64,000 bases of DNA, from the IMG/VR virus record IMGVR_UViG_3300028833_000010; one strand, written 5' to 3'. The stretch comes from a virus. The notes under the pieces were generated by a model. The model was not told the origin of the DNA, did not search any database, and saw only the letters and a program-made list of their open reading frames with translations. Positions 1 through 64,000 of the stretch are shown in pieces. Within the stretch, counting starts at the first letter, position 1. Every line of letters starts with the position of its first letter. Position numbers and translations under genes: made by a program.

Positions 1-507
1 TTCGATAAAGTCAAAAAGGTCATTGTATTTGAACCTGAAGATGTGAACTATGAATTTCTATCTACGAACATAGAAGACAATGGAGCAAAGAATGTAATTG
101 CCCATAAACAAGCAGTAGTTGGTAATGACGATAAGGTGCGTGACTTCTATCTGGGTAAAGCTCCATATTATTATTCATTCTTGGTAAAGCATAATCGCAA
201 ACGTGTTCCTGTTGAGTGCGTGAATATCAACGATGTTATGAAGAAGTACAAGCCTACCAAGATGAAGGTTGATATTGAAGGCTCTGAATGGGAAGTTCTT
301 ATCAACTGTACGGACTTCGGGAATGTTGACCAGATAATTTTTGAGTACAACTTCGATATGAATATGGACTTAAAAGAGGATTTCAAGCGGTTCAAGCTTC
401 TTCGTAAACATCTCAAGAAACACGGCTTTGATGTTCAGGAGATGGAACGAGATATGAAGCAGAATTGGAATTTAGTATTCATGGTACAAAGAAATAAGTC
501 ATGCTGA
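1..507 (+). CDS. FkbM-family SAM-dependent methyltransferase, C-terminal part (5' end lies left of the window)
   Basis: Frame 1 is open from nt 1 (FDKVKKVIVFEPEDVNYEFL...), so the listed Met at 43 is internal. 'VFEPxxxNYxxL' and 'KMKVDIEGSEWEVL' match the FkbM-type hallmark (K-x-D-x-E-G-x-E-x-x-VL) as I recall the family. Confidence 0.6.
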   Translation, partial: FDKVKKVIVFEPEDVNYEFLSTNIEDNGAKNVIAHKQAVVGNDDKVRDFYLGKAPYYYSFLVKHNRKRVPVECVNINDVMKKYKPTKMKVDIEGSEWEVLINCTDFGNVDQIIFEYNFDMNMDLKEDFKRFKLLRKHLKKHGFDVQEMERDMKQNWNLVFMVQRNKSC

Positions 508-860
508 TTTCAAAGAAAATAAAAGAACTCAAGGAGCCATTGGAGGTAGATTTACAGCTAATGGCTTCTGAGCTTGATACTTCGGTTAAGAACATGAAGT
601 ATTTATCAAAAGACATGATGACTGATGCAGTGTCAGTAGATGCATTTGATATGCTGGTTGAGGACATTGAAAGAGGAGAAGGAATTGAGGTAACAGCATT
701 TGACGACAATACTGTCTTGTATGAGTATTTGGACGAAGCTGTTGTTGTCCATAACGTTCTTGGCATTCGTTATATCATATTTGATAGCATGGTAACGCAA
801 AAGTTGGAAAACAGGTTGGACAGTTACAGAGACAGTTCAAACATTAATGACCGAGATTGA
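501..860 (+). CDS. hypothetical acidic protein
   Basis: ATGCTGA overlap with the upstream stop. 119 aa, D/E-rich, no motif recognised. Confidence 0.45.
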   Translation: MLISKKIKELKEPLEVDLQLMASELDTSVKNMKYLSKDMMTDAVSVDAFDMLVEDIERGEGIEVTAFDDNTVLYEYLDEAVVVHNVLGIRYIIFDSMVTQKLENRLDSYRDSSNINDRD

Positions 861-899
861 AGAGTTGCGACTCAGTTTCGTAATAATAAGTAAAATGAT

Positions 900-939
900 A
901 AAAGTAGGGCATTGAAAAATGTTCTACTTTTTATTTATT
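900..939 (+). terminator. intrinsic terminator (14-bp stem, GAAA tetraloop, T-rich tail)
   Basis: nt 900-913 pair with 918-931 (two G-U pairs), loop GAAA at 914-917, followed by TTATTTATT. Confidence 0.65.
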
Positions 940-949
940 ACACATTTTT

Positions 950-960
950 ACAGTTATAGG
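950..960 (+). promoter_or_regulatory. ACAGTTATAGG box, copy 1 (candidate late promoter or RNA element)
   Basis: Exact 11-mer shared with 16551-16561 and 25545-25555. Lies 33 nt upstream of the portal ATG. Confidence 0.4.
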
Positions 961-993
961 ATATTCAAATGTAAAAAATGATTTCAATATAGT

Positions 994-2694
994 ATGGGTA
1001 ATTCATATGCTAAACAGTTAGATGCCATTGCTCTTGCAGAAGCGAAGTTGAAGGCAAAAAGGTTTAGGACACTTGAGAAAGCTCTAAGGTCAGATTCACC
1101 AGATGATATGATAAAAGCTACTCAGGTGTTTCAACAAATTCAGCCTAAAATTGAGCAAAATAATGCTAAGGCATTTTTCATTGACCCATTGGAGTTCAAT
1201 TCCAATTTAGGGTACAAAGATAAGCCGTTTTCATTGACGTACACAACGTTGAAGAGAATGTCGAAGACACCTATCATAAATTCAATTATCAAGACAAGAA
1301 AAAATCAAGTAGCAGACTTTGCAGAGCCGCAAGAAAATAAGTATTCAACTGGCTTTGTTATCCGAAAGAAACCAAAGGGTGGAATTGAACAGAAGATGGA
1401 TAACAAAGACAAACGAATTGCTTTTGCTATTACAGAATTCATTTTGAAGGGCGGTAATGTTAATCAATGGGAGCATGACGACTTCGATACTTTTATCAGA
1501 AAGATTGTTGAAGACTCTTTGGTGTACGACCAAATGACATTTGAGTGTATTCGCAATCGAAGAGGACAATTGGAGAGTTTTATTGCTACTGATGCTGCAA
1601 CTTTTCGTATTGCTGATTCATACTTTGATAAGGATTATGATAATGTTTTCTTCCAAAGAAACAGATTAGATATTTGGAAGGATAGGAATGATTATGGACC
1701 AAAGGTTCATGGTTACTATCCTGCTTACGTTCAAGTTTACCAGAACGTAAAGGTCAATGAATTCTATCCTTGGGAGCTTTGTTTTGGAGTTCGCAATCCT
1801 TCCACTTCTATATACGCAAATGGATATGGATGTTCTGAGCTTGAAGAACTTATCAACGTTGTAACATCAATGCTTTGGGGTGATGAATACAATAGACGTT
1901 TCTTCAGTCAGGGTTCAGCTCCAAAAGGTTTATTGCGCATAAAAGGAACGAATAATGAAGCTGCGTTACAGCAATTCAAACAACAGTGGCAATCTATGAT
2001 TACTGGAGTAATGCAATCTTGGAAAACTCCTGTTGTAGAAGCTGACGTGGATTGGATAGACCTTCAAAAGAACAACCGTGATATGGAATATAGTTCTTGG
2101 ATGGAATATCTTATTAAACTATCATGTGCCATTTATTCAATTGACCCTTCCGAGATAGGATGGGACATCAGTCGTTCTTCAGGTAACGGAGGATTGTTTG
2201 AAGGAAATCAGGAACAACGTCTGAAACATTCTAAAGACAAGGGGTTGTATCCGCTTTTAAAATTCATCCAGAGAAAAATTAACAAATATATCATTGAGCA
2301 AATCAATCCTGATTTTGAACTTGTATTCGTAGGCTTGAATGGTTTGACTATCGAAGAGGAACTTGATATGGACATCAAGAAGGTAGGCAGCTTCATGACT
2401 GTAAACGAAGCACGTGAGAAATACGAGATGAAACCGCTTGAGTTTGGAGACGTGCCAACCAATGCTACTCTTCTTCAGAATAAGAATGCTGAGGCGATGG
2501 CTAAACAAGGTGGTGGTCAAGGAATGGAGATGAATGATGAGTATGACGCAGAAGGGGATGGTGAGGAGCAAAATCCTTTTGACCTGTATGCCGAAGAAAA
2601 TGACGAGGAAGACACTAATAAAGGTGGGCTGAAAGAAACGTTTATAAAAGCATTTGATAATTTTCTAAATAACGAAGAAAATGGAAATATCTAA
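994..2694 (+). CDS. portal protein
   Basis: 566 aa, first large gene of the morphogenesis block after a terminator/promoter gap. Portal-like size with an acidic C-terminal tail (DEYDAEGDGEEQNPFDLYAEENDEED). Portal-like core segment 'RRFFSQGSAPKGLLRIKG'. Confidence 0.7.
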   Translation: MGNSYAKQLDAIALAEAKLKAKRFRTLEKALRSDSPDDMIKATQVFQQIQPKIEQNNAKAFFIDPLEFNSNLGYKDKPFSLTYTTLKRMSKTPIINSIIKTRKNQVADFAEPQENKYSTGFVIRKKPKGGIEQKMDNKDKRIAFAITEFILKGGNVNQWEHDDFDTFIRKIVEDSLVYDQMTFECIRNRRGQLESFIATDAATFRIADSYFDKDYDNVFFQRNRLDIWKDRNDYGPKVHGYYPAYVQVYQNVKVNEFYPWELCFGVRNPSTSIYANGYGCSELEELINVVTSMLWGDEYNRRFFSQGSAPKGLLRIKGTNNEAALQQFKQQWQSMITGVMQSWKTPVVEADVDWIDLQKNNRDMEYSSWMEYLIKLSCAIYSIDPSEIGWDISRSSGNGGLFEGNQEQRLKHSKDKGLYPLLKFIQRKINKYIIEQINPDFELVFVGLNGLTIEEELDMDIKKVGSFMTVNEAREKYEMKPLEFGDVPTNATLLQNKNAEAMAKQGGGQGMEMNDEYDAEGDGEEQNPFDLYAEENDEEDTNKGGLKETFIKAFDNFLNNEENGNI

Positions 2695-2935
2695 GAAAGA
2701 TGCGCCAATAGTGCGCACATTTAGCGAGTATTTGCCTGAACCTTTCATTGACGAAGTTTCGGCAAATGAAAAGTATTATGGTTGGGCACCTATGGGAACT
2801 GCTGAAACCGATAATGGTTGGCGTATCATGAAAGAGACGAAGAGTGGAACTGTTACCAAGAGAGAGTATGCTCAAGGAACAATGGACTTCATCTCAGCTT
2901 GGAGTGAACGCACTACTTATAACTATTCAAGATAA
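2681..2935 (+). CDS. hypothetical small protein
   Basis: 84 aa, 14-nt overlap with the portal stop. No motif recognised. Confidence 0.5.
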   Translation: MEISKKDAPIVRTFSEYLPEPFIDEVSANEKYYGWAPMGTAETDNGWRIMKETKSGTVTKREYAQGTMDFISAWSERTTYNYSR

Positions 2936-2941
2936 TATAAT

Positions 2942-4825
2942 ATGGCAGGTAACACTAAAAATTTAGGACAGGTTGCTGGCGTATATATTGGCAACACTCC
3001 GCCTGAAAACATAATTCTGATTTGGTATGATAATACTCCAAGTCAGATGCGACATAAGGTATACGACCCAGGATTGAGTCAGTGGGTAGTTCTTGACCAG
3101 AACGTCATCTCATTGATTACATATTCCGAATTGGTAAATATGGCAAATAATGTCGGTCTGTCTATCGGTCAGTATTTCCAAATCAGGGATAAGGCGAATG
3201 CTTTGGCTCTTGCTATTACAACAACCAAAGTGCAGTATGATGATGAGTTAGGCAATATTCTGATTGATGATTTAGGTACCAATATTCAATATCACGTAAC
3301 ATCTTCTAACCTTTTAATTGATGATATTGCTGGTGTATTCGATACTGTAAACAAGAAGCTAGTATTTCAATTCAATGAAATGGTTCCAGACTTTACCGCT
3401 GATGATTATATCATGGGTAAGGTTCAACGTAATAACATTTGGATGTTTGCTAAGTATCGGTTGTCTTCTTTCTTATCGAATGTGACTGGCAACTCAATCA
3501 GTTGGAATGGAGGCTTCTTCTTTGACTTTATTTCAGCTTTGAAGGCTCAGCTGGATAAGAAGGGAGGAGTTGTTGCTAAAGACACCTACGATACTGATAT
3601 GCAAAAAATCAATCAAGACATAGTAAACGTAGGCAAAGAAAATCAACAGATTATAGATAATGCTAACAAGGCAATAACCGAAGAAACATCTGATGCAGCT
3701 ATCTATGCCAAAAAGTCTCCTGCTCTTGAAACAGGAGGAGAGCCGACAGATGCGGCGAAAGGAGACAGTTTATTAGCAATCTTATCGAATTTCCAGAGAT
3801 ACATTACACGTTTCAAGTACGCAACTGGCATTCGAGTATCAACAAACTTTACCGATGCTGTAACACCAGCATACATTAATAACAACGATACTGTTGACTC
3901 TGCGCTCAGAAAGATACAGTATTGGTTAAAGAATGCTGGTATAGGCAGTAAACTATCGTCAGGTTGGGAGCCGAAAGATTATTCAGAAACAATAGCAGAA
4001 GTAGCAGGTGGAGATAGTCTTGACGAAGCATTTGCAAAAGCTATCGGAAAATTGAATCAGATTGGTGATATAACTGATGGTATAATTCAATCAAAAGCCA
4101 CTAATGGTTCTGATTACACAAGAAGGACTACACTTGATTTAGCAAACGGCTCTTTGAGTTTTAATAAGGATGCAGCAAGTCCAGGCACTCAAGTGGATGT
4201 TACTTTGAGTAAGGGAAGTGGCTTGGTTATACAAGATATAAATCACAATGGCGTGTCCGCTTCTGGAACTGGGGTGAACGTCAATGCTCCTACTTTACAA
4301 GGTTTTCAATTGCCTTCTTATGAACGTTTGGGTTTAAGCGATGCACATGGAGCAGCTTCACTTTTGGTGAATGCTCAAGCAACAAGCCTTCCATATCCTG
4401 CTTATACTGGCATGATAGCAGCTTTATCGGCTATTTGTACAGGTAGTTCTTCGATAACAGATGTAGACATATTTGATGCATACTTTGCAAAATTGAAAGG
4501 AGGTAGTATTTCATTTGGAAGAATGGATATGTCTACTGCAGATGTATGGCTTACTAATGATTGTTCATTAGTTACTTGCACAAATAGCGAGAACAGAAAT
4601 TTATTTTTGCCTCCAAAACCTTTAAATGGTCAAATGATTATCGTTAATCAGATAAACTCAGCGAACGTGGCAGTTCAAGGTAATGGACGAAGGATTGTTG
4701 ACGCTGAATACGTTGATTATGTAAATATAGGTGGAGCAAGACGAGCAGCAATATTTTTGTATCACCCTGATATCACAACTTCTACAATTGGCGGAGCTTG
4801 GTTATTTTTCAGATGGTCAATATAA
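2942..4825 (+). CDS. large fibre-like virion protein (possible head/neck fibre), function unknown
   Basis: 627 aa, Gly/Asn/Thr/Ser-rich, beta-rich composition like fibre proteins. Unusual position between portal and MuF. Confidence 0.3.
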   Translation: MAGNTKNLGQVAGVYIGNTPPENIILIWYDNTPSQMRHKVYDPGLSQWVVLDQNVISLITYSELVNMANNVGLSIGQYFQIRDKANALALAITTTKVQYDDELGNILIDDLGTNIQYHVTSSNLLIDDIAGVFDTVNKKLVFQFNEMVPDFTADDYIMGKVQRNNIWMFAKYRLSSFLSNVTGNSISWNGGFFFDFISALKAQLDKKGGVVAKDTYDTDMQKINQDIVNVGKENQQIIDNANKAITEETSDAAIYAKKSPALETGGEPTDAAKGDSLLAILSNFQRYITRFKYATGIRVSTNFTDAVTPAYINNNDTVDSALRKIQYWLKNAGIGSKLSSGWEPKDYSETIAEVAGGDSLDEAFAKAIGKLNQIGDITDGIIQSKATNGSDYTRRTTLDLANGSLSFNKDAASPGTQVDVTLSKGSGLVIQDINHNGVSASGTGVNVNAPTLQGFQLPSYERLGLSDAHGAASLLVNAQATSLPYPAYTGMIAALSAICTGSSSITDVDIFDAYFAKLKGGSISFGRMDMSTADVWLTNDCSLVTCTNSENRNLFLPPKPLNGQMIIVNQINSANVAVQGNGRRIVDAEYVDYVNIGGARRAAIFLYHPDITTSTIGGAWLFFRWSI

Positions 4826-4836
4826 ATTGTAAGATT

Positions 4837-5424
4837 ATGTATAAAGCAAAAATCATAAGTCGTTATTCAGTTCATGTAATTGATTACGACAAAGAAATAG
4901 TGGGGGTTAATACAATTTACAAAGTTGAACTTCAAAAATACGGAGTAACTGATGATGTAATCAATCCAATACTCAAAAAGAATGATAAAAATAGAAATGT
5001 TGAAGAACTTCTTTTGATTGTCAAAAGAAAGGAAGTTGAAGACAACAAGAAAGCAAAACTTGCTGAAATTGAGACTTTCAAAGATTTTGTTACTTCAGCC
5101 TTTAACAGAGAACTTGGTGAGTATGATTCGCCAAAGCCTTATTATGTTGAAGAGGGTGATGCCGTTGTTCAAAAGTGGGAGGTTATTTCAAATGACCCTG
5201 TTAAGATAGCTTCAAAAATTTCTTCTTTGAAATCAGAACTGAATGGTTCAGATTATAAAGTTATGAAGTGTTATGAAGCAATTATTGCTAAGTCAGAAGA
5301 AATGCCGTATAATGTAGACAAACTTATTGAAAGTCGTCAAGCGAAGAGAGATGAGATAAACCGCTTGGAAGCTCTTTTGAAAATAACCGAGCCTATTGAC
5401 CTTCAGTCAAGGGTTACAATTTAA
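4837..5424 (+). CDS. hypothetical coiled-coil protein
   Basis: ATG at 4837 follows the upstream stop (4823-4825) and an AAATTGTAAG box. The listed 4798 start is a TTG inside the previous gene. K/E-rich heptad-like sequence. Confidence 0.5.
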   Translation: MYKAKIISRYSVHVIDYDKEIVGVNTIYKVELQKYGVTDDVINPILKKNDKNRNVEELLLIVKRKEVEDNKKAKLAEIETFKDFVTSAFNRELGEYDSPKPYYVEEGDAVVQKWEVISNDPVKIASKISSLKSELNGSDYKVMKCYEAIIAKSEEMPYNVDKLIESRQAKRDEINRLEALLKITEPIDLQSRVTI

Positions 5425-5429
5425 ATGTC

Positions 5430-5981
5430 ATGTGTAAGATAGTTTATTTGACGTCCAAGCGTTTCGATAAACCTGCTAACGAGTTCAAGAAGGCACTCGC
5501 AAATGAGCTACGGAAACGAAATGTTGAAGTTGTGGTAGATAATTCATATGATGTATTTAATTTCTTCCGCAAGCATAAAACGTATGGCATAGCACTTGCT
5601 TTTGATTTCTATCGAGATGGACAGCAAGGAGCTGGGTTGACGCTGAATAAAAATTGTTCTTACATTGGCAGAGACTTTGCCTACAATTTATCAAACGCTT
5701 ATGACGTTTTAACTCCGATAACGAAATGGCGAGATTTTCAGTTTGTTGATTCTCACGACCAAGAATGGTTCAAATTTTTCAACAAAGTGAGTTCTTCTAC
5801 GAAAGCGATATTTTATTTATGTACATACACCAATGATTCTGACCGTGAAGAGTTCTATGTTGCATATGATAAAATCATTCAGATTTTCGCAGATGAAATT
5901 GTAAGATGCCTTCGTTCTGATTATAATACAGAAGATTACAGAAAGAGGGTGAAACTTGCTAAATTAAAACTAACAAAGTAA
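5430..5981 (+). CDS. hypothetical protein with an Amidase_3-like pattern but no recognisable zinc ligands
   Basis: By-eye parallels with CwlD/AmiC-type amidases (ANELRKRNVEVVV; GIALAFDF..G; AIFYLCTYTNDSD; IQIFADEIVRCL). The GHGG, SIH and E ligand positions are substituted. Confidence 0.25.
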   Translation: MCKIVYLTSKRFDKPANEFKKALANELRKRNVEVVVDNSYDVFNFFRKHKTYGIALAFDFYRDGQQGAGLTLNKNCSYIGRDFAYNLSNAYDVLTPITKWRDFQFVDSHDQEWFKFFNKVSSSTKAIFYLCTYTNDSDREEFYVAYDKIIQIFADEIVRCLRSDYNTEDYRKRVKLAKLKLTK

Positions 5982-5993
5982 ATAAGTAAGGAC

Positions 5994-6482
5994 ATGGAAT
6001 GGTTATCTGAAAATCTATTTGGGCTTATGTCTTTGTTATTTGGGGCAGGTGGTATTGGTTACGCTGTTGTTTCCAAGATACTGGACAGAAAGAGGTATGA
6101 ACAGGAGGTTAGGAATGCAACGGCAGAAGCTGATATAAAAGGTGATGACTTTTGGAAGAAGCGTTATGATGTTCTTCAGAAAGAGGTTGAAAACAAAGAT
6201 GGCTGGTGGAAGGAGAGATATGATGCATTGTATAACGAGTATCAAAATGAGAGAAAGTTAAGCAATGAAATTGTTAAGTCTTTTCGCACAGAGTTAAATG
6301 AGATGAGAAGTGACTACGATAAACAACGAGAGCTTGAAAAGATGAAATATGACAAGCTCATGGAACAGTATCGTAGTTTTGAGGAAGAAAGTCAGAAGCG
6401 TGAGCATGAGTATAAACAACGTATTTCGCAACTTGAAAATTTGGTTGCTTCTTACGAACAAAGATTAAAGACAAATGAATAA
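5994..6482 (+). CDS. membrane-anchored coiled-coil protein (i-spanin-like architecture)
   Basis: N-terminal TM segment 'LFGLMSLLFGAGGIGYAVV' followed by about 120 aa of charged heptad-rich sequence. Confidence 0.4.
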   Translation: MEWLSENLFGLMSLLFGAGGIGYAVVSKILDRKRYEQEVRNATAEADIKGDDFWKKRYDVLQKEVENKDGWWKERYDALYNEYQNERKLSNEIVKSFRTELNEMRSDYDKQRELEKMKYDKLMEQYRSFEEESQKREHEYKQRISQLENLVASYEQRLKTNE

Positions 6483-7047
6483 AAGTATAACCATATCTAT
6501 CGGAGTACTTATTGCAATATGCATAGCATTATTGATAGGTTACTTTTGGGGCAGGTCAAGTGTAGAACTGCCGCAGCCGAAAAGGATTGTTGAGGTTAAG
6601 TGGGTAAAAGGTGACGTTGTAAGAGACACTGTTGACAACCCAGTTCCTTATGAAGTCGAAGTTACTGTTGACCGCCCAGTCTTTATTCCTACAGATACGG
6701 CAGCACTGTTTGCTATATGGCAAGATTATTATTTGGACAGAAAGTATGCTTTGGACTTTTCTAATGATAGTTTGGGCACGTTTAAGGTTGATGCTTTGGT
6801 GAGTCAAAATAAGCTCATTTCTGCCACTTCTTTTATTCAGCCGAATATCCGAACGATTACAGAAAGAGAGGTCATATACAAAGTTCCTACGTTACAACCG
6901 TGGGCAATGTTAGGCACGTCAGTAGACTTCCGAACAAATAAGTTACAATTTGGACTTGATGCTAAAAATAAATACATAATTGGAGTTTCGGGAATAAGAC
7001 ATGATGACCGATATGGATACACTATTGATTTTGGAATAAAATTCTAA
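6475..7047 (+). CDS. membrane protein with one N-terminal TM helix
   Basis: 'ITISIGVLIAICIALLIGYFWG' TM segment. ATGAATAA overlap with the upstream stop. Confidence 0.5.
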   Translation: MNKSITISIGVLIAICIALLIGYFWGRSSVELPQPKRIVEVKWVKGDVVRDTVDNPVPYEVEVTVDRPVFIPTDTAALFAIWQDYYLDRKYALDFSNDSLGTFKVDALVSQNKLISATSFIQPNIRTITEREVIYKVPTLQPWAMLGTSVDFRTNKLQFGLDAKNKYIIGVSGIRHDDRYGYTIDFGIKF

Positions 7048-7051
7048 CGAT

Positions 7052-7246
7052 ATGGCAAAGAAGGAGACAAAACATAGTCATTTCATTCCTTCTCCATTCC
7101 CAGTAGTTACTGAGTATGAAAATGCTTTTGTAAAGTCTTGGAATGAAAATACAGCAAATGCAGTTGTAGAAGTCTTGAAATATATGGCTCAAGCAACTGC
7201 TTCTGCTATTAAAGAAACTAAGGATGAAAGAAATGAAAAAGATTAA
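7052..7246 (+). CDS. hypothetical small protein
   Basis: 64 aa ORF in a tight operon context. Confidence 0.4.
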   Translation: MAKKETKHSHFIPSPFPVVTEYENAFVKSWNENTANAVVEVLKYMAQATASAIKETKDERNEKD

Positions 7247-7442
7247 ATGGTTTGGTAAATGTTTAATTATCATAGTCATTACTGTTCTTTATTTAATTAC
7301 ATTCTTTTGGGTAGGACATATGTTGTACTATCTATCAAAGGTGTTCAAAATTATTGGACATGCGTTCATGCTTGAGTTTGCTTCGGCAAAAGATGAGTTT
7401 AGAATGTTTTGGAAACATTATACAAATTTAAGAGACTTATGA
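7224..7442 (+). CDS. small membrane protein (holin-like size)
   Basis: 72 aa with the hydrophobic stretch 'CLIIIVITVLYLITFFWVGHMLYYL'. Confidence 0.4.
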   Translation: MKEMKKIKWFGKCLIIIVITVLYLITFFWVGHMLYYLSKVFKIIGHAFMLEFASAKDEFRMFWKHYTNLRDL

Positions 7443-8371
7443 TTTTCAATCAAGGACAAATACAAGATATGTTATCAATTCTTAAAAGGTATGAATTGAT
7501 ATTCATAGTAGGTCAGCTGGGGTTGGATTATCTTTCTCAATCGGATAAGGATATATTGATTGCTGCTGGAATCAATCTTGATAAGTATAAGAACAAGAAA
7601 GGAATAATTGAGCACGCATTTCTCTTCGGTATATTGGCTGAGGCTATTGGTGATGCGAGAGCAAAGAAAATGACTTATGCTCAATTTAAGAAGTTTCTTG
7701 CTTCTGGTAATTTCATACCACTTACTGAAGAAGAGGAGTTTGCTCTTCAAACTGTAAAGAATAGAGCATACACTGACATCACCAATTTAGGAAACCGAAT
7801 GAGGACTGGGTTGAGTAATGTAGTGTTGAGAAATAATCAACAGCAGGCTCTGGTAGTTCAGAATATGATTAAGCAAAAGACTATCAAAGCAGTTGAATTT
7901 CGTATGGGAGCGAGAGGACTTGCCGCAGACCTTGCAGAGACTTCTCAGGATTGGGAGGTTGATTGGTTGAGAATTGCTTACTATCTTACTCACGAAGCCT
8001 ATAATTCAGGACGTGCGCAAAGTATCTTGAAGGAATATGGAGCTGACTCTGAAGTTTACTTCGATGTTTACCCAGGTGCTTGCGTTCGTTGTCGTGAGCT
8101 TTACTTGACTGACCCTGAAGACCCAGATAGTGAGCCTATTGTTTTCAAGCTCAAAGATATTATTGCTAATGGTAACAATATTGGAAGAAAGGTTAAAGAT
8201 TGGAAGCCAACTATTTCACCAACTCACCCTTATTGTCGTTGTACGATAAATCATAAGAAAGCAGGTTTTGCTTGGGATGAAGAGCTGAGAGCATTCACTA
8301 AACCTATCAAGAAAACTTCTACTAATCCAAAGTTAAAGGGAGTGAAGTTGAATATAAAAGTGTCGAAATAA
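7439..8371 (+). CDS. MuF-like minor head (head morphogenesis) protein
   Basis: C-terminal 'WKPTISPTHPYCRCTINHK' matches the Mu gpF/SPP1 gp7 signature (PP-x-H-P-x-CRC). I prefer the start at 7439 (ATGA overlap) over the listed 7409. Confidence 0.7.
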   Translation: MIFNQGQIQDMLSILKRYELIFIVGQLGLDYLSQSDKDILIAAGINLDKYKNKKGIIEHAFLFGILAEAIGDARAKKMTYAQFKKFLASGNFIPLTEEEEFALQTVKNRAYTDITNLGNRMRTGLSNVVLRNNQQQALVVQNMIKQKTIKAVEFRMGARGLAADLAETSQDWEVDWLRIAYYLTHEAYNSGRAQSILKEYGADSEVYFDVYPGACVRCRELYLTDPEDPDSEPIVFKLKDIIANGNNIGRKVKDWKPTISPTHPYCRCTINHKKAGFAWDEELRAFTKPIKKTSTNPKLKGVKLNIKVSK

Positions 8372-8379
8372 GATTGTAA

Positions 8380-9057
8380 ATGAAAACTGAAAAATTGTTA
8401 CTTATTCAGCCGCATAGTGATGATATTCTCTTCTGTTGTTCTCATCTTCTGTTCCTTCCTCAATACGAGGTTCAAGTGTTGACTGTAGAGAATGACCCTA
8501 AGAGAATATCAGAGGATGAAAAATTGTTTGATTTTCTCAATATTCCGTTCCATCATCTTGGACTGGATTTTCATGATGAGAGTTATTACGAGTTTCATAA
8601 GAATTACAAAGAAGTAACAGTGGAAGCAACGTATAAACATCTGAATGAATACTTCGGTAGTGAAACGCTGAACGAGATTAAGGAAACGCTTGTAAATTGG
8701 GTTAAAAAGTTCTTGAAAAAGAACAAAGAGTATACAGTGGTAGCTCCTTGGGGAGTTGGTCACCCATTTCATCTTTTTGTTCGTGATGTTTTACAAGGAG
8801 AGTTGAGTTACATGGAGTATTATCGGGAATTTCCACACTCATACAAAAGACGTTCTCAACCTCAAGTAGAAAAACAAAAGCAAGAATATACTCTGAAACG
8901 CTCTGTACCAGTTGATGAGTTTCACGAAGTAAAGTGGAAACTTGCTTCCAAATTCTATCGTTCTCAATCAGGTTTGCAGTTCTACGAACAGGGTTATATT
9001 AAGAAACAGCTGCCCGAAGAGATATATGTGAGGGAAGTGGATAAATTACCATTTTGA
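8380..9057 (+). CDS. PIG-L/LmbE-family deacetylase-like protein
   Basis: N-terminal 'LLLIQPHSDDILFCCSHLL' resembles the (A/P)HPDDE motif. A later 'GVGHPFH' resembles the second His motif. Confidence 0.5.
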   Translation: MKTEKLLLIQPHSDDILFCCSHLLFLPQYEVQVLTVENDPKRISEDEKLFDFLNIPFHHLGLDFHDESYYEFHKNYKEVTVEATYKHLNEYFGSETLNEIKETLVNWVKKFLKKNKEYTVVAPWGVGHPFHLFVRDVLQGELSYMEYYREFPHSYKRRSQPQVEKQKQEYTLKRSVPVDEFHEVKWKLASKFYRSQSGLQFYEQGYIKKQLPEEIYVREVDKLPF

Positions 9058-9058
9058 T

Positions 9059-16607: not shown

Positions 16608-18122
16608 ATGGTAAAAACAAATTTAGAAGATAAATTCACCTTTTGGTGTCCTTTAGAGAAGGCGCAAGACATTGACCCAACTACTGGTGAGTCAGTAATG
16701 AAGTTGGGTGGTATTGCTTCTACATCTGACGAGGATAGTGATGGAGAATTTCTTGACCCCAAGGGTTTTGATATTAAGCCGTTGATTGAAAGCGGTATGG
16801 TAAACTGGCACCATCAAGCGAAAGGTCAACCTGCTACGATTATTGGAGAGCCTACAAAAGCAGAGATACGTCCAGAAGGACTGTACATTGAAACAGAACT
16901 CTATCCTTCAAGCGAGATAGCGTGCGAAGTATGGAAATTGGCAGAAACTCTTGAGAAGGATTCAAAGACAAGGCGGTTGGGTTATTCGATTGAGGGTAAA
17001 GTAGTGAAACGTAAATCAGATGATAAAAATTCTCCAGACTATAAAAAGATTGTTAAAGCAATCATTACTGGCGTAGCTATCACCCATCAGCCTAAAAATC
17101 CAAAGACTTTTGCAAATATCATCAAAGGAGAGATTGATGATTTTGATGACGAGGAAGAAAAGGCATTAGATACAGAAACTGGTAAGGCTCTTAAAAAAGA
17201 GTCATTGGACAAGAAAATCAAAAATCAAACTTTTTCAAAAGCAGAAGTTATCGAAAGGATTTTCAAAGACATTCCAGGTATAAGTATTGAGAAAGCTGAA
17301 AAAATTCATTCATTGATATTAAAAATTGCGAGTATGAAAGGTACAAAAACCAAAGTAACCGATGAAGATATCAGCAAGGCATACGAAGCTCTTGGCTTGA
17401 ATGTAGAGCCAACTGATATTGAAAAGGGGGATGGCTGTTACGCTAATGGCGGACAGACTAAAAAGCCTATCAAGAAAGCGAAGTCCAAACCAGAAGCAGA
17501 GGATGAAACCGATGACGACATGGATGAGACCTATGACGACACGGATGAAACCGATGAAGGTGAAGAGGAGGATGACGATGTTAAAGAGGCAAAGAAAGGG
17601 AATGTGAAGAAGGGTGGTGACGGCGCAAATCGTTTTGACCGCATTGAAAAGGCAATTGCTACTTCTCATCAGATTAACTCTAAGTATATAAAAGCACTTG
17701 GAGTTATGGTTAAGGACGTTGCTCAGAAGGCTGCTGCTATTATGAGCGAAAACACTGAGTTGAAAGAGATTGTAAAAGCTCAAGAAGACACTATCAGTGT
17801 AATGTCCGAGAAATTGGAAGCATTTGGTTCCGAAGTTCCTGCACCTAAGTCAATCAGTGCTGCACGTCCAGTGGAACGTCATTTTGCAAAAGCAGAAGAC
17901 ACTGATATCACTAAGGGTGGTCAGGTTAAATCGAATGGCAATCAAGTATCTATGAGCAAGCAGCCGCACATTGTAGCTGAAATTCTTGACCAAGCTACGT
18001 TTGCTAAAGGCTTCGATGATGAGTTTAGTAAGGCTTGTACTGCTTTTGAAGCTAACAAAGTACTTCCTGCTAACATTATTGCTCGAATCAAAAACGAGAC
18101 AGGAATTGAAATTGTTAAGTAA
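16608..18122 (+). CDS. prohead protease fused to a scaffold-like domain
   Basis: The N-terminus 'KLGGIASTSDEDSDGEFLDPKGFDI...NWHHQ' resembles prohead serine protease (S78-type) motifs. The C-terminal half is acidic and coiled-coil, like a scaffold. The ATG at 16608 is preferred over the listed TTG at 16548. Confidence 0.55.
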   Translation: MVKTNLEDKFTFWCPLEKAQDIDPTTGESVMKLGGIASTSDEDSDGEFLDPKGFDIKPLIESGMVNWHHQAKGQPATIIGEPTKAEIRPEGLYIETELYPSSEIACEVWKLAETLEKDSKTRRLGYSIEGKVVKRKSDDKNSPDYKKIVKAIITGVAITHQPKNPKTFANIIKGEIDDFDDEEEKALDTETGKALKKESLDKKIKNQTFSKAEVIERIFKDIPGISIEKAEKIHSLILKIASMKGTKTKVTDEDISKAYEALGLNVEPTDIEKGDGCYANGGQTKKPIKKAKSKPEAEDETDDDMDETYDDTDETDEGEEEDDDVKEAKKGNVKKGGDGANRFDRIEKAIATSHQINSKYIKALGVMVKDVAQKAAAIMSENTELKEIVKAQEDTISVMSEKLEAFGSEVPAPKSISAARPVERHFAKAEDTDITKGGQVKSNGNQVSMSKQPHIVAEILDQATFAKGFDDEFSKACTAFEANKVLPANIIARIKNETGIEIVK

Positions 18123-18146
18123 ACAACAACTTTTATAATAAGCAAA

Positions 18147-19640
18147 ATGGAAAGATTATCTATCAACTTGGCTGATTACGGCTACGCCACTCAGCAGGAT
18201 GGTTTCCACTCTGGAATGCATGGTAGCGAAAACCTTGACCAGTTGAACAAGGCTCTTGCTGCTGAGCAAATTACAGGACGTGAGACCGCTGACCTGACTA
18301 CTGCGTCAGGTGCTCCGTTGAAGGTTGAATCTTTGGAGAAAACTCTGAAGCATATCACCTTCCGTGAGAGCGACATTCGCCTTTGGAAAGACCTTCCAAA
18401 AAAGGCTGCGTATAATACTGTAGAAGAGTACAACCAGCAAACTTCTTATGGTGCTAATCGAGGTGGCTGGAACAGAGAAGGTGAATTACCAGAAGAGGAA
18501 GATTCAATCTTTGTTCGTAGAGCTCAGTTGGTGAAATACCTTGGTGTTACCAAGTCTGTAACTCACCAAATGACTCTTGTAAACACAATGATTGGTTCCA
18601 TAATGGAGCGTACTATCAAAGATGGAACGCTTTGGATTTTGCGTACCTTGAACCAAGGACTTTATTTTGGTAACGAAAAACTTGTGCCTGAACAGTTCAA
18701 CGGCTTTTTGGCTCAGCAGCAGCAGTCTGACGCTTGGGCTTCTTATGCTGATTACATGAACTCTGAGATGGTCATTGACCTTCGTGGTTCGGCTCTTACT
18801 GAAGATGCGATTGAAACTGCTGCCAACTCTATCGTAGAAAACTACGGACTTGGTACTCAGCTTTATGGACCACCTGCAGTACTTTCTTCTTTCGTGAAGA
18901 ACTTCTATGGTAACAAGTTCATTGTTCCTAATACTCCAAGCTTGAGTAATGGTATTATGGGACAGAGAGTTCAGGCATTTGACTCTCAGTTTGGACAGAT
19001 TGGTTTGAACCACGATGTATTCTTCAAGAAACTTCCGAGCAAAACTTCAGCAAGTCCTGCTACTTCTCAGAAAGCTCCAACCAAGCCTGTATGGGATGTA
19101 ACTACTCCTGCTGCTGTTCAGAATAGTATTGCTGGTAGCAAATGGGCTTCAACCGATGCTGGTAATGTATTCTATGGCGTAGTTGCTATCAACCGCTTCG
19201 GTGAGTCTGATATGGCAATTTATAGCACTGCTGTTGCTGCCGTTGCCAATGGTGCTATTGACCTGAAGTTTGCCGATGGAGGTGGTGTAAATGGAGCAAC
19301 TGCTTATCGTATCTATCGTACCAAAGTCGGTGGCTCTGCTACTGGTGAGTTCTTCCCATTGTTTGAAGTTTCTCTGGACGACTTGACCCGTGGTTATGAT
19401 GGCGGAGCACCTGGTATCATTCGTGATATGAACCGCTTCTTGCCTGACTGTGACCAGTCTGCTCTGTTCCAGTTCGATAATGAAGTAGTTGAGTTTGCTC
19501 AGCTTGCTCCTCTGATGAAGATGGACTTGGCTGTTCTTTCTCCTGCATACCGCTTCATGGTGCTGCTTTATGGAACTCCGTTCCTTTATGCTCCAAAGAA
19601 GATGGTTCGCTTCATCAACATTGGCAAGTTTGTAAGTTAA
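18147..19640 (+). CDS. major capsid protein
   Basis: 497 aa, directly after the protease/scaffold and followed by the strongest GC hairpin terminator in the module. The call is by synteny. Confidence 0.65.
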   Translation: MERLSINLADYGYATQQDGFHSGMHGSENLDQLNKALAAEQITGRETADLTTASGAPLKVESLEKTLKHITFRESDIRLWKDLPKKAAYNTVEEYNQQTSYGANRGGWNREGELPEEEDSIFVRRAQLVKYLGVTKSVTHQMTLVNTMIGSIMERTIKDGTLWILRTLNQGLYFGNEKLVPEQFNGFLAQQQQSDAWASYADYMNSEMVIDLRGSALTEDAIETAANSIVENYGLGTQLYGPPAVLSSFVKNFYGNKFIVPNTPSLSNGIMGQRVQAFDSQFGQIGLNHDVFFKKLPSKTSASPATSQKAPTKPVWDVTTPAAVQNSIAGSKWASTDAGNVFYGVVAINRFGESDMAIYSTAVAAVANGAIDLKFADGGGVNGATAYRIYRTKVGGSATGEFFPLFEVSLDDLTRGYDGGAPGIIRDMNRFLPDCDQSALFQFDNEVVEFAQLAPLMKMDLAVLSPAYRFMVLLYGTPFLYAPKKMVRFINIGKFVS

Positions 19641-19669
19641 ACGATAATCAATTGTTTAATTGAGAGAAT

Positions 19670-19697
19670 GGGTGGGTGCTTGCCCACCCCTTTTTTC
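19670..19697 (+). terminator. intrinsic terminator after the capsid gene
   Basis: GGGTGGG-TGCTTG-CCCACCC followed by CTTTTTT. Confidence 0.85.
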
Positions 19698-19699
19698 TT

Positions 19700-19709
19700 A
19701 AATCGTAAA
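19700..19709 (+). promoter_or_regulatory. AAATCGTAAA box, copy 1
   Basis: Exact 10-mer, 6 nt upstream of the ATG at 19716. Identical boxes lie at 48005, 48695 and 54845. Confidence 0.4.
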
Positions 19710-19715
19710 ATTAAA

Positions 19716-20153
19716 ATGAAAATTAAAGCAAAAAATCAAAATGTAGTTTCTATGGAGCTTATCGTGCCTGTAGATGGCCGTATTTCCATAGATGATAACG
19801 GAGTAGCAGAAGTATCACCTAAGTGTGCTGCAGCTCTTGTAAAGGGCACTAACGACTGGGATTATGCTAAGAAGGCTACAGCCGTTCAGGACGAAGAGGA
19901 GGAAGATGGCGACAATGGTGATGAACCTTCCGAGCGTGAACGATTTGAAGCTCATCTTGATACATTGACTCTTGCTCAGATGAAGGAATATGCTAAAGAA
20001 GGTGATATGCCCGAAGATGAGTATGAGAAATTGAACTCAAAGAAACTCATGAAAGCATACTTGTTGAAAAAGTACGATGAAGCTGAAGCAACAAGCGAGC
20101 TTGATGAAGAGGATGAGGAGGAAGATGGCGACAATGAAGGTAATGAACAATAA
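19716..20153 (+). CDS. acidic protein with a helix-extension-helix (Rho_N/SAP-like) segment
   Basis: The ATG at 19716 lies after the terminator, whereas the listed 19668 start lies inside the hairpin. 'LTLAQMKEYAKEGDMPEDEYEKLNSKKLMKAYLLKKY' is flanked by two copies of EEEDGDN (21-nt direct repeat at 19896 and 20117). Confidence 0.45.
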   Translation: MKIKAKNQNVVSMELIVPVDGRISIDDNGVAEVSPKCAAALVKGTNDWDYAKKATAVQDEEEEDGDNGDEPSERERFEAHLDTLTLAQMKEYAKEGDMPEDEYEKLNSKKLMKAYLLKKYDEAEATSELDEEDEEEDGDNEGNEQ

Positions 20154-20177
20154 ATAATCTTTTAACATTGTCTTGAT

Positions 20178-20975
20178 ATGCCAAGTTTAAGACTGAAAAT
20201 ACAATACAATAAGAATATGGAGATGATTATGTCTCCTACTGAACTGATGGAGAATTATCTGTTTGGTATTCCCATGTGTTCTAATGACGGCAAGAAAATG
20301 TCTATGTCGGCTATTTCGCAACACATCATTTCAGCCCAGACTACGATTGAGAGTTTGTTCAGTATTAAACTTACAAAACAAGTCATAGAGGAAAATCGTG
20401 ATTTCATACGGCAAGAATTTATGTCTTGGGGGTATATCAGGACAATGTATCCTATTGATTACATAGACAATCTTGAAGGTTGGATAAATGACGTTTGTCA
20501 AATAACCTATCCGAAGGAATGGCTGTCTATTAAAAAGATTGAAGCTGTTGCTGTATATCGTAACATCTACCTCATACCGAACACTGGTAGCAAGGAAGGA
20601 GCTACAATGACGCAAAACTCTTTAATCTACAATGGTATTTCTCCGCATCTTGGATGGTTCGGTCAAACCTATATTCCTAATTATTGGAGAACAAGGTATA
20701 TAACAGGCTGGGATAAAATTCCTGCTGATTTATTTGACTTTATAGCAAAGATGGCAGCTTTGAACGTTCTTGCCGTTATTGGAGACGTATTGTATGGAAT
20801 TGGTATCACTTCTGTTCAGATAAGTTTAGACGGAGTGAGCCAAAATACTCCATTGACGAGAAGTGCTCAGGGTGGACTTTTTGCAGGACGCATTAAAACA
20901 TACGTTGATGAAATGAACAGAATAATGCCTGCGTTAAAATCTAAGTATCGTGGTATTCCGTTTGAAGTATTGTAA
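20178..20975 (+). CDS. virion (head-tail joining region) protein, function unknown
   Basis: 265 aa, positioned between the capsid and sheath genes. Confidence 0.4.
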   Translation: MPSLRLKIQYNKNMEMIMSPTELMENYLFGIPMCSNDGKKMSMSAISQHIISAQTTIESLFSIKLTKQVIEENRDFIRQEFMSWGYIRTMYPIDYIDNLEGWINDVCQITYPKEWLSIKKIEAVAVYRNIYLIPNTGSKEGATMTQNSLIYNGISPHLGWFGQTYIPNYWRTRYITGWDKIPADLFDFIAKMAALNVLAVIGDVLYGIGITSVQISLDGVSQNTPLTRSAQGGLFAGRIKTYVDEMNRIMPALKSKYRGIPFEVL

Positions 20976-20977
20976 TT

Positions 20978-21835
20978 ATGTCAATTGAAAGTAACAATAA
21001 AAATCGAAAAAGTATCATAACCGATAAGCCTACTGCCTTTCAAACTCCTGCGTCAGCTGTCAATTTGAGAGTAGGTTGGAATGTCAATAATTTTGAAACT
21101 CTTATACAGACTCAAGGATATGACGCTTTTATTGACCGAGCTTTGAGATGTCCTTGTGTTGATAAAGCAACTGGCCAGGCTCTTTCTACTTGTAAAAATT
21201 GTTTAGGCAGAGGTTGGTTTTTTATTGATAGAACTGAAACACGCTTGATTGCTCAACATATGGATAGCAAAAAGCGTTATGAAAATTGGAGTGAAGTCAA
21301 TAGAGGAACAGCTTCGATAACTACTAAAGGAATTGATAAACTTGGGTTTATGGATAGAATTATCTTAACCCAATTGGAAGAATTTTATTCAGAAATAATA
21401 CGACCTATTTTTTATCAGGGAGAAATCATTGCATATCCAGTTTATGAACCTTTAAAGATAACAAACATGTTTTTGTTTTCTTCGGATAACGAAAAACTTG
21501 TGCCTATAATGCCTGACGAATATACAGTTGACAAAAATAAAATAGTTTTTAGTTTAGGTATTCAAGATAAGATAGCAATATCTGATATGAATATAAAAGC
21601 TAAATCAGAGATACCCATAAGTATTTCCATAAGGTATTCTCACTATCCAGTTTATCATGTTATAGACATCAATCGAGAACTTATGAAAGTGCGTGAGAGT
21701 AGGTTCTGTTCATTCGATGACGAGAAGCTCAGGCAAATGCCTATAAATGTGTTAGCAAGGAAAGCTCATTATATATTCGATGCTCAGAAGTTTGGAGAAG
21801 AGAGTTTTGAAAATGTTGTAATGCCGAAAGTATAA
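20978..21835 (+). CDS. virion protein with a CxC...CxxC cluster, function unknown
   Basis: 'RCPCVDKATGQALSTCKNCLGRGWFF' is a putative Zn-binding knuckle. The gene sits in the neck-module position. Confidence 0.4.
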   Translation: MSIESNNKNRKSIITDKPTAFQTPASAVNLRVGWNVNNFETLIQTQGYDAFIDRALRCPCVDKATGQALSTCKNCLGRGWFFIDRTETRLIAQHMDSKKRYENWSEVNRGTASITTKGIDKLGFMDRIILTQLEEFYSEIIRPIFYQGEIIAYPVYEPLKITNMFLFSSDNEKLVPIMPDEYTVDKNKIVFSLGIQDKIAISDMNIKAKSEIPISISIRYSHYPVYHVIDINRELMKVRESRFCSFDDEKLRQMPINVLARKAHYIFDAQKFGEESFENVVMPKV

Positions 21836-21838
21836 CAT

Positions 21839-22642
21839 ATGAAACCAATAGTAATAGATTTATCAGGACTTCAAGCTCAATTTGGGTTAGCAGCTGATAC
21901 GATTGATATGCTGACAGAGACTTGCGTGAATGCGGTTACTGCGGCAGTCTATGCTAATTGGGAAGCTCTTGCTAAACAAAAATTGAACTCAACTATTCCT
22001 GAATATACACAGCATTTGATTAAGGTAGATAAAGGAAGATTTGCAAAACAAATTGTATTAACTGGAGTTCTTCCGAATATGATTGAACAGGGAGCTTCTG
22101 CGTTCGACATGAAAGAAGGCTTCAAAAAGTCTCAAAAGGTAAAATACACAATACCTGTTTATAACAAGAAAGGTAAGCAATTGTATAAAGGAGGAGATTG
22201 GTATTTGACCATTCCGTTTCGTATTGGCACACCTGGTACGCTTGGTCAAGCAGGATTCACTGGAGAGATGCCTCAAGAAATATATGATATAATGAGGAAG
22301 CGAGCGGCAGGAAAAGGCTTGACAGCTTCTGAAATTCCTTCTCCATATGATGTGCCTAAATCAAGAGATGCAATTGTAAATGAAGGTGGGCAGGTTCTTT
22401 TTGGGGAATATCAACACCGCAATTCTATCTACGAAGGTTTGACAAAACGAAGGGCTCAATATGGAAAGACTTCTCAAAATACCTATGGAACATTCAGACG
22501 AGCTGGAGCAAACTCTGACCCATTGTCTTGGATTCATAAGGGCATTAAAGCATATCATTTAGCCGAAGAAGCTGTGGATAAAACAGATGTTGAAACTATT
22601 GTAGAAAATGAAGTAACAACCTATTTGGAAACAATATTATGA
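21839..22642 (+). CDS. virion (neck/tail completion region) protein, function unknown
   Basis: 267 aa, called by synteny only. Confidence 0.4.
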   Translation: MKPIVIDLSGLQAQFGLAADTIDMLTETCVNAVTAAVYANWEALAKQKLNSTIPEYTQHLIKVDKGRFAKQIVLTGVLPNMIEQGASAFDMKEGFKKSQKVKYTIPVYNKKGKQLYKGGDWYLTIPFRIGTPGTLGQAGFTGEMPQEIYDIMRKRAAGKGLTASEIPSPYDVPKSRDAIVNEGGQVLFGEYQHRNSIYEGLTKRRAQYGKTSQNTYGTFRRAGANSDPLSWIHKGIKAYHLAEEAVDKTDVETIVENEVTTYLETIL

Positions 22643-23358
22643 GTGGAATACTTTTACCAGAGATTGTGATTTACAATACTTTGGAATCAATAGTTCGATT
22701 ATTGCGTGAAGATTTGAAAGAACACGTAGCAAATGATAAAGAAACTATCTTGTATAAGATACTGGGCGTGGACGAAGAAGGCAAGCCGATTAAGATGAAC
22801 TTGTATAACTACTTCGTTCAAGCAAAGAAGATGATATTGACTCCTCATAATTTATCTGTAAACTTTGGATATAATCAAGAAGTAGCAAAGATAATATCAA
22901 TGCACATTCTCCTTCCTTCAGAACAGGGTGAGGCTACTATCGGAGAAGATGAAGGATATTTGGAAGATGATATTGATGATAAGGATGGCAACAAAGTAGC
23001 AACTCAACAATACTTCACTCAAATGTACAATTGCACGTATCAAATCATGATTACAAGCAATAACTCCTCTGAGGTAAACGTAGTGTATAACATACTAAAA
23101 AGCATGCTGCTTATGCTTGTTCCTCACTTGGAGCTAATGGGTATTCGTATACCTTCATTATCAGGTAATGATATAATGATGCAAGATGACCTTACTCCAG
23201 TGCCTTTGTTTCATAAAGTTATCAATCTGACATTCAAATACGAACATAACGTTCCACAACTTGTACGGAATGATATAGCAAAGAAGTTCTATTTCATTAT
23301 GCGTATGATTGATTACAATGATGATACTTCATCAAGCTCAAGTATAGATAAGGAGTGA
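22639..23358 (+). CDS. virion (neck/tail completion region) protein, function unknown
   Basis: 239 aa, ATGA overlap, immediately upstream of the sheath gene. Confidence 0.4.
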   Translation: MSGILLPEIVIYNTLESIVRLLREDLKEHVANDKETILYKILGVDEEGKPIKMNLYNYFVQAKKMILTPHNLSVNFGYNQEVAKIISMHILLPSEQGEATIGEDEGYLEDDIDDKDGNKVATQQYFTQMYNCTYQIMITSNNSSEVNVVYNILKSMLLMLVPHLELMGIRIPSLSGNDIMMQDDLTPVPLFHKVINLTFKYEHNVPQLVRNDIAKKFYFIMRMIDYNDDTSSSSSIDKE

Positions 23359-23389
23359 AATTTGAAATAATTCATATAAACAAAAGATT

Positions 23390-25012
23390 ATGGCAACAGT
23401 AGTTAATTTTCATGGCAAGAACTACATTGAACCTGGTTCGTATGCTGCTACCGTTTATAATCCAACGTCAGTCGTAAACGTTGCCGAATTTGGTAATGTT
23501 ATGATTATAGACACTGGGTTGGCGATGAATGGCTCATACGAATATGCAGGAGGTTCAGGAGTTCGTGGTGAACTGGCACAAGGCTTGAAGTCTGTGTACG
23601 AGTTCACAAACTATGAGGACTTCTTATCTTTCATGGGAGGAGGTCTGGTTGGCGATATAGCTAACAAGATTTTCACACCCCTGGATGGTTCAGCAGGTGC
23701 TCCTAAGTTGTATTATGTCCGTGCTGCACAAACGACTTGTGCAACTCTTACAGTTACAATATCAAGCTCCAATGCTTTGGTATTGAAATGTAAGAACGAA
23801 GGCATTGTTGGTAACGGAGTAAAAGTTGATGGCGTTTTGAAAGTAGGTTACGGAGCTCAGATTGTAGCTGGTGAAGCTGCTGATACTTTCAAACTTCAAG
23901 TTTTCCGAGGTTCTTTTATGGGAGTGGATGATGCAGGTGAAGCCTTTGGAGCTAAGAGCTTGGCTGATGCAGTTCCTAACCTTATTGCTGAATCGGGTGA
24001 CCTTACTACTCTTCAGGAGTTATATGATTGGGCAAAGTCAAACAAGCAGATGCTTGCTAACTTCGTTGTAAATATGACGGGTAATGGAGAAACAGAGCTT
24101 GCTACTGTAGCTATGACTTTGGCTGCTGGAGGTACAACCGAGTATATGGGAAGTACAGAGTATGCTGACGTGTTAGAAGCAATAGCAGAGTTGGATGTTA
24201 CATTCTTCCTGTGTACTAACTTAAATGCTGCAGGAGGCAAGGGAGTGGATGCTGCAACGAATGGTAAACTGTTCACGTTCCTTAAACAGACTGCCAAGTT
24301 CAATGAATTCATGGTAGTGCCAGGGGGTGAAGATAGTACTGACTTGTTTGGAGAAAGTAATAGTTCAGAGTCAATTGCTAAGTATTACAATTCAGGTCAG
24401 GTTGTTTGTGTTCATGGAGCTCCTATTGTAACAAGAAAAGACCAGAACGGAACAAAGAAACTGCATACTATCTACCTTGCTGCAGCAATCGTAGGTTTGA
24501 ATGCAGGTATGGCGGCTCAAACTCCGCTCACTTTCAAGCGTGTTGGCTATCAGTCATTTGCTTATGATTTAAAGAAACGAGAAAGAGAAAGAGCGTTGCA
24601 GGCTGGTATCATGCACGTTCGCAATGTATCGGGATATTGGTGTGTCAACCAAGGAATTACAACCTTGCTAGACAACAAGAAAACAATTGCCGATGACGGT
24701 CAGTCGTTTGAGTTATCCGTAGAGCTTATCAAGGCTCAGTTGAATAAAGAACTTATTTTGGATGGACAAACGAGGTTTACAGGACAAACGGCAGCTCAGG
24801 CTTCTCCGCAGTCTGTCAAGAACTTTACCGAAACAAAACTTGCTTCTTTGGTAGCATATCCTGGTAATGATAACTTGCTTATCAGTTGGAAGAATGTAAA
24901 GGTTGTTGCTAAGAATAGTGACTACTTTATCACTTACGACTTCGTGCCGAACGTACCTGTTAACAAGACGTTCTTCATTGGGAATATCTTGGATTTTTCA
25001 GTAGAAGTGTAA
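23390..25012 (+). CDS. contractile tail sheath protein
   Basis: 540 aa, followed by a 166-aa tube-sized gene, a chaperone pair and the tape measure. This is the classic myovirus order. Confidence 0.65.
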   Translation: MATVVNFHGKNYIEPGSYAATVYNPTSVVNVAEFGNVMIIDTGLAMNGSYEYAGGSGVRGELAQGLKSVYEFTNYEDFLSFMGGGLVGDIANKIFTPLDGSAGAPKLYYVRAAQTTCATLTVTISSSNALVLKCKNEGIVGNGVKVDGVLKVGYGAQIVAGEAADTFKLQVFRGSFMGVDDAGEAFGAKSLADAVPNLIAESGDLTTLQELYDWAKSNKQMLANFVVNMTGNGETELATVAMTLAAGGTTEYMGSTEYADVLEAIAELDVTFFLCTNLNAAGGKGVDAATNGKLFTFLKQTAKFNEFMVVPGGEDSTDLFGESNSSESIAKYYNSGQVVCVHGAPIVTRKDQNGTKKLHTIYLAAAIVGLNAGMAAQTPLTFKRVGYQSFAYDLKKRERERALQAGIMHVRNVSGYWCVNQGITTLLDNKKTIADDGQSFELSVELIKAQLNKELILDGQTRFTGQTAAQASPQSVKNFTETKLASLVAYPGNDNLLISWKNVKVVAKNSDYFITYDFVPNVPVNKTFFIGNILDFSVEV

Positions 25013-25033
25013 CAAATAAAAAGATAATATACT

Positions 25034-25534
25034 ATGGCAAAGAATGAAAAAGTGATGACTGCCCCATTGGCTATCATCCAGATAAATTCAGTCACAGTGG
25101 GCAAAATGAAAAATGTTCGTATCACCGAAAACATAAGACGTGGACGTGTTACTGGCGTTGGACGATTAAACCCAGAGGAGCTGCCTGCTTTGGAATGGAG
25201 TGGTTCTTTGTCTTGTTCTTCTTATACCATCAACTTCAACCTTCTGGCTAACAAAATGAAGAAGGGTGCGTTCAGAAACGCTGGTACAGTGGAAGAATGG
25301 GCAAACGCTATTCTGCTTCAGGAAGATGGGCTTGAAATTGCTATCCTTCGTAAAGTGAAGGATGGAGCGATTGACAACGAAACTGGTTTGGTTTCTACTA
25401 AATATGAGACCTTTGCGAAAACTGTTGGAGCGTTCATGACACGTGAAGGCTTCGATATTCAAGAAGGTCAGATTTCAGGACGTGATACTGAATTTGAGTA
25501 TTTGGAACCAATTCTGTATAATGGAATTGTTTAA
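25034..25534 (+). CDS. tail tube protein
   Basis: 166 aa, directly after the sheath gene. Called by synteny. Confidence 0.6.
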   Translation: MAKNEKVMTAPLAIIQINSVTVGKMKNVRITENIRRGRVTGVGRLNPEELPALEWSGSLSCSSYTINFNLLANKMKKGAFRNAGTVEEWANAILLQEDGLEIAILRKVKDGAIDNETGLVSTKYETFAKTVGAFMTREGFDIQEGQISGRDTEFEYLEPILYNGIV

Positions 25535-25544
25535 ACCAAAATAA

Positions 25545-25589
25545 ACAGTTATAGGAAGGTAGTATGTGAATAACGTACTACCTTTTTTA
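25545..25589 (+). terminator. ACAGTTATAGG box copy 3 fused to an intrinsic terminator
   Basis: ACAGTTATAGGAAGGTAGTA, 11-nt loop, TACTACCTTTTTTAT. The 9-bp perfect stem is 25556-25564 / 25576-25584. Confidence 0.6.
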
Positions 25590-25613
25590 TTGTAAATAAC
25601 TAAATTGTAAGTC

Positions 25614-26012
25614 ATGATTGAAAGACAGAAAAAATTCAGTATCGGAAAAAAGACGTTCACATGTCAATTTCCCAACGTTGGGCAGATAATTGACTTGGAA
25701 AGTCTGAAACAGGCTCTAACTAATAACCGATATGGGGTTATGGCAGCGAGTGGTGTAGCAAGCATGTATTATGCTCTTGATATAGTTGATGCTATTGCCT
25801 TCCTTCAGGTATGCGTTCCGAGTGTGGCGAAGTATTATGATATTAAAAATTACACTGCCCTTGCTCCTGAAGATATCAAGGAATTGGTAGAAGTGTATCA
25901 GGAGGAATTGAAACCTTGGTTCGACAATGTAATGGCAGAACTTAAAGGCATAAAACTGAACAATGGCGGAGACAAATCTGAAGAAGAGGTTGAATCTGGA
26001 GAGGAAGGTTGA
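25614..26012 (+). CDS. tail assembly chaperone (gpG-like position)
   Basis: 132 aa with an acidic C-terminus, between the tube and tape-measure genes. Confidence 0.5.
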   Translation: MIERQKKFSIGKKTFTCQFPNVGQIIDLESLKQALTNNRYGVMAASGVASMYYALDIVDAIAFLQVCVPSVAKYYDIKNYTALAPEDIKELVEVYQEELKPWFDNVMAELKGIKLNNGGDKSEEEVESGEEG

Positions 26013-26304
26013 TAACTTCCTTTCTTCTTGGCATCAATTCCTTATTGATTATTGGTGGCGTAAAAAATACAATGTGCCATTCGGTTCACCTCAGCATAGG
26101 GAAATGAACTTTATTGATATGTATATAGAGTTCCAAGAGGAAGTTGCTATCAATAGAGCTATTAATCATACCGACTATGATGAGGATGAAGTCGAAAATG
26201 AAGTGTTAGGATTGACAGATACTAATAAGAAAGTTGTTAAAGTAACAGATAAAGAAATTGATGAAGACTTTGATAAATTAGATTTGAGTCAATTTGATAA
26301 ATAA
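25963..26304 (+). CDS. second tail-chaperone-position ORF (separate gene or frameshift extension)
   Basis: Overlaps the previous ORF by 50 nt in the +1 frame. That frame opens only at 25960. Confidence 0.4.
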   Translation: MAETNLKKRLNLERKVDNFLSSWHQFLIDYWWRKKYNVPFGSPQHREMNFIDMYIEFQEEVAINRAINHTDYDEDEVENEVLGLTDTNKKVVKVTDKEIDEDFDKLDLSQFDK

Positions 26305-26312
26305 GAATAATT

Positions 26313-28394
26313 ATGGCAGACGTAACAGTAAACATACGTGGTGACGCTTCCCAACTCCGAAATGAGTTAGACAATGTAAGCAGAAACCCAAGTTCAGACA
26401 CCTCTGCTCCTACATCTTCTGAAGGCGGTAGGAGTGGAGGTTCAGCTGCTCCTACATCTTATGAAGGCAGGAATGGGGGTTCAGCTGTTCCTTCTAACGA
26501 CCGAATGATTGAGGATGTTCGTAGGGAAATGCAGCAGCGTGGAGTTCTCTTGGTGCCTGGTTCTTCTTCGATGACTCAGATTATCAATCAGTATGGTCAA
26601 GCAACGAGAACAGCTGTTAATGACCGCATTTCGGAAAAGTACGACGCAAGGAGAGAAGACATGCGCAAGCGTATGAGTTCCGACTATGATGCCATTGAAG
26701 CCGATATTGATAAGAGGAGACAGGAAGGACTTCAAAGGCTTGGCCCAAGAGCTAATGACCCATTCTATACTGCTATACTTGACCAGCAATTAGAGCAGGA
26801 GAGGCAAAGACAGTACCGAATAGTAGGAAGTCAATATGACGATGAGGAGGAACAAATCAATCAAGAAGAAGCGAACGAAAGAACGCAAGCTGAAAATGAG
26901 TTGACCGATGCTATACGAGAACTGACAGAGTATTTCAACCGACAATCAAATCAAGGAGGAGGGGGAGATGCACCTGATTCATATATCGGTAAATTACGTG
27001 CTCGACAGAAAGAGTTAATACAGCAACGTGATTCAGCAGATACTGAGGAAGGAGCTATTGCGGCTTCAAGAAGTCTTGCCGATGTGAACGAACAACTCCG
27101 AAGAGTATTGGGAGGAGGAACTGCTCAACAAGGCAGACCTTATTATGATTCAGTTTTGCAAGGAGTTCAAGGAATACAAGGACTTTTCAATGGACTTCAA
27201 AGCGGTGATATTGGAAACACTATAATGGGTGGAGGTTCAGCCATAGCAGGTTTATCAGGCATGAGTATGAAAGCAGCATTACGCTTCTTGGGGTGGGTAG
27301 GAGTTGCTGCAGGTGTAGCGAAGTCTCTGACTGGGACTTCTGATTCATATGAATCAATGGCTGGGTTAGCATCTTTGAGAGCTACTACTGGATATCAAGG
27401 TGGTGATGCTTCAAATTATTTAGGAGCTATGCTGCCTGACGCTAATTTCAGAGGCATCAATTACACTGACTTTGGTTACAATACAGAGGAATTTGCTGGC
27501 AATGCTGTGAGAAGAATTAGGTCACGTGGTACTTCGGACGATTGGTATACTGAAGCCATGCGTCAAATCGGTTTGGAAAGAAACCTTGCTTTGGCAGAAG
27601 GTTCTTTAGAAAAAGGAAGTCAATATGACCGATATGGATTGAATGTAACAGAAGCAATATCACGTTTGGTAACTATATTGAATGGTATCGAAGGCTCAGG
27701 AGTATCTATGGGAGACTTCACGAGGGTTCAAGAGAAGTACGATATTCAGCAGCAGATAATGGGCTCATATATGAATAGAGCTGACCGACCAAATTATGAT
27801 GTAGCGAATGCTAATTTAGCAGCATTCTCAGCAGTTCAAGGTATAACGCAGGATTCAAGAATTGGAACTGATTATCAATCTTTCCAAAACATGATTCAAC
27901 AACCGATGAACGAGCGAATGAGAGCGTTGATATATAGTTCAGTTGCCGACTTATTTCCAGAGACTGGCGGACGCATGGACTTGATTGACCGTGAACTTCG
28001 CAATCCTGAAAATGAAGGTAAAATCATGCAATCTGTTATACAGCGTATCACACAACAGTTTGGAGGCACGGACACTCAGATGGGTTACTTTGCTTTCAAG
28101 TCTTTGTTGCCTGATATAGCTCCTGATCGTTTAGACCAATATATCAGTCAGTTATCTGATACTGGTACAATGTCAGGAAGTATATTGAAGAAGGGAATTG
28201 GTAATCAAGAAGATTTTGACATAGCTGGAAGACAGAATATGGATTTTTGGGCAGTACAATCTACTGAATTCACTACAGCTTGGACAAAGGGAAAGAATGA
28301 AGTTGTTTCAGTTCTCAATCAAATTCTTGGTAAGATTACAGGCACAACAACTATGCCTACTCCAAACACAATTAAGAGAGGAGGGAACAACTAA
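26313..28394 (+). CDS. tape measure protein
   Basis: 693 aa, with a coiled-coil N-terminal half, Gly-rich hydrophobic segment 'GGGSAIAGLSGMSMKAALRFLGWVGVAAGVA', and the standard position. Confidence 0.7.
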   Translation: MADVTVNIRGDASQLRNELDNVSRNPSSDTSAPTSSEGGRSGGSAAPTSYEGRNGGSAVPSNDRMIEDVRREMQQRGVLLVPGSSSMTQIINQYGQATRTAVNDRISEKYDARREDMRKRMSSDYDAIEADIDKRRQEGLQRLGPRANDPFYTAILDQQLEQERQRQYRIVGSQYDDEEEQINQEEANERTQAENELTDAIRELTEYFNRQSNQGGGGDAPDSYIGKLRARQKELIQQRDSADTEEGAIAASRSLADVNEQLRRVLGGGTAQQGRPYYDSVLQGVQGIQGLFNGLQSGDIGNTIMGGGSAIAGLSGMSMKAALRFLGWVGVAAGVAKSLTGTSDSYESMAGLASLRATTGYQGGDASNYLGAMLPDANFRGINYTDFGYNTEEFAGNAVRRIRSRGTSDDWYTEAMRQIGLERNLALAEGSLEKGSQYDRYGLNVTEAISRLVTILNGIEGSGVSMGDFTRVQEKYDIQQQIMGSYMNRADRPNYDVANANLAAFSAVQGITQDSRIGTDYQSFQNMIQQPMNERMRALIYSSVADLFPETGGRMDLIDRELRNPENEGKIMQSVIQRITQQFGGTDTQMGYFAFKSLLPDIAPDRLDQYISQLSDTGTMSGSILKKGIGNQEDFDIAGRQNMDFWAVQSTEFTTAWTKGKNEVVSVLNQILGKITGTTTMPTPNTIKRGGNN

Positions 28395-29755
28395 TGGCAG
28401 AGACTACTCATAATAATAATGATTATATCTTGCTTTATAATAGAGGCAAGAGAATGACCATATCAGACTATATGGAAAGGAATTATATTTATGGTATAAG
28501 TCCTCAAGAGTTGTTTGACCTTAATAAGGATTTGATATGGCAACAATACACTGAACTTGATAAGGAAATAGAAAAGTCTGTAAGCGGTAAGTGGCCAGAG
28601 AGTGCTGACGACCTATCATTGCAGTCCTGGCTGCCAGCTCCATGCGTTCTCCGAATAAATCCCAGTAAGGTTACGGCTGAGTTGGCAATAGCTCAAACAA
28701 ATGCCCAAGTTAATACAGATGACTTTTATGCGTTCGCTGCTGATAAGATACAAGATATATACCAAGATGAAGGTTATCGTGTAGCAGATAGCTCCAAACG
28801 AAGTCCTGATTGTTCAGTTCTTGGATGGTTCAAAAGTCTCTATTATGTAGGACTTGACTCAAAGGGAAAGAAAACTGGTAAAATAGAGCGTCAAGACTTC
28901 ACAGAATTTGCTGACTTGAGCCGACATATAATTTCGCTTGCTACTTCGGTAACATCTAATGGAGGGAGTTTTACAATAAGGCTTCCAATCATTAGTGCCC
29001 GAAGCGAAGGAGTTTCAGTCATATACGAGGTGCTGAAGGGTGAGAACGGAGAAAAGATACATGGTGATATGTTAGGTCAAAAGGGCAATGCTTCCAAGAA
29101 TGACGTTACATACGAATATGGAAATAAAGGAGAGTATTATGATAAATCAAGTTTTGATGATATTGAAGCTAACTATTTCAATTGGTTGATAAGTTCTAAC
29201 GACATTCTGTTTATTTCTTTTGAGAAACTTGATATGGAATTAGTCAAAGAAACAGCCAATTGGTATAGCGGTGATGCAGATAATTTCAAGATAGGCACTA
29301 AACTTGCTGAAGGTATATATGATATGATAGGTTTGGTAGATGAAGTAAAAGTTGTTACTAATTCTCAATCTTCGGATGCATATGTTGAAATCACTGGACG
29401 AGACTTGATGAAACTCTTGATTGAGGATGGTTCATTTTTCTTCAACCCATCTACTACTTCAGACCCAAGCGGAGTATTTGCTAATGAACAGAGCTATGGG
29501 AAGCAAGGAGATATTCGTGAAGCGGATGTTATGAATAATACCTATAACAATCCAATCAACAGACTTCGTAGAGTAACTGGAGAGATTGATATTTTTGCTA
29601 ATCGAATCAATATGGATATAAGCTATATTCTGAAAGGTGTTATTTCTCAGCTTGCCAACGTAGAAGTAGTGCCAGGATATGTCTTTGAAACTTGGGGTGA
29701 AGATAGAACTAAGTACATAGAGCTTGAACCAGAAAAGAAGGAAAACAATGGCTAA
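28394..29755 (+). CDS. distal tail / baseplate hub region protein
   Basis: 453 aa, ATG overlapping the tape-measure stop. Called by synteny only. Confidence 0.35.
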   Translation: MAETTHNNNDYILLYNRGKRMTISDYMERNYIYGISPQELFDLNKDLIWQQYTELDKEIEKSVSGKWPESADDLSLQSWLPAPCVLRINPSKVTAELAIAQTNAQVNTDDFYAFAADKIQDIYQDEGYRVADSSKRSPDCSVLGWFKSLYYVGLDSKGKKTGKIERQDFTEFADLSRHIISLATSVTSNGGSFTIRLPIISARSEGVSVIYEVLKGENGEKIHGDMLGQKGNASKNDVTYEYGNKGEYYDKSSFDDIEANYFNWLISSNDILFISFEKLDMELVKETANWYSGDADNFKIGTKLAEGIYDMIGLVDEVKVVTNSQSSDAYVEITGRDLMKLLIEDGSFFFNPSTTSDPSGVFANEQSYGKQGDIREADVMNNTYNNPINRLRRVTGEIDIFANRINMDISYILKGVISQLANVEVVPGYVFETWGEDRTKYIELEPEKKENNG

Positions 29756-31415
29756 TTATAAAACATTCTATAAAGGTTTTTTAGTAGGTCAATCGCAACT
29801 TATAGTTACGAGTGATTTTGGTAAAAGACATGTTGACGGTAAAATCAAAAACCATAATGGTATTGACTTTGGCGTTCCTGTTGGTACTGTTTTGAAAGCT
29901 CCTTTGGGCGGTAAGATTATAACAAAGCAAGTTCAAAAGAACGGAGCTGGATTGTGCGTTACTATTCAACATCAGGTTGAGATGGGTGTGTATATCTATA
30001 TTTTGTTAATGCACCTTCATTCTGTTGATAGTCATATCTACGTGGGTTATCAGATAGCCGAAGGAGAACGAATTGGAACTACAGGAGGAGCAAAAGGAGA
30101 CCCAAATGCAGGTCATTCTACTGGCCCACACTTACACTTGGAAGTACGAAAGGGAGGAAATTCAAGTGGTAATGCAGTTGACCCCAAGTATTGGTTTTTA
30201 GCAAAAGAACGATTAGTTTCAAAAAAGACTGGAAAGATACTTAATTATGGAGACTCATCTTGGTTAAGTTTTTCTGGAAGTGAAATCAAAACTCAAGCTG
30301 CTTATAAGTATTCTGCTCACTCTGATATAACAGTTTTAGATGCTACAGAATATACTCCAAAGAAACAAACAAGACAGAATGTAGTAGCAAAAGAAAGATT
30401 AGCACCTGGTATATGGCAAATAACGAAACTTTTGGTTGATAGTTCGGTTGCTGATAAACAAGTTCTTGATTCAGGAATTTCAACCCAGCAAGGCTCTTTA
30501 TTGAATTTCTTCCGAAAGGTATGTCAGGAGCCGTTGGTGGAGTTTATGGGAGATACATTTGGTAATCAATACTATTGGATTGTTCGTAAACCGCCTTTTG
30601 ATAAAGAGAGTTTCACAAAGATGATTGACCTTACTTTGATAACTCTTGATGAAGCGGATATATTAACAACCGACATTACTTGGAATAATCAAGGAATATA
30701 CTCATGGTATCAATATGTACCTTATGCTGACCTACTTGGCATTAGAGAAGCTAATTTGTTTATGCCTGCAGTGTTCTTTCCAGAGTTTGCATCTGTTTGG
30801 GGAAGTAAACCGCTTTGCGTAGAAAGTAATTATTTCAACTACGCTTTCTCTGGACGTTTTAACTCCGATAAATCAGAAAATTCTCAGAATGGTGATAGAA
30901 TTATACGCAACGCTGTGCGTGATTTTAAGTTTCTTATTGAAAGTAATGCTTACAATGCCTTCACCAGAAGAGGAACAATAACATTGATTGGAGACAGACG
31001 TATCAAAAGAGGTACTGTCATAATGCTTCCGACTTCTGGTGAGATATTTTACGTGGATGCTGTTACTAATACATATGACGTAACAACGCAAGGTGTGAAC
31101 AGAATAACTACCTTGCAAGTGTCCAAGGGAATGTATCCTGCTTACATATATGGCAAAGAAATAGGATTGAAGAAATTCAGTTATTTCAATATCATAGACT
31201 TCGGAGAAGATTTTGATATTGAAAAGATAACGGCTGATAATTGGAAGGACTATATTTCAAAGTGGAAAGTGAATGTTGATAATTTCGGCTTTTTCATGTC
31301 TAAACAACAATTATATTGGGAGAACATCAATAAGTATAGTATGATGGCAACAGGTAATGATTCATTTGAGGTAGTTGTTACCAAAGAAGATGCTATGACG
31401 GTCAAAAAGAAATAA
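29748..31415 (+). CDS. tail-associated peptidoglycan hydrolase with an N-terminal M23 peptidase domain
   Basis: 'HNGIDFGVPVGTVLKAPLGGKI' and 'GPHLHLEVRKGG..VDP' are M23 HxxxD / HxH motifs. The ATG at 29748 overlaps the upstream stop (ATGGCTAA). Confidence 0.8.
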   Translation: MANYKTFYKGFLVGQSQLIVTSDFGKRHVDGKIKNHNGIDFGVPVGTVLKAPLGGKIITKQVQKNGAGLCVTIQHQVEMGVYIYILLMHLHSVDSHIYVGYQIAEGERIGTTGGAKGDPNAGHSTGPHLHLEVRKGGNSSGNAVDPKYWFLAKERLVSKKTGKILNYGDSSWLSFSGSEIKTQAAYKYSAHSDITVLDATEYTPKKQTRQNVVAKERLAPGIWQITKLLVDSSVADKQVLDSGISTQQGSLLNFFRKVCQEPLVEFMGDTFGNQYYWIVRKPPFDKESFTKMIDLTLITLDEADILTTDITWNNQGIYSWYQYVPYADLLGIREANLFMPAVFFPEFASVWGSKPLCVESNYFNYAFSGRFNSDKSENSQNGDRIIRNAVRDFKFLIESNAYNAFTRRGTITLIGDRRIKRGTVIMLPTSGEIFYVDAVTNTYDVTTQGVNRITTLQVSKGMYPAYIYGKEIGLKKFSYFNIIDFGEDFDIEKITADNWKDYISKWKVNVDNFGFFMSKQQLYWENINKYSMMATGNDSFEVVVTKEDAMTVKKK

Positions 31416-31419
31416 AATT

Positions 31420-32310
31420 ATGGAAGAAGAAGCAATTGGAATACAAAATTTGGATACTGGTATTGGTTCAGCTGGAGTAGGATTTGTTGTCGTACCTTCG
31501 GAGGTTGACCGAATTCAGTATATAAATGATTGCTACCGCACTAACACTCTGACTATAAACGGAGGTAAGGGATATGGATATTTCAGTGGCGTACATGCTG
31601 ATATAAATGTTATGCAATGCATAAAGTTCCCTACTGATGAAGAGAATAGAGGAACGCCAGTGGTTTGGGTTAAAGATGCTGTATCACAACTTCCTGTTAT
31701 TGTAGCTGTATTGAGGAAACAAGGTGATTATTATTCGTTGGATGAAAATCAATACCGCTTAAAAAGGGGAACAGAAACAAGAAATGTTGAGATATTTATT
31801 GACGGCAATACGGCTGGTTTAGATATAACAGTATTAGGAGACAAAGATGAACCTGCTAATATTGATATCAAGTTAAGCTCTGAGAACGCTGATTCAGTTT
31901 TGAATGTTTCTTGCGACAATGAAATAAATATTATTGGTAATAAATCAGTAAATGTAGTTACTAATCATAAGGCTGTATTAAAAGTCAAGGAGAAGGGTGA
32001 AGAAAAAATGTCTTTGTCTTATGAACTTGGCGTAGGGTTGAATTACAAAGATGAATTTGAAAACGAGGTAGTTGCTAAAGATGGAGAAGTTAATATCATT
32101 AGCAATAAAATAAACCACAATAGCGGCAAAGAGCCGATGGTATTGGGGAATACGTTAGCAGACCTTCTTGATGAATTTCTGAAAGCAGTTCAGAAAATAA
32201 CAGTCATATCGCCAGTAGGTCAAACTTCCGTTCCTGTTAATATAGGAGACTTTGCTGCCATACAAGCTAAGTTAAATACAATTAAAAGTAAAATTTCTAA
32301 TCTTGATTAA
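31420..32310 (+). CDS. baseplate central spike-like protein
   Basis: Repetitive beta-helix-like middle ('NVEIFIDGN..LDITVLGD..NIDIKLSS..LNVSCDNEINIIGNKSVNVVTN') and a C-terminal 'MVLGNTLADLLDEFL...' segment, as in gpV/gp5-type spikes. Confidence 0.4.
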   Translation: MEEEAIGIQNLDTGIGSAGVGFVVVPSEVDRIQYINDCYRTNTLTINGGKGYGYFSGVHADINVMQCIKFPTDEENRGTPVVWVKDAVSQLPVIVAVLRKQGDYYSLDENQYRLKRGTETRNVEIFIDGNTAGLDITVLGDKDEPANIDIKLSSENADSVLNVSCDNEINIIGNKSVNVVTNHKAVLKVKEKGEEKMSLSYELGVGLNYKDEFENEVVAKDGEVNIISNKINHNSGKEPMVLGNTLADLLDEFLKAVQKITVISPVGQTSVPVNIGDFAAIQAKLNTIKSKISNLD

Positions 32311-32313
32311 ATC

Positions 32314-32568
32314 ATGGCACTGGATACTAATACATTGAAAGTCACTTTGACCGAAAAGATTATGCAAGCACTGAACGCTCCGATAAGCGAGAAGTCAGAT
32401 TCAAACGAAGTTAAAAAGGCTTTTGCTACTGCTGTAGCTACTGCTGTTGCCGAAGGAGTAGATGTTTGGATAAAGACGGCAACTGTTACTGTTCAGCCTG
32501 GTATTCCAGTATCTACTTCAGGAGGAGCTGGAGCGACAAGTGGGCCAGGCACTGGAACTATATCGTAA
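32314..32568 (+). CDS. small baseplate-region protein
   Basis: 84 aa with a Gly-rich C-terminus, after the spike gene. Confidence 0.4.
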   Translation: MALDTNTLKVTLTEKIMQALNAPISEKSDSNEVKKAFATAVATAVAEGVDVWIKTATVTVQPGIPVSTSGGAGATSGPGTGTIS

Positions 32569-32605
32569 TAAGCAGTTATAAAGTTGATAAAATATAAATA
32601 AAGTT

Positions 32606-33388
32606 ATGGCATTTTTGAATCAATCTGGTAGAATAGCAGGAAGTACAGTCAACAGTGTAGTTGAGAACGCAAGAGAAGCGTTAGCAACTGTTGGAAAGGC
32701 TGCACTTCATACACTCGCACCAGACAACTTTGAATACTATATGTGTTCATTAGAGTTGTTAGATAGTTCTGGAAATACCAAAGGATTTATGACCTTTGTT
32801 GTTATGCCTAACAACATATTGGAGAATAAGACTCAAATTGCTACCATAACTAAAACCAATAAAGGAGTTTCAACTCTGTTCAATTCAACCTTCGTTCCAA
32901 TAGATATTTCAATTCAAGGTACGTTTGGTAGAAAGTTCAGATTGTTATTGGGTATGAAAGAGACAGAAAACGTTTCAACAATTCCTTTCTTTGGAGGCAA
33001 TATGGGTTTTAGCGTTATGGATAGTGATGTTTTGATAAAGACTGGATATGGACTTACAAAGATGTTGAAGAATATGGTTGATGCTTCTAATAAGCTGGAT
33101 GATAACGGCAATCCATGTATCTTGATATTCAACAATTATGCTTTGAATACTCACTACGTTGTAGAAGTAATGCAAGCCTCATATTCACAGAGCGTTGAAA
33201 ATAACATGCTTTGGTACTATTCTTTGGAGATGAAAGCCGTTGCACCTGTATCTGCTGTTAGAAATCAAAAGGAACAAAATTCCAAGTTTCTAACAACAGT
33301 TGCTTCAGGAGCTATTGCGAAGAGAATAGGTAATGTTTTGAAAGATGTTTCACGTGCTACCTTCGGAGCGTTAAATATTGGTATATAA
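32606..33388 (+). CDS. baseplate-region protein, function unknown
   Basis: 260 aa, called by synteny. Confidence 0.4.
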   Translation: MAFLNQSGRIAGSTVNSVVENAREALATVGKAALHTLAPDNFEYYMCSLELLDSSGNTKGFMTFVVMPNNILENKTQIATITKTNKGVSTLFNSTFVPIDISIQGTFGRKFRLLLGMKETENVSTIPFFGGNMGFSVMDSDVLIKTGYGLTKMLKNMVDASNKLDDNGNPCILIFNNYALNTHYVVEVMQASYSQSVENNMLWYYSLEMKAVAPVSAVRNQKEQNSKFLTTVASGAIAKRIGNVLKDVSRATFGALNIGI

Positions 33389-34308
33389 TGGAATCAATAG
33401 TATTAGAATTTGAACAAGTTACAAAATATCCACTTATCCAGTTCTTGGCTAAGTATCGGAGTTTCATGCTCAATTCATATCCTGAAATAAACCGATATTT
33501 TTCAGGACAAACAGAGGGTATTGATAACTCACATTTGATATTACTTCGGGAGCTTACTTCAGAATGTAAGGATGTTATGGCACAGTTCAAGAACTTCGCA
33601 AATAAGTTCGCTACTTGTGGATATTGGGAGCTGATGGATTATTTGGAAGATTTGAATACAACTATTGAAAAAATCAATAAACTTCCGAAGTTCCGCAGAA
33701 CTTCTATAACTAAGAGAGGTTATCAACCTTTCATTCAAGTTGCTTCATCAGTAGGAGGTTACAGAACAGTGGAAGATGTAGCAAACTCCGTTAAACAAAT
33801 CAACCAAGACAATTCAAACTGGATTGACTTGATGTTGAGTAACGATATGAACGAAGGAGACTGGGAGATTGATAAACTCACTCCGATGAACGTTCTTGTA
33901 AACAATCAAGTAGATGTTGTTGTAACCACTATACTTGACCAGCCTATCGGAAAACGGATATATGGAAAAGATATTGCGAGGAAGATTACATTCAAATCTA
34001 ATGATTTGGATATTGTAGAGTTCCAAGCTAACATAGAGCAAAAATGTGATATTCTGTTGGAGCTTAATCGGGGTGATGTTCCAGAAAATATGCTGTTTGG
34101 TAAAAACTCTAAACTAATCACTGGAGTTAATACCAAAACATTCGCCTATCCTGAATTGGTATCTGATATTCAAAACAATTTCTTACAGAATGATTTGTTT
34201 GAATACGCTGTTATTACTGACTTTGCTTACGATAATGGAAGTATGACGATAACAGTTGAGATAAAAACAAAGTACAGTTATAAAACTGAGAAAAAAATAG
34301 TGATATGA
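33388..34308 (+). CDS. baseplate-region protein, function unknown
   Basis: 306 aa, start overlaps the upstream stop. Confidence 0.4.
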   Translation: MESIVLEFEQVTKYPLIQFLAKYRSFMLNSYPEINRYFSGQTEGIDNSHLILLRELTSECKDVMAQFKNFANKFATCGYWELMDYLEDLNTTIEKINKLPKFRRTSITKRGYQPFIQVASSVGGYRTVEDVANSVKQINQDNSNWIDLMLSNDMNEGDWEIDKLTPMNVLVNNQVDVVVTTILDQPIGKRIYGKDIARKITFKSNDLDIVEFQANIEQKCDILLELNRGDVPENMLFGKNSKLITGVNTKTFAYPELVSDIQNNFLQNDLFEYAVITDFAYDNGSMTITVEIKTKYSYKTEKKIVI

Positions 34309-35501
34309 TTACAAAGATAACACCTGTTAATGAGCTCAAGCTCATGTTCTTGGAAATACTCCTGAACAAAACAGATAGAATTAACGACATTGGAGCTGAA
34401 TCAGTTTTGAACGGCATTGCCTTCGGTTGCGCTAAGGTAGGCCAGAAATGTCTTGTGAATCAAGCTATCGTGGAAGGTCATATTTTTCCTGATACAGCTT
34501 ATGGAGTTTATTTGGATGAGCTTGCTGCTATTCGTGGCGTTTCTCCGAGATTTGGTGCGTCAGCAAGTTCTACTTATGTTCGACTTATTGCTGACGAGGG
34601 AACAACTTATTTTAAAGACGTTCACACCTTTATCAGTACTTCTGGAATAACATTTTCATTAGAAGAGGATGTTGTAATTGGCGTGAACGGATATGCTTAT
34701 GCAAAGGTACGTTGCGACCAGGAAGGACTTAATACCAATGTTGACCCTTTGTCTATTAATAAGGTTAATCCAATACCGACTGGCCATTTGACTTGTACTA
34801 ATGAATACCGAGCAACTGGCGGACGAGACGAAGAGGATGACGATTTGTTCCGTCAGAGAATTAAAGACAGTATCAATCAACTCGCAAGAACAACTCTATC
34901 TTACTTGGAGCAAGTTTTTATGAAAATCAATCCGAATGTATTAAGACTTTATAAAGGAGGTATTGATGAAGATGGACGATTGAACCTTATTGTCGTATCA
35001 GTAAATGGACAAGATTTCACAGACGATGAATTCAATGAAATATTGAGTCTTTCAGAGGAGTATTTGTCGTTATCAGAGCTTTTGAGGATTTCAAATGATT
35101 ATGCGTTGAAACTAAACAACGTTGATTGGTTACCTGTTGATATTGAGTTCCGAGTAGACATTGACCCTGCTTATGACCAAGACAGAGTACGAAGGGAAAT
35201 ACAAATTCAAATGTCGAAGTTGTTCGATTATCGTTTTTGGAAGTATGGAGATAAGGTTGAGTGGGAAAACTTATTGTTCGCTGCTAAGAATGTAGATGGA
35301 GTTCGATACGTGCCTGATATACACTTTTATCCTCACGCTGATATAAATGTACCGAAATACCGACTTCCACGTGTTAGAGGGTTTGTAATGCGTGACCTTG
35401 ACGGTAATATAATAGAAGACAACGGAGGAGTTTTGGCAGAGGTTTATTATCCAAATGAAATTGATACTTCATTCCAGTCATCTGTATTAACAAACATCTG
35501 A
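34305..35501 (+). CDS. baseplate J-like (gpJ/gp6-type) wedge protein
   Basis: 'ATGGRDEEDDDLFRQRIKDS' matches the Baseplate_J hallmark (GG-x-D-x-E-x-D-x-x-(L/F)R-x-R). Size and position fit. Confidence 0.65.
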   Translation: MITKITPVNELKLMFLEILLNKTDRINDIGAESVLNGIAFGCAKVGQKCLVNQAIVEGHIFPDTAYGVYLDELAAIRGVSPRFGASASSTYVRLIADEGTTYFKDVHTFISTSGITFSLEEDVVIGVNGYAYAKVRCDQEGLNTNVDPLSINKVNPIPTGHLTCTNEYRATGGRDEEDDDLFRQRIKDSINQLARTTLSYLEQVFMKINPNVLRLYKGGIDEDGRLNLIVVSVNGQDFTDDEFNEILSLSEEYLSLSELLRISNDYALKLNNVDWLPVDIEFRVDIDPAYDQDRVRREIQIQMSKLFDYRFWKYGDKVEWENLLFAAKNVDGVRYVPDIHFYPHADINVPKYRLPRVRGFVMRDLDGNIIEDNGGVLAEVYYPNEIDTSFQSSVLTNI

Positions 35502-35502
35502 T

Positions 35503-35811
35503 ATGAGAACACAAGTAAGTGTAAAAACTATAACAGAAGTTGAGCAATCCAGTGGTTTGTTTATTATTGATTGTTTTTCGGATATGAACGACAATGGTTC
35601 AACAACTCCTTCTATATATAAATCTCAAGTATTGGATAAACCTATGATTATTGACAATACTTCTGGGAAAGAAGGAGAGTTGATGTTATCTCATAGTGGT
35701 GAAACTGTTGGTAGTATAAACAATGATGGAGAATTGGTAATTGAACCTGAAGGGGACGATGCCAATAAGTATGTAAAAGAACAAGAAAACTTGACATATA
35801 ATGAAGGATAA
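35503..35811 (+). CDS. small baseplate-region protein
   Basis: 102 aa ORF. Confidence 0.4.
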   Translation: MRTQVSVKTITEVEQSSGLFIIDCFSDMNDNGSTTPSIYKSQVLDKPMIIDNTSGKEGELMLSHSGETVGSINNDGELVIEPEGDDANKYVKEQENLTYNEG

Positions 35812-37480
35812 TGTATTGAACGCAATTAGTGACGTACTGCTGATAGACGTTACACCTCAGATAACAGGAAGGGTTCATTTGACGGACTTTTCAGATGTTG
35901 TTGAAGGAGTAACCGCCACACGCACTGTTCATAAAGAGTTCCGAATTTCACCAGATGGAGTTTTTTGGAACGATTGGAAAGACCTTACTCCAGTAAACCT
36001 TGCTTCTAAAGATTACATTGTTGATAGTTCTTTAATAATTCAATTGAGATACACAAGAACTGGTTCTGATGATACTGGAGTTATTGAGTTCAAAAGTATA
36101 AACTTTATGGGCTCACGTGAGGCAATTCAATTTATCGCTCCTACTATTAATTCCAGCATTTTTGCCAACATAATCGGTACACCAGAGATGAAGGCTTTGG
36201 AAGAAAACATCTTCAAAAAGTTATATTATCGTGGCATTGTGCCTAACTATATTCGTAGAGCTGAAAACTCTGATGAGAATGAAGATAGGGACTATATTGA
36301 TTTGTTCTTTTCAGTTGCTAGGTTTTACAGTATGTTCATTCGTTTTTTTAAGAGGTTTGAGAACTTTCAAAACGATTTTGACCTTATGCGAGAGCAGGTT
36401 AGGCAATATGGAATATACTTCGATGAAGCAAACATTACTCTTGAAGACCTTCAATATTTGGCTCAAAATCTTTATGATCAAATACGACAAAGAGGAACTG
36501 AGATGATATTCAAGCGTAAAGGTTATTTGCTGCCAAACGGAAAAACTTTACAGATTGACGGAGAGTTTATCAGACTGATAAGAAGCAAGGTCAGTGATGA
36601 GCTTTTATACGAGAATATCCCATTGGAAAAAGTAGGTTGGTGTTTAGGTCAATGTTCTCCGATGTATCGTGGTACAGCTATGTCTAAATATCTAAACAAA
36701 ACAAAGGAAATGTCTGAAGATTTTGAAGACCTTTCTAATTTTGTTATGTCTAAAACTGGAACATCAAGTTATCAACTTATAGAATATGATGGCAAGAGAG
36801 TATTAGAATTGGAAGCAAGTGACGGAGGACGAGTTGGGTTGGGAAGACAAAATGAAAACACGAATGTTGATAACAACTTATATGTCGTTGATTCCAAACT
36901 TGATTATGAGATAACATTTGCTTTTCAAGTTGTAGGAGGAGTTAAACAAAATGCTACTTTGATATTTGGAGTAGAAGGATTTGATTCATTGAAAAATAAG
37001 TTAGATGATGCTTTTATAACTCCGAATGGCTTTTCAGTTTCAGATACTTTCTTTGAGTTGGGAACTATTACAAAATTGAATTCTGTTTGGTATCATGTTA
37101 GAGGTATTATACACGCTTATTCTACTTCAAACATTGACAATAGTCAAACTAATATTGGAGCTGGAACTAATTTGTATTTTTACAATTCTTTTGTGAAATA
37201 CATATTGCCTAAAATACAAATAACAAGTTCAGTTCCTTCAGACATTGTAATATGGAATTATAAGATAAGGCCATTGGTAAGAGGAACGAACATACTACCT
37301 TTGAAAGATGGTACTATAAACTCTCAAAGTTTGGGCTTTATTCAAAGTTCACGCATTTTTTATGCTTATGTGAGAAACAATAACAATAGCTTGTCTCAAA
37401 GTGAAATTACAGATATTATAGAAAAGTATCTGCTACCATTCAACATGACGGATATATTTATATTTATGAGTAATCATTAA
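35801..37480 (+). CDS. baseplate / fibre-attachment protein
   Basis: 559 aa after the J-like gene (gpI-like position). Confidence 0.35.
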   Translation: MKDNVLNAISDVLLIDVTPQITGRVHLTDFSDVVEGVTATRTVHKEFRISPDGVFWNDWKDLTPVNLASKDYIVDSSLIIQLRYTRTGSDDTGVIEFKSINFMGSREAIQFIAPTINSSIFANIIGTPEMKALEENIFKKLYYRGIVPNYIRRAENSDENEDRDYIDLFFSVARFYSMFIRFFKRFENFQNDFDLMREQVRQYGIYFDEANITLEDLQYLAQNLYDQIRQRGTEMIFKRKGYLLPNGKTLQIDGEFIRLIRSKVSDELLYENIPLEKVGWCLGQCSPMYRGTAMSKYLNKTKEMSEDFEDLSNFVMSKTGTSSYQLIEYDGKRVLELEASDGGRVGLGRQNENTNVDNNLYVVDSKLDYEITFAFQVVGGVKQNATLIFGVEGFDSLKNKLDDAFITPNGFSVSDTFFELGTITKLNSVWYHVRGIIHAYSTSNIDNSQTNIGAGTNLYFYNSFVKYILPKIQITSSVPSDIVIWNYKIRPLVRGTNILPLKDGTINSQSLGFIQSSRIFYAYVRNNNNSLSQSEITDIIEKYLLPFNMTDIFIFMSNH

Positions 37481-37493
37481 AACAATAGATAAT

Positions 37494-38945
37494 ATGTCGA
37501 GATTAAAATTCAGCGAAAACTTATTTTTGGAGGTAAATGAACTCCAAAGGTTGGTTAAGTTTTTAGCCGATGACGGATATAAGTTGGCCATCAAGTCGCT
37601 TTCAAAATCATTCGGTATTGTAGAAAATAATGGCAATACATATTTTAAAGTGACAAACAAAGCGGGCACATCTAATGTAGTTGTTATCAATCCAGGCATT
37701 GCGTTTGATAGCAATCTAAATGCCATTATAATGGAGAAGGCTTTGGAAATGCAAATTCTTAATACTGGCGTGAATCATTGGCTTGTTTTGTCTGGTAGCG
37801 TTAAGAACACTGAATCTGGTACTGTTACTATTAACACTGATGGTTCCTTATCAGGTATTGGAACAGAGTTTACAAAAGTTTTGCGTGGTCAACCTAACTT
37901 TCCAACCAAGGTAAAATTTGAATCAAATGTAAACACTGGCGAATATGAAGTTGTGAATGTAGTCTCTGATACGTCAGCTGTTATTTCAGGTTCCTTCGTA
38001 AACGAAAGTGAGCTTCAATATTCTGTCATAGGAACGTTCACACCTGGATTTAGACCGCTTGAATCAAATAAGTTGATTTATGAATATGATTCATATAACA
38101 TACGAATAGTGGATTCAGCAGACAAACCTTCTGTATCGGCTGATGAATTCATTATTGCCGGCATTTCTTTTGATGAAGTAGGAGGCATGAACATTTCAGA
38201 TGAGCGTATATATTCTATGTTTAACAATCCATATGTTCAACAAGGAGGTAGTTCTGAATCAGCTTACAAAAATCCATTAGCAAGTCTTTTAAGTGTAGCT
38301 GCTGTAGGAGGAGTAAATGCTGTAAATGCAATATCAGTTGATTTAGAATTAATTGTTGAACATGGATACACGATAACGAAGTTTGAATTGGTAACAACTT
38401 CTACTTCTAACTCATTCAATATCATTTCTGGGTCAAGCAATTATCTTGGTTCAGGAGCTATTCCTGACGGTTTGTTTAATAATTGGTTATTAGTGAATAG
38501 AACTAATATGAAATATGCTAAGATTGATAGTAATTCAAATAAATCTTTGTTTATTTCTAATCTTGACACTTCTATGATTTTGGACAATGATAATGATTTT
38601 ATTGTTGTGCCTAATTTCTTGGAAATGGAATATGAAGTTAAATTATCGTCCAATGTAAATTTACCTTCCAAGCCTTTCTATTTTAGAGCTTCTATTTGGA
38701 ATGTTGCAGAAAGGATGAAAGTTTATGCCTTCTTCCCTTCCGTTTCAGAAAGTTTTTCTGACGAGGTAACAATATCAATAGGTTATCGCATGTTGGATAA
38801 TAGCGGTAAGCAATCACCATTCGCTCCGCTTGCTATTGCTCAGTTTACGAATATCAATGGACAGCCTGAAACCTTATCGGGTAGTTCATTTGTTGTTAAT
38901 CTTGCTGATATTGAGCCTCAAGCTAAACAACGCAATTACTCTTAA
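37494..38945 (+). CDS. tail fibre protein
   Basis: 483 aa with Ser/Asn/Gly/Val-rich, beta-rich composition, in the fibre block. Confidence 0.4.
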   Translation: MSRLKFSENLFLEVNELQRLVKFLADDGYKLAIKSLSKSFGIVENNGNTYFKVTNKAGTSNVVVINPGIAFDSNLNAIIMEKALEMQILNTGVNHWLVLSGSVKNTESGTVTINTDGSLSGIGTEFTKVLRGQPNFPTKVKFESNVNTGEYEVVNVVSDTSAVISGSFVNESELQYSVIGTFTPGFRPLESNKLIYEYDSYNIRIVDSADKPSVSADEFIIAGISFDEVGGMNISDERIYSMFNNPYVQQGGSSESAYKNPLASLLSVAAVGGVNAVNAISVDLELIVEHGYTITKFELVTTSTSNSFNIISGSSNYLGSGAIPDGLFNNWLLVNRTNMKYAKIDSNSNKSLFISNLDTSMILDNDNDFIVVPNFLEMEYEVKLSSNVNLPSKPFYFRASIWNVAERMKVYAFFPSVSESFSDEVTISIGYRMLDNSGKQSPFAPLAIAQFTNINGQPETLSGSSFVVNLADIEPQAKQRNYS

Positions 38946-38949
38946 AGTT

Positions 38950-39843
38950 ATGATGATATATTTGACGGGGGCAGCGACCTCATTAACAAAAACGCAAGAC
39001 AATCCTCAATCAGATGCATCAAGGAGCTTGGGTGGATACATTTCTTCCACCCCAGTTCCTAATGCAGCGTTGAATACGTTGTTTGACCTTATTTCTTCTT
39101 ACACTTTAGAGAAGAAGTCAAAGGAAACAATAGCAATAGGACTTATAAATCAATTTGATAAACCAGTGAGGGATATTGAGTTGAAAATAGTAACAGACGA
39201 AAATCACGAAGCTGTTTTCAAAATAGCAGCCGTAGCAGTAAGTTCTGATGATTATGCTATGGAAAAGATAGCTAATAGATATCAAGAGCCTATGTTGGCG
39301 GAGTTTTATGATGCTTCTTTTTATCGAGCTGCCGTTGATTTGAAAATCGAACAATACGCTTCAGCAGGAGAGGAAATTGCTTTGTTCCCCTTTAATGTAT
39401 CTTTTGAGGTAAAGGAAACAGGAATTGAAGGCACTTGGTTAGCCTTTGAGGAGGCATTTAGCAATGATGAAACTTATAGTGTGAAGAGAATATCTGAAAC
39501 GATATTCAGGATTGAGAGACGTGACGAAACAGTGCTGGAAACTCCATTAGAATGCTCCTACATTACCACCGAAGGTTTTACGGCTGAATTTTTAGGCAAA
39601 TTAAGTAATAAAGCTGATAATGGAGTAATCATCAAAAATGAATTAAAACCGAAGGAAGCTGTAGGAATATGGATCCAAAGAATAATAAAGAAAAATCATT
39701 ATCCTACCAACGAAGAGTTGTTGAAAGAATACAAAGACAAATATGTTCGTGAGACTGTAGAGGAGGTTGAGTTGGTTCTCAGTTATAATTTAGTTGATGA
39801 TAAGAACTATCAAGAAACTGATTACAATGAAAATTATTCGTAA
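38950..39843 (+). CDS. fibre-block structural protein
   Basis: The ATG at 38950 lies just after the upstream stop, whereas the listed 38830 start lies inside the previous gene. N-terminus 'YLTGAATSLTKTQDNPQSDASRSLGGYISSTPV'. Confidence 0.4.
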   Translation: MMIYLTGAATSLTKTQDNPQSDASRSLGGYISSTPVPNAALNTLFDLISSYTLEKKSKETIAIGLINQFDKPVRDIELKIVTDENHEAVFKIAAVAVSSDDYAMEKIANRYQEPMLAEFYDASFYRAAVDLKIEQYASAGEEIALFPFNVSFEVKETGIEGTWLAFEEAFSNDETYSVKRISETIFRIERRDETVLETPLECSYITTEGFTAEFLGKLSNKADNGVIIKNELKPKEAVGIWIQRIIKKNHYPTNEELLKEYKDKYVRETVEEVELVLSYNLVDDKNYQETDYNENYS

Positions 39844-39861
39844 CTTTTTATAATTTACAAT

Positions 39862-42354
39862 ATGGCAGGATATAATGACACTTATCAGATGATTATTTCT
39901 ACTTTAATGGGGAGACCTGTTGGAACTGAAATTCAGCCTGATAATCAGCAAGCATATGAAATAAATATGCTTAATTATATTAGGAGTTTAGAGCTTCTTG
40001 CTAATGGACCATTGATTGGAATTGCTGAACCTGATACTCAGCCAATACAACCAGATGACGCAAAAGCTTGTTACATAGCAGGTGTTGCTCAAGACAGAAC
40101 TGTTACGTTCCAAAATTTTCGAGATTATTTGGGTCAACCGATTCAGATAACAAACGGGCAAATGGAAGCGTGTTTGGTTATCTTTATTTGGGATACACAA
40201 TGTTGGTCAGCTACCCAAATTCCTACAAACATAATTAGTGCATCAGAACAAGCTAACTTCTATTACAGTTATAACATTCGCAAGACGTACCCATCAGTTG
40301 AGGCAATGAATGCTGATTCTGACAATCCTATTGGAACAAATGGTAAATACATACAAGTAGGCGATATAGTATCTGTTGTAAATACAACTAATTCAGGTGA
40401 AAACGGAATTTACAGTTACACTGGTTCTGGTTGGCAATTACAAAGTTCATATAATTTCAACATACTTCAATCTACTGGTAATAGCATAAATGATACAATG
40501 TCTCAACAAGCCATTACGGAGGCGGTAGAGGCAGTGGAGGAAAAGGCCAGATTGGTAGTTGGAAAACGCACACAAAATCTGTTTGACGCTCAGCAGAGTA
40601 AGATTGGCGATTTATATTATAAGTCAGGCAAGGAGTTTACGAGCAACATACAGGCGAGAACATTCGCCTTTCAGCATTCGGTTGTTGCTGGTAAATACTA
40701 CTATGCCTATTCGGCTTGTTCTCCACATGACGAGACAGATGATTTTAGGTTTCAGTTCGCTGTCGCAAGCGCTATACCCACCGTAGGTGGGCATTACGAT
40801 TATGCCTTCTCAGGCTCAATAAGCGATACCTATGTACGAGCTGGAGGTCTAGCATCTGGAAATGCGTCTTATTTAGTGCTTACGCTATATGTACAGGCTG
40901 GCGTTCCAGGGCAGGGTGTAGACACTGCTAAGGTAGACAGAGTAGTCAAGAGCGTGCTTGACACTCTTATAATTGTAGAATCAGATACGGCTATGTCGTA
41001 CCCGATAGGCTATGTCCCTTATGAGGTGCTTAGCATTACGGAAACAAATCTTAGCAACTCTATAAACGAGAAACTTAATTCAATACCCGAATCAGCAGAA
41101 GATTTAGGTGCTGTCTCCTTAAATCAAGGCTCAGTCCATGCAGGTTTGTACTTAAAGGTTGGTGCTGACGGACTTGTAACTTTAGGGGAAGGCAGCGGTG
41201 GCGGTGGTAGTCTTCCGTCTGATGTAGTTGCCCGAAAAGACTCTGTGTCTTTTCATATCGGAGAGAGCATTCTGACAGAGGCATCGGTTCAATTAGGGAA
41301 TGGCTGGTCTGGAACGCTTGCAGGTGGTTTTGCGCATTCCGGAAGTAGTACTGAGTCACTTACCTTTAATGTTAACACAATAAGCGGTAAGCCCTATTTA
41401 GTGCTTATAAATGCGACGGGTGTCACGGAGGGTAGCCTATACGTTAAGATAGGCAATAGTCCTGTCGTTGACACATACAATGGTAGCAGTAGTATAGTCA
41501 TAGGCTTTATCACTGATGGAGGTACGTTAAGTGTTATTCCTACAACATCTAATTCGATAAATATAAGCAGTATTAGGTTGTGCGAAGTTACTGAGAGCGG
41601 AGAAGAGATAGCTCTTGCCCTTTACAATGTAACAGCTGGACAGACGCTCGATAACCTAACTGGGTTTTGGAATGTCGCAATCAGCTCTGATGCTTTAGCA
41701 AGCAATCAGAATGGTTCACGCAATGTGGCAATAGGCAGGATGGCGATGAATGCACTCATTAGCGGAACACGCAATGTGGCAGTAGGTTCGTTTTCGATGC
41801 CATTCATAACTGAAGGCGACAGAAATATAGCAATTGGCTCCGATACTATTTATTCAACGTCCTCAACTGGTCGGAAAAAGGCTACTGACAATGTGGCGAT
41901 AGGGAAAGGAGTGCTAAAAGCAGGTTCTGACATAAAGAACAACGTTGCAATCGGAAGTGGGGCAATGGGTAGTTCAACCGACACTTCAAACGGCAACGTA
42001 GCGGTTGGAAGACAAGCAGGCAATTATGCGTCTACTTATAACACGCACATAGGGTATCGTGCCGGGTATTACACAAAGGGTAATCAGAACGTTTCCCTGG
42101 GCGCTTCTGCCTATTCTGACTCAAACAACTCTGGCAGTGGTAATATCTGCATCGGCTATAATGCAGGAACTAAAGACCCAGCATCATCTTCGAGCAACCC
42201 TGTAACCATTGATGACTCGATAGCGATTGGCAGAAATGTGAAGGCTACTAAGTCAAAACAGGCAGTTATTGGAGTAGCTGATAGCGAAATTGTCTTGGGA
42301 GGGCGAAAGCTGATATTTAATCAAGATGGAACGGTCAGTTGGGAAACGTTATAG
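39862..42354 (+). CDS. long tail fibre / receptor-binding protein with YadA-head-like 'NVAIG' repeats
   Basis: 830 aa. The C-terminal third has repeated 'RNVAIGRMAM / RNVAVGSFSM / RNIAIGSDT / DNVAIGKGV / NNVAIGSGAM / GNVAVGRQAG' units. G+C rises from about nt 40550. Confidence 0.6.
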   Translation: MAGYNDTYQMIISTLMGRPVGTEIQPDNQQAYEINMLNYIRSLELLANGPLIGIAEPDTQPIQPDDAKACYIAGVAQDRTVTFQNFRDYLGQPIQITNGQMEACLVIFIWDTQCWSATQIPTNIISASEQANFYYSYNIRKTYPSVEAMNADSDNPIGTNGKYIQVGDIVSVVNTTNSGENGIYSYTGSGWQLQSSYNFNILQSTGNSINDTMSQQAITEAVEAVEEKARLVVGKRTQNLFDAQQSKIGDLYYKSGKEFTSNIQARTFAFQHSVVAGKYYYAYSACSPHDETDDFRFQFAVASAIPTVGGHYDYAFSGSISDTYVRAGGLASGNASYLVLTLYVQAGVPGQGVDTAKVDRVVKSVLDTLIIVESDTAMSYPIGYVPYEVLSITETNLSNSINEKLNSIPESAEDLGAVSLNQGSVHAGLYLKVGADGLVTLGEGSGGGGSLPSDVVARKDSVSFHIGESILTEASVQLGNGWSGTLAGGFAHSGSSTESLTFNVNTISGKPYLVLINATGVTEGSLYVKIGNSPVVDTYNGSSSIVIGFITDGGTLSVIPTTSNSINISSIRLCEVTESGEEIALALYNVTAGQTLDNLTGFWNVAISSDALASNQNGSRNVAIGRMAMNALISGTRNVAVGSFSMPFITEGDRNIAIGSDTIYSTSSTGRKKATDNVAIGKGVLKAGSDIKNNVAIGSGAMGSSTDTSNGNVAVGRQAGNYASTYNTHIGYRAGYYTKGNQNVSLGASAYSDSNNSGSGNICIGYNAGTKDPASSSSNPVTIDDSIAIGRNVKATKSKQAVIGVADSEIVLGGRKLIFNQDGTVSWETL

Positions 42355-42447
42355 CAACCTTTCGTTTCTTTAACATAAACCGCATCAGGTGCTGATTTAA
42401 TCTGATACAAAATGAAGATTGTAACAGAATAATAAAAATAACTTTAA

Positions 42448-42490
42448 GAAAGGAGCATAAATAAACGTCTATGCTCCTTTTTTTTTCTTT
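42448..42490 (+). terminator. strong intrinsic terminator ending the structural module
   Basis: AAGGAGCATA-10 nt-TATGCTCCTT followed by a T-rich tract (CCTTTTTTTTTCTTTTT). Confidence 0.85.
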
Positions 42491-42655
42491 TTGTATTCGA
42501 TGTCATATGAGTATATGTAGCGAGATATTATAGAAAAGATTATAAGTCACGAGCAGGCATGTAAATCATTTCTATGATTAACGATTTATCAAAGTTATAC
42601 CGAAAGAGTGTGAACGTATTGACCAGTAACACCAAAATAGGCAGCTCTGTCCTTG

Positions 42656-42780
42656 TGATTGAGGGGTAACTTCTGACAACTGCCGACTATCATACCCAAG
42701 TAATTTGTAACAGATGTTTAACAAGGGGGATTGAGGGGGTAACATTCTCTATATCCTAACACCCCAAGTAATAATGATAA
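42656..42780 (+). repeat. two ~53-nt direct repeat units (GATTGAGGGG(G)TAAC...CCCAAGTAAT...TAAC) with GTAAC iterons
   Basis: Unit 1 is 42656-42710 and unit 2 is 42728-42780. GTAAC occurs at 42625, 42665, 42706 and 42738, with CTAAC/ATAAC variants at 42755 and 42776. Confidence 0.5.
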
Positions 42781-42781
42781 C

Positions 42782-43078
42782 ATGGAATCAAAGAAAACAG
42801 TTTGGAGCATCTTCCGAGATTATGTCAATAGCAAACCTATTGGAACGGAAATAACTAGACAACAGGTTTTGTCCGTTATTAAAGATTACAGATTAGCAAG
42901 ATTTTCAGACGTTACTGTTGATTGTAATCGCAACATGAGTGAGAAGGTAGGATATTTAGCTAAGACAAGCAAGTTAGGCATATATAGAGTAGTAAAACAC
43001 TTTGCTGCTGATTATACGGCTGGACAGCTCAGAAAAGACTACGACAATGGCAATAGAAATAATAGTAACAAGAATTAA
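42782..43078 (+). CDS. small protein, first gene of the replication module (possible DNA-binding regulator)
   Basis: 98 aa. The call rests on position alone and I recognised no firm motif. Confidence 0.4.
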   Translation: MESKKTVWSIFRDYVNSKPIGTEITRQQVLSVIKDYRLARFSDVTVDCNRNMSEKVGYLAKTSKLGIYRVVKHFAADYTAGQLRKDYDNGNRNNSNKN

Positions 43079-44555
43079 CAATTTTGAATATTCATTTAAG
43101 CTATCAAGCAAAAATGGAATAAGGCATGTTGCAAAAGCATTGACTTTTCGCAACCCTGACCCTTTTGCCTATTCGTCAAAAATAGAGAAATTTGACAAAA
43201 AGAAGTTTACTTTCAAAATAGGCATGTTGCCTACGTTGGAAAAGTATATCCGAGTTAACAACCTTTCATATCAGATTTCAGACTATGATTTCAACCTTCC
43301 AGAGGGTGTGGAGATAGATAATAGAATGACGGGGAAGTACATTCACCAACGTAAGGCAGTTGAAGCTTTTTATAAAAAGAGATTTGGAATCATAGTCGTA
43401 CCGACCAGGGGAGGAAAAACATTTATTGCTTCTGAGATATTGCGTATTTTCTTGAATAGCGATGATGGTAACTTCTTATTTCTTACTGATAACACAACCT
43501 TGTTTAATCAGGCTGTTAATGATATTAAGGAGTATTTTCAGCCGTATGGCGGTGTAGAGGTAGGAGAAATCAAAGCAGGCAAGATTGACGTTGGCAAGCG
43601 TGTAACTGTAGGAATGATACAAACCATACAATCTACGTTCTCTGCCAGATGTAAAGACAAAGTCAAGAAAAAAGAGCTTGATAAGTATTTCAAAACATTG
43701 AAGTTTCTTTGTATTGACGAGATACACGATAATTGTTCTGATGCTAAGCTCAAGACATATAAGAAAGCTAAGCAATTGGAATATCAACTCTGTCTTTCAG
43801 CAACTCCGTATCGAACAGGTGCATTGGTTCAGAATTTGAAGCTCAAAGAATGGAGTGGTGACGTTGTTTATACAATAACCGAGAAGAGGTTGAGAGAAAG
43901 GAAGGTGTTGTCAGACTATCGTGTGTTTATGCTACTTATTGACCATAATGATATTGAGTATGATATTGAAGCGGATGATTATAACAGTTGTCGAAGAGAG
44001 TTGATATTTGAGTCAAAACTTCGTAACAAGATACTGATGCAGGTTATCGGAATACTACGAGAGTTGAATCTAAAAACGCTTGTGTTATTCCAAAGCGTAG
44101 AGCATGGACGCAGGGTGGAAAGTCTTTCGGGAATACCTTTTATCAGCGGAGAGAATGACAGCGAAGAGCGTGAGCGAGCAAAAGAAGAGTTCTTGGAGGG
44201 TGAAGGCGGTTTTCTTTTGGCGTCAAATATCTTCAAGAAAGGTGTTACACTTCCTCAAGTTGAAGTCATGATAAACGTTGACGGAGGATTGGAAGATGCT
44301 AACACTATTCAAAAGAAAGGACGTGTATTGGGAGCCACGAAAACCAAGAGCCGAAGTCTGATAATTGACTTCTTTGATTTGTATGACGCTTATTTTTCCG
44401 AACACTCTGAAACAAGGTTAAATACTTATATTGGAGCTATCGGTGAGAAGCGAGTAGGCATATTGGATACTTCAATTGATGATTGGAAAGAAACTATTAA
44501 AAGATGGACAATAAAGTGGTTCGCCGCAGACAAAGGCTATTCAGATGTGCAGTAG
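43047..44555 (+). CDS. SF2 DEAD/DEAH-box helicase (ResIII/UvsW-like)
   Basis: Motif I 'VPTRGGKT', II 'CIDEIH', III 'LSATP', VI 'QKKGRVLG'. The ATG at 43047 is preferred over the listed 43002. Confidence 0.8.
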   Translation: MAIEIIVTRINNFEYSFKLSSKNGIRHVAKALTFRNPDPFAYSSKIEKFDKKKFTFKIGMLPTLEKYIRVNNLSYQISDYDFNLPEGVEIDNRMTGKYIHQRKAVEAFYKKRFGIIVVPTRGGKTFIASEILRIFLNSDDGNFLFLTDNTTLFNQAVNDIKEYFQPYGGVEVGEIKAGKIDVGKRVTVGMIQTIQSTFSARCKDKVKKKELDKYFKTLKFLCIDEIHDNCSDAKLKTYKKAKQLEYQLCLSATPYRTGALVQNLKLKEWSGDVVYTITEKRLRERKVLSDYRVFMLLIDHNDIEYDIEADDYNSCRRELIFESKLRNKILMQVIGILRELNLKTLVLFQSVEHGRRVESLSGIPFISGENDSEERERAKEEFLEGEGGFLLASNIFKKGVTLPQVEVMINVDGGLEDANTIQKKGRVLGATKTKSRSLIIDFFDLYDAYFSEHSETRLNTYIGAIGEKRVGILDTSIDDWKETIKRWTIKWFAADKGYSDVQ

Positions 44556-45103
44556 ATACTTTTGTAGAGCTATTGGAACAAGTTACAAAACGAAAAGTTA
44601 ATTACAAATGTAACAACTCTGATACGGCTTGTTGGAATAACTTTATGGATACCTTCTCTGACCTTATCGGAGAAGAGTTTGTGAGGAAGTTTTGCGAATA
44701 TGGTATTCAATCTTGGTTTAATTCAGGAGCAAAGAAGGACTACTCACGAGAAATAAGGTTCAATTGGGTGTTCGGAAAAACTGCCATAGCAAGGTGGAAA
44801 AAGTACGACATAGACACTAATGTATATATTACAAGAATTGGGTTGAAGAAAGACCATAAAATCAATGTAATAAAGAAGAAAACAGAAATACCAGCGTTAA
44901 TATCTATTATCAGACCTGCGGAGGAGAAATTCAAAGCAGACTATCATAATACCAACAGAGGATTTTTGTGGTGCATAGCAAATACAACTTTGTATTTTCA
45001 CAAAAGTTCTAAATGTGCAACTTGTAAATTCAAATGTGAATGTAAGGAACTTCTGAAATCAGAATATCCGAAAATATATGTAAAAAGAGGTTATGGCGAA
45101 TAG
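44504..45103 (+). CDS. hypothetical protein between two helicases (helicase-loader position); start uncertain (44504 or 44645)
   Basis: 199 aa with a Cys-rich C-terminus 'CATCKFKCEC' and no family recognised. Confidence 0.4.
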   Translation: MDNKVVRRRQRLFRCAVDTFVELLEQVTKRKVNYKCNNSDTACWNNFMDTFSDLIGEEFVRKFCEYGIQSWFNSGAKKDYSREIRFNWVFGKTAIARWKKYDIDTNVYITRIGLKKDHKINVIKKKTEIPALISIIRPAEEKFKADYHNTNRGFLWCIANTTLYFHKSSKCATCKFKCECKELLKSEYPKIYVKRGYGE

Positions 45104-46469
45104 TGATAGATTAGCAAGCAACTTTATTGTTGAGCTTCTTGCAGCTGCTTTAGAGAAAAGAACAGTATTTGAAATTGTAAGACAATACTTGAAATTCTCT
45201 TATTTGCAAATTGAAAGTGAGAAGAAACTGTGGCAATGGGTTACAAAAAGATATGACCTAACAGGTAAGGTTCCAACTATTGGTCAAATTCAACAACAAT
45301 TCCAAGATGATGAAAATGTATTAGAGAAGCTTGAAGAGATTGACGATGTAGAAATTGACGAGCAAGGCGGTCATGATATGATTATTGATACTTTCGAGAA
45401 GTTCATCAAGAAGATGAAATTTTTGGAAGCTAATGACAAGATTGCTGATTTATATAATCAAGGTAAGAAAGAACAATCTTGGGACATGTTCGTCAAATAC
45501 GCTGAAGACTTTTCCAAATTCTCTATTCAGTCTGCTAAGTTTGAAACTGTATTTGGAGACTTTGCGGAACGTCAGGCGAAAAGAAGAAGTGATGATTGGC
45601 AGTTTCGTTATAAAATACCAACTGGTATTGATGAAATAGATTATCGGTTGGGCGGTGAGAATGGCGGTCCAGAGACTGGTGAGTGTGTTCTTTGGTTAGG
45701 AGATTCAGGAGCTGGTAAAAGTCAGGTTCTGGTTTCTGTAGGCATATCTGCTGCCCGACAAGGGTTCAGAGTAGCACACTTTCAGTTAGAAGGCACAAAA
45801 GAACAGTGTTTAAATAGATATGATGCTGCTTGGACAGGTACGTTGTATCAGGATGTTAAACTTGGTAACATTACTGCCAAGAAGATGGAGGTGACCAAGC
45901 GCATTATCAAGAAGTTGAGAAAGAGTGATATCATAGTAAGTTCCGAGGAAACATTTAATGCTAAGACTTTGCCTGATGTTAGGAGAGAAGTCAAGGAAAT
46001 GGAGAAAACTTATGGTAAGATTGATGTAATTGTAATAGACTATTTGGAGTTATTGGAAGTGGGTGACGGTCATAACTATACACCTAATGAAGAGCGTTTC
46101 AGACAAGCAAAACTTGCAAAAGGTATGAAGATGCTTGCTATGGAGTTTAATGCTGTAGTTCATACCGCTACTCAGTCAAGTAGTATTGGAGAGGAGCAAA
46201 AGAACGACCCAGAGTTTGTAATCACACGTGCTCAACTCAGCGAAGATAAAGGAAAAATCCGTCCATTCGACATCTTTGTTACTATTAATCAAACACGTGA
46301 TGAAGCAAAAGAAGAGATTATGCGACTTCATACTGATAAGCTACGAGACTACAAGAATGGTGACCCAATTCACATCTGTAATAATTTTGCTTATGCACGC
46401 TTCTACGACCGCAAGCGTACTATGAACACCGACTGGGATGAATATGAAACAAACAGCAAGGAAGATTGA
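45093..46469 (+). CDS. DnaB-family replicative helicase
   Basis: Walker A 'GDSGAGKS', 'FQLEGTKEQCLNRY' (cf. SLEMS..QL..R), Walker B 'DVIVIDYLELL', 'HTATQ'. Confidence 0.75.
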   Translation: MANSDRLASNFIVELLAAALEKRTVFEIVRQYLKFSYLQIESEKKLWQWVTKRYDLTGKVPTIGQIQQQFQDDENVLEKLEEIDDVEIDEQGGHDMIIDTFEKFIKKMKFLEANDKIADLYNQGKKEQSWDMFVKYAEDFSKFSIQSAKFETVFGDFAERQAKRRSDDWQFRYKIPTGIDEIDYRLGGENGGPETGECVLWLGDSGAGKSQVLVSVGISAARQGFRVAHFQLEGTKEQCLNRYDAAWTGTLYQDVKLGNITAKKMEVTKRIIKKLRKSDIIVSSEETFNAKTLPDVRREVKEMEKTYGKIDVIVIDYLELLEVGDGHNYTPNEERFRQAKLAKGMKMLAMEFNAVVHTATQSSSIGEEQKNDPEFVITRAQLSEDKGKIRPFDIFVTINQTRDEAKEEIMRLHTDKLRDYKNGDPIHICNNFAYARFYDRKRTMNTDWDEYETNSKED

Positions 46470-47418
46470 TGATGCTGACCTTCGTGATTTGTTAATCAAT
46501 CCGAAGTTAAACCGAAGAGGACAATACATTTGCGATTGTCCTTTTTGTGGTAAAGAAAAGCATTTTTATATATCACGTCAAACTCAGCTTTGGGATTGCA
46601 AGAAGTGTGGCGAACATGGAAGTATTTACAAACTTCTCAAACAGCTGGACAAAACTTATCTATTAGGTGGCGCAACAGTTGAGATTAGAGATACTATTCA
46701 GAGCCTTCGTAATATAGTTGCTGAAAGCATAGAGGATGATGAGGTGACGTTAAAGGAGTTGCCTGTTATAAAGATGCCTGTGGGATGGAAAGTGTCCGTA
46801 GCAAGCACGAAATATCTATTGGGACGCAGAATAACACCTGCTGATTGTAAGCGTTATAACATAGGAGCTACTGATTTATATCGGAAATATCAAAACTATG
46901 TATTGGTACCAATTTACGATGGTGGAAAGATACGAGGTTTTTTGGGACGTTATGGAGCTAAGAAAGTTCCTTCAAACCGATTAAGATACAATAACAGTGT
47001 TGGTACTGAGTTCTCTGAGCTTTTGTTTGGATATGACGAAATAACTAAGAACACCACAACTGTTATATTAGTAGAAGGAATTTTTGACAAGATAGCGGTT
47101 GACAAAGTTCTTCACTTATGGGAGGGAGAGGACATAAAATGCGTTTGTACATTCGGTAAGAAAATCAGTCCAGCGCAATCTAAAAAGTTAATGATAAAGG
47201 GGGTCACAAATGTCATATTGTTATATGATTTTGACGCTATCAAAGATATCAAAAAGTATGGCTTGGAACTGGAAAATAACTTTGTTACAAGTATTACATA
47301 TACAAGTGCTAAAAAAGATATTGACGAATGTACGGAGCAAGAAGCATTGGAAGTTTTCACCCACCTTCAGAAACCGAGAGAGTTCAACGAGGATGTAATT
47401 GGTAAATTAAAGAAGTGA
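46438..47418 (+). CDS. DnaG-type primase (zinc finger plus TOPRIM)
   Basis: 'CDCPFCGKEKHFY...CKKCGEHG' zinc ribbon. 'VILVEGIFDKIA' and 'ILLYDFD' are TOPRIM E and DxD motifs. Confidence 0.8.
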   Translation: MNMKQTARKIDDADLRDLLINPKLNRRGQYICDCPFCGKEKHFYISRQTQLWDCKKCGEHGSIYKLLKQLDKTYLLGGATVEIRDTIQSLRNIVAESIEDDEVTLKELPVIKMPVGWKVSVASTKYLLGRRITPADCKRYNIGATDLYRKYQNYVLVPIYDGGKIRGFLGRYGAKKVPSNRLRYNNSVGTEFSELLFGYDEITKNTTTVILVEGIFDKIAVDKVLHLWEGEDIKCVCTFGKKISPAQSKKLMIKGVTNVILLYDFDAIKDIKKYGLELENNFVTSITYTSAKKDIDECTEQEALEVFTHLQKPREFNEDVIGKLKK

Positions 47419-47423
47419 CGAAT

Positions 47424-47852
47424 ATGGATAAGACAAGAAACTTATCAGTAGCAGAATACTTCTCTGTGATACAGAAAGAGTATTTGATTGCTGAATTTAG
47501 AAAAAAGATATATTACAACCCAAAAGATAAGGCATATTATCAAAGGGTAATGACGCACAAAGCTAAGAAGATAAACGACATTGCTAAACGCAATCGTTTA
47601 GATAGTATTCTGAATAATTCCAGTAAGTTAGAAGAGGTGAGAAGCGAGCTGTTTGATAAACTTGGTAAACCTAAGTTTGAATTAAATGAGCTTGATGTTA
47701 AAAATTATTACGCCATTGGTAATGAGTTTTCGTTCAGGGGAGGTATATGGATTTTGGACCAAGTTAAGTCCGATGGAACATTGACGCTTTATTCTGCAAA
47801 GCTACAAGAATACGAAGATGTTAATAAAGATGACGTATGTCGGATATTGTAG
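47424..47852 (+). CDS. hypothetical protein
   Basis: The ATG at 47424 is preferred. The listed 47415 is a GTG overlapping the primase stop. Confidence 0.45.
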   Translation: MDKTRNLSVAEYFSVIQKEYLIAEFRKKIYYNPKDKAYYQRVMTHKAKKINDIAKRNRLDSILNNSSKLEEVRSELFDKLGKPKFELNELDVKNYYAIGNEFSFRGGIWILDQVKSDGTLTLYSAKLQEYEDVNKDDVCRIL

Positions 47853-47884
47853 AAAATATAATTTGTTATTTATCTAATAAATCA

Positions 47885-47960
47885 TTGGGTTTGTCTGGGG
47901 TTTTGATTAATAAAAGTTAAACCTTTAGACAAACCCAAAATTTCTTCCTTTTTTATTTTG
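47885..47960 (+). terminator. long-loop hairpin plus T-tract (terminator or attenuator)
   Basis: 12-bp perfect stem TTGGGTTTGTCT (47885-47896) / AGACAAACCCAA (47927-47938), 30-nt loop, then AAAATTTCTTCCTTTTTTATTTT. Confidence 0.55.
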
Positions 47961-48004
47961 CCGATACAAAAATACTTCTTATCTTCGTATCGGAATTGTA
48001 AATC

Positions 48005-48014
48005 AAATCGTAAA
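48005..48014 (+). promoter_or_regulatory. AAATCGTAAA box, copy 2
   Basis: Exact 10-mer, 5 nt upstream of the ATG at 48020, preceded by the variant GAATTGTAAA at 47993. Confidence 0.4.
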
Positions 48015-48019
48015 TCGCA

Positions 48020-48664
48020 ATGGGACAAAAGATGAAAATGTCAGAAAAACTCTATTATAGATATGAATATCTTGCGAAGAAGTACGCATCTAAGATATTC
48101 TCATATGAAGAACTGTCCTTTGAATTTGAGGACTTGGTTCAGGAGTTTCGCTTGAAAATCTTTACTTCCATAAAATCATACGGCAAGAGATGGGCCAAAT
48201 ATCGGAGAAACGAAGCATCAAAGCCAGTACCAATCCGATTTTATTTAGAAGCTGCTTGTTCAAACAAGTCCAGAGATTTTATGAAGTATATAAACAGAGA
48301 GAGCTACAAAACCAGAATTGATGAAATCAATTTTGATTATGGCATCGAAGAAGATACACAAATTTCTCCTGAATCAAACAAGTTTGTACTTAATGGAGTA
48401 GATTTGTTAGAAGGATTGACGGGCAAAGAAAGAGTTATATTTTCACTTTTCTTGCGAGGTTACAATACAAAAATTCTTAACAAAGTTTATTTTAACAACG
48501 AGTCAGAGAAACGAGCAAGAAAGGAAATCTTGGACAATGATGATGAACCAATTGGAGTAGCAGATATAATAAATTTGCAAAAAAGTTACCTGATTCAGAA
48601 ATATGGTAACGAATTGCTACAACAAAAAAAAGTATTTTCAACTTACAGTTTCGATGAAGAGTAA
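48020..48664 (+). CDS. sigma-70-family-like (ECF-size) transcription factor
   Basis: Region-2-like 'FEDLVQEFRLKIFTSIKSY'. Region-4/LuxR-like HTH 'LTGKERVIFSLFLRGYNTKILNKV'. Confidence 0.5.
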   Translation: MGQKMKMSEKLYYRYEYLAKKYASKIFSYEELSFEFEDLVQEFRLKIFTSIKSYGKRWAKYRRNEASKPVPIRFYLEAACSNKSRDFMKYINRESYKTRIDEINFDYGIEEDTQISPESNKFVLNGVDLLEGLTGKERVIFSLFLRGYNTKILNKVYFNNESEKRARKEILDNDDEPIGVADIINLQKSYLIQKYGNELLQQKKVFSTYSFDEE

Positions 48665-48694
48665 TAAACAATTTAACAAAAATAGTAATCATTA

Positions 48695-48704
48695 AAATCG
48701 TAAA
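48695..48704 (+). promoter_or_regulatory. AAATCGTAAA box, copy 3
   Basis: Exact 10-mer, 3 nt upstream of the ATG at 48708. Confidence 0.4.
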
Positions 48705-48707
48705 ACA

Positions 48708-49943
48708 ATGGCAACGAAAATGAATGCAGCAACAGAAAAAAGAGTGAAGGCATTAAAGATTAATGCAAAGAACGAAGAAGAAGCACGTGAAAAACTTCTT
48801 GAAATCTTGGTAGAAAACGGAATTGAAGGCATGGAGGAAGAGGAAACAGACACCCTTCTGGACATTGCTGAATCCTTCGTAGAAGACAACAACTCAGGCG
48901 ATGATGAAAAGACCGAAGAGGAAGAAAACGATGAACTTGCCGATGAAGTTGAAGAAGAGGAGGATGAAAAACCGAAGAAACCTGCCAAAAAGGCTTCTAA
49001 GAAAGTTGAAGAGCCTGAAGATGAGGAGGAAGAGGAAGAAGAGCCTGAAGATGAGGAGGAAGAGGAGCCTGAGGATGAAGAGGAAGAAGCTGATGAGTTC
49101 ACAGAAATGGACAGAACAGAGCTGAAAGCCTACATCAAGGACAACGAGTTGGACATCACTGTTAAGAAGTCTATGACTGACGATGATATTCGTGACCTTA
49201 TTCGTGCTGAAGTTGGAGAAGAAAAGGAAGAGGAAGAGAAGCCTGCTCCTAAGTCAAAGGCAAGTACGAAAACCTCTGAAAAAGTAGCTCCGAAGAAAGA
49301 GGATAAGAAAGCTGCCACTGCTAAGAAGGCTGAGAAGAAGGAAACGAAACCTACTGCCGGCAAACGTGGAACGAAACTTGACCCTAAAAACAATGAAGAT
49401 GACCGCAAAGCGTTCGCACCATTGAAGAAGTTGTTCCCTGAAAGTGAGTACGCATATGCTTGGGTAGCGAGTGCGGGTGTAACTATCAAACATAAGGGCA
49501 AAAACTCTCAGCGTTCTATGGTTCTTATTGAGAACTGTTCAAAACAGGATGACGGCTCTATCAAGTGTAACTTGTATCTGTTAACCTTCACGAAACAGAC
49601 CGAAGTGCTGGACAAAGCAGGTATTGATTACGAGCCTTGCTGGAGTGGAGCACCGCTTATTAAGGGCATTACTCTTTCTGAAGCTATTGAAATCATTACT
49701 GAACTCATGGAATATATTACGACAACTGTTCAGAAAATCGACAAGAAGCTGGGTGAAAACCGCAAGAAGATGGAAGAGAACTTGACCAAAAAGGCTTCTA
49801 AGAAAGTTGAAGAGCCTGAAGATGAGGAGGAAGAGGAAGAAGAGCCTGAAGAGGAGGAGGAAGAAGAGGATGAAGCACCAGCTCCAAAAAAGAAAGTTGC
49901 TTCAAAATCAGCTCCTGCTAAAAAGACTACCAAGAAGAAATAA
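48708..49943 (+). CDS. poly-acidic / lysine-rich protein with a HeH (Rho_N/SAP-like) module
   Basis: Long E/D runs, an AKK-rich histone-H1-like tract 'KKEDKKAATAKKAEKKETKPTAGKRG', and 'MDRTELKAYIKDNELDITVKKSMTDDDIRDLIR'. Contains a 67-nt exact internal direct repeat. Confidence 0.5.
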   Translation: MATKMNAATEKRVKALKINAKNEEEAREKLLEILVENGIEGMEEEETDTLLDIAESFVEDNNSGDDEKTEEEENDELADEVEEEEDEKPKKPAKKASKKVEEPEDEEEEEEEPEDEEEEEPEDEEEEADEFTEMDRTELKAYIKDNELDITVKKSMTDDDIRDLIRAEVGEEKEEEEKPAPKSKASTKTSEKVAPKKEDKKAATAKKAEKKETKPTAGKRGTKLDPKNNEDDRKAFAPLKKLFPESEYAYAWVASAGVTIKHKGKNSQRSMVLIENCSKQDDGSIKCNLYLLTFTKQTEVLDKAGIDYEPCWSGAPLIKGITLSEAIEIITELMEYITTTVQKIDKKLGENRKKMEENLTKKASKKVEEPEDEEEEEEEPEEEEEEEDEAPAPKKKVASKSAPAKKTTKKK

Positions 49944-49967
49944 ACCTGATTGGTAATCAATAGAGAA

Positions 49968-50003
49968 GAAGGAGAGCATGTTGAGTGTTCTCCTTTCTTT
50001 TTA
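49968..50003 (+). terminator. intrinsic terminator
   Basis: AAGGAGAGCA-TGTTGAG-TGTTCTCCTT (one G-U pair) followed by TCTTTTT. Confidence 0.65.
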
Positions 50004-50056
50004 TACAAAGTTTATAATGGAGAACGATAATAATAAAATTCAAATAAATAATTGAT

Positions 50057-51298
50057 ATGAGTATTCCGAGTAACAATGTTTACGTTCCTGAGTTAGGAGT
50101 AGCAAAAACAGACACCTTTGCAGCGTTGTACCCTGCTATAAATTACTACCTGTTCACCCAGAAGGACTACGAGCCGAGCCGTGATGGAGAGGTTAAGGAG
50201 GTGCTTGATTTTAAGACGCAGTTGACCAATCCTTATCGTAGATGTGTAGGTGGTTATGAGCGTGATATAAATGTGTTCTTTTTGTTGGCTGAAGCGATGT
50301 GGATAGCAATGGGAAGGAAAGATGTTCATTTCTTGACTTTGTTCAATAAGAAGATGGCAGACTTTTCAGATGACGGGGAAACATTCCACGCTCCTTATGG
50401 TTATCGGTTACGTCATTGGGGCATTCGTACAGAAGATAAGTTTGTAAAAGATAATTTGGATGCAAGTAAGGGGTATGACCAAGTGATAGATGCTATCAAG
50501 ATATTATCTGAAAATCCAAACAGTCGTCAGGTAGTTATGGAGATTTGGAATCCAAACTTTGACTTGGGATACAAAACTAAAGATATTCCATGTAATGATA
50601 TAGTGATGTTGAAAATACGAGAAGGAAAGCTCATCACTACTATCGGAAACCGAAGCAATGACCTTCATTGGGGATTGCCAACAAACATATTCCAATTCAG
50701 CTTTTTGACTGAGCTTATAGCAGGAGCATTGGGAGTAAAACTTGGAACACAAACTCATAATTCTCAAAGTCTGCATATATACGAGTGGAATAAGATTGCT
50801 AAAACAATGAGCGACTTGTATGTTGAACAAAAAGGCGGTGGTTCTGTTATCGGGAATATGTATGATGATTGCGGTGCTCAAGAGCGTAGAATAGATTTCA
50901 ACTTCAGCCATGAAGTAGCCGTCAATCGTTTCCGTGAAATTGAATACAATCTTCAAATCATTATTGATAACCTCATACGAGTATCAGAGGGAGAAGAGCC
51001 GATTGAGGCTGAAATCCAGCAGTTAGCAAACTTTTCTAACTATCTGTATAACTCTTATCTACTTTTGAAGATATATTTGGAATACAAGCTGAAAATGACT
51101 ATTCTCAAAACTCCTGACGAGAAAGATGTAGCACGTCATACCGCTATTTCTGAAATTGAAGTCTTGGAAGCTCATATGGAGGATAATAGCGGAACAGGAG
51201 TAATGGGCTACAATTGGGATATATCTATGCTTGCAAAGAACTTCTTTGCCGCAAGGTTATCTAAAAAAGTGGAACATGAATATCTTGGTAAGCTATGA
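50057..51298 (+). CDS. divergent ThyA-family pyrimidine C5-transferase (thymidylate synthase or dUMP hydroxymethylase-like)
   Basis: By-eye alignment to E. coli ThyA: 'NPNSRQVVMEIWNP', catalytic Cys in 'DIPCND', 'NRSNDLHWGLPTNIFQF', 'SLHIYEWN'. It has a ~120-aa C-terminal extension and lacks the IWDEWA-type Trp segment. Confidence 0.7.
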   Translation: MSIPSNNVYVPELGVAKTDTFAALYPAINYYLFTQKDYEPSRDGEVKEVLDFKTQLTNPYRRCVGGYERDINVFFLLAEAMWIAMGRKDVHFLTLFNKKMADFSDDGETFHAPYGYRLRHWGIRTEDKFVKDNLDASKGYDQVIDAIKILSENPNSRQVVMEIWNPNFDLGYKTKDIPCNDIVMLKIREGKLITTIGNRSNDLHWGLPTNIFQFSFLTELIAGALGVKLGTQTHNSQSLHIYEWNKIAKTMSDLYVEQKGGGSVIGNMYDDCGAQERRIDFNFSHEVAVNRFREIEYNLQIIIDNLIRVSEGEEPIEAEIQQLANFSNYLYNSYLLLKIYLEYKLKMTILKTPDEKDVARHTAISEIEVLEAHMEDNSGTGVMGYNWDISMLAKNFFAARLSKKVEHEYLGKL

Positions 51299-54200
51299 CA
51301 GAAACATTAGCAAAGTGGTTAGAAGAGAACAAGATGACAGTATCGGAGTCAGAATTGGATGGCTCCGATATTATTACCATAGATGAGATTGGTACATTTC
51401 TTTATCTTCAACCATTTGATGGTAAAATAATTGATGAAGATTTTGCCTTTATCCTTTCAGACGAGGAGTTTGATGTATTGGATGAAAAGAAGGTAAACTA
51501 CATATTATTTGAATTTGGAGGCAAATTCTATTATTCAGGCATTAAGAAAGATAAAAATCGTTACAATGAATTAGTATTCAAACCAGAGTTCAATGATTTC
51601 AAATATCTGGGTAAAACGAGCGAGCCGAAAGTCATGGACTTCGTGCACTTGGGAGTACATTCGGAATATGAAATTATGAACGGCTCAGGCTCCTGTGAGC
51701 TTTGGGCGAAGAAGGCAAGTTTTATGGAATGTAAGGCAGTTGGTATTTGCGACAAGAATACCTTGGCTGGAGTTCTTTCGTTTCAGACCGCTTGCGAAAA
51801 AAAGAAAATCAAATCAATAATTGGAGAAACTGTTACAGTAGCAGTTAATTACTCAGAAGATAAACAGAATCAAGAAACCTTTGAACTGAAGTTCTTTGTT
51901 TTGAACTACGAAGGTTGGAAGAATTTACTGCTCATCAATAAAGCTATAAATGTAGATTACAATGGTTTCATTCCTGATACGCTTCTTTATACGCTAGGTA
52001 AAGGACTTTGCTGCGTAGTGCCGAAGGAGAGTGAATTTAACTATGTAAAAGACGATAAGAAGGCTGCTGTAAAACTTATAGCAAAATACAAGAAAGTATT
52101 TGACAAAGTGTTCTATCAGATAGACACAGTTGAGTATGTTTCGCAACAACTATTCAGAAGACATCTTGAGAACATAGACACATATCTTTGTAATTATCGA
52201 AAGATGTTGAAACCTATCTTGATAAATGACTCCTATTATCTTGATGAGGAAGAAAGTGGGTTGAAGTCAATTCTCAATAAAGTAAACAACAAGGCTACAC
52301 CAGAGTCAAATAACCAATACTTCAAGAGTGTAGCAGATACTATAAACTCTTATGAAGAATGGATTGATAACGTAGAGCCATTGTTTGAGGCAATTGTAAC
52401 TGGTATAGAGAATGCTTCAAAGCTATCTGACTCCATAGACTTTCGGATAAATACAGGAGTGCGTAAACTGCCTCATTTTGAGGTTAAGGATGTTGAAGGT
52501 AAATTCTTTGAGGAGTTGGAGAAAGGCATCAATGAACGTCTTGGACACCTAAAACCGAAAGAGATGAATAAGTACATGAAGCAAATTGAAACCGAGTGTG
52601 CTGTAATAGTTCCGAATGGTTTGTGTGATTATTTCATGATACTTTGGGATATTATTAAATGGTGTCACGATAATGATATCAATGTGGGAACTGGACGTGG
52701 TTCAGTTTGCGGTAGTCTTGTTGCTTATTGTTTACATATTACTGAAGTTGACCCATTGAAATATGGATTGATGTTTGAGCGTTTCTTGAATGAAACACGT
52801 GTATCGGGAGAGCGTGCGAAGTCTGCTGACTCTATGCCTGATATTGACGTTGATTTTCCAACCGAGTTCCGTGATGCAGTTAAGGAGTATATCAAAAACA
52901 AATACGGATATGCCTACACATGTAGCATAGGAACGTACACACGAATGAAGCTCAAAACTTGTATTAAAGACTTTGGAAAGGTTAAGGGACTTTCGTTTGA
53001 TTTAACAAACAAACTTACTAAGGATATTGACGACCAGATTGAATACACTTGGGGAGACTTGATTGAATACGCTTCAAAATCAAAACTTCTTTTCAAATTC
53101 GTTCAAGAAAACCCAGAGCTAGTTCATTTGACTAAATATGCCTTGCTACAGCCGAAAGCGGAGAGTGTTCACCCTTCTGCTGTTGTTATAGTGCCGAAGC
53201 ATAGAGTTGATGGTAGCAATGCCGAAATTGACTTATGGGAGTGGATGCCCGTCAAGAAGATTGATGGAGTATTAGTATCTGAGTGGGAAGGTAAATACAT
53301 TGACAAATCAGGCTTCTTGAAGGAGGATATTCTTGGACTATCTCAACTTGATAAGTTTAAGAGTATCTTGACTTTGATAAAGAAAAACACTGGCAAGAAC
53401 ATAGATTTAAACAAGATACCATTGGATGATGAAGCAACATTTCGATACTTCAAAAGAGGGTGGAATGAGGATGTGTTTCAGTTCGGTACCACTGGGCTGA
53501 TGAACTATTGCCGACAGGTGAAACCTGATACGCTTGAAAACCTTGTGGCGATGTCGGCTCTTTTCAGACCTGGTCCAATGGAAATGAATGCTCATCAGGA
53601 TTTTTGCGATATCAAAAATGGCAAGAAAAAACCAACCTATGATTTTGGAATGGAAAACATAACTCACGAGACTTTTGGGTTGTATGTTTATCAGGAACAA
53701 ATCATGAAAGCGGTTGTAGTAGGAGGATTGACCGAAGTGGAATCAGATGTACTGCGTACTACCATTAAAAAGAAAGACATCAAAACTCTAAGTTCATTTG
53801 GCGAAAAATTCAAGATTGGCTATACAAAGTTGCTTGAAAAGAATGGTATTGAGAAACCGAAGGAATATGCTGAACGTGTTTGGGATAAACTTCTTGCCTT
53901 CTCTGGTTATGGTTTCAACAAGTCTCACGCTGTTGCTTACTCTTTAATATCTTATTGGAGTCAATGGTTGAAAGTGAACTATCCATTAGAGTTTTGGACA
54001 ACGGCTCTTCAATTCTCCAAAGAGGGTGAAGTGCCATACCGACTTGCCGAGTTGAAGAAAACAGGAGTTGATGTTGAGATACGTCCACCTGATGTTAATT
54101 TCTCTGATATAAATTTCACGTGTGACTCGAAAGAACAGCGTATCTTCTTTAGCTTGACAAAAATTAAAGGTGTAGGAGAGGTAGCAGTTCAGAATATCAT

Positions 54201-54846
54201 GAATACAAGACGTGAGGGTGGGCAATTCTATTCGTTGGAAGAGTTCCTGAGTAGAGTACCTTCAAAAGTGAATAAAACTGTTGTAAAATGCCTTATAATT
54301 GCTGGAGCATTCGACCTTATTGAAGACATCAAAAATCCAAGAGACAGAAAGAAACTACTGGAGAAGTATCTTGATATGAATGGTGATACTTTATCAGAGG
54401 AGTACTCAACGCCAGATAGTAATTCAAATGCTTTTTGGATTTTGGAGCAAAAACGTCTTACTGGTTTTGGAGAGGTTGATTATGAGAACATGATAAGGGA
54501 TGCTATACCAAATAAGCGAATTGCTAACATATTCGTTAATGAAGTAGAGTTCTTGGCTGCTAATGAGAAGAAAGAAGTTGCTATTGCCGGCAAACTTATA
54601 ACTTACAGGGAAAAAGACATTAAGACAGGAACAATGTGTACTCTGAATATAGATTGCAATAATACGATTATACCAGTACTCATGTGGCCAGATGCTTATG
54701 AGAAGATAGGAGAGAATATTGCTGATATAAAGGGGTGTGTTGTAGCTATAAGCGGTACTGTTGAGAAAGATACTTGGAAAAACGAAAAGAAATTGTTTAG
54801 TAACAACAAAACAAAGTTATATGTATTGTCTGACCATAAAAACTAA
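51295..54846 (+). CDS. dnaE: DNA polymerase III alpha subunit (DnaE-type, PHP domain)
   Basis: 'FVHLGVHSEYEIMNGS' (PHP H-x-H), 'GTGRGSVCGSLVAYCLHITEVDPL', 'MFERFLNETRVS..MPDIDVDF', 'GYGFNKSHAVAYS'. 1183 aa. Confidence 0.95.
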   Translation: MTETLAKWLEENKMTVSESELDGSDIITIDEIGTFLYLQPFDGKIIDEDFAFILSDEEFDVLDEKKVNYILFEFGGKFYYSGIKKDKNRYNELVFKPEFNDFKYLGKTSEPKVMDFVHLGVHSEYEIMNGSGSCELWAKKASFMECKAVGICDKNTLAGVLSFQTACEKKKIKSIIGETVTVAVNYSEDKQNQETFELKFFVLNYEGWKNLLLINKAINVDYNGFIPDTLLYTLGKGLCCVVPKESEFNYVKDDKKAAVKLIAKYKKVFDKVFYQIDTVEYVSQQLFRRHLENIDTYLCNYRKMLKPILINDSYYLDEEESGLKSILNKVNNKATPESNNQYFKSVADTINSYEEWIDNVEPLFEAIVTGIENASKLSDSIDFRINTGVRKLPHFEVKDVEGKFFEELEKGINERLGHLKPKEMNKYMKQIETECAVIVPNGLCDYFMILWDIIKWCHDNDINVGTGRGSVCGSLVAYCLHITEVDPLKYGLMFERFLNETRVSGERAKSADSMPDIDVDFPTEFRDAVKEYIKNKYGYAYTCSIGTYTRMKLKTCIKDFGKVKGLSFDLTNKLTKDIDDQIEYTWGDLIEYASKSKLLFKFVQENPELVHLTKYALLQPKAESVHPSAVVIVPKHRVDGSNAEIDLWEWMPVKKIDGVLVSEWEGKYIDKSGFLKEDILGLSQLDKFKSILTLIKKNTGKNIDLNKIPLDDEATFRYFKRGWNEDVFQFGTTGLMNYCRQVKPDTLENLVAMSALFRPGPMEMNAHQDFCDIKNGKKKPTYDFGMENITHETFGLYVYQEQIMKAVVVGGLTEVESDVLRTTIKKKDIKTLSSFGEKFKIGYTKLLEKNGIEKPKEYAERVWDKLLAFSGYGFNKSHAVAYSLISYWSQWLKVNYPLEFWTTALQFSKEGEVPYRLAELKKTGVDVEIRPPDVNFSDINFTCDSKEQRIFFSLTKIKGVGEVAVQNIMNTRREGGQFYSLEEFLSRVPSKVNKTVVKCLIIAGAFDLIEDIKNPRDRKKLLEKYLDMNGDTLSEEYSTPDSNSNAFWILEQKRLTGFGEVDYENMIRDAIPNKRIANIFVNEVEFLAANEKKEVAIAGKLITYREKDIKTGTMCTLNIDCNNTIIPVLMWPDAYEKIGENIADIKGCVVAISGTVEKDTWKNEKKLFSNNKTKLYVLSDHKN

Positions 54847-54854
54847 ATCGTAAA
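54845..54854 (+). promoter_or_regulatory. AAATCGTAAA box, copy 4
   Basis: Exact 10-mer overlapping the dnaE stop codon (54844-54846), 17 nt upstream of the ATG at 54872. Confidence 0.4.
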
Positions 54855-54871
54855 TTAAAATTGATAAAATT

Positions 54872-55525
54872 ATGTTAGCGAAAATTTTCAATGGAGCTTA
54901 TCTGAAAAGGCTTGATAACATCAAGCAGTGGCAAGAAATGGACGTTTTCAAAGAGGAAAGCGTGAGTCAACATTCTTATAAAGTATCAATCTTTGGAAGG
55001 ATATTACTTGAAGATATATTTGGGTTTGATAACCAAGATGCGAAAGTATTGGCATTCAAACTTGATTGTGTAGATGCGTTTGCGTTCCACGATTGGGATG
55101 AAGCGTTGATACTCAGAGATATGTCTCATGAGACAAAGTACAATAATTATAATGGTACTGAAATCAGACAAGCTCTCAATAACCTATCAAAACATAAAGC
55201 AATTGATGAGTTCAGAGAAGATGATGGAAATAATTGCGGTAATTGTAGTGCTTCTGCTTACTTGGTTATTGGCAATATTACACGTCAAGGAGATGATGTT
55301 AAAATCTTTTGTAAACTGGTTGATTGGTTAGCTCTTATCTTCTATATGAAAAGGGAACGTGAGTTGGGTAACAAGGGACTAAGTGCTCAATGGGAGAATG
55401 GTAAAGAAGAACTGAAACAGGCTGTTACGAATGTAATTGAAATGTTGAATAGAAAGTTTGAAGGTTATTATTTGAACTTAACAGAATTAAATAACTTAAT
55501 CAAAAATGTGTATGACGAACATTAA
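54872..55525 (+). CDS. HD-domain phosphohydrolase, YfbR-like 5'-deoxynucleotidase
   Basis: 'RLDNIKQWQEM..EESVSQHSYKV...FHDWDEALILRDMSHETK' parallels YfbR 'RLKLINRWPLM..ENVSEHSLQV...YHDASEVLTGDLPTPVK' (recalled sequence). Confidence 0.6.
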   Translation: MLAKIFNGAYLKRLDNIKQWQEMDVFKEESVSQHSYKVSIFGRILLEDIFGFDNQDAKVLAFKLDCVDAFAFHDWDEALILRDMSHETKYNNYNGTEIRQALNNLSKHKAIDEFREDDGNNCGNCSASAYLVIGNITRQGDDVKIFCKLVDWLALIFYMKRERELGNKGLSAQWENGKEELKQAVTNVIEMLNRKFEGYYLNLTELNNLIKNVYDEH

Positions 55526-55811
55526 ACCGAAGGAGATGACTAAAGAGAGTATAGATAGCATCTTCAATGGCATGAACGAATTGCTGGTAAAGAAAAACCA
55601 TGATTACAAGGGAGCTTCTTTTGACCTTGGGATGAACGGCAATATGGTTCATTTATGGGACAAAGTTAGTAGGTATCGTAACATGGTAGAAAACAAGATG
55701 CGTGGAGAACAACCAAACTTTGAAGGCATTGAAGATACGTTGAAAGATATTATCGGATATGCAGTGATTGGGCTACATATCTTGAAAGCCGAAGAAAACG
55801 AAAAGGAGTAA
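55506..55811 (+). CDS. small all-alpha MazG-like / DUF1599-like NTP pyrophosphohydrolase candidate
   Basis: 'KKNHDYKGASF...WDKVSRYRNM...FEGIEDTLKDIIGYAVIGL' follows the K-x-x-DY, DK-x-x-R, E-x-x-D-x-x-x-D-x-x-x-YA pattern. The start is uncertain (55506, 55512 or 55536). Confidence 0.4.
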   Translation: MCMTNIKPKEMTKESIDSIFNGMNELLVKKNHDYKGASFDLGMNGNMVHLWDKVSRYRNMVENKMRGEQPNFEGIEDTLKDIIGYAVIGLHILKAEENEKE

Positions 55812-55814
55812 CAG

Positions 55815-56336
55815 ATGGACAAGAAACTCATTACAATTAGTGGCAAAACTTACAAGCTATTATTTGACAACTTTGATGAGGACATGGATATTGACTCTTT
55901 ATTGAAGATAGATTATTCAAACCTTATTGGAGAGCTTGTAACATTCCCAGTAATTGTAAACCGATTTGGTCAATTACTTGCTGAAGCTGAATCTCAAGTT
56001 GCAGAAGCTAAACTCAATCTGGAAGTATTTGAAGCTAAAACCAAAGAGAGATTGAGAAGTGAATTAGCAGCTGAAAATAACGGCAAAGCTCCTACTGTTG
56101 AGGCTCTCAATAATGCGGTTGTGGGTAACAAAGCTTACCAAGCAATGAGAAAGAAGTTTATTGAGGTTCAGAAAACAAGAGATTACATGAACTCAATCTT
56201 TTGGTCTGCTAAAGATAAGAGTGAGAAGTTGGACAAACTTTCTCTTACTGTTCAGCAAGGTGATATTACTGATTCGGTTATCGAAGGAAGAGTGAATGGC
56301 ATCTTGATAAAGAGAACGAAAAAATTGATTGATTAA
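55815..56336 (+). CDS. hypothetical coiled-coil protein (possible UvsY-like recombination mediator, by position)
   Basis: 173 aa, immediately upstream of the SSB-like and RecA-like genes. Only loose pattern similarity to UvsY. Confidence 0.25.
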   Translation: MDKKLITISGKTYKLLFDNFDEDMDIDSLLKIDYSNLIGELVTFPVIVNRFGQLLAEAESQVAEAKLNLEVFEAKTKERLRSELAAENNGKAPTVEALNNAVVGNKAYQAMRKKFIEVQKTRDYMNSIFWSAKDKSEKLDKLSLTVQQGDITDSVIEGRVNGILIKRTKKLID

Positions 56337-56363
56337 CAATAACATAGTAGATTTAAGAAAATC

Positions 56364-57710
56364 ATGGAAAAGAAAAATTCAAGCGGAGATTTGCGTTCAC
56401 AGTTGAAAGCAACTCCTATTAAAAAGCTGAAAAAGCGTGTCGATGAAGACAATGAAATGGTGGGCGGTAGCAGCAACGAGTATCTGAATTTGGAAGATGG
56501 AAAGACATTGAAAATTCGTATATTCCCAGCTCACCCTGGCGTTGAAGACTTTTATATTCCAAAGAAGTGTTACTGGCTTACAATTGCTGGTAAGGATGGA
56601 GACCCAAGACGTACTACTGTGCTTGACTCTAAGGTTCACGGAGGTACGAAGTGGGACTTGGTAGAAGAGTATGTAAAATTTGCTAAGAAGAAATGGGCAA
56701 AAGATGCAGATAAATTAGATGCTCTTACAGGTACTGGTCAAAACCAAAACAGCCTCAATCCTTCTTACACTTGGTTGTGCTATGCTGCACAAGTTACGGC
56801 TGACGAAGAGTTGCGTGCTAAGTTGTGGGAGTTTAAGAAAATGGTTCGGGATGCGATGAACAAGTTGGCATTTTCCGAAGATGAGGATGAAGCAATTGAA
56901 GTTGACCCATTTACTGATCCAGATGAAGGTCTGCCTATCTTGGTTAAGTATATGAAAAATCCAAACAAGAAGAAGGGTGAAAACTATTATGAAGTATCAT
57001 TCCCGAAGAAGGTATCAGCAAGACCGCTTACAGATGAGGAAATTGAGTATTTCATGACTCTGAAACCGCTTACTGAAGTATTGCCTAAGTACGGAATGAG
57101 AGACTTTGAGAAAGCGTTGGAAGGTTTGCAGAACTTTGACGAAGAACATGAAATGGAATTGTTCGAGGATGATGCTTGGCTAGAACACGTTGAGGAAATC
57201 AAATCTCAGTATGATGCTGAAGATGATGAAGAAGATGATAAACCTTCTAAAAAGAAAATTTCCAAGAAAGTTACCAAAAAGGTAGTTGACGAAGAAGATG
57301 AGGACGAGGGTGATGATGACTCCGATGATGAGGAAGAGGAGGAAGAAAAACCTAAGAAAAAGTTAGCGAAAGCTCCTGCTAAGAAAGCTGCCAATAAGGT
57401 AGAAGATGAGGATGAAGAAGAGGAAGAGGAGGAAGAGCCTGAGGATGAAGCAGACGAAGAAGAGGATGATTCAGATGAAGCTGAAGACGATGGCTTGGAC
57501 GACATGGACAGAACTGAACTGAAAAAGTATATCAATGAAAATGACTTGGAAGTATCGGTTAAGAAGTCTATGACGGATGACGACTTGCGTGAAGCTATTC
57601 GGGAAGCGATGAATAGCAATGACTCTGATGAAGATGAAGAAGATGAGGAAGAAGCACCGAAAAGCAAAATTTCTCTGAAAGACATCAAGAAGAAACTTGC
57701 TGGAAAATAA
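56364..57710 (+). CDS. candidate ssDNA-binding protein (gp32-like N-terminus) with a long acidic tail and HeH module
   Basis: 'LNLEDGKTLKIRIFPAHPG..FYIPKKCYWL' resembles gp32 '[31 protein letters not shown]', but the Zn ligands are not conserved. The acidic tail contains 'MDRTELKKYINENDLEVSVKKSMTDDDLREAIR'. Confidence 0.35.
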   Translation: MEKKNSSGDLRSQLKATPIKKLKKRVDEDNEMVGGSSNEYLNLEDGKTLKIRIFPAHPGVEDFYIPKKCYWLTIAGKDGDPRRTTVLDSKVHGGTKWDLVEEYVKFAKKKWAKDADKLDALTGTGQNQNSLNPSYTWLCYAAQVTADEELRAKLWEFKKMVRDAMNKLAFSEDEDEAIEVDPFTDPDEGLPILVKYMKNPNKKKGENYYEVSFPKKVSARPLTDEEIEYFMTLKPLTEVLPKYGMRDFEKALEGLQNFDEEHEMELFEDDAWLEHVEEIKSQYDAEDDEEDDKPSKKKISKKVTKKVVDEEDEDEGDDDSDDEEEEEEKPKKKLAKAPAKKAANKVEDEDEEEEEEEEPEDEADEEEDDSDEAEDDGLDDMDRTELKKYINENDLEVSVKKSMTDDDLREAIREAMNSNDSDEDEEDEEEAPKSKISLKDIKKKLAGK

Positions 57711-57743
57711 ATTTCATCTACTTTCATATTGTTAACAAACGAG

Positions 57744-57780
57744 ATAAGCCAGCGGTTGAAATATATCGTTGGCTTATTTC
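57744..57780 (+). terminator. hairpin (weak terminator)
   Basis: ATAAGCCAGCG-12 nt-CGTTGGCTTAT (11 bp, one G-U pair) followed by TTC. Confidence 0.45.
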
Positions 57781-57797
57781 ATATAAAACAAAAGTTT

Positions 57798-58928
57798 ATG
57801 GCGAAAACAAAAAGCATTATTGATAAGATTGTCGATAAATTCAACTCTGAGGACGTCATTAAGTTCTCTGATAAGGATGGATTCAAAGACGTGAAGAGCT
57901 GGGCACATACAGGCAGTCCTACGCTTGATTATAACCTTCGTACTTTCGGACTACCAACTGGCATTATAGAGATAGCAGGCAAGAGCCGTAGTGGTAAAAC
58001 TACGTTGGGACTCATGGCTATGAAATACTTTCTTCAGGAAAATCCAGAAGATGGTATTGCTGTTATTCTTTCAAGTGAAAACCGAGACAATAAAGACTAC
58101 GCATTACAGCTTGGTTTGCCAGTTCACAGAATAATTATAATCAAGGTAAAATATGTTGAGGCGATGTTCATGCAAGTTAAAAAACTTGTTATGGATGCTG
58201 ATGAGGTATTGAAAGCCGAGAAGATGAAACCCAAGTTCTTCTTTCTTTGGGATAGCTTGGGAGCAACTCTGTCGAAGTCTGAGCTTGACACAATGGAAGA
58301 AAATACTAAGCTGTTAGAGAAGGAGCTTCAGAAAGGTTCAGATGTTGAAGACATTGAGTTGAAGAACGAGAAGATGATGGCATTCGCAAAAGAAGCTAAG
58401 AAGTTTGCGAAATCTATTATGTCTGAAATGTACACCCATATAATGCACTTTGTAATGCTAAATCATCAGTACGAACAAAGTACTATGGGCATAACTACTC
58501 GAAAGAGTACTGGAGGAGAATGGGTTGAACTTATGCCTACTATTCGTTTGTCTATGAAGCTAATCAAGCATGAAAAGATTGACGATGTAGAAGTTGCTCA
58601 GATAACTGAAGTTAAGGTTGTGAAGAACGACTTTGGAAGCAGAAAGAAAACGGATATACGCATACTGCTTGGTTATGGTATAATCTTATCTCAAGATGAT
58701 ATTGACTATGCTTGTGAGATGGGAATAATCAAGAAAGAAGGAGCAAAGAAAATGAGCTTTTTGAACGGAAAGTTGGAGTGGAGTTCTCCGAGAGAATTTT
58801 TCAAACATTACTACGACCATAACAAACTGTTGGTAGTTCTTCATAACAAAATCAAGAAGTCTATGCAGAACGATTTGGTTGAGTTGAAGAAGTCTCTGGC
58901 TAATGGACTTGAAGAAGAGGATGATTAA
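57798..58928 (+). CDS. RecA/UvsX/RadA-family recombinase
   Basis: 'GLPTGIIEIAGKSRSGKTTLGL' is a RecA-type Walker A context. The ATG at 57798 lies after the hairpin, whereas the listed 57729 start spans the terminator. Confidence 0.7.
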   Translation: MAKTKSIIDKIVDKFNSEDVIKFSDKDGFKDVKSWAHTGSPTLDYNLRTFGLPTGIIEIAGKSRSGKTTLGLMAMKYFLQENPEDGIAVILSSENRDNKDYALQLGLPVHRIIIIKVKYVEAMFMQVKKLVMDADEVLKAEKMKPKFFFLWDSLGATLSKSELDTMEENTKLLEKELQKGSDVEDIELKNEKMMAFAKEAKKFAKSIMSEMYTHIMHFVMLNHQYEQSTMGITTRKSTGGEWVELMPTIRLSMKLIKHEKIDDVEVAQITEVKVVKNDFGSRKKTDIRILLGYGIILSQDDIDYACEMGIIKKEGAKKMSFLNGKLEWSSPREFFKHYYDHNKLLVVLHNKIKKSMQNDLVELKKSLANGLEEEDD

Positions 58929-58955
58929 CAGCGTTTATAAGGAAAATATGAATTT

Positions 58956-60041
58956 ATGAAGAAACAAGCAATTGGCATACTTGTAAATGATATTCATCTT
59001 GATAAGGACAATGGTGAGTTGGTGAAAGACATTTTTCGTCAGCTCATCAGTCTTTGTCGGGAGTATGACACTAAACGTATATTCTGCGGTGGGGATGTAT
59101 TTACCAATCGTTCAGGTCAGCCGTTACAATGTCTGACTGATTGGAAGGATATACTGGTTATGTTATCTGAAGAGGACATTGAATTGCACGTTATTCCAGG
59201 CAATCATGATAAAACTGATAGCGATGATGAGAAAAGTTACTTGGATGTTTATTCTGAGTCTTGTGTCCATTTGTACCGCAATGGCGTTTGGAGTATAATT
59301 GGCGGAGCTGTTGTAGCATTCATTCCATATTTCAAAGACGATAAATGGCTTGAGGAATATGCTAAGATTAATGAGGACATAGAAGAAAATTTCAAAGATG
59401 GGGACATTGATGAAAACACTCCTTTGTTTTTGATAACTCATTCAGGCTTTGATGGGGTAGTAAATAATGATGGTTCAAGAGTGTCTTCTATTATAAAACC
59501 TTCAATGTTTGAAATGTGGACGAAGGTATTGATTGGCCATTATCATAACGCTTCTAAGTTAGCGGATAATGTTATATATACTGGTTCTGCTTATCAAAAT
59601 AATTACGGAGAGAATATCACCGACAAAGGGTTCACAGTCATATTCGATGATGGTTCAATTAAATTTGTTCCTTCTAAATTCCCGAAGTATATCAAGGAAG
59701 TGATTGATGCTAACGACAAGGAGACTTTGATGAACCTTTTGGAAAAGTATGAAGACGAGGAGTATGACCATATTAGATTTATTTTTACTGGTAAGAAGGT
59801 AGATTGTCAAAAGATAAACATTGCTGATATACAAGGAAAATATGGCATAGATTGCAAATTTGAGGCAACAGAAACAACAGATGCAATCGAAATATCCGAG
59901 TCAGACAGCGTTTTGAATTACGATAAGAAAACAATAACAAAAGACTTCTTGAAGTTCTGTACCGAGAATAATATCAATGGTAGCAAGTTCAAGTATGGTT
60001 TTGATTTAATAAAGCAAATGCGGTATGTGGAATCCAAGTAA
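58956..60041 (+). CDS. SbcD/Mre11/gp47-type nuclease
   Basis: Calcineurin-like phosphoesterase motifs 'NDIHLD', 'GGDVF', 'PGNHD', 'ITHSG', 'GHYH'. Confidence 0.8.
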   Translation: MKKQAIGILVNDIHLDKDNGELVKDIFRQLISLCREYDTKRIFCGGDVFTNRSGQPLQCLTDWKDILVMLSEEDIELHVIPGNHDKTDSDDEKSYLDVYSESCVHLYRNGVWSIIGGAVVAFIPYFKDDKWLEEYAKINEDIEENFKDGDIDENTPLFLITHSGFDGVVNNDGSRVSSIIKPSMFEMWTKVLIGHYHNASKLADNVIYTGSAYQNNYGENITDKGFTVIFDDGSIKFVPSKFPKYIKEVIDANDKETLMNLLEKYEDEEYDHIRFIFTGKKVDCQKINIADIQGKYGIDCKFEATETTDAIEISESDSVLNYDKKTITKDFLKFCTENNINGSKFKYGFDLIKQMRYVESK

Positions 60042-61881
60042 AATTGAGATATATAATTTGTTTGCTCACAAGGAGTCAGTATATGACTTCAAGAACAATA
60101 CTTGTACAGTTATCTTCGGAAGGAATGAAACTGATAGAGGTTTGGAGAATAATGGAGCTGGTAAGACCACCTTGTTTGAAGCAATTTGTATAGCTCTTAC
60201 CAATGAGAGTCTACGAGCTATCAAGAAAGATAGTTTCATCAATCGGGATGAGGAAGAATGCAAAATTGTTTTCCATCTTTACAATCCTGTTCTAAAAATG
60301 AAGCTCTGTATCATTCGTCAGTTCTTTCGTGGTAATAAGTCAGCAAAGGTTGAGATATGGGAAAATGACAAATTGAATAAACAAGTCGTATCTGTAAACG
60401 AAGCAAACAAGCGTGTTCTTGAGCTTATTGGGATAAGTCGTGAAGATTTGCTAAGATACTTCATAATTAGTCAAGATAATCAATATACGTTCTTCACTGC
60501 CAGTGATAGCGAGAAGAAGGAGATAATGAACCGCATTACTTCTGCTGATATGATTAACCCAGTCATTGAAGAACTTGATTTGCGTTACAAAGAGAAGAAT
60601 GCTGAATATAAGGGGATTGATGATGAGATTGGTAAGTTATCGGATAAGAAGGAACTATTGGTGGAGCAAAGAGAAGAAGTGCTTGCTAATGATAATACCG
60701 AAGAAGAGTTGAGCGAGCTATCTGAAAAGATAAATAAAGCTGAAGAAGAGATTGTTGAAATTGACGGCAACTTGGAAAAATGGCGTAGGGCGGTAAAAAC
60801 AATAGAGGAACAAATTCAAGCAATAACTGTTGAAGATACTACTCAATTGAAGAAAGAACGAAAAAAGCTCAAAGAAGAAATAGAGGAGCTTGATTCAGAA
60901 TTATCTGAGAATAAGAGATTAGAGAAGAAGCTCAAAGCAGAGCTTGAAGATACCATAATTTGTCCGAAGTGTTCTCATGAATTCATACACGAGTCAGAGT
61001 TGAATTTGTCGCTTGAAGATACTAAGTCATTGCTTAATGAAGCTCAAAGCGAGATTAAGAAGCAGAATAAGGAATATGAAGCAAAAGAAACTAAACTCAA
61101 AAATCTTAACAAGAAGATAAAGGAAGCTGAGCAAGCCGAAGAACTTGTTGTAGAGATTGATGAAGAGAAAAGTAGTTATGAACGCAAAATCAAGAATAAG
61201 ACGCAAGACCGTGCTGACCTTCTTGAAAAGATAGCTAAATGGGAAAATGAGAAGAAAGCTATCAAGAAAAGAAAGAAGGATGACAAATTGTTAAACAGTC
61301 TTAACCAACGTATCATAGAATGCGATACTGAGATAGAGAAGCTAAACAAACAACTCCTACCAATCAGTGAAGAGATGGAGACAATTAAGTTTTGGCAGTT
61401 TAACATGGGACGTTCAGGGTTCATGACTTATCTTGCTAATAAATCAATCAAAATAATCGAAGGTATCACGAACAGCTATTTGAGAAAATTTGGCGTTGAT
61501 ATATCGGTATTGATTAATGGTTTTACAATTCTAAAATCAGGAGAAGTCAGAGAAAAGATTGATGTGTTTGTTTTGAATGACGGAGTAACCGCTGAACAGT
61601 TCTTGGCTAAGTCAGGAGGTGAAAGAGGACGTGTTACATTAGCAGGAGTTCTTGGAATTCAGCATCTCATAAATCTGTCTACGAACGGACGTGGATTGAA
61701 CCTTATTTGTTTTGACGAGTGCTTCCACGGAATGGATAGTAAAGGACAAGAAAATATCATCAAAATCTTTGAAAAAATGGGTATGACTATTTTGGTGATA
61801 ACCCAAAATGTTAGTGAGTCTTTCAACAATGAGAACACGCTCTATGTGGTTAAAGAAAAAGATGTGAGCCGATATGTATAA
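60025..61881 (+). CDS. SbcC/Rad50/gp46-type ATPase
   Basis: Walker A 'NGAGKTTLFEAI', long coiled coil with a central 'CPKC' hook, signature 'KSGGERGRV', Walker B 'LICFDECFHGMD'. Confidence 0.85.
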   Translation: MWNPSKIEIYNLFAHKESVYDFKNNTCTVIFGRNETDRGLENNGAGKTTLFEAICIALTNESLRAIKKDSFINRDEEECKIVFHLYNPVLKMKLCIIRQFFRGNKSAKVEIWENDKLNKQVVSVNEANKRVLELIGISREDLLRYFIISQDNQYTFFTASDSEKKEIMNRITSADMINPVIEELDLRYKEKNAEYKGIDDEIGKLSDKKELLVEQREEVLANDNTEEELSELSEKINKAEEEIVEIDGNLEKWRRAVKTIEEQIQAITVEDTTQLKKERKKLKEEIEELDSELSENKRLEKKLKAELEDTIICPKCSHEFIHESELNLSLEDTKSLLNEAQSEIKKQNKEYEAKETKLKNLNKKIKEAEQAEELVVEIDEEKSSYERKIKNKTQDRADLLEKIAKWENEKKAIKKRKKDDKLLNSLNQRIIECDTEIEKLNKQLLPISEEMETIKFWQFNMGRSGFMTYLANKSIKIIEGITNSYLRKFGVDISVLINGFTILKSGEVREKIDVFVLNDGVTAEQFLAKSGGERGRVTLAGVLGIQHLINLSTNGRGLNLICFDECFHGMDSKGQENIIKIFEKMGMTILVITQNVSESFNNENTLYVVKEKDVSRYV

Positions 61882-61932
61882 GCATCTCAAAGTTTATAGA
61901 GATAATATGAACAATGTAAACTTTTATTATAG

Positions 61933-62448
61933 ATGGAAAATAAAGAATGGATAAAATCCATAAATGACAAAAAGTTAATTGCAGTTGACCCTGGCAAAGA
62001 GGGTGGAATTGTAGTATTTTCACTTGATAGAAACGAGATAATAACAGTAATTCATATGCCTGAAACTCCTCAGGATTTATTGAATTTTATCACGAAGTAT
62101 CAGAAGAATGCGACATGCTACTTGGAAAAGGTAGGAGGACTTCCAGGAATGGGAGGCAGTTCAATGTTTAATTTCGGAAAGGGGTTTGGTCACTTGGAAA
62201 TGGCTCTTTTATGCAGAAAGATACCTACTATGGAGGTTACTCCTCAGAAGTGGCAGAAGGAGCTACAAGTGGGCAATAAAGGGAAGAAAACCACTACGCA
62301 GTGGAAAACTAAACTGAAAGAACGTGCTCAACAAATTTATCCGAGTGTAGGAGAGAAGTTCAACTTGAAGACAAAACAAGATTGGATGAGAGTTTCAGAC
62401 GCTCTTTTGATTTTAGAATACGCAAGAATAACAGAAAAACGAAGATAA
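61933..62448 (+). CDS. RuvC-fold Holliday junction resolvase-like protein
   Basis: 'LIAVDPGKEGGIVVF' (first catalytic Asp context) and 'YLEKVGG..GGSSMFNFGKGFG'. Confidence 0.5.
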   Translation: MENKEWIKSINDKKLIAVDPGKEGGIVVFSLDRNEIITVIHMPETPQDLLNFITKYQKNATCYLEKVGGLPGMGGSSMFNFGKGFGHLEMALLCRKIPTMEVTPQKWQKELQVGNKGKKTTTQWKTKLKERAQQIYPSVGEKFNLKTKQDWMRVSDALLILEYARITEKRR

Positions 62449-62450
62449 AT

Positions 62451-62789
62451 ATGGTAAAATTTGTTTGTAGAAACGAAGAGTGCAAGAGAAAGGGAGTTGA
62501 AGATGAATACTATTCAAATACCTATCATATGGTTAACGGACATCTTCAAAGCAATAACGCTCCTTGTCCATGTTGCGGTAAAGTACGAGAGGAAATCAAT
62601 CCAGCCGATGATATTCCGTTGAGTCAGAAAAATATCGACATTGCTAAGTATGGTAGTGCTTCACTTGAAGATAAAAGAGCAATGTTGAAGAAACGTTCTC
62701 ATGACCATTATGAGAAAGAAATAAAACCTTTCAAGGAACATCAACTGCATGAGGCAGTTAAGCGATTTAAGGACGCAAGTAAGAATTGA
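62451..62789 (+). CDS. zinc-ribbon protein
   Basis: 'CRNEEC...CPCCG' gives two CxxC pairs. The ATG at 62451 lies just after the upstream stop. Confidence 0.45.
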   Translation: MVKFVCRNEECKRKGVEDEYYSNTYHMVNGHLQSNNAPCPCCGKVREEINPADDIPLSQKNIDIAKYGSASLEDKRAMLKKRSHDHYEKEIKPFKEHQLHEAVKRFKDASKN

Positions 62790-62793
62790 CGGT

Positions 62794-63420
62794 ATGGGAT
62801 TGGAGAGCATGTATTTCAAAGCAGATTATCATTACAAGGCTAAACTTGTCAATAAGTGGATTGCGATAATCAGATACTCAACAAATGAAAAGCGAGTTAA
62901 GGCATATAAGAATTTGGTATTCAAGATGATGAAAGATATTGTCAAGAAAAATATTGCCAATTATCTAAATCTTCTTAACAATACTGAAGTGAAATACATG
63001 TCTGATAGAGATGAATTGGTTGCCGATTGTTATATCATCTTTGACAAATGTTTGGAGAAATATATAATTAAGGGCAATTACAATTTTTATTTCTATTTCA
63101 ACAAATCATTATCAAGAAATTTTTACAGAGATTATCAGAAGGAGTTACAGAGGAGCAATGGATGCGTAGAAATTTCAGAAGCATTGGAGGCAGTGAATAA
63201 GGGGTTTCACGATTATCGGGAGCCTGATGCAACTGAGCTTTTGATGGAGCATCTTGGTTTAGATGAATTAGAAAAGCGGATATGTCGTTCAAGAATGTTG
63301 GGTCAAAAAACTTCCGAGTTTTTGAAGGAAAATCCAGATGTAACAAACGGACAATATTCACGTTGTCTCAAGAAAATAAAAGAAGTACTAATAATGTTTC
63401 AAGAGAAAGGAGAAATTTAA
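62794..63420 (+). CDS. second sigma-70-family-like (ECF-size) protein
   Basis: Region-2-like 'ELVADCYIIFDKCLEKY...FYRDYQKE'. Region-4-like 'LDELEKRICRSRMLGQKTSEFLKENPDVTNGQYSRCLKKIKEVL'. Confidence 0.45.
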   Translation: MGLESMYFKADYHYKAKLVNKWIAIIRYSTNEKRVKAYKNLVFKMMKDIVKKNIANYLNLLNNTEVKYMSDRDELVADCYIIFDKCLEKYIIKGNYNFYFYFNKSLSRNFYRDYQKELQRSNGCVEISEALEAVNKGFHDYREPDATELLMEHLGLDELEKRICRSRMLGQKTSEFLKENPDVTNGQYSRCLKKIKEVLIMFQEKGEI

Positions 63421-63421
63421 T

Positions 63422-63763
63422 ATGGAAGCGAACATTTATCAAAAAGCCATAGAACAGCTGGTATTGGAAGGAAATACGATATTACAAGTGTGTACTCCGA
63501 ACAAGGATGAGTTCTTGTTCTTTGCCGTATATAAATGGCAAGAAGGGTATTTTAACACGGCTCAGTCTATTGATTTCAATACTGTGGAAGGTGTAAACAT
63601 TACAGAGTTCTTAACTAAGAACGCAGCAATGTACTCTAATAGAACAAACTTTATATCGTCATTCAACCGAGTAATGGAAGAAGGAGTTTTGGTACGTTGC
63701 GAGTTCACAAAGAGTGCAACTTGGTTTAAGTGGGCAGCTCCGAATGGTACAAAGAAACTGTAA
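63422..63763 (+). CDS. hypothetical protein
   Basis: 113 aa ORF. Confidence 0.45.
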   Translation: MEANIYQKAIEQLVLEGNTILQVCTPNKDEFLFFAVYKWQEGYFNTAQSIDFNTVEGVNITEFLTKNAAMYSNRTNFISSFNRVMEEGVLVRCEFTKSATWFKWAAPNGTKKL

Positions 63764-63768
63764 ATAAA

Positions 63769-64000
63769 ATGAAACTGAGTAGATATCAAACAACGATTTA
63801 TAAAGTATTTCAAAAGACGAAGAAAGATATCAACATTTCAGCAGTTGCAGGTTCAGGGAAAACTACGGTGTTATTGGAGTTATTGAATTTTATTCCGAAC
63901 AACGCCAGTTCCCTGTTCCTTGCTTTTAATAACTCAATTATTGATGAGTTAAAGGAGCGAAACAAACGAAAAGATGTTGAAATCATGACTATACATTCTT
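63769..64000 (+). CDS. UvrD/PcrA/Dda-like SF1 helicase, N-terminal fragment (continues past the window)
   Basis: Not in the ORF track because there is no stop. 'MKLSRYQTTIYKVF...NISAVAGSGKTTVLLE...LFLAFNNSIIDELKER...IMTIHS' carries Walker A and motif Ia/II-like elements. Confidence 0.6.
   Translation, partial: MKLSRYQTTIYKVFQKTKKDINISAVAGSGKTTVLLELLNFIPNNASSLFLAFNNSIIDELKERNKRKDVEIMTIHS

What the first reader, a model, noticed from the sequence alone, without database searches (positions are those of the whole stretch)
1..64000. GATC is almost absent from 64 kb (4 sites seen versus roughly a couple of hundred expected)
I read every line for the palindrome GATC and found four copies:
- 28125-28128, in the tape-measure gene
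- 36476-36479
- 39672-39675, inside a GGATCC
- 56916-56919

The first 28 kb contain none. For this A+T-rich composition a simple base-frequency model predicts on the order of 150-250 copies.

The avoidance is visible at codon level. Asp before a C-initial codon is written GAC-C (gaccttc, gaccatc and gacccat are common). G-ending codons are followed by ATT or ATA (gagatt, aagatt, aagata), while ATC is used freely after A, T or C. Tetramers of the same composition, such as CATG, GTAC and TCGA, are plentiful.

Established knowledge: palindrome avoidance of this strength in phages is the classic footprint of a host type II restriction system. The MboI/Sau3AI/DpnII class cuts GATC. A GATC-methylation-dependent process would leave the same footprint.

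Inference: the host lineage targets GATC, and this phage escapes by site loss rather than by a Dam-like methylase, none of which is seen in this window. An alternative is that the phage itself uses a GATC-specific nuclease against host DNA. This signal also argues against a blanket base modification that would make site loss unnecessary (see the ThyA finding).
Basis: partly seen in the sequence, partly recalled or inferred. Interest (0 to 1): 0.7.

Follow-up and report, generated by a model that had tools for sequence, protein, structure and literature searches.

The report
Restriction-site loss in a gut phage
This uncultured Bacteroidales-type phage has removed nearly every GATC and several other short palindromes from its genome by synonymous codon choice; this is the classic footprint of escaping host restriction enzymes, so it is a very clean but ordinary example.

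Summary
GATC occurs 4 times in 64 kb, at the stated coordinates, against 170-237 expected under four null models (z about -18). No more sites appear in 12 kb of flanking sequence.

GATC is not unique. CGCG (0), CCGG (5), CTAG (9), GGCC and GCGC are also depleted, as are CGWCG and several 6-mers. Seven of the eight most depleted tetramers are palindromes.

Avoidance acts through synonymous codon choice in all three frames. The two surviving sites that can be compared with relatives are recent GAC-to-GAT changes.

Among 116 related loci from about 97-kb gut and rumen phages there are 31 different avoidance profiles. One sister lineage carries a C5 cytosine methyltransferase. That lineage has normal CGCG, CCGG and GCGC counts and near-normal GATC.

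This supports host type II restriction as the cause. No DNA methyltransferase was found in the window or in close relatives.

The whole family carries an SP10-like dUMP hydroxymethylase and a 5-hmdU-kinase helical-domain protein. Published data show 5-hmdU DNA is still cut by MboI.

Verdict: a real, well-supported new member of a known kind. A side observation is that CGAGR occurs 113:0 in one orientation.

The parts
1..64000 (.). Region of near-total GATC loss (4 sites). CGCG (0), CCGG (5), CTAG (9), GGCC (15), GCGC (20) and CGWCG (3) are depleted in parallel.
   Evidence: Exact counts with base-frequency and Markov expectations. Synonymous-codon-shuffle null. 5-mer and 6-mer screen.
28125..28128 (+). 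Surviving GATC, read as CCT-GAT-CGT (Asp-Arg) in ORF 26313-28394. By its position after the sheath and tube genes, this ORF is the tape-measure gene.
   Evidence: All eight aligned relatives have GAC here (seven GAC-C, one GAC-A), so the site is a derived synonymous C-to-T change.
36476..36479 (+). Surviving GATC, read as TAT-GAT-CAA (Asp-Gln) in ORF 35801-37480.
   Evidence: No diverged relative was available at this position.
39672..39675 (+). Surviving GATC inside GGATCC, read as TGG-ATC-CAA (Trp-Ile-Gln) in gene 38950-39843.
   Evidence: called gene at L095 9089-9982. Trp has a single codon, so only the Ile codon could have avoided the site.
56916..56919 (+). Surviving GATC, read as ACT-GAT-CCA (Asp-Pro) in ORF 56364-57710, an SSB-like gene.
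   Evidence: The GATC-avoiding relatives have GAC here (four GAC-C, one GAC-G). The GATC-normal lineage L177 has GATC.
50057..51298 (+). Context: thymidylate-synthase-family protein (413 aa), best read as a dUMP hydroxymethylase.
   Evidence: Pfam PF00303 covers residues 75-243 only. It scores below all NCBIfam thymidylate-synthase cut-offs. The best isolate hit is the SP10 dUMP hydroxymethylase at 45% identity, E 1e-53, followed by M6-like and ViI-like phages. The catalytic Cys and the uracil-specifying Asn are retained.
54872..55525 (+). Context: YfbR-like HD-domain 5'-deoxynucleotidase. It is a candidate for clearing dTMP or dNMP pools.
   Evidence: Pfam PF12917. NCBIfam 5'-deoxynucleotidase, below cut-off. 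Conserved next to the hydroxymethylase and DnaE genes in relatives.
1..507 (+). Context: C-terminal part of an FkbM-family methyltransferase. The gene starts upstream of the window, directly after the 5-hmdU-kinase helical-domain gene. It is not a recognisable DNA methyltransferase.
   Evidence: TIGR01444 fkbM_fam. Its presence varies among relatives.

Best explanation
The window belongs to an uncultured, apparently lytic myovirus with a genome of about 97 kb. Its host is of the Bacteroidales type.

Its lineage has been selected, over long exposure to hosts carrying type II restriction-modification systems, to lose the recognition sites of those systems. For GATC the enzymes would be MboI-, DpnII- or Sau3AI-like. 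Site loss happens almost entirely through synonymous codon choice: GAC in place of GAT before C, ATT or ATA in place of ATC after G, and AGY in place of TCN after xGA.

The same process has removed CGCG, CCGG, CTAG and CGWCG, and partly removed GGCC, GCGC and TCGA. New sites keep arising by mutation (GAC to GAT) and are purged, which leaves a handful at any one time.

The phage carries no DNA methyltransferase for self-protection. It probably replaces thymine with 5-hydroxymethyluracil or a derivative. That modification protects poorly against GATC cutters and cannot protect T-free sites, so site loss is still needed.

**Shown:** the depletion, its codon basis, its lineage specificity, and its relaxation in a methyltransferase-bearing lineage.

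**Inferred:** the identity of the host enzymes, the host itself, and the DNA modification.
For: **Strength and specificity**
- 4 observed against 170-237 expected.
- GATC has the most negative z-score of all 256 tetramers.
- Seven of the eight most depleted tetramers under the codon-aware null are palindromes (P = 7e-9).

**Mechanism visible in all three reading frames**.

**Surviving sites are young.** Relatives have GAC where the window has GAT-C at 28125 and 56916.

**The pattern is lineage-specific, not intrinsic to the family.**
- 116 related loci give 31 distinct avoidance profiles.
- GATC is avoided in 59% of loci, CTAG in 81%, CGCG in 59%, CCGG in 53% and ACGT in 7%. CATG, GTAC and TGCA are never avoided.
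- Base composition and proteins are similar across these lineages.

**A natural experiment.**
- The only lineage with a phage C5 cytosine methyltransferase (PF00145, E 1.5e-87) is on exactly the contigs whose capsid loci show relaxation.
- It has CGCG, CCGG and GCGC at Markov expectation and GATC at 0.6-0.9, in three separate genome regions.
- It still lacks CTAG and is still depleted in GGCC.

**A cultured relative shows the same thing.** Bacteroides thetaiotaomicron phage DAC16 has GATC 4 against 78 expected.

**Literature**
- An active MboI-like GATC system exists in Prevotella intermedia ATCC 25611 and is lost in strain 17 (PMC5608340).
- GATC methylation is strain-variable in every B. fragilis-group species examined. 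CGCG and CGWCG are also methylated motifs there (PMC10333322).
- B. dorei strains have either none or 20,551 methylated GATC sites (PMC4101878).
- Site avoidance is typical of non-temperate dsDNA phages and of orthodox type II systems (PMC6286503).
Against: - The host is not identified beyond a 92%-capsid relative binned with a Bacteroidales MAG and Bacteroides or Chryseobacterium phages as the nearest isolates. No host enzyme of matching specificity could therefore be shown.
- A methyl-directed (DpnI-like) enzyme acting on Dam-methylated progeny would leave the same footprint.
- The specificity of the C5 methyltransferase is unknown. Relaxation in that lineage could partly reflect a different host.
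- Lineages with different profiles are only 70-76% identical in nucleotides, so the speed of turnover is not established.
Confidence: 0.8

Rival explanations
1. The driver is methyl-directed restriction. Many Bacteroidales strains methylate GATC, so phage progeny from those strains carry G6mATC and are cut by DpnI-like or type IV enzymes in the next strain. Having no GATC is the only state that is safe against both DpnII-like and DpnI-like strains.
For: - GATC methylation is present in some strains and absent in others of the same Bacteroides species (PMC4101878; PMC10333322).
- GATC is the commonest 6mA motif in gut phage methylomes (PMC10711547).
- The absence of a phage Dam gene fits a situation where methylation would not be safe.
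Against: - No DpnI-like enzyme has been shown in candidate hosts here.
- The co-avoided sites (CGCG, CCGG, CTAG, CGWCG) are ordinary type II targets and are explained more simply by classical restriction.
- This rival is better seen as a contributor than as an exclusive alternative.
Confidence: 0.12
2. The depletion reflects neutral drift towards a host-like oligonucleotide signature or a context-specific mutational or repair bias, and not selection on the phage by restriction.
For: CTAG is rare in many bacteria for reasons not tied to a particular enzyme, and it is the most uniformly avoided word in this family (81% of loci).
Against: - The depletion is near-absolute and restricted to palindromes.
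- Lineages of the same base composition and gene content differ from 0 to expectation.
- Relaxation coincides with gain of a phage methyltransferase.
- MutH-type Dam-directed repair is, from general knowledge, confined to gammaproteobacteria.
Confidence: 0.05
3. The phage encodes its own GATC-specific nuclease to degrade host DNA and is immune because it has no sites.
For: Many window genes have no recognisable family, so a divergent restriction-like nuclease cannot be strictly excluded.
Against: - No restriction-endonuclease family was detected in any called gene.
- At least six unrelated motifs are avoided and the set changes between lineages. That would require a matching set of changing nucleases.
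- Relaxation tracks a methyltransferase and not the loss of a nuclease.
Confidence: 0.02

Closest known systems
Restriction-site (palindrome) avoidance in lytic dsDNA phages, as surveyed by Rusinov et al. 2018 (PMC6286503). The classic single case, recalled from memory, is Staphylococcus phage K, which lacks GATC (Sau3AI) sites.
   Same: - Near-complete elimination of orthodox type II palindromes.
- A non-temperate dsDNA phage.
- Achieved at synonymous positions.
- No phage methyltransferase.
   Different: - The host phylum is Bacteroidota, and the phage is uncultured.
- At least four 4-bp palindromes plus CGWCG are removed together.
- A large set of relatives shows 31 different profiles.
- The family also carries thymine-modification genes.
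5-hydroxymethyluracil and hypermodified-thymine phages (Bacillus SP8, SPO1 and SP10; Pseudomonas M6; Salmonella ViI; PMC8989533, PMC7653180, PMC6449724)
   Same: - An SP10-like dUMP hydroxymethylase (45% identity).
- A protein homologous to the C-terminal helical domain of the SP10 gp186 5-hmdU DNA kinase.
- Homologues of that protein occur as stand-alone genes in ViI-like and M6-like phages.
   Different: - No P-loop kinase domain and no aGPT-Pplase (amino-acid:DNA transferase) was found in the 76 kb or in close relatives' remaining genome.
- An FkbM-family methyltransferase sits next to the helical-domain gene.
- The DNA chemistry is unknown.
T-even phages with hydroxymethylcytosine, which avoid few host restriction sites (PMC6286503, section read)
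   Same: A nucleotide-level modification pathway based on a thymidylate-synthase-family hydroxymethylase.
   Different: The outcome is opposite.
- hmC phages avoid only 2.4% of E. coli restriction sites, against 55.8% in relatives lacking the hydroxymethylase.
- In this family extreme avoidance coexists with the hydroxymethylase.
- That fits 5-hmdU blocking only about 8% of type II enzymes (PMC7653180).
Phage-encoded methyltransferase self-protection (T4 or P1 Dam; multispecific C5 methyltransferases of Bacillus phages; recalled from memory)
   Same: One sister lineage uses this route: a C5 methyltransferase with normal CGCG, CCGG and GCGC counts and near-normal GATC.
   Different: The window phage and its clade have no DNA methyltransferase and rely on site loss.
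Single-orientation arrangement of type III sites (T7 and EcoP15I CAGCAG; recalled from memory). This applies to the side observation only.
   Same: CGAGR occurs 113 times on the + strand and its complement YCTCG 0 times in 76 kb. The bias varies by lineage.
   Different: All genes are on one strand, so avoidance at the mRNA level would look identical. No host type III enzyme of this specificity is known to me.

Membership tests
Restriction-site avoidance (anti-restriction by site loss) | The site is significantly under-represented against composition-aware, Markov and codon-aware expectations. | tested here: met
   4 observed against 170-237 expected, z about -18.
Restriction-site avoidance (anti-restriction by site loss) | The avoided word is the recognition site of a restriction-modification system in the phage's host. 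| not testable with these tools
   The host is not identified. Indirect support comes from an active MboI-like GATC system in Prevotella intermedia and from GATC, CGCG and CGWCG being methylated motifs in the B. fragilis group.
Restriction-site avoidance (anti-restriction by site loss) | Avoidance is specific to lineage or host and is not a constant of the phage family. | tested here: met
   31 profiles among 116 related loci. GATC ranges from 0 to expectation.
Restriction-site avoidance (anti-restriction by site loss) | Avoidance relaxes when another anti-restriction device, such as a phage methyltransferase, covers the site. | tested here: met
   The C5 methyltransferase lineage has CGCG, CCGG and GCGC at expectation and GATC at 0.6-0.9, while CTAG and GGCC remain avoided. 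The enzyme's specificity was not determined.
Restriction-site avoidance (anti-restriction by site loss) | A non-temperate dsDNA phage, the class in which avoidance is strongest. | tested here: inconclusive
   No integrase or repressor family appears among Pfam hits for called genes or in relatives' remaining genome. Many genes are unannotated.
Thymidine hypermodification pathway (5-hmdU-derived) | A dUMP hydroxymethylase of the thymidylate synthase family. | tested here: met
   45% identity (E 1e-53) to the SP10 dUMP hydroxymethylase. The uracil-specifying Asn is retained. It scores below all thymidylate-synthase equivalog cut-offs. The activity itself is inferred.
Thymidine hypermodification pathway (5-hmdU-derived) | A P-loop 5-hmdU DNA kinase. 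| tested here: not met
   Only the helical domain (PF18723) is present, and it aligns to residues 316-597 of SP10 gp186. No Walker-A partner was found other than terminase, helicases, RecA and one structural-module protein that does not match gp186.
Thymidine hypermodification pathway (5-hmdU-derived) | An aGPT-Pplase (amino-acid:DNA transferase). | tested here: not met
   No Pfam aGPT-Pplase hit in the genes flanking the helical-domain or hydroxymethylase genes, or in relatives' remaining genome.
Thymidine hypermodification pathway (5-hmdU-derived) | A modified thymine detected in virion DNA. | not testable with these tools
   Needs LC-MS of nucleosides from purified virions.
Phage Dam-type self-methylation | A phage-encoded N6-adenine (or C5/N4) DNA methyltransferase acting on GATC. 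| tested here: not met
   There is no DNA methyltransferase family in the window's genes or in close relatives' remaining genome. A motif scan of all loci finds DNA methyltransferases only in other lineages. The FkbM-family protein is not a known DNA methyltransferase.
Type III restriction evasion by site orientation (side observation) | An asymmetric, adenine-containing 5-6 bp word is present in one orientation only. | tested here: met
   CGAGR 113 against YCTCG 0 in 76 kb, where 24 were expected in the window.
Type III restriction evasion by site orientation (side observation) | The bias follows DNA orientation and not the transcript sense strand. | not testable with these tools
   Every gene in the window, its flanks and relatives' remaining genome is on the + strand.

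The most novel reading that the evidence does not exclude
This family of roughly 97-kb gut and rumen phages would combine three layers of restriction evasion.
- A core thymine modification of unknown chemistry: an SP10-like dUMP hydroxymethylase plus a stand-alone kinase-helical-domain protein, without the known kinase or transferase.
- Lineage-specific deletion of type II palindromes.
- Strict single-orientation placement of asymmetric words (CGAGR 113:0, and also CTAAG, CGATG, GGATG and AGACC in various lineages).

If the orientation bias reflects type III systems, the phage genomes are a readable record of the type II and type III repertoire of their uncultured Bacteroidales hosts. If it reflects sequence-specific host RNases acting on phage transcripts, that would be a largely undescribed form of motif avoidance.
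Probability: 0.2. Interest if true: 0.65.

Novelty: new member of a known kind. Interest (0 to 1): 0.35.

Why it matters
- **As a single fact it is textbook.** Phages lose restriction sites.
- **The value lies in the context.** A widespread family of uncultured gut and rumen phages shows site loss that is almost absolute and differs between lineages. It is relaxed exactly where a phage methyltransferase was acquired.
- **Possible use for host prediction.** Avoidance profiles could serve as a host-strain or restriction-repertoire predictor for Bacteroidales phages, where host assignment is hard.
- **A counter-example.** The family shows that a hydroxymethyl-pyrimidine pathway does not always make site loss unnecessary. 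That fits published evidence that 5-hmdU is a weak shield.
- **Practical consequences.** Virion DNA of this clade should be essentially uncuttable by MboI, Sau3AI, DpnII, BstUI, HpaII, MspI and BfaI. Any engineering of these phages should avoid introducing those sites.

Tried and rejected
- **Nucleotide search.** Megablast of 20 kb against 50,697 phage records found no match. The family was reached only through proteins.
- **Sample source.** A text search for the run, sample and assembly accessions found nothing, so the environment is known only from the names of related contigs ('human gut metagenome', 'fermentation metagenome').
- **Genome walking.** Walking the exact genome beyond the window was blocked by tool rules. 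The missing roughly 15 kb was examined in close relatives instead. Queries with the SSB-like protein and a 301-aa flank protein returned few loci.
- **5-hmdU kinase.** A Walker-A scan and comparison of the 580-aa P-loop protein (11319-13061) with SP10 gp186 gave no similarity.
- **CTCG depletion as a general TC-context effect** (linked to kinase TG/TC preference). Rejected: among the 16 NTCN words only CTCG is an outlier, at 0.17 against 0.63-1.33 for the others.
- **Methyltransferase specificity.** PDB and phage hits for the C5 methyltransferase were ambiguous: M.HhaI catalytic core, Dcm-like enzymes, M.SpyI or 'hpaIIM', and a Parabacteroides phage homologue.
- **Artefact, neutral signature and phage-nuclease readings.** Considered and scored low; see the rival explanations.
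- **tRNA scan of the window.** None found.


Full report
**1. The observation**

An exact scan finds GATC four times in the 64,000 bases, at 28125, 36476, 39672 (inside GGATCC) and 56916.

The window has 37.7% G+C and a purine-rich + strand.

| Null model | Expected GATC |
|---|---|
| Base frequencies | 211 |
| First-order Markov | 237 |
| Maximal-order Markov | 195 |
| 300 synonymous-codon shuffles (proteins and each gene's codon usage kept) | 170 +/- 9, minimum 148, z = -17.9 |

The Poisson P(<=4) is below 1e-66.

The same sequence was assembled at 100% identity from several independent samples, so the depletion is not an artefact. Nine kb upstream and 3.2 kb downstream, recovered from those contigs, add no further GATC. 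That makes 4 sites in 76.2 kb.

**2. How the sites are avoided**

- Asp followed by a C-initial codon is written GAT 3 times and GAC 109 times. That is 3% GAT, against 64-76% before A, G or T.
- Ile after a G-ending codon was ATC 0 of 274 times in my gene set, against 16-26% after other bases. The single real case is the Trp-Ile site at 39672, in a gene left out of that set.
- Ser after xGA codons is never TCN (0 of 29), against 69% elsewhere.

All three reading frames that can create GATC are therefore purged by synonymous choice. The compensating word GACC is enriched 1.6-fold.

Three survivors are GAT-C and one is TGG-ATC. At the two survivors where diverged relatives could be aligned (28125 and 56916), the GATC-avoiding relatives have GAC. 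A relative from a lineage that does not avoid GATC has GATC at the second site. The survivors are therefore young C-to-T gains and not conserved functional sites.

**3. GATC is not alone**

| Word | Observed | Expected (codon-aware null) |
|---|---|---|
| CGCG | 0 | 43 |
| GATC | 4 | 170 |
| CCGG | 5 | 57 |
| CTAG | 9 | 87 |
| CTCG | 10 | 60 |
| GGCC | 15 | 54 |
| GCGC | 20 | 55 |
| TCGA | 81 | 188 |

These are the most depleted of the 256 tetramers under the codon-aware null. Seven of the eight are palindromes, and only 16 of 256 tetramers are palindromic (P = 7e-9).

Degenerate and longer palindromes are also missing:
- CGWCG 3 against 48
- CGSCG 3 against 26
- TTCGAA 0 against 14
- ATCGAT 0 against 10
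- CTTAAG 0 against 8
- TACGTA 0 against 7

TCGA is at 0.43, and CTAG, which has the same composition as GATC, was overlooked.

**4. What the window is**

The window holds two modules.
- A myovirus structural module: portal, protease, major capsid protein and tail sheath, plus baseplate and lysis genes (Pfam lists).
- A replication module: helicases, DnaB, a DnaE-type polymerase III alpha, RecA and SbcCD-like genes.

All genes are on the + strand.

There is no nucleotide match to 50,697 phage records. The nearest isolates by protein are:
- Bacteroides thetaiotaomicron phages DAC16, 19, 20, 22, 23 and SJC03 (capsid 46% identity)
- Chryseobacterium phage MA9V-3

IMG/VR and metagenome scans recover hundreds of relatives, with capsid identity of 69-97%. 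Contigs cluster at 96-101 kb and many are labelled human gut metagenome. A 97-kb relative with 92% capsid identity sits in a MAG labelled uncultured Bacteroidales. The host is therefore inferred, not shown, to be a member of the Bacteroidales.

**5. The comparative test**

I counted 4-bp palindromes in 116 related loci of at least 12 kb from several genome regions. This gave 31 distinct avoidance profiles.

| Word | Share of loci with O/E < 0.12 |
|---|---|
| CTAG | 81% |
| GATC | 59% |
| CGCG | 59% |
| CCGG | 53% |
| GGCC | 12% |
| GCGC | 10% |
| ACGT | 7% |
| TCGA | 3% |
| AGCT | 2% |
| CATG, GTAC, TGCA | 0% |

- The clade nearest the window (87-92% nucleotide identity) has GATC, CTAG, CGCG and CCGG all at 0 in ten separate 21-kb loci. 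Together these loci span the genome.
- Other lineages have normal GATC but no ACGT or no AGCT.
- Lineages with different profiles are about 70-76% identical in nucleotides. Loci at 95% identity share a profile.
- DAC16, a cultured B. thetaiotaomicron phage, also has GATC 4 against 78.

The depletion is therefore not a fixed property of the family's replication or packaging. It tracks lineage, as expected if it tracks the host.

**6. A natural experiment**

A motif scan of all loci found one lineage with a C-5 cytosine DNA methyltransferase (PF00145, E 1.5e-87). An independent IMG/VR scan with that protein returned exactly three contigs. They are the same contigs whose capsid loci had stood out as not avoiding CGCG or CCGG.

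In three separate regions of these genomes:
- CGCG, CCGG and GCGC sit at Markov expectation.
- GATC is at 0.6-0.9 of expectation.
- CTAG is still 0.
- GGCC is still at 0.15-0.3.

Avoidance is thus relaxed for part of the motif set exactly where the phage can methylate its own cytosines. This is the behaviour expected of a restriction footprint. It is hard to reconcile with a mutational bias or a phage nuclease.

The enzyme's specificity could not be assigned from homology. A host change may contribute, so this remains a strong correlation and not a proof.

**7. No methyltransferase in the window phage**

Precomputed Pfam hits for every called gene of the window show no DNA methyltransferase. 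The only methyltransferase-like gene is an FkbM-family protein whose C-terminus is window 1-507.

There the interval between the second UvrD helicase and the terminase could be closed. It contains no DNA methyltransferase.

**8.

- The 'ThyA' (50057-51298, 413 aa) matches the thymidylate synthase fold only over residues 75-243.
- It keeps the catalytic Cys and the uracil-specifying Asn.
- It scores far below every NCBIfam thymidylate-synthase cut-off.
- Its best hit among isolates is the Bacillus phage SP10 gene annotated dUMP hydroxymethylase (45% identity, E 1e-53), followed by M6-like and ViI-like phages. All of these are known thymidine-hypermodifying groups (PMC8989533).
- Just upstream of the window lies a 370-aa protein matching Pfam HMUDK_hel (E 1.6e-49). 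It aligns to the C-terminal, non-kinase part of SP10 gp186. Its homologues are stand-alone genes in ViI-like and M6-like phages.
- A dUTPase and a YfbR-like 5'-deoxynucleotidase complete a plausible pool-manipulation set.
- These genes are conserved across the family, in GATC-free and GATC-normal lineages alike.

Neither a P-loop 5-hmdU kinase nor an aGPT-Pplase was found. The end product may therefore be plain 5-hmdU or something new.

Published digests explain why this does not remove the need for site loss:
- SP8 DNA, with all T replaced by 5-hmdU, resists only 8.3% of type II enzymes. It is cut completely by MboI, TaqI, HaeIII, MspI and HhaI (PMC7653180).
- Hypermodified phiW-14 DNA only slows Sau3AI and MboI (PMC6449724).
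- CGCG, CCGG, GGCC and GCGC contain no T at all.

It does not apply here.

**9. Do plausible hosts have the matching systems?**

- Prevotella intermedia ATCC 25611 has an active GATC system whose nuclease is 51% identical to MboI. Strain 17 keeps the methyltransferase but has lost the nuclease (PMC5608340).
- GATC methylation is found in at least one isolate of all five B. fragilis-group species, but not in all strains. CGCG is methylated in all P. distasonis isolates. CGWCG, CCNGG and YGGCCR are also in that methylome catalogue (PMC10333322).
- Two B. dorei strains carry 0 and 20,551 methylated GATC sites (PMC4101878).
- GATC is the commonest 6mA motif in gut phage methylomes (PMC10711547).

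A phage moving among such strains cannot rely on inherited methylation. If some strains carry methyl-directed enzymes, methylation would even be harmful. Losing the site is the only universally safe state. This last step is inference.

**10. Verdict**

The best explanation is restriction-site avoidance under type II systems of Bacteroidales hosts (confidence 0.8). A methyl-directed variant is a possible contributor. Neutral signature and phage-nuclease readings are unlikely.

It is a new member of a well-known kind. What lifts it slightly above routine:
- the completeness of the purge
- the multi-site set
- the family-wide mosaic with a methyltransferase-linked relaxation
- the coexistence with a thymine-modification module

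**11. Side observation: orientation bias**

Several non-palindromic words are eliminated in one orientation only.

| Depleted on + strand (observed / expected) | Reverse complement on + strand (observed / expected) |
|---|---|
| CTCG 10 / 60 | CGAG 149 / 144 |
| CTTAG 2 / 30 | CTAAG 66 / 82 |
| CATCC 2 / 13 | GGATG 89 / 77 |
| CATCG 4 / 21 | CGATG 69 / 60 |
| AGAACC 0 / 15 | GGTTCT 15 / 17.5 |

- CTCG is depleted in all three frames, and all its survivors in the window are RCTCG.
- In 76 kb there are 113 CGAGR on the + strand and 0 YCTCG. In close relatives 39 of 42 surviving CTCG are RCTCG.
- The bias varies by lineage at equal base composition. For example, CTCG/CGAG is 0/95 in L109 and 16/34 in L112. 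GGTCT/AGACC is 0/27-0/30 in some loci and 12/11-16/15 in others.
- It is not a general TC-context effect.

Two readings fit. One is evasion of type III systems, which need inversely oriented sites (the T7/EcoP15I precedent, recalled from memory). The other is avoidance of motifs in transcripts. They cannot be separated because every gene is on one strand.

Noticed in passing
Whole window and flanks; for example CTCG at 10 sites against CGAG at 149: There is strand-specific, lineage-variable elimination of non-palindromic words. CGAGR occurs 113 times on the + strand and YCTCG 0 times in 76 kb (24 expected in the window). CTTAG/CTAAG is 2/66, CATCC/GGATG 2/89, CATCG/CGATG 4/69 and AGAACC/GGTTCT 0/15. 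This could be type III restriction evasion by site orientation, or motif avoidance at the transcript level. The two cannot be told apart because all genes are on the + strand.
   Followed up: partly
window 50057-51298, 54872-55525 and 1-507; L004:7342-8454 (just upstream of the window): There is a probable thymine-modification module. It comprises an SP10-like dUMP hydroxymethylase, a YfbR-like 5'-deoxynucleotidase, a dUTPase, a stand-alone 5-hmdU-kinase helical-domain protein and an adjacent FkbM-family methyltransferase. No P-loop kinase or aGPT-Pplase was found, so the modification may be plain 5-hmdU or an undescribed derivative.
   Followed up: partly
window-wide; CGACG/CGTCG, CGGCG/CGCCG, ACGGT/ACCGT and several 6-mers: Degenerate and 6-bp palindromes are also purged. 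CGWCG is 3 against 48, CGSCG 3 against 26 and ACSGT 19 against 75. TTCGAA, ATCGAT, CTTAAG and TACGTA are all 0 against 7-14 expected. CGWCG is a methylated motif in B. fragilis-group isolates.
   Followed up: partly
L151:2241-3659 (also L149, L150, L152, L232-L234): A sister lineage carries a 472-aa C5 cytosine methyltransferase. Its first 77 or so residues are homologous to a small stand-alone ORF present at the same place in other lineages (for example L101:4438-4677). The methyltransferase therefore appears fused onto a conserved small gene. Its closest phage homologue is in Parabacteroides phage PF672P1 (62% identity).
   Followed up: partly
L101:12393-15082, against the junction after the dUTPase gene in L004 (2102-2109): Human-gut relatives carry a 2.7-kb insertion that the window phage lacks. 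It encodes a ferritin- or rubrerythrin-like protein and a 645-aa protein with a weak ribonucleotide-reductase barrel hit.
   Followed up: no
window 1-64000, plus flanks and relatives' remaining genome: Every gene of the roughly 97-kb genome is on one strand. GC skew is uniformly positive (0.13-0.25), AT skew is positive, and no tRNA genes are present.
   Followed up: partly
window 11319-13061: A 580-aa protein with a Walker A motif (GGAGIGKS at residue 258) sits inside the structural gene block. It matches only PHROG 1250 (unknown function) and is unrelated to the SP10 5-hmdU kinase.
   Followed up: partly
L159:10152-10988: One distant lineage encodes an N6/N4 DNA methyltransferase (PF01555) yet still has GATC at 0 against 48 expected. 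That enzyme presumably protects a different motif.
   Followed up: no
L112 and L113 against L109 and L111: These lineages are equally close to the window phage (88% terminase identity) but differ sharply in CCGG: 74-76 per 21 kb against 0-1. All four keep GATC at 0. CCGG avoidance therefore turns over independently of GATC and CGCG.
   Followed up: no
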